From Spirochaetaceae bacterium (lineage in GTDB: Bacteria > Spirochaetota > Spirochaetia > DSM-2461): DNA of 64,000 nt. The position numbers and the translations under genes were made by a program. The stretch is from positions 226,678 through 290,677 of the forward strand of contig JAOPTT010000010.1 of NCBI GenBank assembly GCA_051531975.1, in the 5' to 3' direction. Shown here in pieces: positions 1-64,000 of this stretch; position 1 is the first letter of the stretch; every line of letters begins with the position of its first letter. The notes under the pieces were generated by a model. It was not told the origin of the DNA. It searched no databases and worked only from the letters and a program-made list of their open reading frames with translations.

Positions 1-240
1 ATATTCAAAATTTAATTTAGTTGTTTTATTTTTATTTCAACATTAAAGTTAATCATATTTCAAATATTGAATTTTTATGGAGGAAACAGATGATTGAGAT
101 GAACAACAAAAAGGGAAATTTATTACAATAGAAATTTTTACTTAGTTTCTATTAGAAAATTTCTTTATTAAATGTGTGATAAAAATCAATTATTGATGTT
201 TATGAATTTTAATAACAAATAGAAATTATGGAGAAGTCAG

Positions 241-819
241 TTGACTCAAAAAAATACGGAATTAAAGTTTCCAACTATTAAGACAGGCAGATTAAATTTA
301 AGAGAAGTTAGAGAAGATGATGTTAGTAGTATGATGAAATACTTATCAGATAAAGAGACTATGTTACATTACGATGTAGAACCTATGACTAATATTAAAT
401 CTGCAACTAAATTGATAACAGATTTTAAAAGTCGTTATTATAAAAAGAATGGTATCAGGTGGGTAATTGAATACTCAGAAACCAATGAAATAATCGGGGA
501 TATTGGATTTAATTATTTTGATGGATGGAATGCACGAACAGATATAGGATTTATTTTAAGGCGAGATTTTTGGCGTCAGGGTATTATTTCTGAAGCCACA
601 GAAGCTGTTATTAAATGGGTGTTTAATGATTTAGATTTTGTAAAAATTAACAGAATTGAAGGTGAAACAACTATAAATAATATTGCTTCTATTAATACTC
701 TTAAAAAAATAGGTTTTATTGAAGAAGGAATCCTTAGAGAGGGTCGGAATTGGCAAAACTGCTTAGTTGATATCAGACTGTTTTCATATTTACGAAAAGA
801 TTTTGACAATAAGAGTTAA
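241..819 (+). CDS. GNAT N-acetyltransferase, RimJ/RimL family
   Basis: PTIKTGRLNLRE N-terminus, FWRQGIISEA acetyl-CoA motif, N..S..L.KIGF..EG. Confidence 0.9.
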   Translation: MTQKNTELKFPTIKTGRLNLREVREDDVSSMMKYLSDKETMLHYDVEPMTNIKSATKLITDFKSRYYKKNGIRWVIEYSETNEIIGDIGFNYFDGWNARTDIGFILRRDFWRQGIISEATEAVIKWVFNDLDFVKINRIEGETTINNIASINTLKKIGFIEEGILREGRNWQNCLVDIRLFSYLRKDFDNKS

Positions 820-940
820 AAATTAATTGATTGCTACTCTAAGCAGTAGCTATCTTTTTATTATACAAAATAAGCACAAGGAGAGAGTCGATGAAATTAA
901 AATTTTACTTAGAATCAATTAACTAGTAAAAGAGGACTAC

Positions 941-1945
941 TTGAGAAATATAAAAGAAAATATAGATAAAATAGCAGAGGAAACTAATTTTTATGGTTTA
1001 GTTTCAATTAGTAAAGAATTTGAAGAGTCTATTCAACTTCCCTATGGATATAGAGATTATCCTAATAGAATTAAAAATGATAAAGATACAATATTTCCTA
1101 TTGCTTCAGGAACAAAGCTTTTCACAGCTGTTTCAATATGTAAATTAATAGAACAAGGAAAACTAACTCTAGAGACCAAAGTTGATAACATTTTTAAAGA
1201 ACACTTTTCATTTATAGATGGTGAATCAACAATTCATAATTTATTGACACATACATCTGGTATTTACGATTATTATGATAATGATCTTGTAGAGGATTTT
1301 TCTGAGTTTCATCTGGATATACCATGGTATGAACTTGAATCACCAAGTGATTATTTAGTGTTATTAATAGATAAAAAGATGAAGTTTAAGGCAAATGAAT
1401 CTATGTCATATTCAAATTCAGGCTATCTATTTCTAGCTGTTATAATTGAAAAAATAACAGGGATTACTTATGAATCGTTTATCCAAGATAACATCCTAGA
1501 TAAAGTTGGAATGAAACACTCTGGTTTTTATGCTATGAATCAATTACCAGCAAAAACGTGTATTGGTTATTCTGTTAAAAACAATGAGTACATATCCAAC
1601 ATATACAATATTTCTAAAAAAGGTGTAGGAGATACAGGATTATACACAACAGATCAGGATCTTATACTGTTTTGGAAAGCTCTACTAAACAATGAACTAC
1701 TTTCTGAAACCATAACTAACTCATTATTAAAATCTAAAGTACAGATGTGGGATAACATAGGTTACGGTCTGGGCATTTACATTAATAATGAGAAAAATGA
1801 AGAATCCTATGTAATTGTAGGTGCCGATCCTGGAATAGGTTTTTACTCTAGATATTTTCCAATAAGTAAAACTATTATTAATGTTTTTTCTAATAAATCT
1901 GATGTTATATGGGATTTTGTGAAGTCTCTAAATAAATTATATTAA
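941..1945 (+). CDS. Serine hydrolase, beta-lactamase class C/PBP family
   Basis: SGTK (SxxK), LLTHTSG, YSN motifs. Confidence 0.9.
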   Translation: MRNIKENIDKIAEETNFYGLVSISKEFEESIQLPYGYRDYPNRIKNDKDTIFPIASGTKLFTAVSICKLIEQGKLTLETKVDNIFKEHFSFIDGESTIHNLLTHTSGIYDYYDNDLVEDFSEFHLDIPWYELESPSDYLVLLIDKKMKFKANESMSYSNSGYLFLAVIIEKITGITYESFIQDNILDKVGMKHSGFYAMNQLPAKTCIGYSVKNNEYISNIYNISKKGVGDTGLYTTDQDLILFWKALLNNELLSETITNSLLKSKVQMWDNIGYGLGIYINNEKNEESYVIVGADPGIGFYSRYFPISKTIINVFSNKSDVIWDFVKSLNKLY

Positions 1946-1947
1946 GG

Positions 1948-1983
1948 AATTAGTACTCTTCTTGTATTAGGAGAGTACTAATT
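1948..1983. terminator. Probable bidirectional terminator between convergent genes
   Basis: Inverted repeat AATTAGTACTCT...AGAGTACTAATT. Confidence 0.6.
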
Positions 1984-2000
1984 CCCAACCTAATTATAGT

Positions 2001-2915
2001 TTATGTTATATTTAACTTTATGTATTCAATGTTCTCTTTTAAATGTTTAATAGAGGAGGTTGTTACTAGTGCTACACTTCCATTAAACTGATTACAAACC
2101 CAATTCAAAACCCAAGATGTAGGTTTTTCTGTTTTATTTTTAAGCTCAATTAGTTTGTCTCTATTATCTTTTGTATCATAAGCATTATTTAAAATTTGTT
2201 CGTTATTATATTGTCCATGTAAAGCTATTGAGTATCCTACTAATGTTATATCATTATAATAACTTATGTAGTCTATTAGTTCGTCATTTACAAATTGTTG
2301 AACACCTGCATCATAATTTGAAACCGGGGCCAGATAACTAAACCTCTGCTGTATTGCTGAAAAAAATGGAATATCTAATTCTAAGCAGATATTTCTTGCT
2401 TGCTCTAATCTCCATGTTTTAAAATTACTTGCTCCATAGGCCTTTATTTTACCAGATAGTCGTAAACTATTTAAAGCCAACAGCGTCTCTTTTAAGTCTG
2501 TATCTCTATCATCTATATGTAGATACAGTAGATCTATATAATCTGTTTGTAGTCTCTTTAAACATTTATCAACCTCTTTTAATATAACGTCTGGACTATT
2601 ACCTTGCAAAATTGAAAAATCACTTGGATCACCTGGTTTTGGAAGAGCCCCAACTTTAGTAGCAATAATAATGTCTTTACGATTATTCCTTTCATTCAAC
2701 CATTCGCCAATGACTGTCTCACTCTCGCTACCATTACAGTTTTCAACCCAAATAGAGTAACAATTAGCGGTATCAAAAAAATTACCACCATTTTCAACAT
2801 AACAATCCATAAGTTCAAAAGACTTTTTTTTACTTACCCTTGAACCAAACGAAATACAACCTAATCCTAATTGTGATACATTTAAATCACTTTTTCCTAA
2901 TACAATCTTCTTCAT
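2001..2915 (-). CDS. Aldo/keto reductase
   Basis: LGLGC, GGNFFDTANCY, SETVIG, LKRLQTDYIDLLYLH. Confidence 0.92.
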   Translation of the reverse strand: MKKIVLGKSDLNVSQLGLGCISFGSRVSKKKSFELMDCYVENGGNFFDTANCYSIWVENCNGSESETVIGEWLNERNNRKDIIIATKVGALPKPGDPSDFSILQGNSPDVILKEVDKCLKRLQTDYIDLLYLHIDDRDTDLKETLLALNSLRLSGKIKAYGASNFKTWRLEQARNICLELDIPFFSAIQQRFSYLAPVSNYDAGVQQFVNDELIDYISYYNDITLVGYSIALHGQYNNEQILNNAYDTKDNRDKLIELKNKTEKPTSWVLNWVCNQFNGSVALVTTSSIKHLKENIEYIKLNIT

Positions 2916-2930
2916 ATATGATAATATAAA

Positions 2931-2950
2931 CCTTAGTGTTAACTCTAAGG
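2931..2950. promoter_or_regulatory. MerR-family operator in the divergent akr/merR promoter
   Basis: Palindrome CCTTAGTGTTAACTCTAAGG between divergent aldo/keto reductase and MerR genes. Confidence 0.7.
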
Positions 2951-2979
2951 AAAGTAAAAAAACAAAAAAAGAGGAAATA

Positions 2980-3330
2980 ATGACAATAAAAGAAACATCG
3001 GAGATTACAGGCTTCTCTGCTTTTACTCTAAGATATTATGAGAAGGAAGGAATATTACAAGACATAGATAGGGATGAATCTGGATATAGAAAATATAGTA
3101 ATAAAGATGTTGATATATTAAAATTTCTAAGTTGTCTTAAGAAAGCAGAAATGTCTGTAAAAGATATCAATGAATTTACAGATCTTCTTTATAGTGGAGA
3201 CTCCACAATCGAAGAAAGAGTACTATTATTAGAGAAGCAAGAAGTTAAAATAAAAGCCAAACTTGCTGAAACTAAAGAAGTATATGATCATATAAAATTG
3301 AAAATAAAATATTATAAAGGACAACTTTAG
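2980..3330 (+). CDS. MerR family transcriptional regulator (AdhR-like)
   Basis: TLRYYEKEGIL..RDESGYRKY. Confidence 0.92.
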   Translation: MTIKETSEITGFSAFTLRYYEKEGILQDIDRDESGYRKYSNKDVDILKFLSCLKKAEMSVKDINEFTDLLYSGDSTIEERVLLLEKQEVKIKAKLAETKEVYDHIKLKIKYYKGQL

Positions 3331-3391
3331 AAAATGAATAGTTAAAGATAACAACTAAGACATAATTCAGCATTGGTGAGTTTTATTATAA

Positions 3392-3925
3392 TTATTTTGC
3401 TAAGCTTTTTAATATTTCAATAACACCTTCACTGTCCCATTCATGAGCACCAACTTTTAATGCAACGACAAAACCATCTTTATCAATTATATAAGTGGTT
3501 GGAATATTTCTAATACTATATAAGTTAGAGATAATATTATTTTCATCTAATAGAGCTTCAAAATTATAATTTCCTTCTTTCATAAATGAATCTACAGTAT
3601 CAAATTTTTCACCTACATTTACAGAGATAACTTCAATATCTAAATCCTTAACACTCTGATGTAATTTTTCAATTGATGGCATTTCACTTATACATGGAGG
3701 ACACCATGAGGCCCAAAAATTAAGTAATAATACTTTACCTTTATAATCTGATAAAGATTTATTTTCACCATTTAAATTTTTTGAACTAAATAAAGGTGCT
3801 TCTAACTTTGTTTCTAATTCTCTTATAGCTTCTTGCTGGTATAATTCATTGTTATCTACTAATGTATCTGCTTTGGCACAGCTTCCTAGTATTATTATTA
3901 AAAGTACTAATATTATATGTTTCAT
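3392..3925 (-). CDS. TlpA/ResA-type thiol-disulfide oxidoreductase lipoprotein
   Basis: Lipobox LGSC; NFWASWCPPC. Confidence 0.9.
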   Translation of the reverse strand: MKHIILVLLIIILGSCAKADTLVDNNELYQQEAIRELETKLEAPLFSSKNLNGENKSLSDYKGKVLLLNFWASWCPPCISEMPSIEKLHQSVKDLDIEVISVNVGEKFDTVDSFMKEGNYNFEALLDENNIISNLYSIRNIPTTYIIDKDGFVVALKVGAHEWDSEGVIEILKSLAK

Positions 3926-3966
3926 TATATTTCCCTTAAAAAGAGGGGTCTCCCCCTCTACATTTA

Positions 3967-4632
3967 TTATTGAATGATCTCTCCATCAGAAAGTTTTATT
4001 CTCCTAGAAGCGACCTTTATTGAGGTATCATCGTGGGTTACCATTATAATTGTATGCCCCCAACTATTAAGTTCCTTAAACAGACTTAATATCTCATCTC
4101 TAGTTTTACTATCAAGGTTTCCTGTAGGTTCATCAGCAAAAAGTATCTTTGGTTCATTTACTAAAGCTCTAGCAATTGCTGCCCTCTGCTGCTGTCCACC
4201 AGAGAGCTCTGAAGGAAGGTGATTCATCCTGTCAGCCAGTCCAACCTTATTCAAAATTGTTAAAGCCTTCTTCTTTTTCTCAGCTCTCGATATTTTTTTA
4301 TGAGCTAAAGGCAACATTACATTTTCTTCTAAAGTCATATAAGGAATCAGGTTAAATGCCTGGAATATGAATCCAAGATATTCCGATCTAAATCGTGATA
4401 AACCATCACTATCTAAAGTTGTATAAAGTGAAATATCATCAACTATTACCTCGCCTCGTGTAGGATGCTGTAATCCAGCCATAACTGTTAAAAGTGTTGA
4501 CTTACCACTTCCTGAAGGTCCATGAATGGTTACAAACTCCCCCTCTTTTATCTCTATATTAAGGTTTTTAAGAGCTATAACTTGGTTATCTCCATTACCA
4601 TAAATTTTATCTAAATTATCTAGTTTAATCAT
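3967..4632 (-). CDS. ABC ATP-binding protein (LolD/MacB type)
   Basis: GPSGSGKST, LSGGQQQR, ADEPTGNLD. Confidence 0.95.
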   Translation of the reverse strand: MIKLDNLDKIYGNGDNQVIALKNLNIEIKEGEFVTIHGPSGSGKSTLLTVMAGLQHPTRGEVIVDDISLYTTLDSDGLSRFRSEYLGFIFQAFNLIPYMTLEENVMLPLAHKKISRAEKKKKALTILNKVGLADRMNHLPSELSGGQQQRAAIARALVNEPKILFADEPTGNLDSKTRDEILSLFKELNSWGHTIIMVTHDDTSIKVASRRIKLSDGEIIQ

Positions 4633-4641
4633 ATTTAACTC

Positions 4642-5811
4642 CTACAAACTATTTATGGTCTTAACTGGATCACAATTTGACGCTTTAATTGCTGGAAGCA
4701 AAGAGGATACAAACCCAAGAAGTAATACAACAATAAATCCTTTAATAAAAAAAACTTTGTCTATTAAAACATTTCCAACTTCGATATCGGCAAACCTTGG
4801 AAGTCCAACATAGGACGCTATAATAGAGAGACCAATTCCTAAAACTCCTGCAGTAAAACTTATTATTAGGGATTCTAACTGAATAACCTGAATAATATGA
4901 CTTTTACAAAATCCTATGGCTCGATAGATTCCTATCTCATGTTTTCTCTCATTAACCGAAGCAGCCATATTTGAGAATATGAGTAAAGAGCATAACAGTA
5001 TCAAAATTAATGAAATTGAGATGGCAAACTTTTCAACCTGCCCAATTACTTCCATTCTCTGTATCATAACTTCTCTTAAAGCTCTAACATTTGAGTTAGG
5101 AAGAACTTCTGAAATCTGATTCACAAGATCCTCTATTGGGCATTCACTGCACAAAGCTGAAATCTCAACTAATGAAACTTTCCCTGGTTTATTTAATAGA
5201 GCCTCTACAACTTCAAGATTTGCAATAATAGCTTCATCATCCTGGTTTCCTGAAACTTCAAGAACTTTTGCCACATGAAAGATTAAGTTATTAATTTCTA
5301 TCGAATCACCTGTTTGTAGTCCAAGTTTATCAGCAACATCAAAACCAATTATCAGATCATTTTCATCTTCTGGAATGTTTTCTGTATCATCCCACCACCC
5401 ATTTATTTTAAAAACTGAGCTAAAGTCTGTTCCAACAATTACTACCATCTGCTCTGTAGTTGCTGTTTTAACATTAACAGCACCAACTAACTTAGGAGAA
5501 ATAGCTCTAATACTTGCAATGTCTTTAATAGTGCTTATTTTCTCTAAATCCTTTTTGTTTATCTCTTCTATAGAGACAACTTCATTAAAACTAATTCCCC
5601 CATAACTTAAGGATAGGGAATCTGTTTTAGGAGTTATTATAATATTTGCACCATATTCATCAAACTGGCTCTCAATTTTATATGTCTGACTTTTTGTAAA
5701 AGTATACAGAGTTAATACAGTTGTAATGCTTAATATCATAGCTATTAAAATAAATGCCTTTTTACTTTTTTGTCGTTTTAAACTACTAATTGTAATATCA
5801 AAGAGTGTCAT
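4642..5811 (-). CDS. ABC permease, FtsX/MacB family
   Basis: N-terminal TM, periplasmic domain, ERKHEIGIYRAIG, 3 C-terminal TMs. Confidence 0.9.
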   Translation of the reverse strand: MTLFDITISSLKRQKSKKAFILIAMILSITTVLTLYTFTKSQTYKIESQFDEYGANIIITPKTDSLSLSYGGISFNEVVSIEEINKKDLEKISTIKDIASIRAISPKLVGAVNVKTATTEQMVVIVGTDFSSVFKINGWWDDTENIPEDENDLIIGFDVADKLGLQTGDSIEINNLIFHVAKVLEVSGNQDDEAIIANLEVVEALLNKPGKVSLVEISALCSECPIEDLVNQISEVLPNSNVRALREVMIQRMEVIGQVEKFAISISLILILLCSLLIFSNMAASVNERKHEIGIYRAIGFCKSHIIQVIQLESLIISFTAGVLGIGLSIIASYVGLPRFADIEVGNVLIDKVFFIKGFIVVLLLGFVSSLLPAIKASNCDPVKTINSL

Positions 5812-6363
5812 TTAGAAAAACCTCTTACCTAAAGCGATATCTTCAACTTTAATAATAAGATTATCTCCAATAATTTCCCTAGTTAATGGGGAAGGATTAC
5901 AACCACCTAAAACAACATTTATCTGGTCTTCAGGGAAAGATTGTCCACAATTATTACATTGCATAAAATCACCAACTTGGTTATATCCACGTTTTGATGC
6001 AAAACAAACATCACAGGCATCAAATGCAGCTCTTATTGTTCCATCATTTGATTTTAATATAAAAAATTTAACCGAACCATTTTTAAATTGGTACTCAAAG
6101 TATTGTGCAGTATCATCAAAAGAGGATACAGGAAACGATATAGATCCATCTACATCTTTAACTACGGTATATCTATTACCTGTGTTTGTTTTTGTATTGG
6201 TATCTGTAGTAGTTGGTATATCTAAAGGTTTTTGAGCAACTTGTTTTTCCTGTTTATTACTAGGTAGAACTAAAAATGTAATTATTATTACTAATACAGC
6301 AATAATACCAATATATATTAAATTATTATTTTTCTTCTTCAAGACTATGTCTTTTTTACTCAT
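5812..6363 (-). CDS. DUF2318-like membrane-anchored Cys-rich (Fe-S/metal) protein
   Basis: AAFDACDVC...CNNC...GGCNPSPL. Confidence 0.8.
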   Translation of the reverse strand: MSKKDIVLKKKNNNLIYIGIIAVLVIIITFLVLPSNKQEKQVAQKPLDIPTTTDTNTKTNTGNRYTVVKDVDGSISFPVSSFDDTAQYFEYQFKNGSVKFFILKSNDGTIRAAFDACDVCFASKRGYNQVGDFMQCNNCGQSFPEDQINVVLGGCNPSPLTREIIGDNLIIKVEDIALGKRFF

Positions 6364-6414
6364 GTGTTATCTCCTATAGTGTAAATAAAATTAAATTATA
6401 ATTGATAATTTATT

Positions 6415-6738
6415 TCAAATTAGGAGACGTATATTTTCTAAGGGTGAATAAAAAGAGGAGAACTGAACAGTTCTCTGGGGATTTACCTGTGGTTGATCTG
6501 TAAATCTATGATTAATGATTTCAAAAGTATATTCTATGACAACTGGGATTTTAACAGTATAAGTAAGTGTAATCTCTGTCTTTTTTGTATGACAGCAACA
6601 TAATTTTGCACTATTAAGACTAGTTTTTAGTTCACAATTAATATCTTTCCCCATAAACAGAGAATTCGTTTCAATACTTGATAATATGATTGAGGTTGTA
6701 AATATTAAAAATATAATAACAATTACTTTTTTAGTCAT
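6415..6738 (-). CDS. Hypothetical protein with CCCH motif
   Basis: ORF upstream of metal ABC operon; N-terminal hydrophobic stretch. Confidence 0.45.
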   Translation of the reverse strand: MTKKVIVIIFLIFTTSIILSSIETNSLFMGKDINCELKTSLNSAKLCCCHTKKTEITLTYTVKIPVVIEYTFEIINHRFTDQPQVNPQRTVQFSSFYSPLENIRLLI

Positions 6739-6809
6739 GATGTTTTAATTATACATATCGATATCCCATTCAGCAAGTAGGGATTTTAAAAATTACAAAT
6801 TGTTAATGA

Positions 6810-6929
6810 TTACTCTTTATTTAGATCACAACATTCCAAACGTTTATGTCCAAATTGTTTCTCATTTACCTTTTCCATTCTCTTAAGATATCTCATCCAT
6901 CTTTTTTTTATTCTTTTAAATATATTCAT
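6810..6929 (-). CDS. Small LxCC-motif putative metal-binding protein (39 aa, not in ORF track)
   Basis: AGGAGA RBS then MNIFKRIKKRWMRYLKRMEKVNEKQFGHKRLECCDLNKE. Confidence 0.7.
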   Translation of the reverse strand: MNIFKRIKKRWMRYLKRMEKVNEKQFGHKRLECCDLNKE

Positions 6930-7029
6930 AGTGATCTCCTATATTAATTACTTTGCCATCTATATATTATTATACCCCACGATTAAAGTATGGTATAACA
7001 ATATGTAGAACTTTACTTTAATTTACTGA

Positions 7030-8379
7030 TTATTCAATCATGAACTGCCCCATCATACCGTTATCCTCATGCTCTAGGAAATGACAATGATACATATAAA
7101 TACCATCGTACTCTTTAAATATAAGGGCTATTTCATAAACATCTCCTGGAAACAGTAAAATTGTATCTTTAGGACCTGAATAAAGTAGATTTGGCTTTTC
7201 ACCATTAACTGAAATTACATTAAACTGTACATCGTGGACATGGAAAGAGTGGGGAGTAATCATCATACCTCGTTCTACATTTTCGATTGTCCATATTTCT
7301 GATTTGTCTCTTGGTACATTAAAATCTATTCTATTTCTAGACATGGACTTACCATTAATTGTAAATCGTCCCATCATACCTGTTTCCATTAAAAATGTTC
7401 TTTTAGTACTAGATTTAACCTGATACTTAACAGGTTCAAAATCTAACTTTTTAGGATGATTATATTTTTTACCTTTATTAGAACTAGTTAATATATTTAA
7501 TGTTATAAATGATTCTCCACTATAAACATCTGTCATTAATGATGTTTTTTCATCTTTATCAAAATCAACTAATATCTCGTATCTCTCACCTGGAGATAAA
7601 ATAATTTCTTTAACAGAAGTTGTTTTAGGAAGAAAACCTCCATCACTTGCTATTACAGTAAAGTTCTTATCATCTGAAAATCTGACTCTAAATATAGAAG
7701 AATTTGATCCATTAAGAATTCTAAACCGATATGTACCTGAGTCTAATTTTAGTTTTGGTTCAACAGCTCCATTAACAAGTAAAACATTACCCTTATATCC
7801 AAAAACATTTTCGTGCATATTAGGTCTATAATCAAATTGACCTTTATTATCTACTCTTCTGTCCTGTAAAATAATTGGAAAATCATTTATACCATAATCT
7901 TGGGGGATATTAAGAGATTTAGAATATTCATCGTTTATATAAAACATCCCAGCTAAACCATTATAAACATGCTCTGCAGTTTTACCCATTAAATGTGGGT
8001 GATACCATAAAGTTGCAGCTGGTTGAATTATTTTAAACTTTGGATTCCAAGTTGTCTTCTTTTTTATAATCTGGTGTGGACCACCATCGAACTCTGCAGG
8101 AACAAGTAAACCATGCCAGTGTACAGTTGTATCTACGCTTAACTTATTATTTACTATAAAAGATAAATCATCACCTCTATTAACCATAATTGTAGGTCCT
8201 AGATAGTTTCCATTAAATCCCATTGTTTTTGTTTTACCTGTTGGTAATATTAGTTCACCGGTTTGTATATTTAGCTCTAATTCCGAAGAATTTAATACGG
8301 CCGGTATTGGTAATAAAATGTCCCCAGCATATAAGTTGATCATAAAAAAAGAAAGAGAAAGTAATAATATAGTTTTCAT
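7030..8379 (-). CDS. Multicopper oxidase (CueO/SufI-like)
   Basis: HWHG, WYHPH, HSFHVH, HCHFLEHEDNGMM copper motifs. Confidence 0.95.
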   Translation of the reverse strand: MKTILLLSLSFFMINLYAGDILLPIPAVLNSSELELNIQTGELILPTGKTKTMGFNGNYLGPTIMVNRGDDLSFIVNNKLSVDTTVHWHGLLVPAEFDGGPHQIIKKKTTWNPKFKIIQPAATLWYHPHLMGKTAEHVYNGLAGMFYINDEYSKSLNIPQDYGINDFPIILQDRRVDNKGQFDYRPNMHENVFGYKGNVLLVNGAVEPKLKLDSGTYRFRILNGSNSSIFRVRFSDDKNFTVIASDGGFLPKTTSVKEIILSPGERYEILVDFDKDEKTSLMTDVYSGESFITLNILTSSNKGKKYNHPKKLDFEPVKYQVKSSTKRTFLMETGMMGRFTINGKSMSRNRIDFNVPRDKSEIWTIENVERGMMITPHSFHVHDVQFNVISVNGEKPNLLYSGPKDTILLFPGDVYEIALIFKEYDGIYMYHCHFLEHEDNGMMGQFMIE

Positions 8380-8454
8380 AGAAAGCCCCTATTATTTAAC
8401 TATAGTCCTTTCCATCTTTAATAGTAATAATTATTAAGAATATTTTTACATCCC

Positions 8455-9924
8455 TTAAAAACCAGAGATTTTTTCAATTTTAATTAGTCCTAAACCGTTT
8501 AATACCAACCGGTAATGAGATAATTGTCTGCTTAAAGAAACAATCAGATGTAAATGATATACCCTAGAACCTTTAATTTTTATTTTTTTACCATTTTTAA
8601 GTGTGGAATAAGTCTCTGTATTGTCATCCATATTTTTAAGCCAGTTATCCAAATTAATCCTTGTAATTTCTGTAATACAGTTATGCCTAGTATGATTTTT
8701 TAGTAACTTTTTACAGTTAATAATTATACTCTTTTTACAGTTGATAATGTTCTCAGCTGGTAAGATTGATCTAAATGGATTCTTTTTCCTCTCTCTTAAA
8801 AAGTTTACTTCATATGGCAGATCCGATGTAGTACAAAACCTCGCCATTGTTTTACATTTCCCAACTCTTTGGTTAGTAGCAGGATCAATCAGGTTGGATA
8901 TTATATCAGATATAAATAGTGGCATAAACCGAAAAAATATACTTTTTAAAATATCTTTTATCCTGTCTTTAAACATATAAATAATTATGGCCACCATTAT
9001 CCATGGAGTACTGTATATTGGAAAAAACCTGTCCGCTATAAAAGTAGCAGCAACAGTAAAAGTCATTGCTATTGAAGCCGCAACTCCTGATAACAGATGC
9101 CCTACCTTCTTTTTAGTTCTCGACTTCTCAAGATTCATATACATGGCTCCCTGGGACCATTTTTTAAGTATACTCTCTCGATAACTTATGGTTTCTCCAA
9201 GAGGAAATTGATCTTTTTCAGACATTGTAATAAATCCCTTATCATTCCTGTAGGAGATTTCATATTCGATAAATTTAATTAACTTGGTTGTTGATTCCCT
9301 CATAAAGTCATTTTTAACTGTATAATCATAGATCTTTAAGAGACTTTTTTCTGCCTCCATGCTCATACACTCGTCTGCCCATGATAGAGCAGTTTTTAAT
9401 TTGCCACTGATTTCAGGTGTCATGAAATCAAGATAGAGGGAACGTAGTTTTTCTAAAAAGATATAAGACTCTTTAATATGATTTTCTATTTTTTTGTTAA
9501 TAATAGATAAATTATTAGCTTTTACAAACTCTTTAACTATCAGTTTTGATACAGACCTCATCTCCAAGCGATAAATATTAGTTAATACCCGAAGTTCATA
9601 TAAAATATAACCCTCGTCTATTCCTGCCCTACTATTCAGATTATCAAGTTTTTTATTAATTCGATTAAACGGGCTGGGTTTACACTTATCATTCACTAAG
9701 CTAGCTAATGATATTTGCGGAGAAGAGTATCTAATATTAGATTGATAGTCCCTTAAAAAACCAGAGATACCATAATTTTTTTTGTTTATATTAAGCTGTC
9801 CTGGAGTGAATAAAAAGATATCAACACCATATGTAGCTTTCTTTTTATCTGGTATTGGGAATTGTGTTTTTAGTTCTAGCTGCCTTCTATTATGGCACCT
9901 AACATCGCATCTGAATTTTTTCAT
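8455..9924 (-). CDS. Hypothetical protein with two central TM helices
   Basis: 489-aa ORF; hydrophobic pair near aa 275-320. Confidence 0.7.
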   Translation of the reverse strand: MKKFRCDVRCHNRRQLELKTQFPIPDKKKATYGVDIFLFTPGQLNINKKNYGISGFLRDYQSNIRYSSPQISLASLVNDKCKPSPFNRINKKLDNLNSRAGIDEGYILYELRVLTNIYRLEMRSVSKLIVKEFVKANNLSIINKKIENHIKESYIFLEKLRSLYLDFMTPEISGKLKTALSWADECMSMEAEKSLLKIYDYTVKNDFMRESTTKLIKFIEYEISYRNDKGFITMSEKDQFPLGETISYRESILKKWSQGAMYMNLEKSRTKKKVGHLLSGVAASIAMTFTVAATFIADRFFPIYSTPWIMVAIIIYMFKDRIKDILKSIFFRFMPLFISDIISNLIDPATNQRVGKCKTMARFCTTSDLPYEVNFLRERKKNPFRSILPAENIINCKKSIIINCKKLLKNHTRHNCITEITRINLDNWLKNMDDNTETYSTLKNGKKIKIKGSRVYHLHLIVSLSRQLSHYRLVLNGLGLIKIEKISGF

Positions 9925-9933
9925 TATATAGCC

Positions 9934-10800
9934 TTAAATAAAGTCAAAAAACTGATTAAAAAACTTTGAAATTCCATGTTCAGAATTTGATAATATTATT
10001 AGATCAGCAATGGATTTTAATTCTGGGGCAGCATTACCCATAGCAATACCAAGACCAGCGTTTAAAATCATCTCCCTGTCATTTAAACCATCACCTATTG
10101 CAATTGTATCTACCCGGTTTATTCCACTACTCTCTAATAAATAAGATATCATATTACCCTTTGAAATACCTTTATTGGAAAACTCTAGGGTCCCTAATGA
10201 TGATAAAAAATGTGAACCTTCCTCTTTCCATAAATTACTAGAATTTAGCTCATCTGAAATATCTAACAGTAGTTTATTATTACAATTTAATTCACTTACA
10301 AGGAACATTCCATTTGTACATTTTTCATAATAATCTCCAGACTCATTAAGTAGCTCTGGAACAACTCCGGACTTTAGAGAATACTCTGTTGCCATCTCTT
10401 TTGAGCCGATATAATATACTTTTTTATCTATGTAGAATTGTACATAAACATTATGTTTTTTAGCAATAATTACAGCATCTGTTACAAGTCTAGGTTTTAA
10501 TAGATTCTGTTTTATAACTTTATTACCTACAGGTTCAATTAATTGAGCTCCATTATATGCAATCAGTGGTGTTTTAAGACCTAAAACTCCATGTGTTGGT
10601 AACATTGATTCGTAACTCCGACCACTTGCTAGATAGATTGGAATATCTCTGTTTATTATCTGCTTAAGGCATAATTGTACTTCCGGGCTTACAGTTCCAG
10701 TATCATCAAGAACTGTTCCATCCATATCCAGAAAAATTGCTTTAACATTTTCTGCTTTTACATTTTCTGCTTTTACATTTTCTGCTTTAATATTAGTCAT
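9934..10800 (-). CDS. Cof-type HAD-IIB phosphatase
   Basis: FLDMDGT, ASGR, GDGLND motifs. Confidence 0.92.
   Translation of the reverse strand: MTNIKAENVKAENVKAENVKAIFLDMDGTVLDDTGTVSPEVQLCLKQIINRDIPIYLASGRSYESMLPTHGVLGLKTPLIAYNGAQLIEPVGNKVIKQNLLKPRLVTDAVIIAKKHNVYVQFYIDKKVYYIGSKEMATEYSLKSGVVPELLNESGDYYEKCTNGMFLVSELNCNNKLLLDISDELNSSNLWKEEGSHFLSSLGTLEFSNKGISKGNMISYLLESSGINRVDTIAIGDGLNDREMILNAGLGIAMGNAAPELKSIADLIILSNSEHGISKFFNQFFDFI
10738..10790. repeat. 15-bp tandem repeat encoding (KAENV)x3 at the HAD N-terminus
   Basis: Repeated ACATTTTCTGCTTTT units. Confidence 0.85.
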
Positions 10801-12175
10801 TTAGATTTTGTTCCTTTAGATTTATGATTAATTGTTCCATATAGTGTGATGAGTAGAGGGATAATTCCCCTGGTAGGTGTTCAAGATCAATTGTACTGTT
10901 TTCTTTTGAAACTGTTGCTAATAGATCTTTGCTTCCTATTGGAACAATAAATTTTTGAGTATTTAATATACGTGGTATTAGTGCATAACTTTCCCCAAAT
11001 GGATGCCCTCCACGAATAGTTCCATCTTCTAGAATATTTGGCTGTCTAAAACATAGTTCAAACCTATCTACTGGGTAAATCTCGTTAATACCCTGGATCC
11101 AGACCTCAAGCCCTAACTCCTGGATATTCTTAATTAGATTCCTGTATCCTAAACCCCATTTATATCCGATTGGACCTATTGCCGCCCGACCTGCAACCTG
11201 GTCTAGCTGTATAATATCAGCTCCCAAAAACTTTAAGTAGGATGCTCTTTTTACTAAAAGCTTCCCCCATTTTTCACTAAGGGGATCCATTACATAAAAG
11301 TCACGGTCATAATAGGTCTCAATAACTCTATTACCGCCTGAATCCTCTATTAAAGAGTCTTCTAATTCCGGATATACATCTAATAGTTCAACACAAAATA
11401 GCCGGGCATTCATATATAAAGAGCATAACTGATTTTGTTCATGAACACCCTCTATAGCTTTTTTCAGCCCCTGGGCACCGCCAATTTCTGGTGAAGGAAA
11501 ATATTCAGGATAATTAGAATCATGGGCACCATGGTAAGCAAAAAGGTGAAGGATATTATGTTTTCCAATATATTTGTTCATCTGTTTTGCCACATCCACA
11601 CAGACTTCAAATCCCATGGAACTAGGAACATTATGTTGTCCTTCTGGTGAAATAAATCCAAGTTGAACCTGATAGTTTGATCTTTTTACTTTAGGTGGTA
11701 ATAGTATTGGACATGAATAATCACTAAGAATATTACTTGTAAGTTCCTCGAAGGTATCAGCATTATATCTTTTTATCTCTAATTCTATACCTTGTGATTC
11801 AATATTTAAGTATGGAGTAGCATATGTTTTATTAAGAGAAAACAGAGCTAATTTACCACTTAAATCGGGATGTGAATAAAAAACCGTTCCCGTTTTTAAA
11901 TTAGGGTAATAAATAATAAAAAAGTACATAGAGGCGGTTGATGGATAACAAATAGTAGCTTTAAGAAGTTGCTTTTGAGCTAAAAGAGGATTGATATCCC
12001 GGCTTTGTATAAGTTCACCTCCCCGGTTTGGCCAAAAAAGAAGAGCTTCATCTGGTATATTAACTTTTATATTAACCAGTCCCTTACCTGTTATTTTACA
12101 AACTGCGACCTCCTTAGAAAAAGCAGCATCCCCGTCTATTGTAAACTCTGTATTAAAAATCACCTCTGTAATCAT
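10793..12175 (-). CDS. Putative TIM-barrel glycoside hydrolase (DUF6259-like)
   Basis: YPEYFP..GG..GLK.AI, LYMNAR, GADIIQLDQV; lies in sugar ABC operon. Confidence 0.6.
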   Translation of the reverse strand: MITEVIFNTEFTIDGDAAFSKEVAVCKITGKGLVNIKVNIPDEALLFWPNRGGELIQSRDINPLLAQKQLLKATICYPSTASMYFFIIYYPNLKTGTVFYSHPDLSGKLALFSLNKTYATPYLNIESQGIELEIKRYNADTFEELTSNILSDYSCPILLPPKVKRSNYQVQLGFISPEGQHNVPSSMGFEVCVDVAKQMNKYIGKHNILHLFAYHGAHDSNYPEYFPSPEIGGAQGLKKAIEGVHEQNQLCSLYMNARLFCVELLDVYPELEDSLIEDSGGNRVIETYYDRDFYVMDPLSEKWGKLLVKRASYLKFLGADIIQLDQVAGRAAIGPIGYKWGLGYRNLIKNIQELGLEVWIQGINEIYPVDRFELCFRQPNILEDGTIRGGHPFGESYALIPRILNTQKFIVPIGSKDLLATVSKENSTIDLEHLPGELSLYSSHYMEQLIINLKEQNLND

Positions 12176-12990
12176 TACGACTTAATCCCCGATGTAACAT
12201 CGTTTGTTGTAAGAAATTTTTGTATAAAAATGTAAAATATAATAACTGGAAGTGTTAATAACATAACACCTGCTAAAACAGAGTTTCCATCCTGATAATA
12301 AAACCCATAAAATGAGTTAAGACCTACAGGAAGAGTATAAAACTTCTCTATATTTCCTATAAGACTAGGCCACAGATAACTATTCCAGTTATTTGTAAAG
12401 GATAATATTGTCTGTGTAATTAAGATAGGTTTAGACAGAGGTATTATGATATTAATAAAAATACCTATTGGATTTAGCCCATCTATCTCTCCTGCCTCTT
12501 CAAGGTCCTTCGGAATATCAAGAAGAAATTGATATACTAAAAAAATATTAAATAGGTTAAATAGGAAAGGAATAATTAGACCTTTATATGTGGCAATCCA
12601 GTCCAGTCTTGTTAAAACAACGTATGTTGGAGCTAAAAGTACCTGAGCTGGAATCATCATTAATGAGATAGTCATCCATAATATAAAGTTGGAACCTTTA
12701 AACTTTATACGTGCTAATGAGTAGCCAGCCATAGTATTAATAACTAAGTTACCTAAGCAGACAAAAAATGAGACAATAACACTGTTTAAAAACCAACGGC
12801 TATATGGAAATTCACTTAGGATATATTTGAAATTTATTATTGTAAGATTAAATGGTGAAAAGAATTCCTTATTCAATACCACAGTTGTATTAACAGAGGC
12901 GTATAAACTCCATAAAAACGGTATAATGGCAAGTAAGGCTATAATAGATACAATAATCTGAAACGTTAATCTGCTAACTTTTTCTTTCAT
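12175..12990 (-). CDS. Carbohydrate ABC permease (MalG type)
   Basis: IPKDLEEAGEIDG EAA loop. Confidence 0.92.
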   Translation of the reverse strand: MKEKVSRLTFQIIVSIIALLAIIPFLWSLYASVNTTVVLNKEFFSPFNLTIINFKYILSEFPYSRWFLNSVIVSFFVCLGNLVINTMAGYSLARIKFKGSNFILWMTISLMMIPAQVLLAPTYVVLTRLDWIATYKGLIIPFLFNLFNIFLVYQFLLDIPKDLEEAGEIDGLNPIGIFINIIIPLSKPILITQTILSFTNNWNSYLWPSLIGNIEKFYTLPVGLNSFYGFYYQDGNSVLAGVMLLTLPVIIFYIFIQKFLTTNDVTSGIKS

Positions 12991-13871
12991 AATAACCTCC
13001 CCTTTAAATAACTCTGCACTTTAGCAAAGACAAATATAATTAAAAATAGAAGAAGTGATGTCGCGGAAGCATAACCCATACGACCAGATGTAAAAGCTGT
13101 TTTATATATGTATATAACAGTTGTTAATGTAGAATTTAACGGTCCACCTGTTCCTCTAGAAAGGATAAAAGGGATATCAAACAGTTTGAATGAATCAATT
13201 AAGATCATTGTTGAAATAAAATATGTTACATTTCTAAGTGTTGGTATAATTATTAGCCTAAGCTTATGATATAGATTTCCACCTTCAAGTTTTAAGGTCT
13301 CATAAAAACTCTTTGGAATACCCATAAATCCACTTAAATAGATGAGCATATAAACTCCAACCTTTATCCAGCTATACATTGTGATAACAGGGAATTTAAT
13401 ATGTTTAAGAGAGTCTAACCAATTTAAATCCAAAGGATAAAAAACTGAAATAACCATATTAATCAGACCTTTACTCTGAAACAGATAGGTGAAAATTAAG
13501 GTTATTGCTACTGTTGATGTTAATGTCGGTATATAAAAAAGAGTTCTATAAAACCCTTTGTTGCTTAATCTAGTTGAATTAAGTATATAAGCCAAACTAA
13601 AAGAGATGACCAGTTGGGTTGGAAGACTTAATAGTACAAATGTTAATGTGTTTTTTAGGGAAATTAAAAATAATTTATCGTGTAATAAGTTTTTAAAGTT
13701 TTTTAATCCTATAAAGTTTGCATTTTCAATCCCACCCCATATTAAGCTATATCTAGTAAAACTGAAGTATATAGCAAATACCAATGGTACTATAAAAAAT
13801 AGTACCACAAGTATTAAGTAGGGACTGAGGAAAAGCCAACCATAAAATGATTTTTGTATACTTTTCTTCAT
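12987..13871 (-). CDS. Carbohydrate ABC permease (MalF type)
   Basis: FIGLKNF, GGPLNST, GYASA. Confidence 0.92.
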   Translation of the reverse strand: MKKSIQKSFYGWLFLSPYLILVVLFFIVPLVFAIYFSFTRYSLIWGGIENANFIGLKNFKNLLHDKLFLISLKNTLTFVLLSLPTQLVISFSLAYILNSTRLSNKGFYRTLFYIPTLTSTVAITLIFTYLFQSKGLINMVISVFYPLDLNWLDSLKHIKFPVITMYSWIKVGVYMLIYLSGFMGIPKSFYETLKLEGGNLYHKLRLIIIPTLRNVTYFISTMILIDSFKLFDIPFILSRGTGGPLNSTLTTVIYIYKTAFTSGRMGYASATSLLLFLIIFVFAKVQSYLKGRLL

Positions 13872-13896
13872 GTCTCTAATCCTTTTATATTAATAT

Positions 13897-15147
13897 TTAA
13901 AGCGTATCAAGGTATGCCATAAAGTCCTCTTTTGCTTCTTCAAGTGCTTGTTCTGCACTTAAACCTTGTAAACGTATTTTTTCTCCAGCAGCAGTCATTA
14001 GTTCAGAAATCTTTGGTGTATGTACACCTAAATTATATACTGTTGCATTTTTAGCTTGCTCAGGATTTGCTCCAAATGCTGGATTTTTTTCGATATAATA
14101 GTCAGCTACAGCTTTTCTAGTTGGAACAGCTAAACCACTATCAACAACCATTCTTTGAGACTGTTCACTAGTCATAAAATCAATAAAATGTGCACCTAAT
14201 TCAGGATCAGCTGCGTTTCGATTTAAAACATATGCAACAGTAAACAGAACAGTATGTTCAGTTTTACCCATTGGTAATTTAGTCATTTTCCAATCAAGTT
14301 CTTTTCCATTTTCTTTTAAGTAACCAGTTGCCCAACCACCTGAAATCATCATAGGAACTTGTTTAGCTGTAAGTGCACCTTCGTTTTCACCATTAAAATC
14401 TTTATTAGTTTTAGCAGCACCACTTCCAATTAACTTATTGAAGTAAAAATCAAATGCTTCAACTACCTTAGGATCAGTCCAGTTTGGATCACCATTTTCA
14501 TCAAGTATACTACCTGAGTTCTGTAAAATAAAAGGATAAAATCTTGCAAAGTCAGTTCTTAAAACAAGTCCAGCTTCATACTCATCAGTATCAGTAAACT
14601 CCTGGGCAGTTTGTAATAGTTCTTCCCATGTAGTTGGAACTTTTTTACCATACTTAGTAAAAGCTAGTTCATCGTAATATAAAACTAGAGTATTCATATC
14701 TTTTGCAAGACCATAAACACTGTTATTACCTTTAAATGCAGCAAGAGTACTTGGATAAAAACCATCTGTTACTGAATCATCAATATATTTATCTATAGGT
14801 TGTAATGCTTTGTTCTCAATAAACATTGTAGCCCAGCTGGCATCAACATAAAAAACATCAGGACCTTTACCACTTGCAATCTGAATTTGAAGAGTTTCGT
14901 TATATTCATTAGTAAGAACTTCCCATACAACAGTAACACCAGGATTTTTTTCTTCAAAATAATCAATTCGTGACTGTACGTACTTCTTTTCCTGTGGTGA
15001 TGATGACCAACCTACTAATTTAAGTACTCTTTCTTGAACTTCAGTACTAGCCACTTCTTTGCTAGCCTCTTCTTTTTGCCCGCCTGCAAATAATAAACCT
15101 GATGATACTAAAAGTACCATAGCTGTCAAAACCTTAAAAGCCTTCAT
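13897..15147 (-). CDS. Sugar ABC substrate-binding protein (start at MKAFK)
   Basis: Signal peptide FAGGQKE, GPDVF, PTTWEEL; AGGAGA RBS before 15147. Confidence 0.92.
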   Translation of the reverse strand: MKAFKVLTAMVLLVSSGLLFAGGQKEEASKEVASTEVQERVLKLVGWSSSPQEKKYVQSRIDYFEEKNPGVTVVWEVLTNEYNETLQIQIASGKGPDVFYVDASWATMFIENKALQPIDKYIDDSVTDGFYPSTLAAFKGNNSVYGLAKDMNTLVLYYDELAFTKYGKKVPTTWEELLQTAQEFTDTDEYEAGLVLRTDFARFYPFILQNSGSILDENGDPNWTDPKVVEAFDFYFNKLIGSGAAKTNKDFNGENEGALTAKQVPMMISGGWATGYLKENGKELDWKMTKLPMGKTEHTVLFTVAYVLNRNAADPELGAHFIDFMTSEQSQRMVVDSGLAVPTRKAVADYYIEKNPAFGANPEQAKNATVYNLGVHTPKISELMTAAGEKIRLQGLSAEQALEEAKEDFMAYLDTL

Positions 15148-15406
15148 AAAATCTCCTCTATTTTTCTTCAGCTTGATACTGAAGTTTGAATTACTTATAT
15201 AAAACCTGGAAGCCACTACTGAACTGTTGAATCCTGGTTAAATCTATCAACATAATATATCAGGTTAATATTTATGTCTAGTTAAATTTAATAAAATCTT
15301 CACAATCCAAGAAACTTCAACACAACTTGACATATTAAGTTGATAGATATATTATTTGTAGTGTAATAAATATAAAACAGTAAATTTTAGATTATAGAGG
15401 TCAATT

Positions 15407-16798
15407 GTGAATAATATAAAACAAAAGGTAATGCTCGCCCACTACAGAGTTGGTATGACAGATGGAGTATCACTTGAAATAGAGAAACGTATGGATATTC
15501 TTGATGAACTAGGATATAAATCATTTCTGGTTTCAGGACCAAAAAGTAAAAACTCAGACTATGTTGTTGATTCACTAAATTTTGACAGCCCACAAATAGC
15601 TTCATTAACACAAAGGTTTTTTGATCAGAATATTAAAGAAGATATAATACCCTATCTTTTAGAGGAGCTTAATCAGGTAAGTTTACATATAAAAGAGTCT
15701 TTAAGGAAAATTATTGAAACTGAAAAGCCAGATTTTCTTTTTCTACATAATATATTTAGCCACGGTCGTCATGTTGCTGCAAGTAAAGCCTTTTTGGAAA
15801 TCATAGAGGAGTATAAAATCCCTACTCTAGGAATGCATCATGATTTTTATTTTGAACGACCAGTATATGCAAATGTAACTCATCCTAAATTATTAGAATA
15901 CCTTGATAGTTATGTACCACCAGTTTCACCATATATTAAACATGCTGTTATAAATACTATGACACAGGGAACTTTACTAAACAGAAGGGGGCTAAAGGCA
16001 CAAGTAATAACCGATACATTTGACTTTGCCCAGAAGCCATGGCAAAAAGATGAATATAACAGTGGATTAGTTGGGACATTTAGCTCTTTAGGAATATCAG
16101 GTGATGATATAACTATTTTACAGGCTACTCGGATTGTTTCAAGAAAAAGCATTGAATTCACAATTCAGCTTGTTAAATATCTAAATGAAAACCATCTGCT
16201 AAAAGACAATATAGACAAGAAGTTATACAACGGTAAAAACATTACAGATAAAAGTAAAATTCATCTTTTAATTGTAGGTTATGCTGAAGATGATGGACTT
16301 GAATATTTAGATGAGTTAAAATCTATTTCTAGTGGACTGCCCTATATTCACTTTTTAAGCGATATTATACATGCAGAAAGAGGATTTGAAGATGGCCAGA
16401 AGCAGTATAGTTTATGGGACTGCTATTCCCATGTTGATGCTGTTAGCTACCCAAGTACATATGAGGGCTGGGGTAATCAGTTTATTGAAGCTGTTTTTGC
16501 AAAACTTCCAATTATCTGTTATGAGTATCCGGTATTTAAAACCGATATAAAACCTTTTGAATATAACTACATTACTATGAAGGATAAGTGTGAAAAAAAC
16601 AGTAATTATAAACATTTAAAAACTTTAAGCCAAGATCAGATTTGCAAAACCGGTGATAAGCTGTTAAAATGTTTATTTAGTAAAGAAACAAACAACCTAT
16701 TAGATGAAAACTTTGAGATTGGCCAAAAATACCACTCATATAGTTCTTTGAAAAAAAATCTAAAAGAGGTATTCCAGAGTTTAAACAGGATGAAATAG
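15407..16798 (+). CDS. GT4 family glycosyltransferase
   Basis: DGVSLE, HHDFYFER, TRIVSRKSIE, YPSTYEGWGNQFIEA. Confidence 0.85.
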   Translation: MNNIKQKVMLAHYRVGMTDGVSLEIEKRMDILDELGYKSFLVSGPKSKNSDYVVDSLNFDSPQIASLTQRFFDQNIKEDIIPYLLEELNQVSLHIKESLRKIIETEKPDFLFLHNIFSHGRHVAASKAFLEIIEEYKIPTLGMHHDFYFERPVYANVTHPKLLEYLDSYVPPVSPYIKHAVINTMTQGTLLNRRGLKAQVITDTFDFAQKPWQKDEYNSGLVGTFSSLGISGDDITILQATRIVSRKSIEFTIQLVKYLNENHLLKDNIDKKLYNGKNITDKSKIHLLIVGYAEDDGLEYLDELKSISSGLPYIHFLSDIIHAERGFEDGQKQYSLWDCYSHVDAVSYPSTYEGWGNQFIEAVFAKLPIICYEYPVFKTDIKPFEYNYITMKDKCEKNSNYKHLKTLSQDQICKTGDKLLKCLFSKETNNLLDENFEIGQKYHSYSSLKKNLKEVFQSLNRMK

Positions 16799-16806
16799 GA
16801 GTTTAT

Positions 16807-17895
16807 ATGCCCCCAATCTACCAAAATATAATGAATACGATTCAGTTGTGGATTTCAGATGGTAAATATAAGGTTAATGACAAACTTCCTTCAGAAGCTA
16901 TGTTAATGAAGGAATTTAAAACCTCACGTATTACTGTAACCCGTGCATTAAATGAATTGGAGTCAAAGTCTATAATTTATAGGCAAAAAGGTAGAGGCTC
17001 CTTTGTTTCAACTATAAAATCCTATCATAGTGAAAATACAGATATTATATCTTTAGTTCTTCCACATAAAATTAACTTCTTTTCAGGTGGGCAGCAGTAT
17101 GCCCACAGTATTGCAAAATATTGTCAGGAGAATAACTTCTTATGCAGTGTTCATTATTCTAATCAGTTAAAAAGTAATGAGAAAAATATTCTGGAAAACT
17201 TAACCAATTACAATGTTTCTGGTGCTATTGTATACCCTATTGGAAATGCAAATATTACTGCACTTAGCCAACTAGTACTTAAAGGTTTTCCAATGGTTCT
17301 TCTGGATAGAAAACTTGATGAATTAGACCTACCCTATGTTAGTTCAGATAATTATGCCGGTGCATATAATGCTGTCAAATATATGATAGATAAAAATCAT
17401 AAAAACATAGGTTTTATCGGGGTTAAAGATTCAGATGTAGTACAGGCTCGATACAAAGGGTACTGCCGTGCTCTACTTGATAATGGAATAATAATAAAAC
17501 CTGAAATTATCGTTACTGAGTTTAACAATACTCAAGAGGATGAACAGACATTTTTAAAAAAAGAAGAAGCTGATACAATACTTAAGTCTATGATAGATAA
17601 CAGAGTTACAGCTCTTTTTTGTGTGAATGACCTTATTGCTAGTATGATTATGAAAGCTGCACACAATAAAAAAATATCAATCCCTGACGATATCTCAATT
17701 GTAGGATTTGACCATATTCAATTTGATGATGTGCCAAATCTCAATTTAACATCTGTTGCCCAGAATTTTGATTTAATTGCTAAAGAGACAGTTCAATTAT
17801 TAATCAGTAAGATAAAAAATCCCGAAAAGAAAATCTCAAATAGTATAATTGTCCCAACAGATCTTTTTGAAGGTAATACAGTTAAAACAATTTAA
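16807..17895 (+). CDS. GntR-HTH / LacI-sensor regulator (AraR-like)
   Basis: LPSE...SRITVTRAL...QKGRGSFV plus periplasmic-binding-fold C-terminus (IPDDISIVGFD). Confidence 0.92.
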   Translation: MPPIYQNIMNTIQLWISDGKYKVNDKLPSEAMLMKEFKTSRITVTRALNELESKSIIYRQKGRGSFVSTIKSYHSENTDIISLVLPHKINFFSGGQQYAHSIAKYCQENNFLCSVHYSNQLKSNEKNILENLTNYNVSGAIVYPIGNANITALSQLVLKGFPMVLLDRKLDELDLPYVSSDNYAGAYNAVKYMIDKNHKNIGFIGVKDSDVVQARYKGYCRALLDNGIIIKPEIIVTEFNNTQEDEQTFLKKEEADTILKSMIDNRVTALFCVNDLIASMIMKAAHNKKISIPDDISIVGFDHIQFDDVPNLNLTSVAQNFDLIAKETVQLLISKIKNPEKKISNSIIVPTDLFEGNTVKTI

Positions 17896-17933
17896 AAGCA
17901 GTCCTCTTTTGACTACTTATATAATGGGGAAAA

Positions 17934-19694
17934 ATGATAAAAGAATTAAAAAAAAGATTTTATAACAAGTTTAAATATGAAAATGAGACCGTAAATAAGA
18001 TACTAAAAAGTGAAGTAGTACAATCCGAAGATTCTAATGAAAACAATTTCCTTCATTTTATTAATTATCTTGAAGAAAAAAGTGAAAAAGAACTTTTTGA
18101 ATTAAGTGATTTAGATAAAAACAGACTTTTAACTGACAAAATTGAATATACTATTTTTCCAGAAAATAGGTTTAAATTAACCCACAAAGAAATAACAGAA
18201 ATTAGGAATAGTAGAGTTGTTAATATAACAGAAGTTAATAAGACCCCAATAACTAATGCTTTTAAACAAGTACTTTTTACATCTAATGTTTTATTAACAA
18301 TGCCAGATAATTTCTCAAACATTCCAGAAAAATTACTAAATCTTATTGATCAAAATGAAATTCAAGAATATTGGTTTGACCACCCTATTCCATTAGATAT
18401 TGAAGATGAGAGAAATGAGATAATATTTGGTCTTAAAAATATGGATCAAGCAGTAAGGGAAGAAGGTACAGGGGATAAACTTACAATAATTTTATCTGTT
18501 TCATGCACCCATGCTTCCCTTAGAAATATTGCAAAAGAGTATATTAGGGACATCCTCGCTAAGTTTAAATTTGAGAATATTGAGGTTTATATATTCACTG
18601 AAGATGATACCCATGAACTGATTGAAAAATATTTTGATATCGACAAAAAAAAGAAAAAAGAGATTCAGGATGTATTTGGAGTTGATGGGAAGTATGGTAG
18701 ACATTACAGTTTTCTTAAAGCACTGCTCCCATTCTGGAATAAATTTGTTGATAAAGATAAAATTGGAACCTTTAAAATTGATCTAGATCAAGCATTTGAC
18801 CAAATTAGGTTAAAAAAAGAGACTGGGAAATCCGCTTTTGATAATTTCAAGAGTAATCTATGGGGTGCTAAAGCAGTTGATATTAATGGAACTAAACTGG
18901 AATTAGGTATGATCGCAGGGGCACTTGTTAATGATACTGATATTAAATACTCCATATATACCCCTGATGCAACAAAACCAGATAATAATATCAATAAAGA
19001 ATTAGCTGTTTTTAACAGTGAGAGAGTAAGATATTTATCCACAGTAGTAGAAATGGGAACAAGATATAACGATACAATTAAATGTATAAAAAGATACCAT
19101 GTAACCGGTGGTACAAATGGAATTTTACTAAGTTCTTTATATAAATACAGACCTTTCACACCAAGTTTTATTGGTAGAGCCGAAGATCAGGCATATATAA
19201 TGTCTGTTTTAAACAGTGAACAAGAAAAGTACTGTTTAAGGTATTACCACCAGGATGGATTGATTATGAGGCATGATAAACATAGCATTATATCTGATAC
19301 CATAGAGAAATCAAAAATATCTAGATTGGTTGGTGATTTTGAGAGAATATTCATATTTAGTTTTTATGCTAATATGCTTTATAATTTCGATTATATAAAA
19401 AAGGAATTGGGACCATTTACATCGTGTTTCATATCTAAAACCCCTTATACTCTTGTATATTTTAGAGCTATTATTGGTTTTGAGACTTTAAGTAAAAACA
19501 GTACAAGTGAAAAAGAAGAGTATATAAAAAACCTGGTAAAACGATTAAAAGATGTAATGGAAAAACTTGATGACAATTATTATACAACCAGGTTTAACAC
19601 TGAAAAAGAGATATGGAAGGATTATTATAATTACCTAAATGATGCCAAATACCAGACCAATATAAATAATGTTAAATCTTACAAAGTAGTTTAA
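17934..19694 (+). CDS. Hypothetical protein, possible GT-A-like fold
   Basis: KIDLDQ (DxD), GRAEDQ motifs; follows GT4 and regulator on same strand. Confidence 0.6.
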   Translation: MIKELKKRFYNKFKYENETVNKILKSEVVQSEDSNENNFLHFINYLEEKSEKELFELSDLDKNRLLTDKIEYTIFPENRFKLTHKEITEIRNSRVVNITEVNKTPITNAFKQVLFTSNVLLTMPDNFSNIPEKLLNLIDQNEIQEYWFDHPIPLDIEDERNEIIFGLKNMDQAVREEGTGDKLTIILSVSCTHASLRNIAKEYIRDILAKFKFENIEVYIFTEDDTHELIEKYFDIDKKKKKEIQDVFGVDGKYGRHYSFLKALLPFWNKFVDKDKIGTFKIDLDQAFDQIRLKKETGKSAFDNFKSNLWGAKAVDINGTKLELGMIAGALVNDTDIKYSIYTPDATKPDNNINKELAVFNSERVRYLSTVVEMGTRYNDTIKCIKRYHVTGGTNGILLSSLYKYRPFTPSFIGRAEDQAYIMSVLNSEQEKYCLRYYHQDGLIMRHDKHSIISDTIEKSKISRLVGDFERIFIFSFYANMLYNFDYIKKELGPFTSCFISKTPYTLVYFRAIIGFETLSKNSTSEKEEYIKNLVKRLKDVMEKLDDNYYTTRFNTEKEIWKDYYNYLNDAKYQTNINNVKSYKVV

Positions 19695-19769
19695 AGAACA
19701 ATAAGGTCATAATCCCCATATCTATTTAAATAATTTCTTAAGAATACGAGGGAACTATAAATGTAATTA

Positions 19770-20375
19770 TTAACATTTAAATACTAATTCTTTAACCCTA
19801 AGATGTTTGATTGTTGTATTTAATCGTCCAAGTTTTTTTTGTAGTTTATTTCTATTATCCTTTAAAAGATTTAAATTAAATGTTTCCCCTATATAGTCCA
19901 CAACTTCATACAGATCCTTATTATCTGTAGCTACATGTTCCTTGAAACAGGATTGATTCAATTCTTTTAAACAATTATCAATTAATTTATAAGTCCATGA
20001 ACTTTTTTTATCTCCCCTCTTTAATAATCTATTTTGAAGAGTCTCTTTATTTGCAATCAATGTAATGTGCAAAACTTTATGTTTATCTTTTAAAGGATCT
20101 AAAATCTCACTAAGATATTGTTTATTAGTTACTGTCATTGGAACTAGAACTATTCTATTTGCAACATCAAGAGATTCCAAAAAATATCTAGTAGAGTCTC
20201 TCCAAAGTTTATAATCCTGAAAATCAGGCAATTCTCCATCGTGTATCATTCTATTTCGTATAAAATAACCAACTTCTTCAGGATCAAATATTATTGAATT
20301 ATCTAACCTTCGTTTTAATTCATTTGCTGTATGTGTTTTCCCTGAACCAAATGGTCCATTTAACCAGATTATCAC
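19770..20375 (-). CDS. P-loop protein, TmrB (tunicamycin resistance)-like
   Basis: MIIWLNGPFGSGKT, FDPE.VG, DFQDY.LWR. Confidence 0.8.
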   Translation of the reverse strand: MIIWLNGPFGSGKTHTANELKRRLDNSIIFDPEEVGYFIRNRMIHDGELPDFQDYKLWRDSTRYFLESLDVANRIVLVPMTVTNKQYLSEILDPLKDKHKVLHITLIANKETLQNRLLKRGDKKSSWTYKLIDNCLKELNQSCFKEHVATDNKDLYEVVDYIGETFNLNLLKDNRNKLQKKLGRLNTTIKHLRVKELVFKC

Positions 20376-20528
20376 TATTTATCTCCAATAACAAAAGTTT
20401 CAATAGGTATCCTAACATGTTCGAGGTCAGATTATGCCTTTTAACGAGAAGTAAATATTGTGGAATGGATTCTTCAAATACAAAAGACCTTTAAAGAGTC
20501 CATTTCAGTGTTCATAAATCAGTTGATC

Positions 20529-21257
20529 TTATTTCTTAAACTTAAAAACATTTATAGTCCATACAAGTTCAAAACCTAAATTAATAGCTATAGATTTTGA
20601 TCCTATGTTTTCATAACTTGTTCTATAAAGTGGTACTACTCCATTTTTCATACATACTTTTGTCACAGCTCTAACAGCAGCGGAACCTAAACCAATTTTT
20701 CTATGATCTCTACTAATTAGTATACCAACATCACCAAGATATTTACCCCAGCGTCTATACCCTGCATAACCAACAGGTTTGTTATTGTGATATAACATTA
20801 TTATCTCTTCGTCTGGGTCATCAATATAAACTTCAGCTTCATCAATATCATCTGGATCTGAAAGGTCTATAAATTCTTGAATTGCGGTGTGATTATCAGG
20901 TTTAATATTTTTAACATCATAACCTACTTTCACCTCTCTACTTAAAAGTTCATCTTTTGTATAAATAAAGAATGGCACTTTTTCGACCTGTTCAATTGAA
21001 GTAAAAATACCTGCTAATAATTCTTGGGTTATTACAGTGTTATCATTTTTAAAATGGTTAGATATAAAATCTATAATCTCTTCTCCTGCTGAAATAAAGG
21101 TACGACTAAAGATCTTTGTATGATATAAGGTTTTTTTTCCATTTAAAGACTTTAGAACTCGAAAGCTTGTTCCCTCTTCTAAGAATGTATCTTCGTTACA
21201 ACCATACTTTACAGCAAGATCTTTTAATAATAGTTGTTTAATTTTTATATTATTCAT
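20529..21257 (-). CDS. GNAT acetyltransferase
   Basis: DVGILI...HRKIGLG, N.GS..IA..LGF. Confidence 0.85.
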   Translation of the reverse strand: MNNIKIKQLLLKDLAVKYGCNEDTFLEEGTSFRVLKSLNGKKTLYHTKIFSRTFISAGEEIIDFISNHFKNDNTVITQELLAGIFTSIEQVEKVPFFIYTKDELLSREVKVGYDVKNIKPDNHTAIQEFIDLSDPDDIDEAEVYIDDPDEEIIMLYHNNKPVGYAGYRRWGKYLGDVGILISRDHRKIGLGSAAVRAVTKVCMKNGVVPLYRTSYENIGSKSIAINLGFELVWTINVFKFKK

Positions 21258-21383
21258 AAATTCCTCGATATATTTAATTTAAGCATCTTAACTAAATATT
21301 TCCAAGTATTTTTTTCAAAATCTATACTAAAACAAAAAACCCCGCACTAAAGCAGGGTAATTTTATTTGTAACTAATTATTTA

Positions 21384-22319
21384 TTAAAGGTAATCATCAA
21401 CATTTGAAGCATCTATAATAAAACCATCAATTGGTAGGAATGCATTAAAGTCTTCACCGTTAATTTGCTTAATAAGGTTACTAACACACTCTTTAGCCAT
21501 TGTTTCATTGTCCTGCTTAATTGTTGCAGTTACTTCACCTGACTTAATAGACTTAAGGTTAGCAGGATTACCATCAAACCCAACAATTACAACATCGCCT
21601 AAAACACCTTTCTCTTTAACAGCTGCTAGTGCTGAAAGTGCTCCTGGATCCCACGCTGAGAATATTGCAACAATGTCTGAGTTTGCATTTAACTCGTTTG
21701 TAGCAGTTTCATATGCTTTTGCATCATCCCAGTCACAAGCTCTAAAAATAACTTCGTATCCGGCAGCTTCAACAACATTTTTAACACCATCTCTTCTTGC
21801 ATTACCAGTTTGGTGACCTAATGTTCCACCAAGTATTAAAACTTTACCAAGTTCTGTATTCTCTACAATATATTTACCTGCAACAGCTGCAGATTTAAGG
21901 TTATCTGTCTGAACTAAACTTGTAACCTGTGGGTTATCTATTTGTGTATCAACAGCTGCAACATATATTCCGGCAGCTTTAGCTTTATTTAGTGAATCTT
22001 CAAATGCTCTATTATCAACTGAACCGATAATAATTCCATCTACTCCACGAATAATTGCATTATCAAATGCGTTTTTCTGTAATGTAGCATCTGGCTCTGT
22101 TGGAGTTAGGTTAATAAACTTAACACCCTGAGCTTTTGCAGCTTCTTCTGCAACATTTCCTAAAGTAATCCAGAATGGAGTTGTATTGGAATATCCGATA
22201 TAAGCAATTGTAATTACATCTTCACCAACTTCTTCTTTTTGACCATTTGCAAATAAAGTAGAAAAACTACTTAACAACATTACCAAACACAACGCAATAA
22301 ATCTCTGATTTCTTTTCAT
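21384..22319 (-). CDS. Ribose-type sugar ABC substrate-binding protein
   Basis: FANGQKE signal, TDN..A, VGFDG. Confidence 0.9.
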   Translation of the reverse strand: MKRNQRFIALCLVMLLSSFSTLFANGQKEEVGEDVITIAYIGYSNTTPFWITLGNVAEEAAKAQGVKFINLTPTEPDATLQKNAFDNAIIRGVDGIIIGSVDNRAFEDSLNKAKAAGIYVAAVDTQIDNPQVTSLVQTDNLKSAAVAGKYIVENTELGKVLILGGTLGHQTGNARRDGVKNVVEAAGYEVIFRACDWDDAKAYETATNELNANSDIVAIFSAWDPGALSALAAVKEKGVLGDVVIVGFDGNPANLKSIKSGEVTATIKQDNETMAKECVSNLIKQINGEDFNAFLPIDGFIIDASNVDDYL

Positions 22320-22376
22320 CTAAAATTCTCCTATGTATATTTTATCCGGAAAACCGGATTTTAAAAACAAATTAAC

Positions 22377-23327
22377 TTAAGCTTTCGCTTCCTTTTTTCT
22401 CTGAACAGTATCAAACCAAACAGCTGCTATAATAACTAGACCTATACTTATTCTCTGCCATGATGAACCTACACCTAAGTGACTTAAACCAGCATTTAAA
22501 GTATTAATAATAAGCACACCTATAACAGTTCGACCTACTCCACCAATACCACCAGCCATACTTGTTCCACCGATAATTACAGCAGCGATACAGTTTAGTT
22601 CCATACCGTTACCCCAGGTACTCTGAACAAAATCTAATCGACTTGATTGAATAAGTGCACCTACAGCAGCAAAAACACCACCCATGGAATAAAATAGAAT
22701 GTTATATTTAGTAATTGGTATACCTGCTAATCTTGAAACTTCAGTATTTCCACCAATTGCAAAACAGTTATATCCAGGCTTAGTTTTTTTAAGGAAGAAG
22801 GCAACAATACCAAAACATGAAGCCATGATAAGAATAGGTATTACATATCCACTTCCTATTAGTCCAAAACTATCTGGGAAAGCTGACATATCTTTACCAG
22901 ATGCCATAATTTCAGCTACTCCACGATAAGCTTTCATCATCCCTAGTGTCCCGATAAAGGATGGGATTCCGGTAATCTGAATTATCGTACCATTTAAAAG
23001 ACCACAAAATAGACCAATACCAAGACCTAAAAGTATTGCTAAAGGAACTGGCATTCCAGCGGATAAAAATCCACCAACACTTACTGCGACAAGAGCCATA
23101 ATACTACCAATAGATAGATCCAAACCTCCTGCAATAATAACAATTGTTGTTCCTGCAGCCATTGCTCCAAGAATTGTAGACTGTGTTAAAATTGTCTTAA
23201 AAGTATTAAATCCTCTGAATGTAGGTGCTAATATCATAAATAATCCATAGATTAAAAATAATCCGATAAGGGATTGCATCCCTTTTAACATCTCTTTATG
23301 TGTATCAGTTAACTGAACAGTTTTCAT
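22377..23327 (-). CDS. Ribose-type ABC permease (start at MKTVQ)
   Basis: GGLDLSIGS, AIGGN..V.RLAGI, IAAVIIGGTS. Confidence 0.92.
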   Translation of the reverse strand: MKTVQLTDTHKEMLKGMQSLIGLFLIYGLFMILAPTFRGFNTFKTILTQSTILGAMAAGTTIVIIAGGLDLSIGSIMALVAVSVGGFLSAGMPVPLAILLGLGIGLFCGLLNGTIIQITGIPSFIGTLGMMKAYRGVAEIMASGKDMSAFPDSFGLIGSGYVIPILIMASCFGIVAFFLKKTKPGYNCFAIGGNTEVSRLAGIPITKYNILFYSMGGVFAAVGALIQSSRLDFVQSTWGNGMELNCIAAVIIGGTSMAGGIGGVGRTVIGVLIINTLNAGLSHLGVGSSWQRISIGLVIIAAVWFDTVQRKKEAKA

Positions 23328-23349
23328 TTTTTCCCCCGTAATTTTATTC

Positions 23350-24846
23350 TTAGTTGCTGCCAATTGCTGCACGTAATATATCCTCTTCTGTGGCTTCACC
23401 ACGTTTGAAAACCTTCTTAATTTGACCCCTATATAGAACAACAACTTTATGCCCCATTTCTAAAGCTTCTGTATAATCACTGGTTAACATAAGAATACCA
23501 ATTCCCTGATCAAGAAGTTCATTCATCAAAGAATAAACCCCTGCACGACCTAAAATATCAATACCTCTTGTAGGTTCATCAAATAGTAGTACACGACTTT
23601 GAGTTCCAAGCCATTTTGCAATAACAGCCTTTTGCTGATTACCACCAGAGAGCTGCCCTGCTTTAGTATTTTTACTTGGAGCTTTAACTTTTAAAGCCTT
23701 CATGTAACCAGTTATTTCACGATCAATTTCTTTCTTATTTATCAGACCAAACTTTGATAATCTAGGCGAATTAGGCAATCCGTAATTATCCATTATTGAG
23801 TGTGGCAAAATAAGACCTAAACCTTTTCTATCTTCACTTAGATAGGCCATTCCAGCAGCAATAGACTTTTCTGGTGATGAAAAATCAACCTCTTTACCTT
23901 CAACAAAAACCACACCATCATCAATTGGATCAATTCCACATACAGCTCTAGCCAGCTCAGTTTTACCCGCACCCATTAAGCCTGTAACACTTACAATTTC
24001 ACCTCTTTTAACACTTAGTGTAATACCATTTAGTTTATTACCCTGCCTGATATTCTCTACTCGTAAAACCTCAACATCTTCCGGTTTATTTAGTTCTGGA
24101 TACTGCTTCTGAACTGATTCTCCAATCATCTCCTCGATCATTTCATCCAGAGTAATATCACAAATATTGTGAACCCCGGCATTTTTTCCATCCCGAAGAA
24201 TTGTAACCCTGTCACCAAGGTCATGAACCTCCTGATATCTGTGGGAGATGTAGATAAAACCTACATTATTGTGTTTCTTCAAATCTTGAATTGCTTCAAA
24301 TAGGTCGTTTCTAGAACGATCTTCTAAAACATCTGTAGGTTCATCAAGAACCAATACTTTTGCATCAGTTACTAATGCTCTAGCAATCTCAACAAGTTTC
24401 TGCTGAGTAACACTAAGACTTCCTACAATTGCCTTAGGTTTAAGATCGATATGAAACTTCTTTAAATATTTTTCAGTCTCACTGTAAAGTTTTTTACTAT
24501 CAACTAAACCTCTTTTTAAAGGTTCAACACCTAAAAACATATTTCTTGCAATATCAAGTTCTGGAACAAGATTTACTTCCTGATAGATAAACCGTAATCC
24601 AAGATCCAGTGGATCCTGTGGTGAGTTAAACTCAACCTCTTTACCTTCAATGTAAATTTGTCCTCCATCTAGTTTATGGGCACCGGATAATACTTTAATT
24701 AAAGTACTTTTACCTGCTCCATTTTCACCTAGAAGCATATGGATTTCACCAGCCTTTAACTGAAAATCCACATTGTCCAGAGCCAATACCCCTGGAAACT
24801 TTTTGACTATACCCTTCATCTCTATAAGGAATTGATTCTCTAACAT
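23350..24846 (-). CDS. RbsA-type dual-domain sugar ABC ATPase
   Basis: GENGAGKST, LSGGNQQK, DEPTRGID. Confidence 0.95.
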   Translation of the reverse strand: MLENQFLIEMKGIVKKFPGVLALDNVDFQLKAGEIHMLLGENGAGKSTLIKVLSGAHKLDGGQIYIEGKEVEFNSPQDPLDLGLRFIYQEVNLVPELDIARNMFLGVEPLKRGLVDSKKLYSETEKYLKKFHIDLKPKAIVGSLSVTQQKLVEIARALVTDAKVLVLDEPTDVLEDRSRNDLFEAIQDLKKHNNVGFIYISHRYQEVHDLGDRVTILRDGKNAGVHNICDITLDEMIEEMIGESVQKQYPELNKPEDVEVLRVENIRQGNKLNGITLSVKRGEIVSVTGLMGAGKTELARAVCGIDPIDDGVVFVEGKEVDFSSPEKSIAAGMAYLSEDRKGLGLILPHSIMDNYGLPNSPRLSKFGLINKKEIDREITGYMKALKVKAPSKNTKAGQLSGGNQQKAVIAKWLGTQSRVLLFDEPTRGIDILGRAGVYSLMNELLDQGIGILMLTSDYTEALEMGHKVVVLYRGQIKKVFKRGEATEEDILRAAIGSN

Positions 24847-24904
24847 TTCTTATCCTTAGTTTTAATCTTAATAAGTTATTATCATGCTGAAATTCACTGC
24901 TGAG

Positions 24905-24944
24905 AATTGAAATATCTGACCAGAAAATTGAAATATCTGACCAG
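24905..24944 (-). promoter_or_regulatory. Tandem 19-bp direct repeat, probable response-regulator binding site
   Basis: AATTGAAATATCTGACCAG x2, 21-bp period, upstream of ABC operon. Confidence 0.7.
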
Positions 24945-24957
24945 TTATAATATTCTC

Positions 24958-26814
24958 TTAAACTTTTGTTTTAAAGAATCCAATCTCTTCTCCAATTCGT
25001 TCCGCTACAAATCCAATTGTTTCAGAGAGTTTATCAATATTAGTAATTGCTTCAGATATTCCACCAATATCATAGGAGATTTGGTTTATACCTGAGCTCA
25101 CATTTCCTGAGATATCCTGGACATTCTCTACTGCATTTTGAACCAGTCTAGATTGATCTGTCATCTCTTCTGAGTCATTACGTACATCTAATGCTAAATT
25201 CTGTAGAGAGTTCATAGCAGAGAGAATAACTTCCCCTCCAGCTTTTAACTCCACCATACTTGAACTTATTTCTCCCATAGAACTAAAAAGTTCCTCAACT
25301 TCTTTTACTGTCTGCCTAAATGTAATAAGTGTAATATCACTAGATGAAGAAGCATTTTGAATATCCCCAATAATCTCTTTTAATGATTTACTTACATCCT
25401 GGGAGTTCATGGTTGAAGCCTCTGCTAGTTTACGTATTTCATCAGAAACTACAGCAAATCCCTTACCATATTCCCCGGCATGGGCTGCTTCTATTGCTGC
25501 ATTCATAGCTAGTAGATTAGTCTGGGATGAGACACTGTTTATTACCGATATCATATCTTTTATAGCATCGATACTACTGTTAACTTTTTGTATATTTGAT
25601 GAGGTATCAATTAGCTGACTATTTCCACTTTCCATAGACTTAATTAGTAGAGTTAAGCTATTCAATTTTATATTTGTTACATTTTCAACACTTACTATAG
25701 AAGCGATCATCTCATTTATTGCTGCTGTAGACTCTTCTATCATAGTAGTTTGCTCCAAAATGCTCATATTAAGGCTCTCAATTTTATCTGTAATAAATTT
25801 AACAGATTCAAATGACTGTTTTGCTGTATTATCTAGATGTTCAATATTTTTTTTCATTTCACTTGATTTTAAGAGTATTGAGCGACTTGAGTTATCTGTA
25901 TCTTTCACCTGGTTAATAAGTTTTTCCCTTACTTCTAAGTTTTCGATGGAAATACCTTTAATCCGATTAATTATGCCCTTAATATTGCCCTGAAAATGTT
26001 TAAGATTGTTATTAAGCCTTGCTAAATCATCCTTTGATTTTATTGTAGTAGTAGATGTAAGATCACCTTCTTTTAAACGGTCTATAAACATCTCAATATT
26101 TTTAATATTAAGTATAATATTATTAGCAAAAAGAACACTTATTAAAAAAATCAGTAGTAGAATCACTAAAATTGCTATAGCGATTATGGTATAAATATTC
26201 CTATTTATTTTTTTTACCTCAATATCTATCAAGGTAAATTGATCATCTATAACTGAAATTGAACTGTCTAGAGATGTCTGGTATATGGAGTGTTGCTGCA
26301 ATAGTTCAGTAAAAATAGTATTGAATTTCTTAAGTTGACTCTCTTCTGCATTTTCTAAAAAAAATGATCCCTGGTATATTTTCATAAAGTAGAAGGATTC
26401 AGACATTAAAAAGACCTCTTGTATTACCTCCCGGAACTTTAAATCCGTTTCCCTAAGACTGGATATTCCACTTTGTTTAAGTTCATTTAATCTTGAGATC
26501 ATATCAAGAGAGTTAGAAATAGCTGAACTTTTTAGACGTATATACTTTATATTATCAAGATCTTTAAATATCACATTAGTTTGATCCAATACCAAATAAA
26601 ACTCTTCAAATGTCTGAATATATGCAGACTGTCCCAATAAAAGATTAATAAGCATTTTTTCTTGGAGGATACTACTGTTAAGTGATTGTAGTATTGCTGT
26701 TTCACTGTTAATTGTTCTTATAGGTTTTAAAGCGATAAACGCTCCTGCGGCTATAAATACAAATGAGAAAAGAATTGAAGATATTAGAGTAATTAATTTT
26801 GTTTTAATAGACAT
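24958..26814 (-). CDS. Methyl-accepting chemotaxis protein
   Basis: QTNLLAMNAAIEAAHAGEYGKGFAVVSDEIRKLAE. Confidence 0.95.
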   Translation of the reverse strand: MSIKTKLITLISSILFSFVFIAAGAFIALKPIRTINSETAILQSLNSSILQEKMLINLLLGQSAYIQTFEEFYLVLDQTNVIFKDLDNIKYIRLKSSAISNSLDMISRLNELKQSGISSLRETDLKFREVIQEVFLMSESFYFMKIYQGSFFLENAEESQLKKFNTIFTELLQQHSIYQTSLDSSISVIDDQFTLIDIEVKKINRNIYTIIAIAILVILLLIFLISVLFANNIILNIKNIEMFIDRLKEGDLTSTTTIKSKDDLARLNNNLKHFQGNIKGIINRIKGISIENLEVREKLINQVKDTDNSSRSILLKSSEMKKNIEHLDNTAKQSFESVKFITDKIESLNMSILEQTTMIEESTAAINEMIASIVSVENVTNIKLNSLTLLIKSMESGNSQLIDTSSNIQKVNSSIDAIKDMISVINSVSSQTNLLAMNAAIEAAHAGEYGKGFAVVSDEIRKLAEASTMNSQDVSKSLKEIIGDIQNASSSSDITLITFRQTVKEVEELFSSMGEISSSMVELKAGGEVILSAMNSLQNLALDVRNDSEEMTDQSRLVQNAVENVQDISGNVSSGINQISYDIGGISEAITNIDKLSETIGFVAERIGEEIGFFKTKV

Positions 26815-26858
26815 AATGTAACCCCTGGATAATTATCCAGCTGAGTTACACTATTGAG

Positions 26859-26898
26859 AATTGAAATATCTGTCACGATTATTGATTATCCTGACCAG
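26859..26898 (-). promoter_or_regulatory. Degenerate copy of the same tandem repeat upstream of the MCP gene
   Basis: AATTGAAATATCTGTCAC and TATTGATTATCCTGACCAG, 21-bp period. Confidence 0.6.
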
Positions 26899-26911
26899 AT
26901 TTATATTTTAA

Positions 26912-27895
26912 TTACTTGTTTTGTATTGGAAAGAGGATTTTCTGATTTTCCACTGTAAACATATTCTCTTTGTTAATAACTAAATGTCCAGTATCAAGAA
27001 AATTAATGGTATCTTCTTTATTAATAATTTCGATTGCTGATTTAATACCAAGATATCCAACATTAAAAGGTTTTTGGGCTATGGTCTCTTTTATTATGTC
27101 CTTTTGAATATAACCTAAGATATCTAAAGAGCTTCCAAATCCAATAAGAGTAACATCTCCACTTCGATTCATCTCTTCTATAGCCATAGCGGCACCTATA
27201 GTTACAGTATTATTAAGTGTAACAATGCATTTTAAACCTGTAACTCTTTTAAGTAGATTTAATGTCTGATTGTATGAAACCTCTATACTTCCACCACTAT
27301 AATAAGTTGGAAATAGGTTCATATCACCATTAAGTGTATCTAATATTCCTTTCTCTCTATCTATTGCTGTAGAGGAACCCTGGGTAAAACTTAAAATGGC
27401 CAAAAGTGAATCAGGTCTAAGATTTTCAAGAACTCTTTTTCCTGCACTTTCTCCAGCAGCATAGTTATCCATACCTATTCGGCCATCCCCAATCATCTCC
27501 TCTGCAAAAGAGTCTATAAAAACTAGTGGGATCTTCTTATTTATAATTTTATTAATTACTGGTATAACAAATCTATTATCAGTGGCTGCAACTATAACAG
27601 CATCTGGATTAAGTTCCGGTATTCTCTCTAAAATCTCTATCTGTCCAAAAATATCATTTTCATCGTCTGTGCCAAGTATTTCCAGATTAATATTAAAATC
27701 TGTAGCTGCAGTATTTAAACCCTCAATAACAGATGACCACATTGAACCATCACTAGGGTTAAGGGATTTAAGTACAACAATTATTGATAATTGTTCTTTC
27801 TTCTTATCAGTTATATCGTTCCATTTTGTATTAATAAATAATAAAAGTAGGATTAAACATAATATAAAAATTAGAACTCTGCTTATTTTACCCAT
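26912..27895 (-). CDS. Sugar-binding sensory accessory protein
   Basis: Periplasmic binding protein type 1 fold motifs; in operon with kinase. Confidence 0.85.
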   Translation of the reverse strand: MGKISRVLIFILCLILLLLFINTKWNDITDKKKEQLSIIVVLKSLNPSDGSMWSSVIEGLNTAATDFNINLEILGTDDENDIFGQIEILERIPELNPDAVIVAATDNRFVIPVINKIINKKIPLVFIDSFAEEMIGDGRIGMDNYAAGESAGKRVLENLRPDSLLAILSFTQGSSTAIDREKGILDTLNGDMNLFPTYYSGGSIEVSYNQTLNLLKRVTGLKCIVTLNNTVTIGAAMAIEEMNRSGDVTLIGFGSSLDILGYIQKDIIKETIAQKPFNVGYLGIKSAIEIINKEDTINFLDTGHLVINKENMFTVENQKILFPIQNK

Positions 27896-29637
27896 GTTTC
27901 ACCTCCTAATATTATTGGAAGAGATATAGTTACTACAGTACCCTCATTTAAAATACTTTTATATGTGACTCCGTATTCATCACCAAAAAAGAGTTTAATT
28001 CTTTGCCGCACATTATATATTCCTATACCACTTGTTCCAGAGGAAGGCTGCTGAACCTCGTCCAACTTTTTTATATCTTCTTCGCTTAATCCCGAACCGT
28101 TATCGGAGACAGTAAAAACTAGACGATTCAACTCTTTATACCCTCTAATTTTTATAGAACCTGGTCCCTTTTTTGTTTTAATTCCATGATAAATAGCATT
28201 TTCAACAAATGGCTGAATAAGTAGCTTTAAAGTCTGATATTCATAAATCTCTTTATCAACATCAATTTCATAATCCAATGTATCTTTATATCTTAATTTC
28301 TGTATTGTCAGATAACTTTTAATATGGTCTGTAACACTTCGGACACTAATAATATCCCGCCCTTTACTAATTCCTAACCTGAAAAAACGTGCCAGAGCTG
28401 TTGTCATATCAATAGCATCTTCATTTTCATCACATTCTATCATCCAGATAATGGAATCAAGGGTATTATATAAAAAGTGAGGGTTAATCTGTGCCTGCAA
28501 AGCCCGTAACTCATGTTTTCTTTTATACTCTTGTTCTTTTTTAATTTCAAATATTAATTCTCTAATTTTTTTAACTGCAAAATTAAAGTCATGTGCCAGC
28601 TCTGCAACTTCTAAATGCCCCTCTTCTGGAACAGAAAATGAAAAATCCCCTTTATTAATGTTTTCCATAGATGCTCTAAGGTTTTGAATTGGTTGGGAAA
28701 TCTTTCTAGATATAATAACAGATATAAACATTAATACTATAAAAAATATTATCCCAATTAGAGTATAGATAAATTGAACTCTTTCTCTACTTAGATATAA
28801 CTCATCTAAATATGATACACCTACAATAGTCCAACCTGTTTCGCTAGAAGATATGGTTGTATATATTAACTCTTCACCATCGATCACTGTATTAAAACTA
28901 CTATTTCTATTCTCTAATACTTCAATTATCTTTTCACTTTTTAAGTCACTATAGATAAGTTGTTGTCTTGGATGATATATAATTTCACCCTGATCGTTTA
29001 TTATAAAAACATAACCTCTCTCTCCAAGTTTTATATTTTTACTTAACTCCTCTAATACTGCATAATTAAGGTCTACAAGAACTACACCTATCTTATTGTT
29101 GCTGGTAGGATCAACTACTTCCCGACTTAATGAAATAACCCAGTTATATTGGTCTAAAATTAGGTTCTGTACATGGGCAGATGTAATAAAACCCCTCTGG
29201 GTAATACTTGATGCTTCTGAATACCAGTTTAGCTGCTTCCAGTTAAGTGAATAATTAATTACATCATCTCGATTATCTGTAAGGATTTCACCTTTATCAC
29301 CTGCTATCATAATTGATTCAATATCGCTACGTACACTTATAATTTCAGATAAAAATTCATGTACGTTATCTATATAACTTTCATCATTCTGATTATTTAA
29401 ATAGTCTTTAACACTGGAATTTGAAAATACTACATGTGCCATATCATCCATATAAGATATGTAATTCTCTATAACCAGATTTAGTTGGGAAATTGCCTGA
29501 TTTGCATTATTACTTGTAATACTTTTTACTACAGATCCTGTAACATAATATGATGAGAAGTTCATTAAAAGTATGACTATAATTAACATAGAGGAGAAAG
29601 TGATAATGATTGTAGAACGAATACTAAACTTCATCAA
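27883..29637 (-). CDS. YesM-like sensor histidine kinase
   Basis: LQAQINPHFLYNTLDSI, QPFVENAIYHG, SDNGSG. Confidence 0.95.
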   Translation of the reverse strand: MMKFSIRSTIIITFSSMLIIVILLMNFSSYYVTGSVVKSITSNNANQAISQLNLVIENYISYMDDMAHVVFSNSSVKDYLNNQNDESYIDNVHEFLSEIISVRSDIESIMIAGDKGEILTDNRDDVINYSLNWKQLNWYSEASSITQRGFITSAHVQNLILDQYNWVISLSREVVDPTSNNKIGVVLVDLNYAVLEELSKNIKLGERGYVFIINDQGEIIYHPRQQLIYSDLKSEKIIEVLENRNSSFNTVIDGEELIYTTISSSETGWTIVGVSYLDELYLSRERVQFIYTLIGIIFFIVLMFISVIISRKISQPIQNLRASMENINKGDFSFSVPEEGHLEVAELAHDFNFAVKKIRELIFEIKKEQEYKRKHELRALQAQINPHFLYNTLDSIIWMIECDENEDAIDMTTALARFFRLGISKGRDIISVRSVTDHIKSYLTIQKLRYKDTLDYEIDVDKEIYEYQTLKLLIQPFVENAIYHGIKTKKGPGSIKIRGYKELNRLVFTVSDNGSGLSEEDIKKLDEVQQPSSGTSGIGIYNVRQRIKLFFGDEYGVTYKSILNEGTVVTISLPIILGGETWVK

Positions 29638-31250
29638 TTGGCTTCATCTAGTGATTTTTTATAGGTGGATAAAGTCTGACCTGTAATTTTTTTAAAAACA
29701 GTAGAAAAATATAGTGGGTCTTTATACCCTACCTTTTCAGCAATTTCATAACTTTTTAGGTTTGAGGATCTTAAAAGTGATTTTGCAGTTTCTATTCTGT
29801 AGTCAGTTAAATAAGATATAAATGTTTTACCTGTATGTTTTTTGAAAATCCGGCTTAAATAACCTGAACTGATATAGAGTTCTTGGCTGACCTGATCAAT
29901 TGTTAGTTCTTTTTCACTATAAGCGTTTTCAATAAACCTTCTTGCTTCAATAATTTTTTGTCCAGAAAAGTCCTGTCTTTTACCTTTAAGATTTTCAAAT
30001 ATTACAGATAAAATCCTGTTTAAAAGATCCTTTGATCCTTCCATAGTAGGTAGATCAGATTTAAGTTGCAAAAGATCTCTGTCCATTACTGTTAAAGATG
30101 ATAAAAAGTCCATGTTTTCCAGCAGATTAAGTACAGAGAGAAATAGTTTTCTTGTTTCCATCTCTATTCTATCAATTGGTAAGTTCAAACCAACTAATAT
30201 GTCCATATATTTTAATATGTCCTCTTTCCCCTGCTCAATAGAACCAGACGCAAACCTCTCGAGTAGGATCTCCAACCTTTTATTTAGATCATAGGAGACA
30301 TCACTGCTATTAAACTGTTTTTCCACATAATATATTATTGATCCCCTACCATATATAAAACGGTGCTGAAGGGCATTTAAAGATTCATTATATGACCTTG
30401 GTATCGATTCAAGTTTTTTATGAACTTTTCCAACACCAATAGTTATTGTACATCCTGGTATTTCTTCAACTTTTTCCAATATTCTATCTGGTAGCGATCT
30501 TATATCTAAACTTAGTTGAGCAGGATTAAGATCTGATAAAAGTAGTATCAATCGGCCTCTTGGACTAAAAAAGATATCCATCCCCTTTTTACCAACATAA
30601 AGATCTTCTACTTCATTTTTAATTGCTAATAGAAAAAGAGGCAAACTCATACCTTCAGGTAGTGTCTCGTTACTATCAAATGTATCAGGTTGTAGTACCA
30701 TTACTGCAAAAGCTAACTTTTTATAATGACCACCATAGGTATTAGTAAAATTATCTATCTCGTGATTATCGGTATGTCCAAATATAATACTTGTTAGGAA
30801 TTGCCTGACTAATAGGCTTTTATTCTGAATTTCAATGGATTTTAAATTTTCCCAAGCATCTGCAGTTTCCCTATCTTTATCAAGTTTCTCTTTTAATTTT
30901 ATTAATAGAACTTTTAACTCTTTTCGGTTAATTGGTTTAAGGATATATTCATAGACTCTATTTTGAATAGCTTTTTGTGCATAATCGAATTCATCATATC
31001 CACTTAATATTAATATGACGATAGATGGGTACTCCTGGGCTATTATAGTAGCAGCTTCTAGTCCATCAACTTCAGGCATACATATATCAGTTAAGACAAC
31101 ATCAGGTTCAAACTTTTTTACTTTTTCTAAGAGTTCTGCACCATTTTTACATGAGGGAAGAAACTCGAAACCAAGTTCGGTCCAATCAATTTTATTCTCA
31201 AATCCTCTACGTATAATCTCTTCGTCATCTGCTATTAGTATTTTGTACAT
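29634..31250 (-). CDS. YesN-like AraC-family response regulator
   Basis: Receiver IADDE/TDICMP; C-terminal AraC HTH (IAEKVGY..YFSTVFKK). Confidence 0.95.
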   Translation of the reverse strand: MYKILIADDEEIIRRGFENKIDWTELGFEFLPSCKNGAELLEKVKKFEPDVVLTDICMPEVDGLEAATIIAQEYPSIVILILSGYDEFDYAQKAIQNRVYEYILKPINRKELKVLLIKLKEKLDKDRETADAWENLKSIEIQNKSLLVRQFLTSIIFGHTDNHEIDNFTNTYGGHYKKLAFAVMVLQPDTFDSNETLPEGMSLPLFLLAIKNEVEDLYVGKKGMDIFFSPRGRLILLLSDLNPAQLSLDIRSLPDRILEKVEEIPGCTITIGVGKVHKKLESIPRSYNESLNALQHRFIYGRGSIIYYVEKQFNSSDVSYDLNKRLEILLERFASGSIEQGKEDILKYMDILVGLNLPIDRIEMETRKLFLSVLNLLENMDFLSSLTVMDRDLLQLKSDLPTMEGSKDLLNRILSVIFENLKGKRQDFSGQKIIEARRFIENAYSEKELTIDQVSQELYISSGYLSRIFKKHTGKTFISYLTDYRIETAKSLLRSSNLKSYEIAEKVGYKDPLYFSTVFKKITGQTLSTYKKSLDEAN

Positions 31251-31328
31251 GTGTTATCTTAGTTTCATAAAACAAAATCGGTCAAGCAAAATCTTGACCT
31301 AACTTATTTATTTCCTTTATTTATAGAA

Positions 31329-31916
31329 TCATTTTTTTTTCTGATCAACTTGTTCAAAAAAATATGCCCTTAGCTTATTTCTCATGGAAGTTATAATGTC
31401 GTAATACTCTGTTAAATTCCAATTTACATAGGATTTATAATCAAAAGAGTCTTCATAGGCGTCGCTTATTTTTCCAGGGTTTATACGTTCAGGGTATTTT
31501 CCATAAAGAATAAAGTCTTTTAGTCGCCTTGCTATTCTTATTTCCATTTCTGTTAATTGAATTGGTATGTTTGTATTTATTAATGCAAAAATATCATTTG
31601 AGAATTTTATTTTTCCAGTATTAGGTATCCACTTCCTAGGATTCTGAAGAATTAGTATAGCTTTAACTAAAAGCTCACAGGAAAATGCTAAATTATATAT
31701 AATAGGAGTATTTATATTCATATATGATCTTAGTTCTTTAGACTGATTTTTATCTTTCTCTTCAAGATCTGAGCCTTCAAATTTACTATAATATAAGTTT
31801 TTACAATTCTGTCTTGTAGATAACAGTGCCTTACCTGCATAATAAAATTCTTCACTTCTAATCCACCACCCAGCTGGATTTCTTACCTGTTCTAGCTGTA
31901 AAAGCTCATCGCTCAT
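31329..31916 (-). CDS. Hypothetical protein, possibly HEPN-like helical domain
   Basis: AFSCELLVKAIL helix resembles HEPN-type E..LK motif. Confidence 0.5.
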   Translation of the reverse strand: MSDELLQLEQVRNPAGWWIRSEEFYYAGKALLSTRQNCKNLYYSKFEGSDLEEKDKNQSKELRSYMNINTPIIYNLAFSCELLVKAILILQNPRKWIPNTGKIKFSNDIFALINTNIPIQLTEMEIRIARRLKDFILYGKYPERINPGKISDAYEDSFDYKSYVNWNLTEYYDIITSMRNKLRAYFFEQVDQKKK

Positions 31917-32002
31917 TAAATTGCTCCTGATATTTATTCTTTAAACCTTCTATCTATTAATTATACACCATTTTTACCTTCTGTTGTATCACACCCCTTT
32001 AA

Positions 32003-34636
32003 CTATGACAAGAACTCAATATAACCCTCGGTACCATTCACTCTTATCATCTGTCCATCTTTAATCAACTTTGTAGCATTCTCTACACTAACAACAGCAG
32101 GTAGACCATACTCTCGGGCAATAATAGCACCATGGGTAATTAATCCTCCAACTTCAGTTACAAAGCCTTTAATACTAACAAATAGAGGTGTCCAACTAGG
32201 ATCAGTAAATTTAGTAACTAAGATATCTCCATCTTGTAGATCAGCTTCTTCAAAACTAGAAATAACTCTTGCTCTCCCCTCTATTATCCCGGCAGAAACA
32301 GCGAGACCAGGTAGTGCATTTTTTGGAATATCGACTTTATTATATTCACCACTTATTATTTCACCTTCTGATGTCATAATTCTCGGAGGAGTCAGTTTTT
32401 CATACAACTTAAACTGCTCTATCCTTTTCTCTATAATGTCATAGTCAAGTTTATCTGTTTTAACTACTTCCCATAACTCATCAAAAGATAGGTAATAGAT
32501 ATCTTCAAAATCTCTAATTAGACCTTTTTTTAAAAGTAAAACTGCTTCTTTTAGTAGAGCCTGTTTGTAGATATAATAACGTTTAATGTAGGAGAATTTA
32601 GGATACTCCCGGAAGCCTATATAATTTCGTATTAAGCTTGCAATTTTTCTTATCTTTTTAGCCCTTCTCCTTCCGTTTGGTAGATTTGAGACCTTAGTTG
32701 CTATTTCATCGATTCTTTTTTCTGATTCAATTAATCCCTGTTCATATTTATGTTTTGAAGCATTTGGTTCAAAATTATTTATATTACTTAAGATGATCTG
32801 TACAATCTCTGTTGGCTTCTCACTCCATCTTGGGACAGTTATATCAATATCCCCGGAACATCTCATACCAAATTTTGATAAATAACTTTTAATTGATCTG
32901 TTAACAGTTTCACCACCATCTAACTTAGATATATCCTCAAAAAAAGTTTCATCTTTAGGGTTTTTCAGATAATTTATAACATCAGGATAGTCCCTTATAA
33001 CATCTGCAACATCTAATAGACCATATCCAGTTTCTGTTGAGATACTATTTGGTATAGACATAAGTATAGTATCTGCTGCATTTTTTATTCCTAACCATTT
33101 CTCAATTTTTTTACTGAACCATTTTTCCGATAATAGAACTGCGGTTAAAGTCCCTGAAGTAGGAGGTTTAGTAACTTTCTTTCTTCTATTAAGATGATCA
33201 TTGTAAATAAAATCAAAAAGCTTATCCCCAGATAGTGTTTCAATTTCACTTTTCATTTTCTCTATTAAACTGTCTTCTTTTGCTATTATATCTTTAATAA
33301 TCTCTGGATCATTTTTTTTGAAGTTTTTATATGCTGTTAACATTATAGACCAAACACCACTGCTACTTTCAGATTTAAATATTTTATCCTTTCCTTTAGG
33401 TAGTGTTTTTATCAGTTTTTTATCTTTAATAATTTTAGAAACTGCATTTGTAATTAAAACGTCCCCCATAACTCCAATTAAACTTTTAGTTATAAATCTT
33501 CCCATTGGCGTACCTAGATCATGGGTAATATCAGCATATAACCTTCCACCTATATCCTGGGAAGGAGAACTACCAATTACTGAATTAAAAAAGTACATTC
33601 CTAAAGGTCTGATTGCAGCAGTCATCATCTGTAAATGTCCTGTTGATAAAAATATATGTTTCTCACCATTATTAGTTTTAGGTAAAGGGTATAGAGTTGT
33701 AATTGAACGACTCTGCACAAAATAAAATTCATTGTCATAGAGGCACCACTCTATATCTTGAGGTGATGCAAAATAAGTTTCAAATTGCCTTCCAATATCA
33801 GCAAGCTTAATTATCTGCTCATCTGTTAATGTCTGTATATTTCTATGTTCATCGTCTATCTTGCTCTCTTTAATACCACCACCGTTTATGGGATATATAG
33901 CTATATTCTTTGTGGAGATTTTTTTATCAACAATCTTTCCCTCTTTCACTTTATAAGTATCAGGGTTAACAAGTCCCGATACTAAGGCTTCACCAATACC
34001 GTAGCTGGCGTCAATTAAAGAGACTTTTCTATTTCCTGTAATAGGATCAGCTGTAAACATAATTCCTGAGGCTTGTGGTAATATCATCCGCTGGATAACA
34101 ACAGCTAAAAACACACCAAGGTGATCAATTCCATTTTGAATTCGATAAATAACTGCCCGTTTTGTAAATAATGAAGCCCAGCATTTGATTATATGTTCTA
34201 TGATCGATTCTGTTCCAATAATATTTAAATATGTATCGTATTGACCTGCAAATGAGGCTGTAGGAAGATCTTCTGCTGTCCCGCTAGAACGTACTGCGTA
34301 AGATGTATTATCACTGAATTGATTTAGTTGACCAATAATTTCATCTACAATAATCTCTGGTATTTTTACTTTCCCGATAACTTCCCGTATTTGAGAACTA
34401 ATTGAATCAATTTTATCTTTATCCTCTAACTTTAGGTTTGAAAGCTGATTTAACAAAGAGTTAAATACATCGCCCTCCAAGAACAATTTTTTATACACCT
34501 CTGTTGAAATACAAAAGCCTTCAGGTACCTGTATACCTTTCATCTTTGACAGTTTTATAAGGTTGAAAGCTTTACCTCCAACCTCTAACAGATTGGGTTT
34601 ATTACTATCATTAAAACTCTTGATATAGGAACTCAT
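32003..34636 (-). CDS. rph: Rifamycin phosphotransferase-like PEP-utilising enzyme
   Basis: ATP-grasp (VGGKA, AVRSS, QSRSIT), central domain with S.GH.QMMT, C-terminal swivel TEVGG..THGAIIAREYGLPAVV; 877 aa. Confidence 0.75.
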   Translation of the reverse strand: MSSYIKSFNDSNKPNLLEVGGKAFNLIKLSKMKGIQVPEGFCISTEVYKKLFLEGDVFNSLLNQLSNLKLEDKDKIDSISSQIREVIGKVKIPEIIVDEIIGQLNQFSDNTSYAVRSSGTAEDLPTASFAGQYDTYLNIIGTESIIEHIIKCWASLFTKRAVIYRIQNGIDHLGVFLAVVIQRMILPQASGIMFTADPITGNRKVSLIDASYGIGEALVSGLVNPDTYKVKEGKIVDKKISTKNIAIYPINGGGIKESKIDDEHRNIQTLTDEQIIKLADIGRQFETYFASPQDIEWCLYDNEFYFVQSRSITTLYPLPKTNNGEKHIFLSTGHLQMMTAAIRPLGMYFFNSVIGSSPSQDIGGRLYADITHDLGTPMGRFITKSLIGVMGDVLITNAVSKIIKDKKLIKTLPKGKDKIFKSESSSGVWSIMLTAYKNFKKNDPEIIKDIIAKEDSLIEKMKSEIETLSGDKLFDFIYNDHLNRRKKVTKPPTSGTLTAVLLSEKWFSKKIEKWLGIKNAADTILMSIPNSISTETGYGLLDVADVIRDYPDVINYLKNPKDETFFEDISKLDGGETVNRSIKSYLSKFGMRCSGDIDITVPRWSEKPTEIVQIILSNINNFEPNASKHKYEQGLIESEKRIDEIATKVSNLPNGRRRAKKIRKIASLIRNYIGFREYPKFSYIKRYYIYKQALLKEAVLLLKKGLIRDFEDIYYLSFDELWEVVKTDKLDYDIIEKRIEQFKLYEKLTPPRIMTSEGEIISGEYNKVDIPKNALPGLAVSAGIIEGRARVISSFEEADLQDGDILVTKFTDPSWTPLFVSIKGFVTEVGGLITHGAIIAREYGLPAVVSVENATKLIKDGQMIRVNGTEGYIEFLS

Positions 34637-34767
34637 ATTATATTTACTCCCTATATTAATATTTATAATAATACAGACAATAAAACAACCTTTTTTTTGA
34701 CAAGTAAGAATGGAACCTTAAGTACTTTTAAACCCATAAATTATTGGAAATTTAAAAATATTTAGAC

Positions 34768-34804
34768 AAAAAAAATACCAGGTAATATAACCTGGCATTT
34801 TTTT
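34768..34804 (-). terminator. Rho-independent terminator after the feo operon
   Basis: CCAGGT-loop-ACCTGG flanked by A/T runs. Confidence 0.7.
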
Positions 34805-34813
34805 AACAATTAT

Positions 34814-34960
34814 TTAACAGCTACAACTGCTTTTATTATTTGCAGAGGCACTAAGTGGGCAGCCAATACATTTAACACCTTTTCTTTTTTCATTAACTAT
34901 CTTTCTAATAGATAAAGTTGTAATTCCTAAAATAATTAGTGTAACAATTATATTTCCCAT
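34814..34960 (-). CDS. FeoB-associated Cys-rich small membrane protein (48 aa, not in ORF track)
   Basis: GGAGG RBS; MGNIIVTLIILGITTLSIRKIVNEKRKGVKCIGCPLSASANNKSSCSC. Confidence 0.85.
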   Translation of the reverse strand: MGNIIVTLIILGITTLSIRKIVNEKRKGVKCIGCPLSASANNKSSCSC

Positions 34961-34969
34961 TTGGTCCTC

Positions 34970-36970
34970 CTATGCAACCTTCTTTAATTTTATTTTTGAC
35001 TTTCTATTACCTTTTATTACTAATGTCGATACATATATAACCAATGCAACTACAGTAATTAAACCATAAATGAATCCTTGTCCAACACTACCTGTAGTTA
35101 TTAAAGTTCCTACCTGGTATGTTAAAAATGCGGCTACATAACCCATACCAAACTGAAATCCAATTCCAGCCCATAACCACTTTTTATCTTCCATTTCGGA
35201 GTTCATTGCACCAATTGCTGCAAAACATGGTGGAGTAAAAAGATTAAAAATTAAATATGATAATGCTGCAACAGAAGTTAATCCCATAACAGTAGCTACA
35301 TCGGCACCACCTGCAACTAAAGCTAACTCTTCTGTATCAATAAAATTAGTAATACTATATACAACTGCTAATGTTCCAACTACATTTTCTTTAGCTATAA
35401 AACCAGTAATTGCTGCTGCAGCTAACTGCCATACACCAAAACCTAAAGGTATAAGTAAAAATGCGAAAGGTGTAGCAATACTAGCTAATATACTTGTTCC
35501 CTCTGCACCCTCAGCAATTGCTTGAAACTGCCAATTGAAGGATTGCATAATTTGAACTGCTGCATTACATAATAGAATTATTGTTCCAGCTTTTACTATA
35601 AATGCTTTAGCTCTAGATAATGTAGATACTGCAGCTCTTTTAAAACTTGGCATCCTATATTCTGGAAGTTCCATAATAAAAAATGATCTAGCATTTTTTT
35701 CACCTGTGATATTTACAACAATTAGGGCACCTAAGATAATAATTGCGATTGCTAAGAAGTACATTGTTGTACCAACCCAAGCGGCATCATTAAAAAATAC
35801 ACCAGCAAAAAGTGCAATAACAGGGAGTTTTGCTCCACAAGGCATAAAAGGTGTCAACATTGCTGTTGTTCGTCTCTGTCTTGTATTTTTTATAGTTCTA
35901 GTAGCCATTACACCAGGAATAGCACATCCTGTCCCAATAACCATAGGAATAATAGATTTACCTGACAAACCAACACGTTTAAAGAATCTATCCATAATTA
36001 CAGCAACCCTTGCCATGTAACCACAATCTTCTAGTAGTGCTAATAAAAAGAATAAAACCATAATAAGTGGAAGGAATCCAACAACAGCTCCAACACCACC
36101 AATAATACCGTCTAATAACAGAGAGCTTAAGACTGGTGAAATATCTTCTCCTAATAATCCTTCAACAAGACTATAAAAAGCGTCAATCCAACCAACTAAT
36201 ACATCGGCTAATACAGGCCCCAAATATGTTTGTGATATAGAAAACACACCCCACATTATTGCAGCAAATATTGGGATTCCTAGCCATTTGTTTGCAACAA
36301 ATCTATCTATAGAATCCTGCTTTGTTTGAATATTACTTTTTGTTTTTCTATTCTCAACTTTTTTGACTAATTCCTTAACATAATGGAACCTCTTAATATC
36401 TGAAGCTTCAACAGATTTAATGTCATCGTAGTTAATATCTTCAGGTATAAATGGAGGCTGCTGAGTAGTATCTACAACCGCTAATACCTGTGTAATAAGT
36501 TGTTCTAGCCCATTTCGCCCACTCTTAGTAGATACGGTTTCAATAACTGGGCAACCAAAGGATTTACTTAATAGAGCTATATCAATCTCTGTTTTTTTTC
36601 TTTTAGTTAAATCACTTTTATTAAGTGCAATAACAACAGGTATGTCTAGGTTTAATAACTGAGTTGTAAAAAACAGACTTCTATTTAAGTTTGTAGCATC
36701 AACTATATTTATAATAACATCAGGTTTTTCATTCTCTATAAAATCCCTTGTTATACTTTCTTCTGCAGTAAATGGAGACATAGAATATGCTCCAGGTAAG
36801 TCGACAGCTGTAATATCAATTTCAGACTTATTTAAAGTTTTTTTTATCTTTGCTTCTTTCTTGGAGACTGTAACTCCAGCCCAATTTCCAACATGTTCTA
36901 TTCTACCAGTAATAGAGTTAAAAAGCGTTGTTTTCCCACTATTAGGATTACCTGTTAATGCAACTTTCAT
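34970..36970 (-). CDS. feoB: Ferrous iron transporter B
   Basis: GNPNSGKTT, DLPG.YS, NKSD, PFMPCGAKLP, PPCFAAI. Confidence 0.95.
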   Translation of the reverse strand: MKVALTGNPNSGKTTLFNSITGRIEHVGNWAGVTVSKKEAKIKKTLNKSEIDITAVDLPGAYSMSPFTAEESITRDFIENEKPDVIINIVDATNLNRSLFFTTQLLNLDIPVVIALNKSDLTKRKKTEIDIALLSKSFGCPVIETVSTKSGRNGLEQLITQVLAVVDTTQQPPFIPEDINYDDIKSVEASDIKRFHYVKELVKKVENRKTKSNIQTKQDSIDRFVANKWLGIPIFAAIMWGVFSISQTYLGPVLADVLVGWIDAFYSLVEGLLGEDISPVLSSLLLDGIIGGVGAVVGFLPLIMVLFFLLALLEDCGYMARVAVIMDRFFKRVGLSGKSIIPMVIGTGCAIPGVMATRTIKNTRQRRTTAMLTPFMPCGAKLPVIALFAGVFFNDAAWVGTTMYFLAIAIIILGALIVVNITGEKNARSFFIMELPEYRMPSFKRAAVSTLSRAKAFIVKAGTIILLCNAAVQIMQSFNWQFQAIAEGAEGTSILASIATPFAFLLIPLGFGVWQLAAAAITGFIAKENVVGTLAVVYSITNFIDTEELALVAGGADVATVMGLTSVAALSYLIFNLFTPPCFAAIGAMNSEMEDKKWLWAGIGFQFGMGYVAAFLTYQVGTLITTGSVGQGFIYGLITVVALVIYVSTLVIKGNRKSKIKLKKVA

Positions 36971-37007
36971 GATTCCTCCAATTAAAATCAATGTTATTTA
37001 TTTCGAA

Positions 37008-37027
37008 AAGTTAACCTTGGCTAACTT
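37008..37027. promoter_or_regulatory. Second DtxR-type operator upstream of feoB
   Basis: AAGTTAA-CCTTGG-CTAACTT, same geometry as the 37737 site. Confidence 0.6.
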
Positions 37028-37042
37028 CATTATTAAAAAAAA

Positions 37043-37309
37043 TTATATAATTATAGCTTCTGCTAAATCAGTATCAATACTATATCTCGCATCCTTAACC
37101 GTAATAACCAAGTTTTCAGAAAGAATAGATATTATAGTTATAGGCTCACCAGGGAAACATCCCAAAGTAAACAGGAAGTTTTTTAATTCTTCATCATCAG
37201 AAACGATATCTCTAATAATATATTCTTCATTTATATTAGCTTCTGATAAATTTTTTACATCATCATATGAATTATATGTTTCTTCAAAAAGTATACTTAC
37301 GCTGCTCAT
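37043..37309 (-). CDS. feoA: Ferrous iron transport protein A
   Basis: FLFTLGCFPGEPI...ARYSID..LAEAI. Confidence 0.9.
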   Translation of the reverse strand: MSSVSILFEETYNSYDDVKNLSEANINEEYIIRDIVSDDEELKNFLFTLGCFPGEPITIISILSENLVITVKDARYSIDTDLAEAIII

Positions 37310-37325
37310 AAATCCTCCAAAAAAT

Positions 37326-37712
37326 CTATAAATTAGTCTCAATATTATTCTTAACTAAATATTCAACAATGGCATCAACTAAGTTATCAGTTAAAACATG
37401 TTCTAACTTACATGCATTATCTTCTGCCTCTTTATCTGAAACATTTAATGTATGTTTTAAATAAAGTGTAATTAAAGTATGTTTACGATAAATACTTTCA
37501 GATAATTTTTTACCTTTATCTGTAAGTGTTATACTTCCATAAGGTTCATGTAATATATAGCCACCCTCTTTAAGGTTCTTTGTAGCTTTACTAACACTAG
37601 CTTTGGTAACACCAAGTTTTTTTCCAACATCTACACTATGAGCATTCCCATGAGTCTTTTCCATTAAATATATAGTTTCTAAATACATTTCCATGGATTC
37701 AGTATTGCTCAT
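37326..37712 (-). CDS. DtxR/MntR family metal-dependent regulator
   Basis: EMYLETIY, I.LT..G, RKH, ACKLEH. Confidence 0.92.
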   Translation of the reverse strand: MSNTESMEMYLETIYLMEKTHGNAHSVDVGKKLGVTKASVSKATKNLKEGGYILHEPYGSITLTDKGKKLSESIYRKHTLITLYLKHTLNVSDKEAEDNACKLEHVLTDNLVDAIVEYLVKNNIETNL

Positions 37713-37736
37713 TAGTACTCCAACGTTAATTTCAGC

Positions 37737-37774
37737 TTATTAAGAAAGTTAGCCACTACTAACTTTCTTAATAA
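37737..37774. promoter_or_regulatory. DtxR-type operator
   Basis: Perfect 16-bp inverted repeat TTATTAAGAAAGTTAG-N6-CTAACTTTCTTAATAA upstream of the regulator. Confidence 0.75.
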
Positions 37775-37826
37775 TGTATGTTAAAGTTATAATTGTCAAC
37801 ATAAAATATACTTTTATATTATCTTT

Positions 37827-38711
37827 TTAAGAAACCTCTACAGTTATGTGATCACATTTACATTTTAATTTAATTTCATTTTTGAATTCTTCTTTATCAA
37901 ACTCTTTATTAGGTTCTACAGAAATAATAATCCCTTTGTGTTTATCTGAAATATTCCATATATGTAAATCTTTTAATTGAGAGTTAGAAGAACTAACTAT
38001 ATTTTCTATAATTTCTTTGTCTTCTTTAATAGGGTAATAATCCACTAGAAGTTTTCCACTTGATATTAATAAACTATAAGCCCACTTCAGAATAACGATT
38101 GCTCCTAGTACAGCAACAGCTGCATCTGGCCAAGTATGATTAAAGAACTTACCAATAAGTAATGCGACTATCGCTAATATTGATGTAAAAGCATCTGTTA
38201 TTACGTGTATATAAGCAGCTCTTAGATTGTGATCATGATGATGTTCATGTCCGTGTCCATGGTGGTGGTCGTGTCCCCCAGAAGAGAGTAATAAAGCAGA
38301 TATTATATTAACAATAAAACCAAAAGCTGCAACAAATAATGCCTGGTTAAAAATTATATTTTCAGGGTTGAGTATTCTATGAACTGATTCTGAGATCATG
38401 AATACAGCAGTAATACCTAATACAATTGCATTTGTATATCCCCCTAATACTCCTACTTTCCCACTTGAGAAAGGATAATTTTCATTATCTTTATGCTTTT
38501 TTGCAATATAATATGCGACCATTGTAATTATTAGTGCAAATGTATGGGTTCCCATATGGATACCATCTGCTAATAACGCCATAGACCCAGTAATTATTCC
38601 AAATATTATTTCTGCTACCATAGTTACTACTGTAATTATTACTACGATCCCAGTTCTTTTCATATTATTATCATTATGAGTATCTTCTATTTTTTGATTA
38701 CAAATCCGCAT
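37827..38711 (-). CDS. dmeF: CDF Co/Ni efflux transporter (DmeF-like)
   Basis: SMALLADGIHMGTH, His-rich loop, NLRAAYIHVITD. Confidence 0.8.
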   Translation of the reverse strand: MRICNQKIEDTHNDNNMKRTGIVVIITVVTMVAEIIFGIITGSMALLADGIHMGTHTFALIITMVAYYIAKKHKDNENYPFSSGKVGVLGGYTNAIVLGITAVFMISESVHRILNPENIIFNQALFVAAFGFIVNIISALLLSSGGHDHHHGHGHEHHHDHNLRAAYIHVITDAFTSILAIVALLIGKFFNHTWPDAAVAVLGAIVILKWAYSLLISSGKLLVDYYPIKEDKEIIENIVSSSNSQLKDLHIWNISDKHKGIIISVEPNKEFDKEEFKNEIKLKCKCDHITVEVS

Positions 38712-38719
38712 ATTGTCTC

Positions 38720-39130
38720 CTATATTACCTTCTGAATTTTATCTAATTGAGCAAAAAATGTTTCACATTCTTTTACCCCTAGAGAGTCAATAATCTCTTT
38801 TATTAAATGATCATGCATTGTATGGTGATTCTCATATTCAGTTTTACCTTTATCTTTTAACCTTATAAAAAATGATCTTTTATCTACATCATCTTTAATT
38901 TTCTCTATATACCCTTTAGAAGCTAATCTGTGTACCATTACTGTTAATGTTCCAGTTGTAACACCTAATATTTTTGATAGTTCTTTCATTCTAATTTTTC
39001 CATTATTACCAACCACTTCTAATAGGTGCATTTGCGCAACAGATATGTCTCTATCTGATACAACATCGTTTTCCCAAGAGGACATTCGTTCAAAAAATTC
39101 TACTAATATATTGGAGTATTTATCATTCAT
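38720..39130 (-). CDS. MarR family regulator (start at MNDKY)
   Basis: ELSKILGVTTGTLT...DKRS..I.L..KG. Confidence 0.88.
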   Translation of the reverse strand: MNDKYSNILVEFFERMSSWENDVVSDRDISVAQMHLLEVVGNNGKIRMKELSKILGVTTGTLTVMVHRLASKGYIEKIKDDVDKRSFFIRLKDKGKTEYENHHTMHDHLIKEIIDSLGVKECETFFAQLDKIQKVI

Positions 39131-39135
39131 ACATT

Positions 39136-39183
39136 TACCTTGATTATCAAGGTATATAGAATTAGTTTGATTGTCAAGGTAAA
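39136..39183. promoter_or_regulatory. Paired MarR operator palindromes
   Basis: TACCTTGATTATCAAGGTA and TTGATTGTCAAGGTA just upstream of marR. Confidence 0.7.
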
Positions 39184-39411
39184 TTAATATATGAATCTTA
39201 GATTTTAAAATGATATTCCTTGCACCCAATAATAGATAAATGTCCCTTACCTACTCCTAGAGAGTTTAAAAATAATACACTTTCATTATTTGCATAATCC
39301 TATAATTTCCGGACACCGATTCCTGTATTAAAAGACAGTCATTCCCGAAAAAATAACATTTAACATTATGATAACTCATACCCTTTCCAGATTCAAATAA
39401 CATAATAAATT

Positions 39412-39439
39412 GCTTCCGATAATAGGTACTCTGACTACC
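39412..39439 (+). other. dif-like recombination site (spacer TAGGTA), left edge of module array
   Basis: GCTTCCGATAA TAGGTA CTCTGACTACC. Confidence 0.7.
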
Positions 39440-39522
39440 TGATCGATAATAATTATTTTTATCAAGAAATAATGCTCCTATAAATAGTATTAGAATCTAG
39501 AAAAACTTTTCCATTTATAAAG

Positions 39523-39972
39523 TCAGTAACTAGATATAATTGAGACTACCTTTAATAAAAGCAGTAGTAATCCAAATGCATTAGAAGTTATTAGGAGAAT
39601 AATAGCTATTTGAGTTGCTTTATCCATAAGATGCATTTTTTTATTAAAAAACAAATCATAATATAATAAGACAGTAAAAGTATCAGATAAAATAACAGTT
39701 CTAATAGATCCTAATAAAGGACCAAATAGTAAAAGTATAACAGGTACAAATATTGTAACCTCATCGAAATAACCAGCTAAATAGAAAAATATAACTGAAC
39801 CAGGATAGATAAGAATTCCTATAATTGCCAAATAGTTATTCTTTACGAGTTGTATAACTTTTATTTTACCAGCAGAATTAACAAAGAACCTAGCTTTACA
39901 CTTTAAGCAAACATGTTTACCTGCTTCTACAATATCAATTTTTTTATTGCATCCAGGACATCTAATTATCAT
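39523..39972 (-). CDS. Zinc-ribbon plus membrane hypothetical protein
   Basis: CPGC...CLKC then 3 TM helices. Confidence 0.65.
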   Translation of the reverse strand: MIIRCPGCNKKIDIVEAGKHVCLKCKARFFVNSAGKIKVIQLVKNNYLAIIGILIYPGSVIFFYLAGYFDEVTIFVPVILLLFGPLLGSIRTVILSDTFTVLLYYDLFFNKKMHLMDKATQIAIILLITSNAFGLLLLLLKVVSIISSY

Positions 39973-40112
39973 ATGAAATTATTATACCTCCCTTTTAGCA
40001 AATATGTATTAATTCTATTTATTTTAAACAATCCTGTGGTTCAGGAGTAATATACTTAGTTTTTAATATATACAATGTTAGATGATGAATACATTAGATA
40101 TAGCGTATAAGT

Positions 40113-40562
40113 TCACTGCATTATAGCTTCTATAATAGGTATGTGAGTTTCTGCTATATGTATATTTAGTAATTCTGCTTTTGAAATAAATTTCAATTCT
40201 CTTGATTCCTCACTACATTTTAATTTAGAAAAATCTTTTATATGAACATTAAAGACAATTGTTATAACTCTTCTAGAATTACCATCACTATATTCAATTA
40301 TACTTGTTGGATTAGAAAGTGTTTTAAACATCTCACACTGAACAGCTTCTAACCCTGTCTCTTCTAATGTTTCTCGTATCACACAATCTTTAAAGTCTTC
40401 ATTTGATTCTAATCCTCCACCAATAAATGCCCAACGATCAGAATCGACACGATGCTCCACTAAATATTTTTGATCCTTAACTATCAATGCTACACAACCT
40501 AATAATGGTGGTAAATTTGGAATAGGAGCAGTCGGATTTTTATAATAAAATATTGCACTCAT
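40113..40562 (-). CDS. NUDIX hydrolase (cassette-like)
   Basis: GG.LE..E....C..RET.EETGL; GTTAGAA core at 40585-40591 upstream and ATCTAAC at 40077-40083 downstream. Confidence 0.9.
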   Translation of the reverse strand: MSAIFYYKNPTAPIPNLPPLLGCVALIVKDQKYLVEHRVDSDRWAFIGGGLESNEDFKDCVIRETLEETGLEAVQCEMFKTLSNPTSIIEYSDGNSRRVITIVFNVHIKDFSKLKCSEESRELKFISKAELLNIHIAETHIPIIEAIMQ

Positions 40563-40603
40563 ATAGTCTCCTAATATATATTTCTTCTAACGTTTCGATG
40601 ATA

Positions 40604-41011
40604 TTAAATTATAGCCTTAAAGAATGATTCAATATCATTTGAAATACCAGGTAACATACCTAACTCAGTAGAAATAATAGATTCTAAATACCATGAATCT
40701 TTTCCACCGGTATTTTTATTTGTTAAAATTGTTTTAATTATAATATGACCTAAATTATCGCATTTTAATTCAATTGAAAATTCTTCTTCTAATGAACTCC
40801 ATGAATATTCTCCTTTCCAGCCATTAGCATGTGATGAAACTTCTTTAAATAGTGCTATGAGATCATTGCATTTTAAATACTTATATACTTTTAATGATCC
40901 AGTACAGGACTTTGAACTAACTAACACTGTAAAATAGTCTTTTTGATTATCATATAATTTTATGTAACGATCACTTTCACTTGATTTGATAATAACTTCA
41001 TGATTATTCAT
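40604..41011 (-). CDS. Hypothetical protein (DUF6228-like), first gene after attI-like platform
   Basis: GWKGEYSWSSLE...CDNLGHI; GTTAGAC core upstream. Confidence 0.7.
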   Translation of the reverse strand: MNNHEVIIKSSESDRYIKLYDNQKDYFTVLVSSKSCTGSLKVYKYLKCNDLIALFKEVSSHANGWKGEYSWSSLEEEFSIELKCDNLGHIIIKTILTNKNTGGKDSWYLESIISTELGMLPGISNDIESFFKAII

Positions 41012-41033
41012 AAGTCCTCCTATAATTTAATTT

Positions 41034-41185
41034 GTCTAACTTAAGCAATTACGAAATATTGCTTTATTGCTTTATTGCTTTATTGCTTTATTGCTTTATT
41101 GCTTTATTGCTTTATTGCTTAAAATATAATACTTCAAATAATAAACTAAGTAACATACTTTATATATTTAATAACATTACAAATA
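41034..41185 (-). repeat. attI/promoter-like platform, copy 1
   Basis: Homologous to 43274-43377 and 63241-63307; ends in GTTAGAC before RBS and gene. Confidence 0.75.
41058..41120. repeat. 8-bp VNTR (ATTGCTTT) about 8 copies
   Basis: Seven full units plus one partial. Confidence 0.95.
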
Positions 41186-41213
41186 GATTCTTAGTTTAGG
41201 TATTCGGTCTACT
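41186..41213 (+). other. dif-like site (TAGGTA)
   Basis: GATTCTTAGTT TAGGTA TTCGGTCTACT. Confidence 0.7.
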
Positions 41214-41220
41214 TAAGGGA

Positions 41221-41308
41221 TTTTCATGTCCCCCCAGGTATATAAATGTAAGTTCTATTAGTAGTAAACAGAGTTACATACGCCAATTTAGGCTGTATTA
41301 TGTTATCC
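41221..41308 (-). other. Degenerate attC-like site
   Basis: GGATAAC after stop, internal hairpin ATGTAA/TTACAT, ends ATGAAAA 7 bp before dif-like site. Confidence 0.4.
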
Positions 41309-41314
41309 ATAAAA

Positions 41315-41776
41315 CTATTTCTTAACTAAATAAAACTTTTGATGAGGATATTCAAACTCAACTGTTAATTCTGATTCTATAAATCCAAATTTTTTATATA
41401 AAGCACGGGGTGCAGTACCCCGAATATCATTTTCACGAAAAGTTGATACCGATATTGTTGAATTATCTGGAAAAAGATTAATCATTTTATTAACCATAAT
41501 GGTTGCGACCCCATTTCTCCTATGATCTGGATGAACAGCCATACATCCAAGACAATTTGATGATAAAGAGAAAATCAAGATTCCAATAATAACATTATCA
41601 GATTTAACACATAACGCTGTGTTTCTTTTTATGTTTTTAAGAACAGTAATTCTGTAATTGATCATCTCTTCATCGGTATCAAGCCCTGGAAAATTATCTT
41701 TGACTAAACCAATCATATTCATCCACAAATCAATGTCTTTAATACCTGCGACTTCTAACTTATATTTATTTACCAA
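41315..41776 (-). CDS. GNAT acetyltransferase
   Basis: AVHPDHRRNGVAT, ALYKKFGF. Confidence 0.9.
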   Translation of the reverse strand: MVNKYKLEVAGIKDIDLWMNMIGLVKDNFPGLDTDEEMINYRITVLKNIKRNTALCVKSDNVIIGILIFSLSSNCLGCMAVHPDHRRNGVATIMVNKMINLFPDNSTISVSTFRENDIRGTAPRALYKKFGFIESELTVEFEYPHQKFYLVKK

Positions 41777-41783
41777 TTTGTTT

Positions 41784-41811
41784 CCTTCCTAATTTAGGTA
41801 TTCGGTCTACT
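41784..41811 (+). other. dif-like site (TAGGTA)
   Basis: CCTTCCTAATT TAGGTA TTCGGTCTACT; fills almost the whole intergenic gap. Confidence 0.75.
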
Positions 41812-41813
41812 AT

Positions 41814-42467
41814 TTAAATTTTATATTTGCAATTTATTATAAAATCTTTTAATGATAAGCCCATTTTTCTATCCATATGAAATACATTTAATCCTACTTC
41901 TTTAGCAGCTATAATATTTTCTATTTTATCATCAATAAAAATACAACTTGCAGCATTTTTTTGTATTTTTTCAATTGTATAAGTATATATTCTATTATCT
42001 GGTTTATCAAAACCAACATACGAAGAGATAATAATGTGTTTAAAATATTTTCTTAAATCTAAATAATCAAACGCCCAATCTAAACTTGCATTAGCATTTG
42101 ATAATACATGGAGAGTAAACTTATCTTTTAGTTTTTCTAATACACTTATGGTGTCATCAAATAACTTATATTGAAATGTATCACAATTTAATATAAATAA
42201 TTTATCTAACAATACTTCATTTTGGGGATCAATGACTGAAACAATGATCTTTGTTCGTTCTAATAACCATTTTTTTTCATCTGACCAATTGTTAATTCTA
42301 TCATATTTTTCATTATCAAAATTATTAGCTTTAGATAGAGCTAATTCTATTAGTTCTTTAGTATAATTCATTGATGATAGGATTCTTCTTGTTATGTCAT
42401 TTCTAAACTCATTTATATAAAACAGAACTCCACCTGCATCAAAAATTATAGTATCTATATTATTCAT
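41814..42467 (-). CDS. HAD-IA family hydrolase
   Basis: IIFDAGGVL, LSNA, KPD, FIDDKIENI. Confidence 0.9.
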   Translation of the reverse strand: MNNIDTIIFDAGGVLFYINEFRNDITRRILSSMNYTKELIELALSKANNFDNEKYDRINNWSDEKKWLLERTKIIVSVIDPQNEVLLDKLFILNCDTFQYKLFDDTISVLEKLKDKFTLHVLSNANASLDWAFDYLDLRKYFKHIIISSYVGFDKPDNRIYTYTIEKIQKNAASCIFIDDKIENIIAAKEVGLNVFHMDRKMGLSLKDFIINCKYKI

Positions 42468-42564
42468 TTAGCCCCTCAATAAAATTATTTTTAACATTAT
42501 TTATGCTGTAATTAAATCTATAAAATGACATTTATAATCCTTAAGTGTACATGAGAATATTAGT

Positions 42565-42592
42565 ACATCTTAATATAGGTATTCGGTCTACT
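42565..42592 (+). other. dif-like site (TAGGTA)
   Basis: ACATCTTAATA TAGGTA TTCGGTCTACT; supplies TAG stop of 42588-42911. Confidence 0.75.
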
Positions 42593-42911
42593 TTATATAA
42601 ATATAGCTTATTTTTTTAAAGTCAAAATCCATATTCATTTCTTTAATAATATTTTGTGGATATGGTCCAATTTGTAAAGCATCAAATTCAGTTATAATAT
42701 CTTCAATAACTTCAATATCTCCTTTCAGGATGTCAGACATATTAAATTGTATGTTAATGGCATTTTCAGTTATATATAAACCTATTGAGATCATATTATC
42801 AGTAATTAAACTAAAACTTGATTGAACTAAATATAATGTTTGAAGGTTTTCAAATTGTTTGCTTTTACTTATGGTACATGCATTTAATGATCTTTCTATA
42901 AAATCCTTCAC
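42588..42911 (-). CDS. Hypothetical cassette gene, possibly truncated by the dif-like site
   Basis: Starts after attC core GTTAGGC; stop lies inside the dif-like arm. Confidence 0.55.
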   Translation of the reverse strand: MKDFIERSLNACTISKSKQFENLQTLYLVQSSFSLITDNMISIGLYITENAINIQFNMSDILKGDIEVIEDIITEFDALQIGPYPQNIIKEMNMDFDFKKISYIYIK

Positions 42912-42941
42912 TTTCGTTTATCATCCTTTTTAAATAATTTC

Positions 42942-43058
42942 GCCTAACGTTCCCGAGCATACACGCAGTTATTATTTTTACCATTTTTGCAGAGCAAAAT
43001 AAAAACAGAATAATTGGCCGTAGGCTGAGCGTAGCGAAACTTGTATGCTTTGTTATAC
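42942..43058 (-). other. Integron attC site
   Basis: GTATAAC-AAAGCATAC...GTATGCTCGGGAAC-GTTAGGC, locally GC-rich imperfect palindrome right after a stop codon. Confidence 0.85.
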
Positions 43059-43062
43059 GCTG

Positions 43063-43245
43063 TTAATTATTATTAAACCTTTTGTTAAATTCTTTTTCTT
43101 CCATACGATCTTCTTTTACTTGTTTCTTTACTAAAGACTTTTCTAATAATCTTTTACCTTCATGCTCATTGGCAAAAAAGTCATTAACTTCCTTCTTACT
43201 CATCCCTTTTGTCAATTTAAATGTTTCATGGTAACTATTAGCCAT
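43063..43245 (-). CDS. Small hypothetical cassette gene
   Basis: RBS AAGGA; bounded by GTTGTAC core and attC. Confidence 0.65.
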   Translation of the reverse strand: MANSYHETFKLTKGMSKKEVNDFFANEHEGKRLLEKSLVKKQVKEDRMEEKEFNKRFNNN

Positions 43246-43273
43246 AATAAGTCCTTTAATAATAATTAATTGT

Positions 43274-43377
43274 GTACAACTTAAGCCATTACGAAATATT
43301 GCGTTTTTGCTTTAAATATAATACTTCAAATAATCAACTAAGTAACATACTTTTTATATTTAAACACATTACAAATA
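43274..43377 (-). repeat. attI/promoter-like platform, copy 2
   Basis: Near-identical to copy 1 without VNTR expansion; ends in GTTGTAC. Confidence 0.75.
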
Positions 43378-43405
43378 ACTTCTTAGGTTAGGTATTCTGT
43401 CTAGT
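43378..43405 (+). other. dif-like site (TAGGTA)
   Basis: ACTTCTTAGGT TAGGTA TTCTGTCTAGT. Confidence 0.7.
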
Positions 43406-43407
43406 TG

Positions 43408-44463
43408 TTAAATATTATTGACTGAATAATCTAACTTAAATGGTAACTTATTTTTAATTTTTTTTAATACAATTCCAGTACGACTATCAACAATTACTTT
43501 CCAATATATTGAGAAATAGCTTAAATATCTATCTTGAAAGATACTTGATTCTGCTCTTCTAGGTTTATCTTTAATTAATTCTAATTGATATTCATTTTGA
43601 AATTCTTTATCCAACATAATAGTTGGAATTATATTGGTATTGATATTGGTAAGTATCTTATAGTCTAGGTTCATCATTGAGGCTATAATTTTTAACTTTT
43701 GATAGAGTTCCATTCGAACTAACAACTCTTTATATGACATATCTAATGATATTTCATTTGTTTCTAAATTAGTAATTTTGGCGAAAAAATCTAACTTATT
43801 ATTATCAATATTCTTATATATTTCATTAAATGTTGAATCTAATAATTCATCTATTTTATTTGATAGATGTTGTTTTTTCTTATCTCCCTTTAATCTCATA
43901 TTTTCTTTAATGATTTCTTTTTGATCTTTATATTTCGTAGCTGCATTTTTATCAATAGTTAAGTCTCTTAGTGATATGTTTAATAAGCTTCTATCTTCAT
44001 TATGCAACTGAGGAGGTACTGAAGCAAAAAAAAGTCCCTCTTCATTATTTTGTGTATGTGTACTAAGCAGCTGAGTATGTAAATGTAAATCCCCTAGTAG
44101 ATCAAATCCAGAAACTATTTCTATATGTTCATTAATATACTTAGTTAATGCTTCTTGATCAATTTTATCAACACTATTCCCTAAAACGTATTCAAACTCT
44201 AATATCATTAAATTTAATGATGATGGAGGGCCATTTAGATTTTTTATTTTGTAAAAGTATTCAACACTTTGCAAAGATTTTAATCGTTCTTTTCTAATCC
44301 CATCATTTTTATAATTCATAAGCTCTTTTAAATTATTCATTGTAAAAAGAGGAATAAATCCTTTTTTATATAAATCATTAATTTCATCTTTTAAATTCTT
44401 TTTTTTAATCATATTACTCCATGTCGAAGTATCTAGAATTATTGGTCTTGTGAAAATTATCAT
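43408..44463 (-). CDS. Hypothetical protein, possible PIN-like nuclease
   Basis: IILDTS at N-terminus, ..KEL, C-terminal QD...VD acidic residues. Confidence 0.5.
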   Translation of the reverse strand: MIIFTRPIILDTSTWSNMIKKKNLKDEINDLYKKGFIPLFTMNNLKELMNYKNDGIRKERLKSLQSVEYFYKIKNLNGPPSSLNLMILEFEYVLGNSVDKIDQEALTKYINEHIEIVSGFDLLGDLHLHTQLLSTHTQNNEEGLFFASVPPQLHNEDRSLLNISLRDLTIDKNAATKYKDQKEIIKENMRLKGDKKKQHLSNKIDELLDSTFNEIYKNIDNNKLDFFAKITNLETNEISLDMSYKELLVRMELYQKLKIIASMMNLDYKILTNINTNIIPTIMLDKEFQNEYQLELIKDKPRRAESSIFQDRYLSYFSIYWKVIVDSRTGIVLKKIKNKLPFKLDYSVNNI

Positions 44464-44562
44464 AAAAATCCTTAAAAAATTGATATCACTAAATTATGAT
44501 GCTAAATACTTATATTTCAAGAAAAATAATCTGTCTCTATTATGGGGTATACCAGTTTGAAT

Positions 44563-44627
44563 TTTTAACGGCCTGTTGAGAATAAAGTCTGTTCCAAAAT
44601 ATTTTATTTTCCAACAGTTTGTTATGT
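44563..44627 (-). other. Integron attC site (65 bp)
   Basis: ACATAAC-AAA-CTGTTG(G)AAAATAAA...TTTATTCTCAACAG-GCC-GTTAAAA with an unpaired G. Confidence 0.8.
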
Positions 44628-44637
44628 ACCTATTTAC

Positions 44638-45657
44638 TTATGAAAGTATATCTAATTCATATTCATCTATATATTTATTAATTGGAATGTCAAACTCTTT
44701 ATACAGTTCATACGTAGTTGAATTAATTCCTGACCATTTTTCTTTCCAGCAATCATCAAAGTATTTCTTATCATCTTTTATAATTAGTAAATCTCTTATT
44801 AAACCTAGAATATTTGTATTTTCTCCAATCTTTTTTTTATATTCTAAATATTTATCATTATCTATTAAACTCAACTCTTTTATATTTTTAATACCAAATA
44901 TATTTAATTCATCAATTATTTCTGTACTATTTTTTCGCCATTCATTTGGTGATATTTTCTGTATAATTGCTGAATAAACACTAGAGTTGAAATATTCAAG
45001 TAAAGTTGTTGAATTAATTTCATAATCAAACTTTTGATTGTTAAATTTTTCTTTTATTTCTATTGTATATTCTTCTATATCTTTAGCGATGTTATTAAAT
45101 TCATTATCAGCTACTTCTAAAACAGCAGATATTAAATTAAAACGTCTCTTAATTTCTGTTGGTAAGGTACCACTAAATTTGTAATTTTTATCATGTTCAA
45201 TTTCAGCCCATGTATGTTGTAATAGTGTTCTTATTTGAATTTCAAATACATAATTTTTAAAATTAGAATACTCTGGTAATAAACATCTATTACTATTAAT
45301 TTTGCATATATAATGTATAGATCTATAGCCAATTTTATTTATTCCCAAATCTTCATTCTTATTTGAAGTTTCATTCTGATCTATATCAAACTCATCTTCA
45401 ATTAATTTACATATTGTTGTAACATCATCTTGAACATATGCTATTATCCTAAGTCCTATATAGTCTTTTATTTCATATTTAGGATTTTTATAATTTTCTG
45501 CTTTAGTTAAAAAACTTTTTAGTGATTTTGCTCTTCCATTAATATCGTGAACTTCCAAAGAATTTACAGCAATGATCCTTTTTAATAATTCATTAATTGT
45601 TATTGTAGCACTTTCATATAGTGGTAATTTATTATTATAATAATTTTTCAGTTCCAT
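44638..45657 (-). CDS. RelA/SpoT-domain small alarmone synthetase with C-terminal extension
   Basis: R.KS..S...K, DYIGLRII, GYRSIHY, EIQIRTLLQHTWAEIEH. Confidence 0.9.
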   Translation of the reverse strand: MELKNYYNNKLPLYESATITINELLKRIIAVNSLEVHDINGRAKSLKSFLTKAENYKNPKYEIKDYIGLRIIAYVQDDVTTICKLIEDEFDIDQNETSNKNEDLGINKIGYRSIHYICKINSNRCLLPEYSNFKNYVFEIQIRTLLQHTWAEIEHDKNYKFSGTLPTEIKRRFNLISAVLEVADNEFNNIAKDIEEYTIEIKEKFNNQKFDYEINSTTLLEYFNSSVYSAIIQKISPNEWRKNSTEIIDELNIFGIKNIKELSLIDNDKYLEYKKKIGENTNILGLIRDLLIIKDDKKYFDDCWKEKWSGINSTTYELYKEFDIPINKYIDEYELDILS

Positions 45658-45757
45658 TTTATTTCCTAATCTTGATTTTTTATACTATGACTTGCTTACT
45701 GTTTCATGTGTCATTTTTTTTCATATTATTTCCTTATGTTCAATTTTTTAAACTGTC

Positions 45758-45779
45758 GCTTCCTAGTATTCGTTCTACA
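45758..45779 (+). other. Internally deleted dif-like site
   Basis: GCTTCC-TAGTA-TTCGTTCTACA. Confidence 0.5.
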
Positions 45780-45786
45780 TGGGGAA

Positions 45787-45902
45787 TTTTTACGTTCTCA
45801 TCAGCTGTTTTACTTGCTGGAGTGAACCTAGGTGTTTGAGGAATATTATTTTTCTGCAGATAGTTTTAAAACAGTAAAATCTATTCCAAGAGTTTATTAA
45901 AT
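45787..45902 (-). other. Degenerate attC site
   Basis: ATTTAAT-AAAC-TCTTGGAATAGA matches left end of 51569 attC; ends GTAAAAA 7 bp before dif-like remnant. Confidence 0.55.
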
Positions 45903-45942
45903 ACCTCATAAAAGTTATTTGATAAAAAGTCATTTACAACTT

Positions 45943-46725
45943 TTATTTTAGTTCATCTTCAATGTTATTAATGTCATAAATTATATTATCTATAAATTGT
46001 GATCCTAAAGAAGTTATTTTAAGTTCTGCTTTATTTGTTGAGTTTTCAATTACTTCAAAAATCTCTTTTCTGTAGTCATCTATTATATTTTCTATAGTAC
46101 TACTTTTGTAATTACTAGGAAATGAATAATTAAAACTAGAATTTATATCCAAAGTTCTTCTTAAAAGAGCAAAATTTTGTAAACTTGAAGTATTAAAATC
46201 AAAATGGTTCTGGCATAGTTCTAACTTTTTTATATCTCTAATGTGTACAGCTGGTGGCATAATTATATCTGGATAAATAAATTCTAATTTAGAACGCGTA
46301 GGGTATAATTCATTATTTTCTTTTGTATGAAAATATATGAGAATTATAACTTGTTCATATGTAATATCTTCTAAAATAGCAATAAATTTTTCTGTGATAT
46401 TAGGTTCTATTTCTTCATATATTCCCTTTCCTATTATCGATGTAATCCATTCCCTTTTTTTCTTATTATTAGTTTTAGCAGAAATTCTAATACCTTCTTC
46501 TAGTAGGAAAAGAGCATCTAAATTACTCTTACATTTATCCTCAATATCCTCAAACCTTGTTGATAATAACTTAAGAAAATCTGTGACTCTATCCATCCGC
46601 TGATTAGGTATAATTGCTGAAACTAATTCACCCAGAAATGTTCCTGCTAAAGGTACAGCTCCTAGAGTAGATTTTATTGCAGAATTTACTACATCAATCC
46701 TATTATTTGATAAATTTTCATTCAT
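45943..46725 (-). CDS. Hypothetical protein (Abi-alpha-like N-terminus, tentative)
   Basis: LGAVPLAG..LGEL....IPNQRMDR..DFL; C-terminal ITSLG.QF. Confidence 0.6.
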   Translation of the reverse strand: MNENLSNNRIDVVNSAIKSTLGAVPLAGTFLGELVSAIIPNQRMDRVTDFLKLLSTRFEDIEDKCKSNLDALFLLEEGIRISAKTNNKKKREWITSIIGKGIYEEIEPNITEKFIAILEDITYEQVIILIYFHTKENNELYPTRSKLEFIYPDIIMPPAVHIRDIKKLELCQNHFDFNTSSLQNFALLRRTLDINSSFNYSFPSNYKSSTIENIIDDYRKEIFEVIENSTNKAELKITSLGSQFIDNIIYDINNIEDELK

Positions 46726-46758
46726 ATTTTCCTCATCCTTTTTTATATATTAATTAAA

Positions 46759-48060
46759 TTAAGATAATACTCTTCTTATAGTTTCTATTAGTGATTTTAA
46801 TAAATATAATATTCTAGTTAAAGGAAAAACAGATGATATAACAGCAATTATGGCAATTACTAATGCATCAAATCCAAAGTTCGTTGAATATATAGATATT
46901 GCATCATTTAAATTGTTTCTAGTCATTTTTAGTTCTTTTTCTATTCCTATAAGTTGCTTTCTTAAAATATTATTGAAGTTAGAATATAAGGGTTTAACAG
47001 GGTTATTATCGATAGGTACTAATAAGTCACTTTCTATTTTAACTTTGTAAAAATGAGGAACAACTCTTTGGGTATTTTCTTTTTTATCTCTTTCTTGTCC
47101 AACGATCCACATAGTGAAAGGAATATTAATATAGCTGACACCATATTCTAGATATTTTTCTAGCTTATCAGTGTATAATAAATACTTAGGATAAATACTT
47201 TCAAGGTCGAAAATTGTTTTGGGTATATTTTTTAAATAATTCCAACTTTTAAATCTTTTAAAAATATGTAATAAATTACTTGGGACTCCGTGTAAAGAAT
47301 TAATTATTTGATCATTTAATTTTATAATTTGTTTTTGAATCTTTGATAATTTATTTTGAAATAACTCAAAATCATTATATAGGAGAATATCTAAACATAT
47401 TCTATCTCTAATTACTTTCTTGTTTTCCCCAAAATAAACTGAATATAATCTGCCTTGATTATGTATTTGTTTATCTCCAATATTAGTCAAAGAAAAAAAA
47501 CGATTATCATTAAGATCTAATTTAAACACTGGATAATCAGCATCAGTTTTTAACTTTAAATCTTCTAAGTTATTGTATAAAACATCCCAGAATGGATTTG
47601 GAATCCAATGTATTTCAATATTTAATTTTCTTGAAATACTTAGACATTGATTTCTAAACGCTAGTTCAGAAGAAGTTTTTTCATTGAGTTGCTCAATTAT
47701 AAAGCTATTTTCTTCAATTTGCATTGTAAAAAAAATCATCATTCCATCATAGAATATCTCAATAATGCCCTCTTCGGTTTGATATTTAATAAATAACTGA
47801 TAAGGAAATCCTAAATAAGATGTCTCATGAATAACTTTTATGTATTTTATATTTTCTATATTTATAATCTCATTTTTTATATCCAGTAATTCTTCTTTTA
47901 TATTTCTACAGAAGAGATGATTAATGTACCCTAGATTAATATCGTCATTGTCAAAATCTTCTTCAATAGTAGTATTCCAATCAATTTTTCTTGATAATAT
48001 AGGTTTCTCAGGGATACTACAGAAATTTAGAGCTAAATTATTTATTTTTACTTTTTCCAC
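46759..48060 (-). CDS. Hypothetical protein with coiled coil and C-terminal TM
   Basis: 433-aa ORF; hydrophobic C-terminus. Confidence 0.65.
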   Translation of the reverse strand: MEKVKINNLALNFCSIPEKPILSRKIDWNTTIEEDFDNDDINLGYINHLFCRNIKEELLDIKNEIINIENIKYIKVIHETSYLGFPYQLFIKYQTEEGIIEIFYDGMMIFFTMQIEENSFIIEQLNEKTSSELAFRNQCLSISRKLNIEIHWIPNPFWDVLYNNLEDLKLKTDADYPVFKLDLNDNRFFSLTNIGDKQIHNQGRLYSVYFGENKKVIRDRICLDILLYNDFELFQNKLSKIQKQIIKLNDQIINSLHGVPSNLLHIFKRFKSWNYLKNIPKTIFDLESIYPKYLLYTDKLEKYLEYGVSYINIPFTMWIVGQERDKKENTQRVVPHFYKVKIESDLLVPIDNNPVKPLYSNFNNILRKQLIGIEKELKMTRNNLNDAISIYSTNFGFDALVIAIIAVISSVFPLTRILYLLKSLIETIRRVLS

Positions 48061-48211
48061 AACAACCTCAGAAATTTTTAAATTATATACCGTTTTAATA
48101 TTAAGTTACGCATGAAATTTTAATTGTTTATTTAAGTGTAAAAATCACCGATTTATCGTTGATTAAGTTTATCTTATTACTGTCTGTATACAAACTAAAT
48201 ATATTCCCTTC

Positions 48212-49282
48212 TCATGAATCAAGGTTATTAGATATATATATTTCATCTCTAATTTTTCTTTGAATTGAATTGTTTGATGGATAATAATTCGAATCTAAAA
48301 TTTTATTATTCTCTTTAAGATAGTTTTTGTAATTCGATAAAATTTCCTCAAAAAATCCCAAATCTAAAGTATTCTTTTTCAAACCCACTTGAATAATTTT
48401 ATTTAAAGCCATTGTTAACCCACCAAAACCTGCAGTACGATTTATTATGTACTTTTTAGGATCGTTCCATTCTAAATTAAAAATGTTTTCGGCAGCTTTA
48501 AAATAATTGAAAATGATTTTATAAATAATGGAATCTTCTTCCCTTATAAAATAATATCTTAGAGGGAGCATTTCATCAGGAACTATTTTTTTTCTGTTTT
48601 TTATGTTTATAGTATCTTCTTTTGGTTTTTTAGAAATTAAATTAATAAGATAATTTACAAAAGTACCTTGAGATATCGTTTCTGAATCTAATTGTTTTTT
48701 CCCTAACATTTTTAAACGCCGATAAAATGGTGAATTTTCATCAGAATTTAAAGCTCTTGCTAATTCATGCATAGTCTTAAATGGACTTCTTGTTTCTGAA
48801 ATATGAAACAAATCATATATTAAAGATGGATCAATTTTTTTTTGGTTAGAATTTATTGTTGAAAAAACGTAGGCTTTTTCTTCTTCTGTAAGATCAGGCA
48901 TTATTACAAGAGGTATTTGAATTGATTTATTTAAGGAACTTTCTGTTATACCTAATAATCTATGCTGACCATCAATTATTTCAAATAAATTTTTTTCATT
49001 TTCGTTAAACTCTATTGTATTATTATCTATAGTAAAATTATCACTATCTATTGAAACAATTATTGCAGATGGAAAAGTTGCATCGGGATCTTCACAGTAT
49101 TTTTGAATATTTTTAATTCTTTCCTTTGAATCTTTTCTCTGAATACCACCTGAAGATATAAAAAGTTGAGGGTCATAATCACGTCTATTAATAAAACAAT
49201 ATTTGTATAATAAATTTATTTCAATAACAGATAAATAGTAAGAACCTATTGGTTGAGTTATAGTAAGATATTGGAGTTTCAT
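48212..49282 (-). CDS. DGQHR-domain (DndB/ParB-like) protein
   Basis: GIQR, FPSAII, IIDGQHRL, FSTINSNQKKI. Confidence 0.9.
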   Translation of the reverse strand: MKLQYLTITQPIGSYYLSVIEINLLYKYCFINRRDYDPQLFISSGGIQRKDSKERIKNIQKYCEDPDATFPSAIIVSIDSDNFTIDNNTIEFNENEKNLFEIIDGQHRLLGITESSLNKSIQIPLVIMPDLTEEEKAYVFSTINSNQKKIDPSLIYDLFHISETRSPFKTMHELARALNSDENSPFYRRLKMLGKKQLDSETISQGTFVNYLINLISKKPKEDTINIKNRKKIVPDEMLPLRYYFIREEDSIIYKIIFNYFKAAENIFNLEWNDPKKYIINRTAGFGGLTMALNKIIQVGLKKNTLDLGFFEEILSNYKNYLKENNKILDSNYYPSNNSIQRKIRDEIYISNNLDS

Positions 49283-49809
49283 ATTTTTATTCCCCTATTG
49301 TCATTTTTGATATTCTTTGATTTGTTTTTGATTTGTGAAACTATTTTATCATCTTGTTCTTTGAAATTATCCATATCCATATGTAAATATAAGGAAAGGT
49401 AGGAATATACAATAATAAGTATACCTATTGTATATATTCCAACCTGCAACCAAAGTTTTGTATTTGTAATAATATTTGTTAAATCTGATAAAAGAAAACT
49501 GGATATAATTATTGATAATATAGAACAAGCAATCAAAAATAATTTATATGATTTAAAATGAGCTGCAGTATCAGAAAAAGTTGATTTTATAATTAAATAC
49601 ATAGAAGAACCTAATAAAGGAATTATTGTATTATATAATAAACCTGTTTCTGAAAATGAGATTAATCCTTTTAAAATATCATCCTGGTTTAGAATTATCT
49701 GAAAAATTGGTAAAAATAAACCCAATTGACCAATAATTAATGTAAATAAAATAAATGTATAAAATTGCCATTTAATACTCTTTATAATTTTGAATGGTTT
49801 TATAATCAT
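49279..49809 (-). CDS. 4-TM membrane protein translationally coupled to DGQHR gene
   Basis: Four hydrophobic helices; ATGA overlap. Confidence 0.75.
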   Translation of the reverse strand: MIIKPFKIIKSIKWQFYTFILFTLIIGQLGLFLPIFQIILNQDDILKGLISFSETGLLYNTIIPLLGSSMYLIIKSTFSDTAAHFKSYKLFLIACSILSIIISSFLLSDLTNIITNTKLWLQVGIYTIGILIIVYSYLSLYLHMDMDNFKEQDDKIVSQIKNKSKNIKNDNRGIKI

Positions 49810-49926
49810 AGTTAAATCCTAATTTAATTTTAATTCTTTTTTATATAATATATTATTAGTAATATTAGTACCAAGTCCACAAAAGTTATATTTTTGGCTA
49901 TAAATCACCCCATTTAACCACTATTA

Positions 49927-50517
49927 CTAAGATTTAAGGAAATTATACAAAGTAGTCCGACTAATCCCAACAGCACTAGCTACTACACTTTTTTGTTCAC
50001 CTAAAGATAACAAAGCATTTATTTGTGATGCCTTTTGCTTTGTTATCTTGGTAGATCCTTTAGGTCTACCAAGGATTACACCTCTATCTTTTGCTCTTTG
50101 AATACCTAGCTTTGTTCTTTCACCTAATAGCTTAACTTCTCTTTTTGCTAATGATAGCTGCAGGTCGAATATAAACTCTTCTTCTGCTGACATTCCCTTC
50201 TTGATTGTTAAGTTAGACATTACGACATAGATCTCTAGATCTTCTCTTACATCTGTTATATGCCTTAGTAGCTTTAAACCATCCCTGGTATTTCTTCCTA
50301 TCCTGGATATCTCTGTTACTACTATCTTTTTAACTTCTGGGTTTATGATATGATCCCAGAGTTTCCGGTTCTCTAATTTGGTTTTAGAAGCTGATACTTG
50401 CTCCAGGATAATGTCATCGAATGTGATACTCATCATCTCTTCGTATCTTTCGAAAAAGGTTCGGTATTTATCTTTGTCCTGGGCTACAGAACTTATTCTA
50501 CTGTATGCAATTATCAT
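49927..50517 (-). CDS. Serine recombinase (resolvase/invertase)
   Basis: YSRISS..Q, EISRIGRN, ERTK.G...AK..G..LGRP, C-terminal HTH GISRTTLY. Confidence 0.92.
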   Translation of the reverse strand: MIIAYSRISSVAQDKDKYRTFFERYEEMMSITFDDIILEQVSASKTKLENRKLWDHIINPEVKKIVVTEISRIGRNTRDGLKLLRHITDVREDLEIYVVMSNLTIKKGMSAEEEFIFDLQLSLAKREVKLLGERTKLGIQRAKDRGVILGRPKGSTKITKQKASQINALLSLGEQKSVVASAVGISRTTLYNFLKS

Positions 50518-50528
50518 ATGTTATTTAT

Positions 50529-50662
50529 TGTAAGACTATTTTATTTACATGTCTATTAATTATTTGTTTAATTAAATCTTACAGTTAATTCTTTTTATTA
50601 CATGTTGAATCCCAAAATCACTGAGTTTGGTATGTTCAGAAAAACGAACGATTAATTATACA
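50529..50662. other. Putative res site
   Basis: TGT...ACA-bounded subsites at 50529-50549, 50550-50583 and 50633-50662 (TGTTCAGAAAAACG AA CGATTAATTATACA) upstream of the resolvase. Confidence 0.6.
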
Positions 50663-50944
50663 TAATGGTAATGGCTTTATTGGATAACTATATGAGGAGT
50701 TTATATCTTTGATTATCACAAATTGATTTAGTATACAGTGGTAAACTTGTACACTTAACCCCCATATCAGCATGGCTATACCGCAATGCATGTATTAAAA
50801 TTACTCAACAGTAATAAATCAGGATAACCCTGGTGAATTAAGATGTTACATTCATACAAAATTTCTTTTTGACCTTATATTTAGTACCGTGTACAATAAA
50901 ATAAATCAATAATTTTTAATAACAAAATATATGAGGTAATCTTT

Positions 50945-51496
50945 TTGAATTCAGAAATAATATGGATAATTCCAAATCCTACATTTAATTCATCAATTTA
51001 TATAATATCAATAATTATTGGTTCATTGTTTTTACTTGTTCAATTCATAGATAAAATTAATTTAAATATAAGATTCTCTAAATTTAATAATTTAAAAAAT
51101 AAAATATCTGATATAAAAAGGAATTTAGATGTTTCATTGATTCCAATAAGTATTATTTTTTTTATCATACCAATAATACTATATTCAGTATCATCGGAAA
51201 AAAGTTCCTTTAATGATTATGTATTAAACTCTAAGACAATGACTATTGAAGGTATTGTTAATGTTGAAAATGAACAACCCAAAATTGGTCATGCTAGTGG
51301 AGACAAAATTACTATTGGGACAACGACATTTATTTATAGTTATTTTTATAGTACTTCATTTTACAATATTACAATTTCACATGGTGGGATATTAACTCAT
51401 GGTGCAAATGTAAAGATTCAATATATTCCAACAACCGGCAACGAATATAACTATTTTGGTGATGGTAAAATAATTAAAATAGAGAAACAGATATAA
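50945..51496 (+). CDS. Hypothetical membrane protein (cassette-like)
   Basis: 2 TMs plus soluble C-domain; followed by attC. Confidence 0.65.
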   Translation: MNSEIIWIIPNPTFNSSIYIISIIIGSLFLLVQFIDKINLNIRFSKFNNLKNKISDIKRNLDVSLIPISIIFFIIPIILYSVSSEKSSFNDYVLNSKTMTIEGIVNVENEQPKIGHASGDKITIGTTTFIYSYFYSTSFYNITISHGGILTHGANVKIQYIPTTGNEYNYFGDGKIIKIEKQI

Positions 51497-51568
51497 AATA
51501 AGTTAGTAAAATATTATGGTATAAAAATAAAGATAGTTACAAAATTATTATAAACAATCAGGTATGAA

Positions 51569-51721
51569 TTTTAACAAAGTCTTGGAACAGACTTCACCTT
51601 TATCACTATTCTTGCAAAATAAAAACTAAACCTCTAGTTCCACACCCTAACTTAAAATGACTAGCTTAAATACAAGAATAGCGCCAACAGAGACGGCTTG
51701 CTGCTCAAGAAAGCGTAAAAA
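51569..51721 (+). other. attC site with degenerate R' core
   Basis: TTTTAAC-AAAG-TCTTG(G)AACAG...CTATTCTTG/CAAGAATAG...CTGCTCAAGA-AAGC-GTAAAAA. Confidence 0.7.
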
Positions 51722-51728
51722 CTTATAA

Positions 51729-51756
51729 AGTAGACAGAATGATAATTATCGGAAGT
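51729..51756 (-). other. dif-like site (TTATCA), best match to consensus
   Basis: ACTTCCGATAA TTATCA TTCTGTCTACT. Confidence 0.8.
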
Positions 51757-52178
51757 TGAGCATCTCACTACTGAATGTGAAGATCCTATTATTGTAACTG
51801 ATTAAATTACAAAGATTGCATATAAGGTATAAATTATCACACCTATTATAATAGTTATTTGGATCTCCTTTTTATCCAAATTATTATCGCGCTTACGGCC
51901 CCAACTTCGTATGAAAATATTAACTAATATAAATGCAAATGGTAAAAGATACTTTAATATAATATTATCTGTTATCACTTCAATATCGCTCCTTTTTATT
52001 TACGTGTATTTCTCAATTTGTATAATTCTATCTTCTATAGTATCAGCACTATAGATATCATAAAACACAATAGGACTATTATTTATACATAAAGTAGGTT
52101 AATAAAAAAGTAACTAATAATTACTATGTTGTGCTATATTTGAAGTATAAAAATTATAAGAACTGGAGATTATCAATA

Positions 52179-53060
52179 ATGAAAAGAATTAGCCAATTGT
52201 TATTAGTTACCTTACTTGTTTTAGGTTGCGCTTTGGATGATGAATCTGAAAGTGTAGACAGAACAGTTATGGTTTCAATAACTGGTGGTACATTTCAACA
52301 AGCCACAGATTTTAACCATACTATCTCAGATTTTAGTATAGGAAAATACGAAGTTACATATGGATTATGGTATGAAGTTTATTCTTGGGCTATAGCTAAC
52401 GAATATGTTTTTGCTAACGAAGGAACAGAAGGCCATGATGGATCGTCAGGAGCAGCACCTACAACTGCTGAAGATGAACCAGTAACAGAAGTAAACTGGA
52501 GAGACATGATAATTTGGTGCAATGCTTATAGTGAAAAAAATGATGTTACACCTGTATATGAAGATTCTCTAGGTAATGTAATAAAAAACTCTAGTGATAG
52601 TAACGCTGCAGTATTTGATTCCTTAATTCCAAATAATCTAAATGCAGGTTATAGATTGCCAACAGAAGGTGAGTGGTTATTTGCTGCAAGGGGAGGGAAC
52701 ATTAGTAATAGTTATATATATTCAGGAAGTAATACAATAGATGATGTTGCATGGTATTATGATAATTCTTATTCAATAGGCACCCATAATGTTGGTGAAA
52801 AGCAGGCTAATGAACTTGGACTTTATGACATGACTGGGAATGTGACAGAAAGTTGTTTTGATGGATATACTGACTATCCAAGTGATACTACTGATTATAT
52901 TGCATCAAACTCTTACCCAGACTCAGATTTTTATCGTATTTATAGCGGTGGTTGTTGGTCTCAAACTAGTGACTACTGTGAGTTTCCTGATCGAGACCGA
53001 TACAACTCTCGTTCATCTTCAAGTGGTACAACCTCTGGTTTTCGGATTGCACAAAACTAA
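52179..53060 (+). CDS. FGE-sulfatase (SUMF1/CLec-fold) domain lipoprotein
   Basis: Lipobox VLGC, GKYEVT, RLPTEGEW, NELGLYDMTGNV.E, GFRIA. Confidence 0.9.
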   Translation: MKRISQLLLVTLLVLGCALDDESESVDRTVMVSITGGTFQQATDFNHTISDFSIGKYEVTYGLWYEVYSWAIANEYVFANEGTEGHDGSSGAAPTTAEDEPVTEVNWRDMIIWCNAYSEKNDVTPVYEDSLGNVIKNSSDSNAAVFDSLIPNNLNAGYRLPTEGEWLFAARGGNISNSYIYSGSNTIDDVAWYYDNSYSIGTHNVGEKQANELGLYDMTGNVTESCFDGYTDYPSDTTDYIASNSYPDSDFYRIYSGGCWSQTSDYCEFPDRDRYNSRSSSSGTTSGFRIAQN

Positions 53061-53074
53061 GAAGTAATATTTAT

Positions 53075-53110
53075 ATCTTCTAATCTGAAAAAGAATGCAG
53101 ATTAGAAGAT
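53075..53110 (+). terminator. Stem-loop after FGE gene
   Basis: ATCTTCTAATCTG...CAGATTAGAAGAT. Confidence 0.6.
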
Positions 53111-53165
53111 AACATTTCAGTTCAGAATCGAGTTATAGGTACCTTTTTTAAGCCTTAATATTCTA

Positions 53166-53193
53166 GATAAACAGAAGATAGGTTATAAGAATA
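53166..53193 (-). other. Degenerate dif-like site
   Basis: TATTCTTATAA CCTATC TTCTGTTTATC. Confidence 0.45.
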
Positions 53194-53283
53194 GCACTCG
53201 CTAGAATCATCGGTTGTAAGTTGTCATCTATCCCATTATAAAATCCACCATACTATCACTAGCTTCTTACACTCTAATGCACC

Positions 53284-53328
53284 CCAAGATTCATTACTGA
53301 AAATCCTATTCAAGACGGTAATTATGGT
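53284..53328 (+). pseudogene. Rhs core remnant
   Basis: Encodes PRFITENPIQDGNYG. Confidence 0.55.
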
Positions 53329-53423
53329 GCTTTAAAACAGTGTGAATATTATACCGTATTTGGTGATATAATAATTCCATTATATTTCTTTACTTGATAA
53401 TAAAATCATTTTCCATCATGTGA

Positions 53424-53678
53424 TTAGTAAATCTTAATTTTTAGTATTCTGTTACACCCTAAACATTTGTACCTGTAAAAAGGTCTGTGTCCGCCTTTAG
53501 AATCTATTCCTTTTGTCATTTCCCATTTGGATTGTCCACATCTTTTACATGTTTGGATTTTCACAGCATAGTTACATCTAAAACATTTAAATTTTGTATT
53601 ATTAACATCTTTTGTATTAGGTATATCATTCCAATTTGATGAGTGACATTTAGGACAAGTTAAATAGCTATTTTCCAT
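53424..53678 (-). CDS. Small Cys-rich zinc-finger protein
   Basis: Four CxxC motifs. Confidence 0.65.
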   Translation of the reverse strand: MENSYLTCPKCHSSNWNDIPNTKDVNNTKFKCFRCNYAVKIQTCKRCGQSKWEMTKGIDSKGGHRPFYRYKCLGCNRILKIKIY

Positions 53679-53767
53679 TGAATAAAATTATACAAGATAT
53701 TATAGGATTCTATCTATAACAATTTAGAATTGTTGAATTTATAGTATTAGTTTCATTTTACAGATTA

Positions 53768-53795
53768 GCTTCTGATAATTATCATTCCGTCTACT
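53768..53795 (+). other. dif-like site (TTATCA)
   Basis: GCTTCTGATAA TTATCA TTCCGTCTACT. Confidence 0.8.
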
Positions 53796-53824
53796 AACTA
53801 TTAATTTTACAATCACAGACTCTA

Positions 53825-54661
53825 TTAACTTAAACCACATCTATTAATAATTTCCATCGTTTTTTGGTCAGAATCAAAGTTGATTGACAAATTTCTGTTT
53901 TCGATAGAAATTTTATCGTTTAATAAAATCATCTTTTGGTTTTTCATGATCTTATCTTTGTTTATAATTAGTTTGGTCTTCAGGCTTTCTTCAATCTCTA
54001 TTTTACCTTCTAAATGATCCTTCAAAGTTCCAAGTTTTAATATCTTAACAGCAGTTTTAGGACCGATAGATTTTATTCCACTTATATTGTCACTATTGTC
54101 TCCAACTAAAGTTTTGTAATCAATAATTTGGTTAGGTGCCACACAAAATCTTTTAAAGACTTCATCTTCTGTAAAGTGTATACTCTTCTTTCCTCTAGGG
54201 CTATACAAAGTTATATTTGGGGTTATTAGCTGTAGAAAATCCCTATCAGTTGATAATATAGTTATTTCATTATCATCAGTATAATATCTGCATAAAGAAG
54301 CAATATAATCATCAGCTTCAAACTCAGTCACCTCTGTGTATTCAATTTTCATATATTCGAGTATCTGATATATATATCCTAGTTGTTCGAACGGATTTTC
54401 TTCAGCTGGGACTGTATTATAATCAATTCTATTTTTTTTATAGTTGTTGTCAATTAACTGATTTGCACTTGAACTATTTTCACTATCAAATACGATTATA
54501 AGTTTATCAACCAAATTGCTGTTAATATATTTAAGTAACCCGCCTAAAAATCCTATCACAGCTCTAATATCTTTTCCTTCTGAGTTTAGTATAGGTGCGG
54601 GTATTCCATAATACATTCTAAACAATAGATTATGTCCATCAACTATAAGTAGTTTGTCCAT
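53825..54661 (-). CDS. Stand-alone 5'-3' exonuclease / flap endonuclease (start at MDKLL)
   Basis: LIVDGHNL, FEADDYIA, STDRDFLQ, LVGDNSDNISG. Confidence 0.92.
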   Translation of the reverse strand: MDKLLIVDGHNLLFRMYYGIPAPILNSEGKDIRAVIGFLGGLLKYINSNLVDKLIIVFDSENSSSANQLIDNNYKKNRIDYNTVPAEENPFEQLGYIYQILEYMKIEYTEVTEFEADDYIASLCRYYTDDNEITILSTDRDFLQLITPNITLYSPRGKKSIHFTEDEVFKRFCVAPNQIIDYKTLVGDNSDNISGIKSIGPKTAVKILKLGTLKDHLEGKIEIEESLKTKLIINKDKIMKNQKMILLNDKISIENRNLSINFDSDQKTMEIINRCGLS

Positions 54662-54808
54662 TTTTGATCCTTTTAAACAGCAAAACGTTTTGTGTAATAT
54701 ATTAAACAACTTCCGGTAACTACTTTTCTTCAACCTAACTATATTTTTAATTTTGCTAATAATAAATATTATAAAAATTATAAATATAACAACCAAGAAT
54801 CGATTAGC

Positions 54809-55258
54809 CTACTTGATAGCTATACTTAAATATGTCAATAAAGATTCTACATCTTCAATAATTTGATCTAAAGGAACCTTTATCATGGGATTTAATCTAG
54901 ATCCTAGAAATGCAGCTCTAATATCTGTCTGAAGACCTATTAATAGTTTATCTGCATTAGTTAAATATTTTTGTGTATAAGCAATACCAAGTTCTACACA
55001 TGCACCTTCATCAGGAACCCTACCGTCTAATACAAATAAAAAAATATCACACTCTAATATTTTATTCCTATCTAGAGAAAAAATTGCGAGTCTTCTTTCA
55101 TCTTTAGGCATACTGTCATATGGTGGTTTATCTTTTTCTGCTCCATCTCTCTGAGGTAAAAAAACTTCGTATCCTAGTTTTTCTAATTCTATTGTTAGAT
55201 TTAAATTGAAATCTCTTTCTGATTTACAAAAAAGAGGACCTGCAAAATATATTTTCAT
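54809..55258 (-). CDS. Nucleoside 2-deoxyribosyltransferase family protein
   Basis: IYFAGPLF, VFLPQ, DEGACVELGIAY, NPMI. Confidence 0.9.
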   Translation of the reverse strand: MKIYFAGPLFCKSERDFNLNLTIELEKLGYEVFLPQRDGAEKDKPPYDSMPKDERRLAIFSLDRNKILECDIFLFVLDGRVPDEGACVELGIAYTQKYLTNADKLLIGLQTDIRAAFLGSRLNPMIKVPLDQIIEDVESLLTYLSIAIK

Positions 55259-55466
55259 TTAACCTCCATATTGTAACATATCCATTCATGATGGGATTCT
55301 ACGATTAATTACAAAATTACATGTTTACTTAGATTATGTCTAATACTTTTACTCGGGACTTAGTGTCCAATTAATCGTACCTCTTTCTAAACACTAAAAA
55401 AGTAAAGAGTTGAATAAAGCTTTGTTTGGAAGAGAATAGTTAGCCTAAATATAAATCGTAATAAAT

Positions 55467-55846
55467 TTACTTAATGGTTTCGACAACCCAATTAAAGACA
55501 TCCTCTGATATCTCTACTGCTGTATTATATTCATCTTCAGTTATTTCATAGTAATCGTCTGGATACCTAGTTGTAACAGCATAGTTATTTAACCTTACAC
55601 AAACTCTTACATTGTCAGGAACAGGTAGGCTTTTCATTATAATCTGAATTAGTTCATTTAAGTAATGTGTTTTGGGAGGGTTAAGTCCTAAATGAATCAT
55701 AAGACCTTTTAATGCTTTTCTGCAGACTGTTGAGTGTTAAAACATAGGTCTTCATAAAGGATATTCTCTATTTTAGCTATTTTTGATAGTTCCAAAGAGC
55801 CTTGAGCTCTTCTCATCCACTCTTTTACATCTCTACTCTTATCCAT
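55467..55846 (-). pseudogene. HEPN-domain protein, frameshifted
   Basis: MDKSRDVKEW...QQSAEK then 1-nt loss near 55716; LKGLMIHLG...KTH...RYP continues in another frame. Confidence 0.8.
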
Positions 55847-56156
55847 ATATTGTAACCCCTTGATTATCAACATCATTATAAATCATGTATGGGTTATCTT
55901 TATTTTTTTCAAACTTTTCAGGACTGGATGCGACTATATCTACTGAGTTTCCAACTTCGATATCTAATAATGCCATATATATATCAGCAGAGACCACTCG
56001 TTCATTTGTAATTCCACTCTTGATTACAAAGATATCATAGTCACTATCGTCTCTATTTTTACCAGTTGCACGAGATCCAAACAATATAATCTTATCTGGG
56101 TGTACTGTCTTAATTATTATGTCTCTTATCTGATCTAATGTTTTATCCTGATTCAT
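55839..56156 (-). CDS. Minimal nucleotidyltransferase (MNT)
   Basis: ILFGSRATG...DSDYDI. Confidence 0.92.
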   Translation of the reverse strand: MNQDKTLDQIRDIIIKTVHPDKIILFGSRATGKNRDDSDYDIFVIKSGITNERVVSADIYMALLDIEVGNSVDIVASSPEKFEKNKDNPYMIYNDVDNQGVTIYG

Positions 56157-56246
56157 AATTTATAGTATAACTGATAAGGTACAAGATCAATTATTAATAA
56201 ATAAAAATATTAGAAAATTTGAAAATATATGATTTGATTTTTTGGG

Positions 56247-56294
56247 TGTTCAGAAAACGAACGATTCTTTAAACATATTAGTAATGACTTTATT
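56247..56294. repeat. Second copy of res crossover-like site
   Basis: TGTTCAGAAAACGAACGATT...ACAT...GTAATG.CTTTATT matches 50633-50681. Confidence 0.7.
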
Positions 56295-56313
56295 ATACCA
56301 AATTTATATTACA

Positions 56314-56919
56314 TCAAGTATTGTTATAAATTAACTTATCAAATTTTATTACTGATTCTTTATTCAAATTATCATCGTATATATCTGATTCAAAAAATCT
56401 ACTATTGTTACCTGTTAAATAGCCTTCTATTAATTCCATTGCCATAATAGCTGGATAATTGTCTCCATTTCTATCACTAATGGAATATTTTGCAGCTTCT
56501 ACAAATCCAAATTGTGGGTAATATTCCGGCCGACCGAAGAAAACTATTGCTCCATAACCGAGTTCTGTTGCTTTTTTTATAGTTGTATTCATAAGTAATT
56601 TACCGACTCCTTTTCGTTGGTATTTCGGTAATACACTAAACGGCCCAAATGTCAAAACATCTATTTTCCGATCGTTGCTTGTTAAAATATAGGCTTTCGT
56701 AAATATAATATGGCCTATTATACTGTTATCAACCTCTGAAACGTAGCTTAATTCCTTAATCCCGTCTTTATTTCTAAATTCATGGACCATCCAATGTTCG
56801 TATGGGCAACCTATCCCCCCACGTTCAATTCTTCCTGGATATGAAAATGCCTCTCTTGTAATATCTTCAACCTTTTTATAGTCTTGTTCTTCTTCAAGTC
56901 TAACGTTTATTATCATCAA
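56314..56919 (-). CDS. GNAT acetyltransferase (YhbS-like)
   Basis: GPFSVLPKYQRKGVG, G.PEYYPQFGF. Confidence 0.9.
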   Translation of the reverse strand: MMIINVRLEEEQDYKKVEDITREAFSYPGRIERGGIGCPYEHWMVHEFRNKDGIKELSYVSEVDNSIIGHIIFTKAYILTSNDRKIDVLTFGPFSVLPKYQRKGVGKLLMNTTIKKATELGYGAIVFFGRPEYYPQFGFVEAAKYSISDRNGDNYPAIMAMELIEGYLTGNNSRFFESDIYDDNLNKESVIKFDKLIYNNT

Positions 56920-57139
56920 ATCCCCTTTTAAATATACTATTTTTGCTCACTTGATGTGAATGAAAATTTCCATATTCATATGACAAACTAATTGAAATTT
57001 TATTTTGATTACAATCTCAATTCACTGAATATAATTCTTTGACATTAGAATTAGAGTTATATTGATTGAAATAAATATTAAATATGTTTATGACATATCG
57101 TTATATTTAGTCTATTATACTAAATATTAAGGAATAATT

Positions 57140-57832
57140 ATGAAAAAAAATATAATAAGTCTTTTGATCTTTTTGGGTCTATCATTTTCTATTTTTACAC
57201 AAGAAATATATTTAAGAGAAGCCATTTTTACTCCAACTGCATATACACCCCTTTCCAAAAATGCCAAAGGAAGTGAAAAGAATTTAAGAATGGGATTGTA
57301 CGGAGCAATATTATATTTACCTAGAGAAGAAATTGAGGATATTTCAGGTCAATCTCTTTCAGTTTTTAATTTTAATTTGAAATGGAAAATTATTGAAGAT
57401 AAAGGATTATTTGCTTTAGCTACAGGATTTAATGGTTTTTATCCATTTGGAATTACTCCCTCTTATATGGAAGATGAGATTTTTGGTTCTATGTATTTAA
57501 GTATTGGTAAAGCATTTAATATATTTAATTTTAATGGTTCTATACTATATGGGACACTCATCGATGTCTTCAATTTTTATTCTGATGATAGTGATGAATT
57601 ATCAAAAGAACCATTTCCATCATTAAGTGGAAATATGGTGATTAATCTAACAGACTGGTCAGATTACAAACTTGAATTTATAAAACCATTATTAAGTGAT
57701 GATTATTTAATTGCGACTAGCTTTGCTGTAAATGCCCTTTATGATCACATCTGTTGGGATCTAGGAATAGTAACAAGATCTGGTAGTGAACGAGATATAG
57801 AATATTTTGTATTATGTAAAATCAAACTATAG
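57140..57832 (+). CDS. Secreted/outer-membrane hypothetical protein
   Basis: Signal peptide, alternating beta-strand pattern. Confidence 0.65.
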   Translation: MKKNIISLLIFLGLSFSIFTQEIYLREAIFTPTAYTPLSKNAKGSEKNLRMGLYGAILYLPREEIEDISGQSLSVFNFNLKWKIIEDKGLFALATGFNGFYPFGITPSYMEDEIFGSMYLSIGKAFNIFNFNGSILYGTLIDVFNFYSDDSDELSKEPFPSLSGNMVINLTDWSDYKLEFIKPLLSDDYLIATSFAVNALYDHICWDLGIVTRSGSERDIEYFVLCKIKL

Positions 57833-57988
57833 TCATTTTAACATCAGTAACAAGAATATTAGATCTTTAGATCTCCAAATATAAATGAACTTTGTTTATT
57901 ATTTAAAGTATTATTTATTGGAATCAAAGCCGCAATTTAGCGAACTTGATAGAGCTATAAAAAATCTAGAAAAGGAAGGTTCTAATCA

Positions 57989-58489
57989 TTGAAATTAAGT
58001 TTTATACCACTAAAAGAAAATCATGCAAAAGATTTACTTCCAATTTGGCAAGATTTAGATGTTATTAAGTATACCTATATTAAAAACATTACAGATATTG
58101 AATCAGCAAAACAGAAAATCAGGCATTACTTAAATTATAATTATGGAACGATAGGTCCCTTTGTCGTAAAGGTAAACGACAAAGTTATTGGTTTGGCTGC
58201 TGGAATGTCCCCAAAGGGTAAATCAAAGACATCAGAAATCTTTTTTCACTTTGAAAAGTCTTCATGGAGAAAAGGATATGGTACACAAACAGTTTACTTT
58301 CTTCTTAAGCATGGTTTTGTTAAAAATCAATTAGAGGAAATCCAAGCACAAGCTATTGTAGATAATATTGGAAGTTGGGGTTTATTAGAAAAGGTTGGGT
58401 TTATTAATAAATCATTAAAGAAAAAGTCCTTTAAAAATGAGATAGATGTATATTCATACTCAATATCTATTAGTGATTATCATAAATAA
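57989..58489 (+). CDS. GNAT acetyltransferase, RimJ/RimL family
   Basis: WRKGYGT, N.GS..LLEKVGF. Confidence 0.88.
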   Translation: MKLSFIPLKENHAKDLLPIWQDLDVIKYTYIKNITDIESAKQKIRHYLNYNYGTIGPFVVKVNDKVIGLAAGMSPKGKSKTSEIFFHFEKSSWRKGYGTQTVYFLLKHGFVKNQLEEIQAQAIVDNIGSWGLLEKVGFINKSLKKKSFKNEIDVYSYSISISDYHK

Positions 58490-58532
58490 TAAATATATTA
58501 CTAAGAGTAATGTAAGTTCCAGCTTTAATATA

Positions 58533-58647
58533 ATCAATAATAGCAACAGTGATGATTTTTAAATATAAGAAGTAGTGATACATTATATGTATGGGTGTAA
58601 TAAATGTAAAAATTAAAGTTTATGTTAGAGTTCAAGGGGTCTGCTTT
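58533..58647 (+). pseudogene. Duplicated 5' part of acylphosphatase gene with its upstream region
   Basis: Near-identical to 61167-61281 (MGVINVKIKVYVRVQGVCF). Confidence 0.85.
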
Positions 58648-58734
58648 GGAGTTGGAAATGGAAAGTACTTTTCCCTATATCAATAGTGGATAGCTGTAGA
58701 GGACTTTCTCCTCATAAGTATTAACCCATGTCGG

Positions 58735-58856
58735 GTGTACCAAAAGTATGGAGCTGACCGTCTTTTGGTACATATCCTGAATGAAAAATGCAAGATAAGC
58801 GCCAATCCTTCCACTTCGTTCCAGGCACAAGCCGGTAGCTCATACAGACGTTAAAA
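58735..58856 (+). other. Orphan attC site
   Basis: GTGTACC-AAA-GTATG(G)AGCT(G)ACCG...CGGTAGCTCATAC-AGAC-GTTAAAA; two unpaired bases. Confidence 0.75.
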
Positions 58857-58906
58857 AGACACCATAATTTGTGCTTTAAATTGTTGTTGATAGTATCATA
58901 GGAATA

Positions 58907-59110
58907 TTAATAGCGAATAAAGATAGAATTCTTTATATCTGATATAGGAATATTTAATGCTTTAGCTAATTTTACCAAAGTTGATATTTTGGGATCATTT
59001 ATTTTAATTAAACTTTCAAGATTTTGAATGTGTTTATAATCTATTCCAGACATACTTGCTAATTGTTCTTGGGTTAGACTTCTTACAATTCTTTTTTCTT
59101 TTATAAATAA
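58907..59110 (-). pseudogene. XRE-family HTH protein lacking a clear start
   Basis: LFIKEKR..RSLTQEQLASMSGIDYKHIQNLE...PKISTLVKLAKALNI. Confidence 0.7.
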
Positions 59111-59340
59111 TGAATGAACTTCAAAATATCCTAAGAAAAAAATATGAAGCAGAAACAGACTTAATCATTAACAAAGATGATACAAATTGGGTCAAATATT
59201 GTAATTGGTTAAAAAAAATAAAAATTACTGAGATGAATAAAGAGATCTTCATAGAAAATATATTCTTAAAAAGAAAAATGAATAAAGCTTTAGAGATTAT
59301 TTATGATGGGCTTTCCTCACGACCTAATGAGTTTATATAA
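59110..59340 (+). CDS. Hypothetical protein
   Basis: 76-aa ORF, no recognised motif. Confidence 0.4.
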   Translation: MNELQNILRKKYEAETDLIINKDDTNWVKYCNWLKKIKITEMNKEIFIENIFLKRKMNKALEIIYDGLSSRPNEFI

Positions 59341-59461
59341 TCTATTAGAAATGACCCCTAAGTATCTCCTATTTGATATAATATTTACTCCATAGAGTGA
59401 ATTCATTTATTGGAAAAAAATAGGTTTCGAAGACATTGGAAATAGAATTTATAGAGTGTAT

Positions 59462-59489
59462 TTTAAACTGAGTGATAATTATCAGAGGT
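59462..59489 (-). other. dif-like site (TTATCA)
   Basis: ACCTCTGATAA TTATCA CTCAGTTTAAA. Confidence 0.6.
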
Positions 59490-59521
59490 TGTTATATCCA
59501 GTAACCGGGACGATATTACTG

Positions 59522-59593
59522 CAATACTAGATGTTATAACCCACACTATGTTAGATTTATTACTGAAGATCCTATTAAAGATGATATAAATTG
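59522..59593 (+). pseudogene. Rhs core remnant
   Basis: Encodes NTRCYNPHYVRFITEDPIKDDIN. Confidence 0.7.
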
Positions 59594-59879
59594 AATTATC
59601 TGCTCAACTTTTATTATTTTTTAGTTAATTCTTTTTTAGGAATATATTGTTTAGATTACTATAATCAGTGGCTTTGAAGTATATATCATCCTGCTTTGTT
59701 CCATGAGTAGTAGGATCATAGTTGTCTAAAAAAAGATTATATTTAAAATTCCCATAGGTAGCACTGGTCTCTATGTACAAGATAATAATAGGGGTGATCG
59801 AGGTTTCACTTCTTATCAAAAATTGAATAATGAGAATTGTATTCTTCCTTTAAAGAATTATATTTATAAATTATCATTT

Positions 59880-60464
59880 TCATTTGAACTTTCTTAAATA
59901 ATTATTAACAATTTTATTGGCTTGATCTTGTAGATTCCCTGGTTGCCTATCAAACCAACCTAAACCATTGAATCTTTTTGTTTCTAAAACTGACGTTTTG
60001 TCACGCCATCCAATGACATTTGTTTCCTTTGGTAGTTCCTTTTTCCAATCTGAAATATAGTCTCCCTGGTGGCAGTTCTCAAAAATAACTGTTTCTAAGT
60101 TTTTGCTTACATTAATATATTTTAAATCATAAGGAGTTAGTCTTTTATCATCAGAAGTTTGGATCATCGCACTTCTCTTACCATGGCCACTAATAACAAT
60201 CATTCTAGCTTCTTGATCTGTAAATGCATCTAAAACATCTTGCTTTGTTGCATCATAATCAACAACAACTTCCAAACCATTTTCTCTAAGATATTTAACT
60301 TCTTGCTTAATAGAATTTAGTTCACGATTTTTCATTTTTTGATCTTTTTTTGAATCTGACTTATAGACGTACAAGAAATAAACTTGAGCTAACCTATTCG
60401 GATCTATAAAGTTAATCGGATTCTTTTCTATATGCTTATCCAAGGTGCCACTATATTTAGTCAT
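59880..60464 (-). CDS. Orphan Rhs C-terminal tip, putative caspase/clan-CD-like peptidase
   Basis: NPINFIDPNRL junction motif; IVISGHG and VIFENCH His/Cys dyad pattern. Confidence 0.65.
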   Translation of the reverse strand: MTKYSGTLDKHIEKNPINFIDPNRLAQVYFLYVYKSDSKKDQKMKNRELNSIKQEVKYLRENGLEVVVDYDATKQDVLDAFTDQEARMIVISGHGKRSAMIQTSDDKRLTPYDLKYINVSKNLETVIFENCHQGDYISDWKKELPKETNVIGWRDKTSVLETKRFNGLGWFDRQPGNLQDQANKIVNNYLRKFK

Positions 60465-60534
60465 TTTAATACTTTAACCCTTAATTATTATCTGTGCCAC
60501 CTAATTAAATTAATCTAGATTAAATTTTGATAAG

Positions 60535-60562
60535 AGTTGACTTAGTGATAATTATTGGAAGT
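60535..60562 (-). other. dif-like site (TTATCA)
   Basis: ACTTCCAATAA TTATCA CTAAGTCAACT. Confidence 0.7.
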
Positions 60563-60587
60563 AAATTTTATTCTAACTTCCTTGAAC

Positions 60588-61080
60588 TTAACCTCTGTAA
60601 TTCACTATTTCATTTAACAAAGCCTCTAGACTTTCAACTGGACAGTCTCCATTAACCCCATTTACAGCTGTTTATCATAAGTCGTCCATCATCCCTTTTA
60701 TAAGTATTTATTAAATACCTAACTTCGTGGCGAAACTCTTCTGGTGTACCCCAGAGGATAATTTTTTGTACATCAAAACCGGCTAGTATTCAGATTTTGT
60801 CACCATAGTTCTCAGCGACCTGTTTTTCGTCCATTGTATGCTTTTGTATAGGATGAATAACATCGATACCACACTCTACATAAAAAGGAAGAAAGTTTGA
60901 TACATTCCCACAGGTATGAAGCCAGAAGTGTACTCCTTTTTCATGGCATGCTTCTGCTATTCTTTTGTAATAACGATAGAAAAATTCTATAAAAATATCA
61001 TTAGAAAAAAAGGACTGGTCTGCATACCTACATCATCAGTTGTGAAAATACCAACTAGAGAGAGTTCTTTTACAGACCGT
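60588..61080 (-). pseudogene. Uroporphyrinogen decarboxylase/MtaA-family fragment
   Basis: GIFTTDDVGMQ...FWLHTCGNV...GIDVIHPIQ...GTPEE; internal TGA near 60790, no 5' part. Confidence 0.8.
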
Positions 61081-61224
61081 TTGCTATCCCTCTTAGTGAA
61101 TTACGGGGCATAAATGTAATAGAGTAAAATTCTATGAAATAATTAGTATCTATCTACTTTTACAAGATCAATAATAGCAACAGTATTGATTTTTAAATAT
61201 AAGAAGTAGTGATACATTATATGT

Positions 61225-61500
61225 ATGGGTGTAATAAATGTAAAAATTAAAGTTTATGGTAGAGTTCAAGGGGTCTGCTTTAGAGCATTAACAAAGAAAA
61301 GTGCTATAACTCTAGGTATTAATGGCTGGGTTAGAAATTTATCTGACGGTACCGTAGAGATTGAATGTGAATCTACTCTAGATAAAATAGAACAACTAAT
61401 CTCCATTCTAAAAGTTGGGAACGGTTTCTCCAGGGTAGATAAATTCTACAAGACAGAGGGGGTATTTGTAGGTTATCAATCATTTAAGATAGTGTATTAG
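61225..61500 (+). CDS. acyP: Acylphosphatase
   Basis: GRVQGVCFR, GWVRNLSDGTVE. Confidence 0.92.
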   Translation: MGVINVKIKVYGRVQGVCFRALTKKSAITLGINGWVRNLSDGTVEIECESTLDKIEQLISILKVGNGFSRVDKFYKTEGVFVGYQSFKIVY

Positions 61501-61592
61501 TTTCATACTAATTAATATAAAAAATATTTGGTAAAAGAGGTGACTTTATAACAATAGGGGTTAATTCTATATTGTAATCATTCCCCATAGAT

Positions 61593-61988
61593 CTATTCAT
61601 TTAATACAAGATTTTCTATCTGTTTATAAATATATTTTGCTTCTCTATAAAAGTCCTTTGACCTTTCAATAGATAAAGATCCATATGGTAATAGTCCCAT
61701 ATCAGCTGGATATCTTACATCTATATACGTTTCAGAAATTTCTTCTAAAAGAGTCATATCAATATCTAATTTACAATAATTTCGGACTGAACCATATAAT
61801 CTTAAAAGATTGTGTTTCATAGGCACATTTTCAGTATTTAAACAGATTATAGCTTTAAAACATTTTTCTACGCACTGATGACAATGAAAGGCAACTACGT
61901 TAGTTAAATCTTCATCATCAAGTAATTAGGTAACAGTCTTTAAATCTTTGAATGCAAATAACAACCACTCTTTAACTAACTTGTTCAT
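61593..61988 (-). pseudogene. HEPN-domain protein with premature stop
   Basis: MNKLVKEW...KTVT*(61926-61928)...FHCHQCVEKCFKA...KHNL...RYP. Confidence 0.8.
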
Positions 61989-62316
61989 AAAGAAGTATTC
62001 CTTTTTCAGTTATCTCGGTCATAAATGTTTTATTGAATTGATTTAAGATTTTAAATTCTTCTTTAGTATAAACAAGTATATCAATAGAAACTTCCATACT
62101 TAATTCAAGTATGGTATTTCTGACTGTAACTTTATTTCTAAGTTTCTCATCATAAGTTTTAGGCATATCATCAGTATTTAAGATTACTGCTAAATCAATA
62201 TCGCTATCTTGGTTCTCAGTTCCTCTAGCAACTGAGCCAAACATATAAATTTGAAAAGGGTCTATTTCCTTTAGAGATTCAACAATTTGTGGGATATAAC
62301 CTCTTAAATCATTCAT
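61972..62316 (-). CDS. Minimal nucleotidyltransferase (MNT)
   Basis: MFGSVARG...DSDIDL. Confidence 0.92.
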   Translation of the reverse strand: MNDLRGYIPQIVESLKEIDPFQIYMFGSVARGTENQDSDIDLAVILNTDDMPKTYDEKLRNKVTVRNTILELSMEVSIDILVYTKEEFKILNQFNKTFMTEITEKGILLYEQVS

Positions 62317-62537
62317 ATTAAAAATAGTACCTCATTTGTGATTTATTATCTATAATATTTTTATATGACATAGATATAACCTTCCACTATGATAAAATAT
62401 AATTTCTTGTTTGTGTATTTCTCTTGTGTTATGACTCAATAATAACAAATCCAACCAATAGAACAATAATTTCATTTTGGTTATAATCTCCACGATTGGT
62501 TGGGTAATCTACTGATGTTGTGTAGCTTATAGATCCA

Positions 62538-62990
62538 TCATGATTCATCATGATTCATCATAATTATATATTTTTGATAATATATATCTAATGATATTTC
62601 AAATTCTATTTCAAATGAATAAAATCCAAATGATTTTTTACTCTCTATTTCATCATCTAAATTATAGTTCGTTGTATAATTACCTTTAAGAGTAGATTCT
62701 CCTATATCTTCTGTTTCATCAGAATTACCTTTAAAAGTTGGGGAGATGCTATTTCCTATAGAGTCTCTTTTAAATACTTGAGAAAATTTATTTTCTGATA
62801 AAAAGGTTATTGGAGTCTCTTTTTTTTCAGGGTGAAAATCAAATGGGAAACTTTGCTCATTAGAAAAGAAAAGTGGACCATCTAGTGTAGAACATATCTG
62901 ATACTCTTCTTTGAAAATAATTTTTGTAAATGGTAATGAATATATTGATACTGACAAAAACAATAGAACTGTACTTATTAAAAACTTCAT
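62538..62990 (-). CDS. Hypothetical secreted protein
   Basis: N-terminal signal-like peptide. Confidence 0.5.
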   Translation of the reverse strand: MKFLISTVLLFLSVSIYSLPFTKIIFKEEYQICSTLDGPLFFSNEQSFPFDFHPEKKETPITFLSENKFSQVFKRDSIGNSISPTFKGNSDETEDIGESTLKGNYTTNYNLDDEIESKKSFGFYSFEIEFEISLDIYYQKYIIMMNHDES

Positions 62991-63101
62991 TTAAATATCC
63001 TATATAATAATATATGATAAGTACTACTTTTATTTTTAGATGACTGAAATTATATTATCGTAAGAAAGAAGCTGTAAGAGATGATTTAGAGATCTATGTG
63101 G

Positions 63102-63228
63102 AAATGGAACAATTCATCTCCATTCTAGAAGTGGGGAACGATTTCTCCAGGGTAGATAAACTCTACAGGACAGAGAGGGCATTTGTAGGTTATCAATCAT
63201 TTAAGATAGTATATTAGTTTCATACTAA
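63102..63228 (+). pseudogene. Duplicated 3' part of acylphosphatase gene
   Basis: Diverged copy of about 61385-61512. Confidence 0.85.
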
Positions 63229-63240
63229 ATAATATATTTA

Positions 63241-63307
63241 AAAATTCGTTGTTTGAAGTACTATACTAAAAGTAATAACGCAATATTTCGTAATTGCTAA
63301 GTTAGGC
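63241..63307 (+). repeat. attI/promoter-like platform, copy 3 (inverted relative to copies 1-2)
   Basis: TTTGAAGTACTATA...GCAATATTTCGTAATTGCTAA-GTTAGGC. Confidence 0.75.
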
Positions 63308-63330
63308 TAAATTTAAGCTTAGGAGTTTTT

Positions 63331-63777
63331 ATGAAAGAAATAACAATTAAACCATTTAAACCAGAGTACCAGGAAGAGTGCAAAAATATCATACTCATGG
63401 GATTAGAGGAACATTGGGGTCTTCTCGATCTAAGTCTTAATTCAGACCTTAATGATATCGAATCGTACTATCAAAATGATATTTTTTTAACAGGTTGGCT
63501 TAACAATGAGTTGATTAGCACAGGTGCTGCAAAACTTTTAGCTAATGGGACAGCCCAAATAGTCAGAATGTCTGTTCTTAAAAAGTATAGGTCACATGGT
63601 ATTGGTAAAAAAATGCTGGAAGCGCTAATAGATAAAATAAAGTACTTTGGTGTAACTGACATTGTATTAGAAACAACTACTGAATGGAAAAGTGTTATAT
63701 TATTTTATGAAAACAATGGATTTATTTTATCTCATAAAGATCATGAAAACAGTTACTTTAAATTGTTAATAAACTAA
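63331..63777 (+). CDS. GNAT acetyltransferase gene cassette
   Basis: RMSV.KKYRSHGIG, FYENNGF; core GTTAGGC upstream, inverse core ACCTAAC at 63784-63790. Confidence 0.9.
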   Translation: MKEITIKPFKPEYQEECKNIILMGLEEHWGLLDLSLNSDLNDIESYYQNDIFLTGWLNNELISTGAAKLLANGTAQIVRMSVLKKYRSHGIGKKMLEALIDKIKYFGVTDIVLETTTEWKSVILFYENNGFILSHKDHENSYFKLLIN

Positions 63778-64000
63778 AACTTCACCTAACACAGCCTTAA
63801 TATTTCGACCTCGTCTCGATCTTCTAGCAGTTTTAATATATAAGATAATTTCATAAAATATTCTTGTTTGTAAAAAGTATTTGACATAAATATTCTTTAG
63901 TACTAATGTATTAGTAGTAACGCATTAGTTAATAACATAAGGATGAATTAATGAATAAAAAAAAGTCTATTGGTAATAGAGAGATGATGATTTTAAATAT

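Follow-up and report, generated by a model that had tools for sequence, protein, structure and literature searches.

The span 39412-63790 of the window (i.e. the whole analysed stretch of 64,000 nucleotides of a spirochaete genome) is a composite island and not, as the initial annotation had it, a set of like modules. Three of its five stacked units lack the integron-type platform, and the platform also occurs without a dif-like site. The explanation that accounts best for this organisation, to which we give a probability of just over one half, is that of a Xer island with an acquired attI, in which circles with a TAGGTA spacer were stacked at 39412 and cassettes were gained separately. Such a Xer (i.e. 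dif-module) island probably has its origin in a plasmid and took up integron parts; in favour of this, its serine resolvase is shared with a second dif-bounded island on another contig (C1) and with a 32.8-kb plasmid-like contig of the sister species G001 (76% DNA copy). The anatomy of dif-like site, attI, cassettes and dif-like site is supported at the level of sequence, and the recombination activity and the enzyme acting in trans are putative.

Using a matrix trained on five sites that all lie outside the window, 8 matches of at least 14 bits were found in the island (39400-63800) against 0.12 expected, which bears out the dif-like sites that had been noted. As in pdif modules, each site is 28 bp long, and its XerC and XerD arms resemble those of the host dif on either side of a 6-bp spacer (Table 1); the arms are labelled by likeness to textbook dif sites. 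The chromosomal dif lies on another contig (G000:C6:356277), near the GC-skew turn of that contig and at least 356 kb away from the island, which is on contig C10; its sequence is single-copy in most relatives, and a strict dif pattern was found in 131 of 401 genomes, nearly always once, and six times in the source genome.

Between 39412 and 45779 six dif-like sites (five TAGGTA and one variant) point in one direction and delimit five co-oriented units, A to E. The XerC arm is complete (11/11) only at 39412 and scores 5-6/11 at the later sites, the worst site being the rightmost, and the internal sites keep only 1-2 of the 5 inner XerC bases. Sites in direct repeat, one of them intact and placed at the growing end, are an IMEX-type trait, and this polarity is supported as the one expected for repeated Xer integration. 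Site 39412 is the likely entry site, where small circles with a single TAGGTA site would have been integrated serially by the host XerCD; given serial integration at this sole intact XerC arm, the oldest unit would be the rightmost one, and the altered spacer would prevent recombination of the stack sites with the chromosomal dif. What counts against circle integration is that the loss of inner XerC bases impairs Xer sites in Acinetobacter (10.1101/2024.04.09.588662).

The sites resemble the pdif (xrs) sites of Acinetobacter in being 28 bp long with a conserved XerD arm and a more variable XerC arm, and further in having two spacer classes unlike that of the chromosomal dif, extra chromosomal sites and accessory cargo (PMC13141974, PMC6449649, 10.1101/2024.04.09.588662). 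Flanking in inverse orientation, which is absent from the TAGGTA stack, is present for the pairs 45752/51729 and 51729/53768, and the latter TTATCA pair encloses an FGE-sulfatase-like gene as a classical inverted C-type module. In Acinetobacter, however, C/D modules alternate and direct CD arrangements are fusions, whereas the spirochaete stack consists of six direct sites with one spacer and short units, in which genes are packed against the arms and attI and attC parts occur (the word 'integron' is absent from PMC13141974). With the IMEX arrays at dif of Vibrio cholerae (CTX, TLC, RS1; PMC9226527) the stack shares tandem successive integrations, a usable end site and degenerate inner arms; in contrast to these, it lies away from the chromosomal dif, its units measure 0.6-2.4 kb and contain no phage or replication genes, and the degenerate arm is that of XerC, not of XerD as in TLC.

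Table 1. Features of the island in the order of their positions in the window.
Feature	Position	Strand	Details
dif-like site, left island end	39412..39439	+	TAGGTA spacer; XerC arm intact 11/11
Unit A last gene	39523..39972	-	149 aa, no family; 83 bp between gene end and XerD arm
Unit A cassette 2	40077..40591	-	core 40585-40591; NUDIX gene 40113-40562; inverse core 40077-40083, 6/7 complementary, eroded attC beyond
Unit A cassette 1	40592..41040	-	core GTTAGAC 41034-41040; DUF6228 gene 40604-41011; of attC only right end left
Orphan attI, copy A	41040..41185	-	crossover G 41040; 18-bp palindrome 41045-41062; eight 8-mer copies 41057-41120
dif-like site	41186..41213	+	TAGGTA; XerC arm 5/11, XerD arm 10/11
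Weak eroded attC-like remnant	41221..41308	-	ends 7 bp before XerD arm
Unit B GNAT gene	41315..41776	-	TTG start 7 bp after next XerC arm, which reads as ribosome-binding site
dif-like site	41784..41811	+	TAGGTA; XerC arm 6/11, XerD arm 10/11
Unit C	41814..42495	-	HAD hydrolase 41814-42467, stop 2 bp from XerD arm; GTT core 42489-42495, short stretch before it resembles attI beside long IntI in G019
dif-like site	42565..42592	+	TAGGTA; XerC arm 5/11, XerD arm 10/11
Unit D cassette 2	42588..42948	-	core 42942-42948; 107-aa gene, stop inside XerD arm; attC gone
Unit D cassette 1	42942..43280	-	core GTTGTAC 43274-43280; 60-aa ORF start 43245; attC 42942-43058, second family
Orphan attI, copy D	43280..43377	-	crossover G 43280; palindrome 43285-43302
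dif-like site	43378..43405	+	TAGGTA; XerC arm 5/11, XerD arm 10/11
Unit E cassette	43407..44569	-	core 44563-44569; 351-aa gene 43408-44463; inverse core 43407-43413, 1 bp past it XerD arm replaces remainder of attC
Unit E RelA/SpoT-domain gene	44638..45657	-	PADLOC PDC-S33 match; feature span 44563..45657
Most degenerate dif-like site of stack	45752..45779	+	CTAGTA spacer; XerC arm 5/11, XerD arm 8/11
Eroded attC	45787..45902	-	78% to attC of C8 integron
Defence-like cargo, central module	45943..49809	-	Abi-alpha-like (below cut-off), 433 aa unknown, DndB/DpdB-like, 176-aa membrane protein
Serine resolvase	49927..50517	-	DNA copy, 87%, in second dif-bounded island on C1
183-aa gene + attC	50945..51721	+	attC 51569-51721
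dif-like site, near-canonical	51729..51756	-	TTATCA spacer
dif-like site, near-canonical	53768..53795	+	TTATCA spacer, inverse to 51729
Further attC, not in initial annotation	58735..58856	+	no adjoining dif site
Degenerate dif-like site	59462..59489	-	TTATCA spacer
Degenerate dif-like site	60535..60562	-	TTATCA; 165-bp flank common to C1 and C3 sites
Weak dif-like site	63038..63065	-	~180 bp upstream of third attI copy, gene fragments between
Third attI copy + GNAT cassette	63249..63836	+	crossover G 63301; GNAT 63331-63777; shortened attC 63784-63836

Units A and D are shown to have at their head the attI that belongs to an inverted integron-like element, the recombinase gene of which is missing. 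Both platform copies (89% identical to each other over 110 bp) directly abut the XerC arm of a dif-like site, and on the cassette strand the order is indeed, as had been stated, dif-like site, platform, GTT core and cassettes. Among four platform copies the identity is 82-93% before GTT and 25-46% after it, and the copies in A and D are followed by different first cassettes, each joined at G|TT, which is the arrangement of attI and cassettes in an integron. The core of the first cassette agrees with its own inverse core at 3/4 variable bases in each of three cases (joint P 7e-4 against real inverse cores) and at 7/7 bases in the second platform copy of G001. This copy stands at the head of an attC array, 77 bp after a co-oriented tyrosine recombinase that lacks the IntI insertion. 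The platform homology starts at the first base past the stop codon of this recombinase and ends at G|TT, and the window platforms match the post-gene region even without the search motif (p 0.001 and 0.009). In copy A this homology begins near 41162, followed by ~23 bp to the XerC arm, and in copy D it runs from 43355 with a 22-bp linker; i.e. the XerC arm stands 22-23 bp upstream of the expected end of the missing gene, and a dif site occupies the place of the recombinase gene of the sister species. Judged by these alignments, the platform is genuine as an insertion site of the IntI type, namely the putative attI of a co-oriented recombinase that has no IntI insertion. It was rejected as the attI of the resident IntI, the attI of which is unrelated (alignment p 0.9), and also as an attG secondary site (GWT, unrelated to attI), given its homology to a recombinase-linked attI. 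The initial annotation had described it as a promoter as well; no cassette promoter stands out (51 promoter-like matches against 56.5 in shuffles), and among the matches listed neither platform has one in the direction of the cassettes.

It is very improbable that the platform represents a Xer accessory region (cer/psi-like) or a regulated promoter, that the internal TAGGTA sites are XerD-only half-sites and that the cassettes landed as at any attG hotspot. Accessory regions of the cer/psi type adjoin the XerC arm, and the platform, which holds an 18-bp palindrome, abuts a degenerate XerC arm; yet its homology extends from the recombinase stop codon to G|TT, both G001 copies are without a dif site and the outer XerC-arm bases are conserved across the five TAGGTA sites. 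Both XerD-only sites and inner XerC arms that are degenerate and accompanied by accessory sequences have been described (PMC9226527), and a cassette-free platform copy on contig C25, which reads G|AT ahead of a methyltransferase-like gene with no dif nearby, would also fit such a role.

Trained on 8 attC sites that lie beyond the window, and thereby representing one attC family, a covariance model recovered 51569-51721 (49.7 bits) and 45787-45902 (29.2 bits) with the very coordinates of the initial annotation; the first 39 kb of the window gave no match that exceeded 17.5 bits. Three attC-like hairpins had been placed 7 bp before the same arm of a dif-like site. These two indeed end in GTAAAAA 7 bp before the XerD arm; the third (41221-41308) is weak, is missed by the model, has a fold z of -0.56 and has ends that resemble the second attC family. 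That two different attC next to two spacer classes share motif and gap has a permutation P of 7e-5 (post hoc test), and among the remaining 17 of the 19 attC matches in the genome none ends in GTA or shows the 7-bp XerD spacing. Both sites show erosion, and their folding does not exceed that of shuffled sequences (z -0.34 and -1.34); the best-preserved attC, 44563-44627 in unit E, folds as an attC should (z -1.66), and the sites at 41221 and 42943 do not beat shuffles. IS1202-family elements at pdif (PMC10132070) are likewise mobile elements whose distance from a dif arm is short and constant, but there the IS lies 5 bp from the XerC arm, whereas here the attC end lies 7 bp from the XerD arm.

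With four model matches, additional second-family sites and no intI nearby, the island contains a CALIN (i.e. at least two attC without a nearby intI). As in CALIN/SALIN and attG (PMC4889954; 10.1101/2022.09.11.507474), for which use in trans has been proposed, the attC are located far from intI in an IntI-encoding genome; unlike there, the head site of the stack is a conserved attI of traceable origin, fixed beside a dif-like site, and not an arbitrary GWT. The window contains no intI or xer gene, as had been noted, and contig C10 no tyrosine recombinase; a genome-wide search located xerC, xerD and one full IntI on other contigs, where xerC and xerD (C17) match TIGR02224 and TIGR02225 best, just below the curated cut-offs. 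The platform-linked enzyme of G001, which also encodes a long IntI, reaches 172 bits, where the integron integrase model (TIGR02249) has a cut-off of 265. In inverted Treponema-type integrons (PMC3607928) the recombinase is transcribed towards attI and cassettes, and G001 has this layout with the same attI; it differs in that its enzyme is below the cut-off and without IntI insertion, and in the window the gene is gone. Integron-like tyrosine recombinases without this insertion have been linked with IS91 and IS3 elements rather than with cassette arrays (10.1101/542381).

The initial annotation had proposed an integrase-less dif-attI-cassette unit, served by an IntI in trans and stacked by Xer. 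Its anatomy, the presence of the trans genes and the stack polarity hold up, but the platform is unrelated to the attI of the resident IntI, and its own recombinase was not found in the source genome. We consider it unlikely that there is a dedicated and still active enzyme-free unit under selection in its own right, which receives cassettes from the resident IntI in trans and is mobilised by XerCD, and for which GTAAAAA, 14 bp from the XerD arm, would be a second programmed insertion point. The genome does have all three genes, the dif-attI spacing is constant in three diverged instances, the identical attC endings have no counterpart at canonical dif sites (GTAAAAA at the same place in 0 of 25 rows, 23 distinct loci), and IntI uses attG hotspots efficiently (10.1101/2022.09.11.507474). 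On the other hand, an attI is said to be recognised solely by its cognate integrase (PMC2095811), the attC of the stack are eroded or cut, the dif-side attC junctions read GTA, outside the GWT consensus of attG, five dif arrays of relatives contain no attC of the one modelled family, and the platform core is rare (2/401 genomes and 0 in metagenome and viral scans).

The dif-attI junction is of single origin and was found only in the source island and on one co-occurring contig (run X1, depth 6), where platform, 26 letters and a TAGGTA site follow with the spacing of the window, in letters absent from the source genome. Relatives have dif arrays or platform attI, never both together, and the TAGGTA class has 0 matches in genome_contigs and in viral contigs and two one-mismatch matches, no more than the control, in 60 other genomes of the phylum. 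Two relatives (G042 and G043) have same-direction dif arrays with a NUDIX module and spacer in common, and this module is the only one seen in differing contexts with breakpoints in the site; homologues of the HAD and GNAT units were absent from 37 family genomes. The gain and loss between relatives, and the circles, that the initial annotation had in view were not encountered: no empty site, strain pair, strain-to-strain breakpoint or circle was seen, run X1 gave no joint that skips a unit, and G001 has the marR-CDF flank without the island but is a different species.

The single origin of the junction would also suit an accidental overlap, in which pieces of a decayed integron (CALIN) were trapped in an ordinary dif-module island and the junction was copied without unit function, the cassettes being pre-placed. 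Orphan attC are frequent (at least 13 of the 19 model matches lie away from intI), dif-free platform copies exist on C25 (one) and in G001 (two), and several attC in the stack are truncated right at the XerD arm, as blind capture predicts. We nevertheless regard this account as doubtful, for the two homologous dif-linked copies have different cassettes from exactly G|TT, which implies that capture continued after, or independently of, the formation of the junction, and the distances between stop codons and XerD arms are 2, 2 and -5 bp, tighter than blind capture suggests.

According to our preferred explanation, the Xer island with an acquired attI, the attI would have entered a TAGGTA module in one ancestral event, and copies of this module would then have acquired cassettes separately. 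Most of this capture would be the work of the recombinase to which the attI belongs, at an earlier time or in a different cell, and the resident IntI would have been a weak substitute at most. The erosion of attC sites and of inner XerC arms suggests a stack that is by now largely fixed; the island as a whole appears largely worn out.

These observations extend dif modules to spirochaetes, in a stack with one direction and one spacer that departs from the arrangement in Acinetobacter, and two known gene-shuffling systems appear nested in a spirochaete island. The IntI insertion is considered necessary for attC recombination, and the G001 locus, in which an attI and an attC array adjoin an enzyme that lacks it, offers a case where this can be tested. 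Tentatively, and with rather less than even odds, the observations may reflect a two-layer, enzyme-free capture in spirochaetes, in which an attI-only Xer module would receive cassettes via a recombinase in trans (short integron-like or IntI) and would be stacked one-way at a spacer-addressed dif-like entry, and in which XerD arms may guide cassettes to a fixed point 14 bp away. If so, integron cassettes would move between replicons without a transposase or an encoded recombinase, and one source of integrase-less cassette arrays would be an attI that is cut from its gene and carried by Xer.

The AT-rich accessory island lies between marR-CDF (38720-39229) on the left and, on the right, a gene truncated at the end of the window, in a genome of 5.46 Mb and about 31% GC (G000, assembly 98.5% complete) whose gene content and relatives suggest a free-living spirochaete. 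The dif-like sites reported in the initial annotation are real: a matrix that was derived from five sites lying outside the window, and that ignored the spacer, recovered eight island matches of at least 14 bits where 0.12 were expected. They fall into two spacer classes, TAGGTA and TTATCA, and the former bound a stack of five units of 1774, 598, 781, 813 and 2374 bp. The arms of each site were named XerC or XerD by likeness to textbook dif sites. The XerC arm is intact (11/11) only at 39412, the other stack sites having 5-6 of 11 bases, with 1-2 of the inner five; the XerD arms agree at 10/11 positions along the stack except at the last site. The polarity of the stack is uniform, i.e. every gene in it reads away from a XerC arm and towards the XerD arm that follows, with three gene stops at 2, 2 and -5 bp from the XerD arm and one gene start at 7 bp from a XerC arm. 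On the gene strand, the XerC arm at 41784 probably acts as ribosome-binding site for the GNAT gene. A 165-bp flank common to TTATCA sites is followed by an Rhs core motif remnant and then by a different small gene at each site; these loci are candidates for orphan toxin or immunity modules carried with dif.

Coordinates of the features discussed (window positions unless a contig or locus is given)
Feature	Position	Remark
Window	G000:C10:226678-290677
TAGGTA sites	39412, 41186, 41784, 42565, 43378; degenerate 45752	all same direction
TTATCA sites	51729, 53768, 59462, 60535	inverted pair among them
Matches to attC model R1	58735-58856; 51569-51721; 44563-44627; 45787-45902
8-mer array in platform copy A	41057-41120
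GNAT ribosome-binding site (likely)	41770-41794
165-bp TTATCA flank	60387-60565; C1:55120-55286; C1:56756-56919; C3:109163-109340
Outlying G000 attC	C22:29092-41731; C3:197609-205013; C3:86178; C5:237164; C25:66315	clusters and single sites
Second G000 island	L047 = G000:C1:41000-60500
G001 short recombinase, attI and attC array	L188:13941-14806 = G001:C1:1897923-1898805 (-)
First cassette at the other G001 platform copy	L019:6940-9336
Repeated G001 cassettes	L073, L082 (C1 near 3603000-3610000; 1670700-1676000)
Dif arrays of relatives	L165-L169 = G042:C94, C125, C135; G043:C123; G006:C1

The platform is of attI origin, and its cassettes are joined at G|TT. Its four copies (three in the window and one in the sister species G001) are 82-93% identical before the GTT and 25-46% after it, and in each of three testable cases the core of the first cassette agrees with the inverse core of its own attC at three of four variable bases (P 7e-4 against a null of real inverse cores); the DUF6228 cassette, having lost its inverse-core end, falls outside this comparison. 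A relaxed search recovered a second G001 copy, 77 bp past the stop codon of a tyrosine recombinase gene in the same orientation, where the first cassette core and inverse core agree at 7/7 positions and further attC sites lie behind. This recombinase is without the IntI insertion and reaches 172 bits against the model for integron integrases, its true start being uncertain because the open frame is 352 aa; the first cassette behind its attI measures 4.9 kb and has restriction-modification-like genes. Possibly, the locus is an integron-like system run by a recombinase of this kind. In an alignment test, the sequence from the recombinase stop up to the palindrome is similar to platform copies D (p 0.001) and A (p 0.009), weakly to that on contig C25 (p 0.04) and not to that at 63301 (p 0.21). 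Homology in copies A and D, i.e. the dif-linked ones, begins 22-23 bp from the XerC arm, at the expected end of the recombinase gene, and a platform-linked recombinase of this type was not found in G000, apart from short pieces on C3 and C7. That the platform would be an accessory sequence or a promoter, despite these joined cassettes and the recombinase-linked homologue, is improbable; a promoter scan showed no excess, and Rfam had no match in window positions 37000-64000. The palindrome was also considered as a global regulator box (e.g. an SOS box) and rejected, as it has only four genome places, all in accessory DNA.

Recombinases related to the short G001 enzyme are present in 13 of 121 genomes of the class. 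A cassette-like core, by a motif written after seeing three loci, lies within 260 bp downstream in 6/15 of the related loci versus a 5% background (18 loci were given, of which two gave no row and one had too little flank); the 14 short loci that were searched with our attC model had no match. At the other G001 platform copy, the first cassette contains both a tyrosine recombinase and an IS91-family transposase, with an attC at its end. Copy A contains eight tandem copies of an 8-mer, expanded from a unit of which the remaining platform copies have one or two; this array could vary by slippage, and its count rests on the assembly because none of the long contigs listed for read set X1, which probably represents the source sample, spans 41087-41306.

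Cassette ends were sought with this covariance model (R1), which was built from eight attC sites outside the window, represents a single attC family and does not detect the sites at 42942 and 41221 or those in L019; two simpler heuristics were set aside for low sensitivity or excess noise (one gave 38 hits per 25 kb across the genome at its threshold). The core part of the window holds nothing comparable to the four R1 matches. Two of the 19 genome-wide matches, 51569 and 45787, end in GTAAAAA, each separated by 7 bp from a XerD arm (P 7e-5 for the equality of the two gaps, by permutation over intergenic positions in a test picked after the fact), and the motif was found at none of the canonical dif sites of relatives (0/25 rows, 23 loci). 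The hairpins described initially at this distance stand as attC sites in these two cases, both eroded, and weakly at 41221-41308, where the gap is also 7 bp and the likeness to a second attC family is confined to the ends. A XerD arm truncates the 351-aa cassette, and less clearly the HAD cassette, one base past the inverse core. The G000 attC loci outside the window, away from intI, have no platform or dif-like site within 1.5 kb, with the exception of the C25 site near a cassette-free platform copy. In G001, many near-identical 400-bp gene-less cassettes occur in tandem, both in the integron and in a distant attC cluster.

No tyrosine recombinase is encoded on contig C10, and the enzymes proposed to act in trans are indeed present elsewhere: xerC and xerD on C17 (best matches TIGR02224 and TIGR02225, just under the cut-off) and, on C8, a single integron integrase (386 bits with a cut-off of 265), an IntI being found in 24 of 38 genomes of the family. 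The C8 integrase has its own attI and attC array, however, and that attI is unrelated to the platform (p 0.9), so that the platform was rejected as the insertion site of this resident enzyme. A dedicated system that is still active and depends on the C8 IntI is unlikely; against present-day activity also stand the degenerate inner XerC arms, the eroded attC sites and an attI without its own enzyme, the last because attI sites are described as integrase-specific (PMC2095811).

The platform core occurs in 2 of 401 genomes and in none of the metagenome or viral contigs scanned, and the TAGGTA class in G000 only, among the genome and viral contigs scanned. A strict dif pattern is matched by 131/401 genomes, with six matches in G000, three in G006, two in three genomes and one in the rest; the site at C6:356277, present as a single copy in most relatives, lies near the skew turn and is therefore the chromosomal dif. 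Among the 19 and 31 loci recovered in scans for non-canonical spacers, ordinary dif sites and single att-like sites predominate, and none of those inspected (14/19 and 31/31) has the stack. Neither 37 genomes of the family nor plasmids yielded close relatives of the HAD and GNAT cargo. A second G000 island has a sixth good TAGGTA copy at one end and TTATCA at the other, large defence-like genes and a resolvase common with the window island (87%); immediately beyond its TAGGTA site is a split transposase that has 65-bp inverted repeats. A 32.8-kb plasmid-like contig of G001 carries a copy of the resolvase (76%) and one dif-like site. Same-direction dif-like pairs 63 bp apart were seen beside large defence-like genes on metagenome contigs L105, L108, L124 and L127. 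In three relatives (G042, G043 and G006), dif-like sites form same-direction arrays in which each site is followed by one or two genes; spacers vary there, and genes run the opposite way to those of the stack. Often a 7-mer resembling an inverse core precedes the XerC arm by about 17 bp, and a 250-bp end is shared. One array (L167) includes ParA and a gene of replication-like type, and a NUDIX module occupies different places in G042 and G043, its spacer being the same in both.

In X1, a depth-6 contig runs from the platform through 26 letters to a TAGGTA site, i.e. with the spacing of the window and a linker sequence absent from G000 (one junction, one sample). That the arrangement is an accident copied once is unlikely. 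Read joints in X1 were rejected as excision products, since their sides are short and can be accounted for by repeats or other contigs.

The best explanation as a whole, with a probability of about 0.5, is a Xer stack in which two units carry an attI severed from its own recombinase. A single event would have placed the attI beside a TAGGTA XerC arm, with loss of the recombinase gene, and the descendants of this junction would each have picked up different cassettes. Circles with one TAGGTA site would then have inserted at 39412 via XerCD, their arms remaining inside the stack as described for Vibrio IMEX arrays (PMC9226527), with the target chosen by matching spacers, as for Acinetobacter pdif sites (PMC13141974). 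The integrase-less, dif-bounded modules of the initial annotation are confirmed as an observation and supported in part as an interpretation, any activity of the units being putative.

Compared with known systems, the island works like a dif-module island and carries CALIN-like arrays, and its stack is IMEX-like but away from the chromosomal dif; the alternation rule of Acinetobacter dif modules does not hold in the stack, and the island falls outside the definition of a complete integron. The literature searched, which included few subscription journals, held no report of attI or attC inside dif modules, nor of dif modules in spirochaetes, a limited cover that may bear on novelty. Because none of the five dif arrays of relatives has an attC of the modelled family, and the G001 platforms have no dif nearby, relatives carry each half, and the two are joined only in G000 and one neighbour; the island unites two known systems, as seen in one genome and one further junction.

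Follow-up and report, generated by a model that had tools for sequence, protein, structure and literature searches.

Gene modules moved by the host Xer recombinases have been described mainly from Acinetobacter, where the sites must alternate. In these dif (pdif) modules and islands, 11-6-11 copies of the host dif site flank small accessory genes away from the terminus (PMC13141974, PMC12907356); C/D sites alternate with D/C sites, mobilization is pairwise or through cointegrates, and direct sites with matching spacers get excised (PMC13141974). IMEX (TLC-phi, CTX-phi, VGJ-phi and the gonococcal genetic island, GGI) instead enter at the chromosomal dif as phages or islands that bring genes for replication or transfer, and form direct-repeat host XerCD junctions with one good and one degenerate site; stability is linked to this degeneracy, which in TLC-phi and GGI affects the XerD arm (PMC5357621, 10.1101/2021.09.09.459576). 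A further variant is the hybrid dif-like site of Tn6022, which combines a perfect host XerD half-site with a non-canonical other half and needs an adjacent element-encoded XerC-like gene (PMC11014353).

The array analyzed here lies on contig C10 of a spirochaete genome (G000), in a stretch of 64,000 nucleotides that we call the window. As in Acinetobacter, small accessory genes are bounded off the terminus by 11-6-11 copies of the host dif, there is no recombinase of its own, a serine resolvase is part of the cargo, and the XerD arm is more conserved than the XerC arm; in contrast, there are six consecutive one-way sites with one spacer, inner XerC arms without TAA and a spirochaete host. It shares with IMEX the direct-repeat junctions and the degenerate sites, although the target is not dif (which is on C6), the modules carry no replication or transfer genes among those recognized (four of their ORFs are unassigned), and it is the XerC arm that is degenerate. 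The intact XerD half recalls Tn6022, but no XerC-like gene of the required kind was found in G000. A one-directional row of small genes and a proposed single entry site are also features of integrons and integrase-less cassette arrays, and attI-like and attC-like pieces are present in modules A, D and E of a genome that has an integron on C8. Here, however, the boundaries are double-stranded dif copies rather than attC hairpins, attC is absent from them, IntI is not adjacent, and the genes read toward the proposed entry site, which therefore could not supply a common promoter. Our best reading is that the array functions in the manner of Acinetobacter dif modules and IMEX arrays while departing from the layouts that define them.

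Six co-oriented dif-like sites with one spacer

The six sites, all at gene boundaries, comprise five of 28 bp and one from which 6 bp are deleted, and share the spacer TAGGTA (Table 1). An earlier note on this DNA had reported their positions, common + orientation and spacer, a right arm common to the internal sites, a consensus-like left arm in the first site only, and modules of one to three genes; each of these was re-found. Spacer plus right arm (17 bp, at most one mismatch) is present four times in the window versus 0.00 expected (100 shuffles), and an arm profile trained on these same array sites gave 12 matches above 20 bits over the whole genome versus 1 in locally shuffled DNA.

The arms of site 39412 depart from the family consensus by 0 and 1 mismatches, and it is the sole array site with both arms intact. 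Together with the TTATCA sites it matches the host dif in both arms with a 6-bp spacer, whereas the inner sites (41186, 41784, 42565 and 43378) match in the XerD arm only: that arm is of consensus quality, and the XerC arm lacks the inner TAA. When arm positions 9-11 were left free in the search, TAA occupied them in 135 of 142 non-G000 matches, among the 150 of 188 matches listed. These positions vary among the inner left arms, yet TC(C/T)TA at positions 4-8 is common to the four inner sites and to C1:45168, whose spacer and right arm are identical to those of site 43378. By inspection, the left inner bases (TAGTT, TAATT, TAATA and TAGGT) are no mirror image of the XerD arm. In 8 listed spirochaete genomes the sole dif-type match has the inner right arm, TTCGGTCTAC(T/C). 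We also note that reading the inner sites with an 8-bp spacer restores TA(A/G/T) beside the center and breaks the outer arm register (inspection).

Deleted-type sites (wrongly spaced, the outer left arm lying 0-9 bp ahead of a right arm that has at most two mismatches) number only three in the 5.46-Mb genome, one of them here, and this rarity makes 45758 probably a decayed site. No two-arm site was found on the opposite strand within 39200-46000; single-arm matches were at chance level, and decayed opposite-facing sites inside the array were rejected on this ground. One XerD-like 11-mer at 41290(-) is among these matches. The departure from the alternating pdif layout (PMC13141974) that had been pointed out earlier is thus borne out, and inverse C/D alternation was seen only for 51756/53768 and the C1 pairs.

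Table 1. Features of the array and its surroundings (window coordinates).
Feature	Position	Strand	Remarks
dif-like site 1	39412..39439	+	GCTTCCGATAA-TAGGTA-CTCTGACTACC; consensus XerC arm, near-consensus XerD arm; left island border
Module A gene 3	39523..39972	-	149-aa membrane protein, N-terminal CxxC pair; no Pfam, PADLOC or NCBIfam match
Module A gene 2	40113..40562	-	NUDIX hydrolase; PF00293 E 1e-12
Module A gene 1	40604..41011	-	DUF6228; PF19739 E 7e-14
Orphan attI-like motif heading module A	41038..41062	-	GCAAT-N8-ATTGC then GTT
XerC-side flank common to sites 41186 and 43378	41105..41185	.	sequence comparison
dif-like site 2	41186..41213	+	degenerate XerC arm GATTCTTAGTT, TAGGTA, XerD arm TTCGGTCTACT
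Module B, GNAT acetyltransferase	41315..41776	-	PF00583 E 1.5e-9
dif-like site 3	41784..41811	+	degenerate XerC arm CCTTCCTAATT, TAGGTA, XerD arm TTCGGTCTACT
Module C, HAD hydrolase	41814..42467	-	PF00702 E 1e-17; stop codon 2 bp from XerD arm
dif-like site 4	42565..42592	+	degenerate XerC arm ACATCTTAATA, TAGGTA, XerD arm TTCGGTCTACT
Module D gene 2	42588..42911	-	107-aa orphan; stop codon within XerD arm of site 4
attC-like site between module D genes	42942..43058	-	R and L boxes read from sequence
Module D gene 1	43063..43245	-	60-aa ORF
Orphan attI-like motif heading module D	43278..43302	-	sequence
dif-like site 5	43378..43405	+	degenerate XerC arm ACTTCTTAGGT, TAGGTA, XerD arm TTCTGTCTAGT
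Module E gene 2	43408..44463	-	351-aa unknown; stop codon 2 bp from XerD arm; no family match
Shortened attC-like site, module E	44563..44627	-	ends resemble C8 attC sites (inspection)
Module E gene 1	44638..45657	-	RelA/SpoT-domain protein; PF04607 E 3e-20; PADLOC PDC-S33 E 2e-17
dif-like site 6	45758..45779	+	6 bp deleted; presumably dead
Serine resolvase	49927..50517	-	second copy in C1 island beside another TAGGTA site
dif-like site, spacer TTATCA	51729..51756	-	both arms consensus
dif-like site, spacer TTATCA	53768..53795	+	both arms consensus
Weak dif-like site, spacer TTATCA	59462..59489	-	decayed XerD arm; 12.8 bits
dif-like site, spacer TTATCA	60535..60562	-	XerD-side flank common to three sites on C1 and C3

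Host dif, other dif-like sites and Xer genes

The host dif, GCTTCCGATAA-TATATA-TTCTGTCTACT, was assigned at C6:356277 on a 728-kb contig from a GC-skew peak 32 kb off and a flip in GGGNAGGG polarity (4:1 left, 0:4 right); it keeps the same gene neighbors in the relatives G001 and G002. Its spacer differs from that of the array at two of six positions, and it fits the array better than the Firmicute dif first taken as a model, a resemblance that is incidental. At least 356 kb of sequence lie between it and the array. The earlier note had advised a check of the GC-skew terminus and KOPS polarity near the locus; the GC-skew and GGGNAGGG signals point to the C6 dif, and a terminal position for the array was rejected. 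As to an orientation set by FtsK, the XerD arm of every TAGGTA site in G000 lies toward the origin as judged by GC skew; in the complete relatives G006 and G011 the extra sites face both ways (read from coordinates).

Nine further dif-like sites lie in accessory islands of G000, and the four TTATCA sites in the window add to the six originally recognized. The confinement of the sites to accessory islands rules out a regulatory motif spread over the genome, the possibility that the earlier note had itself raised against its reading. Of the five PF00589 matches in G000, one is a fragment and the others are XerC, XerD, an integron integrase and a phage-type integrase; XerC and XerD, which lie on C17, match TIGR02224 and TIGR02225 best, both slightly below the curated cut-off. 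No third close Xer paralogue was found in G000, and a third XerC-like match (E<=1e-35) is present in only 2 of 38 family genomes and in none of the multi-site genomes.

Module genes and integron-like pieces

The modules (0.6-2.4 kb) hold 3, 1, 1, 2 and 2 ORFs, every one on the - strand. The ribosome-binding site of the GNAT gene falls within the left arm of site 41784, with the start codon 7 bp from the arm. The closest of five loci found for the HAD gene are clostridial (50-53% identical) and lack dif-like sites, and in the protein collection the 107-aa module D protein matched only itself. A promoter scan gave no excess over shuffles. A close homologue of the serine resolvase is plasmid-borne, and resolvase and dif-like site occur together on a plasmid of the genus, which speaks for part of the island having come from a plasmid; G001:C2 carries resolvase, cargo and one dif-like site. 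Searches of plasmids with the array DNA and the GNAT gene, and of metagenomes with the resolvase, gave no match. Because it is bounded by inverted ends of its own, the Tn3-like element at C1:42055-45052 was rejected as part of the C1 module.

The motif GCAAT-N8-ATTGC-GTT occurs in four copies in G000 and three in G001, with DNA that diverges downstream of GTT, and from its sequence we infer that it is attI-like. The attC-like site at 42942 resembles two intergenic repeats of a G001 cassette row, but its fold z is only -1.1; the weak one at 44563 has a fold z of -1.3, and neither matches the C8 attC profile. The attC heuristic and profile together found C8-type sites and missed those inside the modules.

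Homology breaks, relatives and other carriers

Sequences 41105-41214 and 43297-43406 are 89% identical and their homology ends at the XerD arm: sites 41186 and 43378 have the XerC-side flank in common and differ on the XerD side. Conversely, four TTATCA sites share the XerD-side flank and differ on the other. Flanks thus swap at sites within G000, and on sequence comparison the breaks resemble the pattern that crossovers would leave.

Among neighboring extra sites in relatives, 15 of 18 pairs are co-oriented, and 14 of these 15 differ at three or more spacer positions; direct pairs with matching spacers and both arms good are therefore rare. To the left of site 39412 is a marR-CDF pair, which in G001 occurs without the array and with unrelated genes after marR. 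The empty-site alleles for which the earlier note had advised a search did not turn up: no empty or differently filled allele was found among 30 relatives, and the array DNA matched only short repeats there.

In contigs of the probable source sample (the source is a marine spirochaete), the array has even cover of ~31-36x and no differences over 37672-41086 and 41307-46369; the interval 41087-41306, which holds site 41186, is bridged by no listed sample contig. These contigs, an assembly form that drops rare variants, contain no module-skipping or excision joint. One contig of this sample, at depth 6, combines the module head with a crippled-arm site at a distance of 26 letters and in unchanged register, which may point to a second carrier. 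Among sequencing runs, array DNA was detected only in the probable source sample, and no RNA run is listed as carrying it.

Under a strict pattern, the crippled-arm TAGGTA type is absent from the others of 400 class genomes, where the 33 other matches are dif-type with TAA, and it is absent from the genome and metagenome collections. Six of seven non-TAA class matches were fetched; the four with listed ORFs all fall within an ORF, which for two of these is a repeated gene present in identical copies. Viral contigs gave 11 and 1 scattered single matches, in no case accompanied by a second site within 1.5 kb, and no cargo module was seen dif-bounded elsewhere in the collections searched.

Proposed serial insertion and its alternatives

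We put at about even odds (roughly 0.5) that host XerC and XerD stacked the modules one by one at 39412 and left junctions at which excision is inefficient. The incoming DNA would be non-replicating circles with a single TAGGTA site each, its XerD arm good and its XerC arm crippled, and these would recombine serially with 39412, the proposed receiving site. At every insertion the intact XerC arm would stay at 39412 for the next circle while the crippled-arm junction moved inward, and inner modules, with two crippled sites each, would rarely be excised despite matching spacers. The identity of the sites, the arm pattern, the homology breaks and the XerC and XerD genes are observations, whereas we infer that XerCD acts at this locus, that circles came in and in this order, and that the junctions lock; the damaged half of each inner site may be what protects the modules from excision. 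Serial insertion at one end predicts that only the border site should have both arms intact, as is seen. For the first module, insertion and excision would use the same four arms, and direction therefore needs an extra factor. Without the inner TAA, recombination might also fail entirely. FtsK normally activates XerD at the terminus, and the distance of the array from this place counts against the stacking model, as do the lack of an empty allele, a skipping joint or another carrier in the collections. Of the sequential Xer-type integration advanced in the earlier note, the co-oriented, same-spacer dif-like sites stand, whereas neither an empty allele in 30 relatives nor an excision joint in the sample contigs accompanies them.

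A rather less probable alternative is that XerCD built the array on plasmids, through cointegrate formation and resolution, and that it possibly passed en bloc into the chromosome, only junctions with a decayed XerC arm being kept and opposite-facing sites being lost. The plasmid-type resolvase next to TAGGTA sites in the window and in C1, the contents of G001:C2, the inverted TTATCA pairs at 51756/53768 and C1:55283/56758, which look like C modules, and the existence of chromosomal dif module islands (PMC12907356) all agree with such a history. It is harder to reconcile with the strand-search result above, with modules B and C, which are too tight for an opposite-facing site, or with the mostly co-oriented arrays of relatives; moreover, five sites are alike in the three positions lost and in having T at position 7, for which random decay is an unlikely source. 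The left arms could also be chance look-alikes in donor DNA, single genes having been captured by illegitimate XerCD recombination, as the position of the GNAT ribosome-binding site and three genes ending 2, -5 and 2 bp from an XerD arm might suggest. We regard this as improbable: the full 6-bp spacer is common to all sites, the arms of 41186 and 43378 fall within a conserved 110-bp head, and the other left arms are away from gene starts.

No more credible is the idea that the inner sites are hybrids for host XerD and an element-encoded XerC-like partner, lost or acting in trans. An intact XerD arm beside a different, self-consistent left arm matches the Tn6022 design (PMC11014353), but the PF00589 set of G000 and the rarity of a third match in the family offer no such partner, and a dedicated protein would normally need positions 9-11 to be conserved. 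Finally, the repeats might bind proteins or regulate, like the XerD-only sites that unload SMC in Bacillus, which have an XerD arm, a degenerate center and the five innermost bases of a second XerD arm (10.1101/2021.09.09.459576). That only the XerD arm is of consensus quality in the inner sites would suit this, but the center is invariant here, the left inner bases are no mirror image, and flank homology breaks at sites confined to islands, making such a role very remote.

As a tentative extension that we hold less likely than not, the array might be an Xer-driven counterpart of the integron: one intact off-terminus dif-like entry site would take in gene circles with a dead XerC arm, each insertion locking the earlier ones, with some modules serving as mini-integron platforms (attI-like head plus cassettes) and relatives reaching the same stability by changed spacers. 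The array and the relatives indicate that dif copies are used in free-living spirochaetes in a different layout, one-directional rows, which in relatives escape deletion through unequal spacers and here through damage to the XerC arm. With their common spacer, the six natural sites form a test set for Xer direction off the terminus and for the function of an XerC arm without the inner TAA, and the locus would connect Xer modules with integron cassettes, both of them systems of gene capture.

The array and its modules

The six co-oriented dif-like sites with spacer TAGGTA were all located where the earlier note had placed them, and the modules between them hold one to three genes, as it had claimed (table below). 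Spacer plus right (XerD) arm occurs four times in the window and in none of 100 shuffles, and the site carrying a 6-bp deletion has only two look-alikes genome-wide. Module GC is 23-31%, versus 31% in the DNA left of the array; three genes stop at most 5 bp from a XerD arm, and the left (XerC) arm of 41784 serves as the GNAT ribosome-binding site. The assembly matches contigs of the probable source sample except at 41087-41306, bridged by no piece among those listed, and in these contigs there is no joint skipping a module. A tandem 8-bp repeat (about eight copies, 41057-41120), in which slippage could tune a promoter, lies within the module A head, a ~110-bp stretch shared with the start of module D, and is missing from the module D head.

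Features of the array, related islands and motif copies
Feature	Position	Strand	Content
dif-like sites	39412, 41186, 41784, 42565, 43378, 45758 (6 bp deleted)	+	spacer TAGGTA
Module A, 1774 bp	from 39412	-	3 ORFs: unknown membrane protein, NUDIX, DUF6228
Module B, 598 bp	from 41186	-	1 ORF: GNAT
Module C, 781 bp	from 41784	-	1 ORF: HAD
Module D, 813 bp	from 42565	-	2 ORFs: two orphans
Module E, 2380 bp	from 43378	-	2 ORFs: unknown, RelA/SpoT-domain protein
Defence-like cargo left of resolvase	45943-49809		weak Abi_alpha match, 433-aa unknown, DGQHR/DpdB-like protein, membrane protein
Duplicated small-gene fragments, right part of island	58533-58651/61167-61285; 61385-61525/63102-63245		acylphosphatase-like by inspection
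Second island, host contig C1	C1:45168-59313		TAGGTA site, large cargo genes, resolvase
Frameshifted Tn3-family element just left of second island	C1:42055-45052		own inverted ends
Third island, host contig C3	C3:106569-111507		co-oriented TTATCA sites 107950 and 109338 bracketing three small genes
GCAAT-N8-ATTGC-GTT, host genome	window 41038-41062, 43278-43302, 63280-63304; C25:66078-66102
GCAAT-N8-ATTGC-GTT, relative G001	C1:1402924, 1735278, 1897940
Complete integron	C8:31741-43310		IntI above TIGR02249 cut-off, at least 5 attC sites of 110 bp

Mismatches gather in one arm of the inner sites

Only the first site has a consensus-like left arm, as had been noted: measured against the family arms, 39412 carries 0 (left) and 1 (right) mismatches, versus 4-5 and 1 in the inner four. 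Their right arm, TTCGGTCTAC, should be functional, since it serves as dif-type arm in eight listed spirochaete genomes. The inner left arms retain TC(C/T)TA at positions 4-8 and carry GTT, ATT, ATA and GGT at 9-11; a fifth crippled-arm site, C1:45168, has TTG there. A fair test of conservation is a search with positions 9-11 left free, in which TAA stood there in 135 of 142 matches from other genomes (150 of 188 matches listed); the 35-37/37 conservation of left-arm positions is partly built in, the training pattern having held those letters. For Vibrio, 10.1101/2021.09.09.459576 places the strongest constraint on inner arm positions. An imperfect palindrome, CYTA-NNN-TAGG, joins arm positions 5-8 to the first four spacer bases (sites within 41186-43405, and C1:45168).

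The host dif lies elsewhere

An arm profile search of the host genome (5.46 Mb in 29 contigs) gave 12 strong matches. One, C6:356277-356304 (spacer TATATA), is the chromosomal dif, because it lies 32 kb off the cumulative GC-skew peak, where the polarity of GGGNAGGG, which we take to be the KOPS motif, flips (small counts), and because it has the same gene neighbours as the single site of each of two relatives, G001 and G002. The earlier note had proposed checking skew and polarity for a terminus near the array; the two both point to C6, and the array, on C10, is distant from the terminus, with at least 356 kb of sequence separating it from dif. The XerC and XerD genes are both on C17, and the integron integrase gene is on C8. 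Across Spirochaetia, many genomes have a single copy of these dif-type arms with an A/T-rich spacer (of 401 searched, 174 match with positions 9-11 free), and the right arm is TTCTGTCTAC, not TTATG. The host itself is a spirochaete: the predicted Leptospira dif (PMC3025954) has an identical left arm, and Thiospirochaeta is the source of the one plasmid record found to carry the resolvase of the island.

Extra sites in relatives

The dif pattern matched in 31 of 37 other family genomes, at least twice in 10, and the reversed pattern gave zero matches over the same genomes. Loci around extra sites were fetched from 9 genomes (20 loci). Among neighbouring extra-site pairs 60-3000 bp apart, 15 of 18 were co-oriented, a count that includes kin that are not independent and one inverted pair twice through duplication; in 14 of these 15 the spacers differ at three or more positions. 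A same-spacer pair at locus L022, below threshold with one XerD arm decayed, was left out. The spacers ACCAAT, CTAGCG and CCGGCC recur in several genomes around differing cargo. The crippled-arm TAGGTA type was found only in the host among class genomes and genome, metagenome and viral collections. A search for empty-site alleles, proposed earlier, returned none among 30 relatives, none of which matched the array beyond short repeats; in G001, unrelated genes follow marR, which belongs to the gene pair left of 39412.

Locus L030 (G010:C4:262000-281999) holds a 9.8-kb element in tandem duplicate, with three or four dif-like sites per copy and primase-like, ParA-like and two integrase-like genes. 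At L019 (G032:C135), two co-oriented dif-like sites enclose ParA-like and Rep-like genes, a possible integrated mini-plasmid module.

Flank breaks and integron-like parts

Among 15 host sites compared, 41186 and 43378 have the XerC-side flank in common and not the XerD-side flank; four sites with a second spacer, TTATCA (window 60562, C1 twice, C3), have only the XerD-side flank in common. Such one-sided sharing is a sign of crossover. Spacer and right arm are identical between 43378 and C1:45168, both of which have cargo and a resolvase to their right; the resolvases of the two islands are 94% identical. One depth-6 contig from the same sample (main genome about 33) has a head match to 43352, 26 other letters, then 41785 onward; 43353-43378 is likewise 26 bases long, which keeps the site in register with the head, and this single short alignment is only a hint. 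Window 39429-39455 (the 39412 XerD arm and next bases) resembles a deleted form of the flank after the C1 TTATCA sites, a short alignment suggesting that one XerD end may have been joined to either spacer. In the second island an inverted TTATCA pair flanks one gene, and the resolvase upstream region is also present as an inverted second copy; the third island holds pieces of that region.

The head common to modules A and D ends in the palindromic GCAAT-N8-ATTGC, then GTT, after which they diverge. Unrelated genes lie downstream of the copies of this motif, with no integrase gene beside them, and in G001 it heads a gene row with attC-like repeats between genes; we infer a putative orphan attI-like site. 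Two G001 copies precede an element with a tyrosine recombinase and an IS91-like transposase that the host lacks. An attC-like site lies in module D and a shortened version in module E; neither folds better than shuffled sequence, and neither was matched by the C8 attC profile. The segment 45808-45911 has 78% identity to a C8 attC, and similar attC sites occur on C3, C5, C22 and C25.

How the array may have formed

The array sites are very probably Xer junctions of some kind, and non-recombinational XerD sites are a far-fetched reading. The most likely route, to which we give a probability of about 0.5, is successive insertion of circles at 39412 by host XerCD. On each incoming circle TAGGTA would be flanked by a good arm for XerD and a crippled one for XerC; 39412 would retain its good XerC arm through each insertion, and the crippled arms would pass to the inner junctions, where deletion, otherwise permitted between direct repeats with matching spacers (PMC13141974), would be resisted. 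Serial insertion is plausible from sequence, its weak points being that movement is predicted rather than observed, that no source of directionality was found and that the array is far from the terminus; there is a chance that the crippled arms are incapable of any recombination.

Assembly on a plasmid followed by block transfer is a weaker candidate. By analogy with Tn6022 (PMC11014353), the inner junctions might be hybrid sites for a missing XerC-like partner, which is unlikely, multi-site genomes having no third XerC-like gene at E<=1e-35, and gene capture at chance look-alike sites seems equally improbable.

The survey by Shao et al. (2023) reportedly covers pdif modules outside Acinetobacter. 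Neither dif modules in spirochaetes nor co-oriented arrays that share a spacer and have damaged XerC arms were the subject of any paper found in literature searches, which covered few subscription papers and no bioRxiv supplements. The array works like the Acinetobacter dif modules, chromosomal islands included (PMC12907356), but fails their alternation rule, a difference already pointed out. It resembles IMEX (PMC5357621), yet sits away from dif, has no replicon genes and has its degraded arm on the XerC side, not the XerD side. For other genera, 10.1101/2022.12.17.520857 notes Xer sites adjoining genes. The array is real and serial insertion a plausible mechanism for it; relatives would escape deletion through unequal spacers instead.

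Follow-up and report, generated by a model that had tools for sequence, protein, structure and literature searches.

Gene cassettes in arrays that lack an integrase are usually assumed to be silent or to depend on read-through. In a 64,000-nt stretch of a Spirochaetaceae genome (the window, on contig 10 of genome G000), a short AT-rich repeat stands directly before unrelated genes in such arrays, which raises the question of what this repeat is. The first-pass annotation took its copies for solo attI sites, each heading its own cassettes, with homology between the copies ending at a GTT core.

Three copies of a repeat before three different genes

The dispersed repeat is real, being seen both in pairwise comparison and by BLAST. 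Two full copies, W1 (41034-41218) and W2 (43274-43410), lie in direct orientation to each other on the minus strand, and a 5'-truncated copy, W3 (63241-63307), lies inverted to them on the plus strand. W1 and W2 are 89% identical over 110 nt (41105-41214 vs 43297-43406) and 85% identical over 53 nt (41022-41074 vs 43262-43314); between the inverted arms of W2 and W3 (43284-43365 and 63217-63298), complementarity is 74% over 82 nt. A BLAST search of the entire 5.46-Mb genome gives E values of 1e-35 for W1/W2 and 7e-11 for W3/W2. In W3, a piece of an acylphosphatase gene (63102-63249) takes the place of the upstream part. The repeat is longer than originally described: W1 and W2 include a 30-nt upstream box (minus strand, 41218 to 41189 and 43410 to 43381, the latter starting at the stop codon of a 351-aa ORF). 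This box also has two solo copies on the minus strand, one at 41787-41816 (GTAGACCGAATACCTAA...) between HAD and GNAT genes, and one at 42568-42597, which overlaps the stop codon of a 107-aa ORF and has a small hairpin after it.

The reported GTT cores are present as well: GTTAGAC in W1 (41040 to 41034, minus), GTTGTAC in W2 (43280 to 43274, minus) and GTTAGGC in W3 (63301-63307, plus), fitting GTTRRRY at 7, 6 and 7 of 7 positions, respectively. A different gene follows each copy, as had been noted. The leader and ribosome-binding site of W1 reach the ATG, at 41011, of a DUF6228 gene (40604-41011, minus) with a weak WapI-like immunity match; the W2 leader reaches the ATG, at 43245, of a 60-aa ORF without a family match (43063-43245, minus); and W3 is followed by a GNAT acetyltransferase gene (63331-63777, plus). 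What did not survive is the arrest of homology at the core. A single 68-nt BLAST match (83.8%, E 4.6e-10; 43247-43314 vs 41010-41074) spans the core of W1 and W2 up to the start codons, and two copies in the same-genus genome G001 (A and B) are homologous past GTT up to the AAAGGAAT ribosome-binding site. For W3, G001 copy C and a copy on contig 25, homology to the other copies ends at or near the core; nor does every copy have a GTT core, the contig 25 copy having GATTAAG at the corresponding place. Since both W1/W2 and G001 A/B are alike beyond GTT, the conserved unit ends at the gene start and not at a recombination point.

In the sense of the gene, the unit has the promoter-like layout that had been suspected: an A-rich stretch, a -35-like GTTACT or TTTACT, 17 nt, and a -10-like TATTAT or TAGAAT, followed by direct GCAAT-type boxes, from two to nine in number, the inverted pair GCAAT-N8-ATTGC, TTRAGTT, a short leader and a ribosome-binding site. 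The candidate hexamers GTTACT and TATTAT, as read from the sequence, are equally placed in W1 (41154 to 41149 and 41131 to 41126) and W2 (43346 to 43341 and 43323 to 43318), in both cases on the minus strand with a 17-nt spacer. W1 carries eight tandem 8-nt units (41057-41120, minus). Its inverted repeat (GCAAT-N8-ATTGC, 41062 to 41045, minus) is followed by TTAA and GTTAGAC, that of W2 (GCAAT-N8-ATGGC, 43302 to 43285, minus) by TTAA and GTTGTAC, and W3 has kept both its inverted repeat (63280-63297, plus) and the -10 region. TTTACT-17-TAGAAT stands at the homologous place in copies on contigs 25 and 6, and a promoter scan flags both (9/12); W1 and W2 fall below its threshold because GTTACT matches the -35 consensus at only 3 of 6 positions. 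Promoter-like matches are not above those in shuffled, AT-rich DNA (57 vs 60.9 expected, 41 vs 44.8, 5 vs 3.1, and 4 vs 3.4). Compensatory changes in the hairpin of the module amount to three pairs in one sequence only, G001 copy B, and are equalled by 36-43 of 500 shuffles. A fourth, apparently related promoter box (AAAAAGTATTTGAC, 17 nt, TAATGT) occupies 63872-63950 on the plus strand; it has no inverted repeat, precedes a gene starting at 63951, and corresponds to the pattern match at 290550-290562 of contig 10.

With the three copies in the window and about three relatives elsewhere, the unit is present in low number. Relatives precede an LCM methyltransferase gene on contig 25, an NDT-like gene on contig 6 and a 323-aa ORF on contig 16, and others are found in G001; some lie outside cassette arrays. 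Around the copies on contigs 6 and 16, the attC model described below gave no significant match, only a 19.5-bit one about 2.3 kb from the copy on contig 16, and it gave nothing near the three G001 sites. Within the class, 3 of 401 genomes contain the 18-nt inverted-repeat pattern, and the match in G028 was discarded as chance, lying inside an 878-aa ORF; a reversed control pattern had 0 matches in the same 401 genomes.

Integron setting, and the comparison with attI and attC

The right half of the window contains integrase-less cassette arrays. A covariance model built from the genome's own attC sites, which finds 18 sites in the genome and generalises to G001, matches four sites in the window, and the setting of the repeat is therefore integron-like, as proposed. 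On the minus strand are a short attC of the genome's own family (44561-44628; 38.3 bits, E 1.4e-7) and a weak match (45785-45903; 19.5 bits, E 0.028) that nevertheless shares 78% identity, across 109 nt, with one of the attC sites in the contig 8 integron. On the plus strand are sites at 51568-51723 (39.2 bits when the whole genome was searched, and 19.7 bits, over 51581-51710, when only the window was) and at 58734-58858 (44.7 bits, E 2e-9), the latter 88% identical to a contig 3 attC. The name CALIN has been given to attC clusters without an integrase (Cury et al. 2016, PMC4889954). By the description given there, the stretch 44561-45903 fits, with two same-strand attC 1.2 kb apart on a contig without intI and an IntI elsewhere in the genome, whereas the other two attC are 7 kb apart and on the opposite strand; moreover, the term describes the setting and not the repeat.

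The lack of an integrase, also part of the earlier description, is true of the window and of contig 10 as a whole, but the genome does have one. No tyrosine recombinase was found among the 73 ORFs of the window, and no integron integrase gene adjoins the copies there; the sole TIGR02249 match above cut-off in the genome is on contig 8 (387 bits). The first-pass annotation had proposed a BLAST search for a copy adjoining intI. The resident attI beside this only intI, conserved between this genome and G001 (31 of 38 identities around ATATGTTAT), is unlike the repeat and has no GCAAT repeat, and on these grounds we reject the identification of the repeat as attI. In attI1, direct repeats and an inverted L/R pair are combined with a crossover between G and TT in the R box. 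The module likewise has a GTTRRRY core, direct boxes and an inverted pair upstream, a promoter-like layout nearby and varied genes after it; it differs in not standing beside intI, in being unlike the resident attI, in homology that crosses the core, in copies outside arrays, and in that most of its genes have no attC-like hairpin behind them.

Inverse cores had been reported after two of the genes, and both exist. GTATAAC (43058 to 43052) agrees with the W2 core at six of seven positions, the remaining one being a G-T wobble, and ACCTAAC (63784-63790, plus), after the GNAT gene, agrees equally well, at six of seven, with the W3 core; in two canonical contig 8 cassettes, compared by eye, the inverse core fits the upstream core at 6 of 7 and 7 of 7. 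Of the two, only GTATAAC stands at the start of a plausible divergent attC (42934-43058, minus), which lies behind the 60-aa ORF. The ends of this site, TATAACAAAG on the 5' side and GGGAACGTTAGGC on the 3' side, were compared by eye with the genome's attC alignment and resemble those of that family; its inner arms are AAGCATAC/GTATGCT and it ends in GTTAGGC, but its fold is weak (z -1.25/-1.48) and the genome's attC model gives no match. No hairpin follows ACCTAAC (DNA fold z +0.27/+0.29), and hairpin searches after the DUF6228 and GNAT genes found none, which leaves an attC-like site behind one of the three downstream genes. The repeat itself was also rejected as an attC, by fold for W2 (z -0.46/+0.29, vs -4.6/-6.5 for canonical attC) and by the genome's covariance model for W1 and W2 (15.3 and 14.1 bits, E 0.44 and 0.95).

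IS91-type elements at the core in a sister genome

GTT does prove to be a real DNA-joining point, in G001. There, a 2.4-kb IS91-type element with an IntI-like recombinase (type 1) lies exactly at the GTT of two diverged copies of the module. The two elements are 99% identical, and both (2/2) are inserted between AA and C of an inverse-core-like heptamer beside the stem of the module; the joined ends of the element form a hairpin with boxes GTCCAAC and GTTGAAC (-19.2 kcal/mol). Because the inserts are transposons of the IS91 type, we rejected these insertions as cassette captures. As for a cassette joint at GTT, the window has the cores, which W1/W2 homology crosses, and the joint seen in G001 is that of an IS91-type element.

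A second type of element in G001 abuts canonical attC sites in both of its full copies (39.6 and 44.8 bits). Since type 1 is found at the matching point of the module and type 2 at attC, the end of the module appears attC-like as a target, although the module itself neither folds like an attC nor matches the attC model. Elements of the IS91 family make no target duplication and have a GTTC/CTTG-type tetranucleotide beside the origin end, as set out in PMC13181058. Unless the targeting is a coincidence of shared GTTA, the module would add a new kind to the targets of such elements. In G001, copy C stands immediately behind the gene of a short IntI-like recombinase, and the two have the same orientation. 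In G000, the search for IS91-type transposases gave 0 matches; the recombinases found there are the contig 8 IntI, a tandem pair on contig 17 with counterparts in all three sister genomes of the genus, and one fragment, with no short IntI-like one.

A promoter-leader reading and its alternatives

Our best reading is that the module is specific to one spirochaete genus and stands directly before unrelated accessory genes in integrase-less integron remnants. That it acts as a portable promoter-leader, giving cassette genes transcription independent of the integron promoter, we regard as an evenly balanced proposition. Housekeeping RNA polymerase would start a few bases downstream of the -10 hexamer; the 5' end of the mRNA would then carry the GCAAT boxes and the small hairpin, or these would serve as an operator just past the start. 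The downstream gene would thereby receive its own transcription, which would matter because these genes sit in integrase-less arrays without a link to the integron promoter. The GTT core would belong to the leader. On the other strand, it reads as an integron inverse core (GTCTAAC, GTACAAC, GCCTAAC) adjoining the stem, which may be why attC-homing IS91-type elements target GTT in the sister genome. Promoter-bearing cassettes that switch on downstream cassettes are described in Vibrio superintegrons (Blanco et al., NAR 2024, PMC11014356). The module resembles the gene-less promoter cassettes and internal cassette promoters of sedentary chromosomal integrons presented in that paper in being a short non-coding unit in an array with its own (predicted) transcription for downstream genes, but differs from them in not being bounded by attC, in being a homologous repeated unit with an inverted repeat and leader, in being fused to the gene start, and in occurring outside arrays too.

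The GTTRRRY fit of the cores would also suit a promoter-carrying secondary docking site, at which the resident integrase or an IntI-like recombinase inserts attC-bearing cassettes between G and TT, each copy heading its own small array. The inverse cores, which fit their upstream cores as in real cassettes, the divergent attC-like site ending in GTTAGGC, the near-identical G001 elements at GTT with their hairpin-forming joined ends, and the position of G001 copy C speak for it, and integrase-less arrays are known to arise when cassettes insert at secondary sites (PMC4889954). We consider it unlikely, given the dissimilarity to the resident attI, the homology across GTT in W1/W2 and G001 A/B, the missing hairpins after the W1 and W3 genes, the lack of a short IntI-like recombinase in G000, and the IS91 family rule (PMC13181058), which accounts for the G001 junctions without an integrase. 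Distinctly doubtful is the reading that joins promoter and docking, in which the module would be a capture-and-express head: a promoter plus a miniature attC-like hairpin with inverse core, where enzymes that act on single strands dock genes between G and TT, to be expressed at once without a linked integrase. These enzymes would be either the integron integrase, working at a secondary site, or the pair carried by attC-homing IS91 elements, an IntI-like recombinase and an HUH transposase.

Three further explanations have little probability. The repeat could be the long middle of a second, atypical attC type, with the 30-nt box (ACCTAAC CTAAG) as 5' arm, CTTAA GTTAGAC as 3' arm, and the solo boxes as collapsed versions. 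In 3 of its 5 copies the box does begin at a stop codon or no more than 3 nt from one, ACCTAAC is complementary to GTTAGGT, and a stem with one extra base (TTAAG-A-TGTAC/GTACA-CTTAA) lies behind the 42568-42597 copy; we find this idea very improbable since neither W2 nor the short copy (z -0.83) forms an overall hairpin, the arms pair over about 8 bp with a mismatch, no spacer separates the R and L boxes, the attC model gives no match, and the promoter part recurs without the box on contigs 25, 6 and 16 and in G001. Even less credible is that the hairpin and core are a remnant of, or imitate, the terminus of an attC-homing IS91-type element (an IS/MITE end). The origin-end stem in G001, GTCAAT/ATTGAC, resembles the module arms GCAAT/ATTGC (TCAAT/ATTGA in copy B), with GTTA next in both, yet the likeness is limited to arms of 5-6 nt, G000 lacks the transposase, and the copies have no bounding terminal inverted repeats or target duplications and stop at gene starts. 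In Bacteroides fragilis, the master invertase Mpi acts on invertible promoters. A 196-aa serine recombinase is encoded between W1/W2 and the inverted W3 (49927-50517), its best family match, at 78 bits, being the Mpi model, whose cut-off is far higher at 272 bits, and a 37-nt fragment of such a gene lies beside W3 (63070-63106); crossover of W2 or W1 with W3 would flip 20-22 kb and swap promoters. To this we give the least credence of all. Both systems link a promoter-like unit to short inverted repeats, but here the 18-nt inverted repeat lies inside one copy and is not a promoter-flanking pair, and the copies are 20 kb apart. Moreover, the module occurs far from such a gene (contig 25, contig 6, chromosomal sites in G001, where the recombinase homologue is on the second contig), the recombinase gene has its own, different repeats close by, and no inverted junction was seen in the assembled contigs of one run.

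If the promoter-leader reading is true, a homologous unit placed on unrelated cassettes would be one way in which a genome keeps stranded cassettes expressed, and the conserved GCAAT boxes point to a shared control of cassette genes. Its use by IS91-type elements in the sister genome suggests either that it carries their minimal recognition signal, and so helps to define that signal, or that it is truly a docking site. A capture-and-express head, if that is what the module is, would be a dispersed, integrase-free analogue of the integron platform.

Layout of the repeat and its promoter-leader reading

In the 5.46-Mb genome that holds the window (31% G+C, 29 contigs), the repeat is present as the first-pass annotation described it, and far beyond chance by both sequence comparison and whole-genome BLAST. 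The two full copies, W1 (41034-41218, minus strand) and W2 (43274-43410, minus strand), share 89% identity over 110 nt and 85% over another 53 nt (E 1e-35). W3 (63241-63307, plus strand) is a partial inverted copy, 74% complementary over 82 nt (E 7e-11 against W2). Beyond the window BLAST gave only two matches, short and partial, on contigs 1 and 25. Along the gene direction, a full copy comprises first a 30-nt box (GTAGACCGAATACCTAA...) and an A/T-rich stretch, then GTTACT and TATTAT separated by 17 nt. Next comes a single GCAA-type box in W2, whereas W1 has eight 8-nt units in a perfect array. The inverted repeat GCAAT-N8-ATTGC follows, and after it TTAA, the GTT core (GTTAGAC in W1, GTTGTAC in W2) and a leader of about 25 nt with a ribosome-binding site, ending at the start codon. 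W3, with core GTTAGGC, retains only the last ~65 nt of this module, and the 3' end of a broken acylphosphatase gene stands in place of the upstream part. The genes that follow (DUF6228, a 60-aa ORF and a GNAT, respectively) are unrelated, as had been noted. Homology, however, does not stop at the core as claimed: a single BLAST match between W1 and W2 (43247-43314 versus 41010-41074; 68 nt, 83.8%, E 4.6e-10) spans it and reaches both start codons.

We give about even odds to the repeat being a portable promoter-leader module. A promoter scan flags TTTACT-17-TAGAAT in the copies on contigs 25 and 6, at the place where W1 and W2 have GTTACT-17-TATTAT. W1 and W2 themselves are not flagged, and promoter-like matches are not enriched in the AT-rich DNA of the window; we therefore infer the promoter from the conserved layout.

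Several features of these copies deserve description. The W1 array (41057-41120), with the unit GCAATAAA on the gene strand, is an expanded form of the box in front of the inverted repeat. Among listed sequencing runs, none of RNA contains the DNA of the window; one marine metagenome DNA run does, and its RNA companion gave no contigs. The public contigs of the DNA run are interrupted in the array, where a 38-nt contig has a depth of 142, and the number of units may thus be uncertain or variable. Contigs of the same run cross W2 at depth 32 without alternative letters. At 3-6x, several contigs match the promoter part alone and then diverge, one of them into an inverted-repeat variant; these are probably copies in related strains. 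The only joint in the contigs of this run had a 21-nt side and was disregarded. The 30-nt box, (G/C)TAGAC(C/A)GAATACCTAA..TAAG, begins at or just past stop codons and occurs five times in the genome: four copies lie within a 2.2-kb stretch (41189-41218, 41787-41816, 42568-42597 and 43381-43410) and one on contig 1 (45178-45194). Possible roles are a binding site or the 5' arm of an attC type that has decayed. Finally, the window holds an intact acylphosphatase gene (61225-61500) and a second copy in two pieces: a 5' fragment (58523-58651) followed by an attC at 58734, and, 4.4 kb beyond, a 3' fragment (63102-63249) just before W3. This copy looks to have been split by inserted or rearranged DNA.

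The resident integron, stranded cassettes and the repeat

According to the first-pass annotation, the repeats were solo attI/promoter platforms without an integrase, each with its own cassettes. Within the window no tyrosine recombinase is found among 73 ORFs, and there is one small serine recombinase (49927-50517). For the genome the statement fails: a single integron integrase in it scores above the family cut-off, on contig 8. This 411-aa ORF (387 bits; 31741-32976, minus strand) and the region at 34.5-45 kb form the one complete integron of the genome, in which a divergent array beside intI includes five or more canonical attC sites of ~113 nt that make up a tight family. The layout is the usual divergent one, unlike that in Treponema, which a 2013 paper (PMC3607928) presents as the only spirochaete clade with integrons and as having intI pointing toward attI.

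For an attC model, ten contig 8 sites were aligned, a 38-pair structure was written by hand and a covariance model was built on the alignment. The structure has good support: 83.3% of its cells are paired versus 71.9% in shuffles, none of 500 shuffles reaches the observed value, and 18 pairs have changes on both sides. Genome-wide the model returns 18 sites (E<=1), and it also picks out many in the integron of a sister genome of the same genus, G001. Four matches lie in the window: 58734-58858 (plus strand, 44.7 bits), 44561-44628 (minus, 38.3 bits), 51568-51723 (plus, 39.2 bits in the genome search and 19.7 bits in the window search) and 45785-45903 (minus, 19.5 bits), which shares 78% identity with a contig 8 attC. 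The right half of the window therefore consists of two integrase-less cassette stretches in opposite orientations. Typical cassette cargo abounds there (GNATs, NUDIX, HAD and HEPN/nucleotidyltransferase pairs), and the region fits the CALIN as characterized by Cury et al. (PMC4889954).

The serine recombinase gene, which is Mpi-like (49879-50657), has a paralogue (94% protein identity) near cassette debris on contig 1 (52921-53699), a fragment ~1.2 kb from an attC on contig 3 (206179-206286) and a 37-nt fragment adjoining W3 (63070-63106); it seems to travel with integrase-less cassette regions. A ~170-nt repeat upstream of a CHAT-like ORF occurs in the window (60387-60565), on contig 3 (109163-109340) and twice on contig 1 (55120-55286, plus strand; 56756-56919, minus strand). 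The contig 1 copies are inverted, 1.5 kb apart and ~1.6 kb from the serine recombinase paralogue, making the segment between them a candidate invertible segment. At 55467-55876 and 55839-56156, a nucleotidyltransferase gene adjoins a HEPN gene that is divided into two ORFs (77 and 55 aa), and this pair is toxin-antitoxin-like, its HEPN part being interrupted. Between the two cassette stretches (45943-49809) lies a defence-island-like block with an Abi-alpha-like ORF, a family-less 433-aa ORF, a DGQHR (DndB/DpdB-like) gene and a small ORF.

The repeat itself is neither an attC nor the resident attI. A first idea, that it is a variant attC, was rejected on single-stranded DNA fold controls: W2 folds no better than shuffled sequence does (z -0.46 and +0.29), in contrast to a control contig 8 attC (z -4.6 and -6.5). 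The attC model gives 15.3 bits for W1 (E 0.44) and 14.1 bits for W2 (E 0.95), and an Rfam search of 38000-64000 returned no matches at E<=1. The true attI region, between intI and the first cassette, has a block conserved between the two genomes (31/38 identities around ATATGTTAT), with the common consensus AAAAC.AGT.AT.TAATATGTTAT. The repeat has nothing in common with this block. With homology crossing the core and no likeness to the resident attI, the attI reading as stated is not supported.

A looser version, in which the module is a docking site for cassettes, we regard as unlikely. By eye, the inverse cores of two canonical contig 8 cassettes fit their own 5' ends at 6/7 and 7/7 positions, versus 5/7 and 6/7 for the next core. 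By the same comparison GTATAAC, after the 60-aa ORF, fits the W2 core at 6/7 (with a G-T pair at the seventh) versus 4/7 for the core of the upstream canonical attC, and for ACCTAAC, which follows the GNAT gene, the agreement with the W3 core is 6/7. The first-pass annotation had an inverse core following the gene in these two cases, and both are present. GTATAAC opens an attC-like segment (42934-43058) whose ends resemble the attC family and whose inner arms are complementary, but its fold is weak (z -1.25/-1.48) and the attC model misses it. Folding reveals no hairpin after the GNAT or the DUF6228 gene, so that one of the three downstream units is cassette-like.

Relatives of the module within the genus

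An 18-nt inverted-repeat pattern matches only W1, W3 and contig 25 in the whole genome, with W2 one mismatch away. Among 401 genomes sampled across the class it matches three, and a reversed control pattern none. One of the three, G028, is a chance match inside an 878-aa ORF, which leaves the genome of the window and G001, both of one genus. A promoter-box search added relatives on contig 6, where a degenerate inverted repeat is followed by GAGTTAGGT and an NDT-like gene, and, without the inverted repeat, on contig 16 and at 63872-63950 of the window. The copies on contig 25 (66240-66290) and contig 6 (~622420-622470) have a common extra upstream hairpin, CACCA-N4-TGGTG followed by GTAAAA..GATAA, and the intergenic DNA there seems to be built of shuffled short modules. 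Five inner pairs of the inverted repeat are retained in 6 to 8 of 8 copies. Both-side changes occur in one copy only, which 36-43 of 500 shuffles equal, and pair changes do not tell a hairpin from a protein-binding palindrome.

Outside the genus, no module relatives were found in the genome_contigs collection, the 401 class genomes or the metagenome_contigs collection. The long pattern had no matches in genome_contigs, nor the promoter-plus-palindrome pattern in metagenome_contigs, collections from which records near this genome may be absent. A 20-nt palindrome pattern hit 72 metagenome loci, none with the promoter box and five with a nearby GTT; all of them, in coding DNA whose G+C is higher, are apparently chance matches.

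IS91-family elements at the GTT

G001 holds three copies (A, B and C) of the promoter-plus-inverted-repeat unit. In A and B, an identical 2.4-kb element (99% over 2434 nt) stands directly after GAG, beginning GTTGAAC and ending ...CTCCTAACC, then GTTA. It carries a gene for a 279-aa tyrosine recombinase of the IntI/XerA kind, which lacks the IntI insertion, and a frameshifted gene for an IS91-family Y2 transposase. Homology between the A and B flanks resumes past the element, as far as a ribosome-binding site; therefore, the element lies inside the leader, at the GTT. Moreover, the flank of A matches copy C after its GAGTT for ten bases. Joining the two ends of the element by script gives a strong hairpin in which GTCCAAC and GTTGAAC are the boxes. 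The arrangement looks like that of an integron cassette, yet is also consistent with the IS91 family rule, which according to PMC13181058 is that the target is not duplicated and that a tetranucleotide of the GTTC/CTTG type lies beside the origin end.

Both full copies of a second, similarly built element type abut a canonical attC (39.6 and 44.8 bits), in reverse orientation and at the complement of its inverse core. G001 thus has two types of 2.4-2.5-kb IS91-family elements with a short IntI-like tyrosine recombinase upstream of the Y2 transposase (L026 12944-15329, L028, L037 3945-6490 and L112 7506-10044). The first type is in the promoter module in 2/2 copies, and GTTA follows every right end of both, including all three of the second type. 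ISfinder includes IS91 members that have an integrase gene upstream; our search of the IS and IS91 literature found no paper on recombinase-bearing IS91 elements targeting attC. A genome search found no IS91 transposase in the genome of the window.

On the strand opposite the genes, the cores of W1, W2 and W3 read GTCTAAC, GTACAAC and GCCTAAC next to the stem. An inverse core beside a hairpin is the kind of target that attC-homing elements seek. The best-supported reading is a portable promoter-leader module, which would supply stranded cassette genes and other accessory genes with transcription of their own. Its hairpin-plus-core end may be attC-like enough to attract attC-homing transposons.
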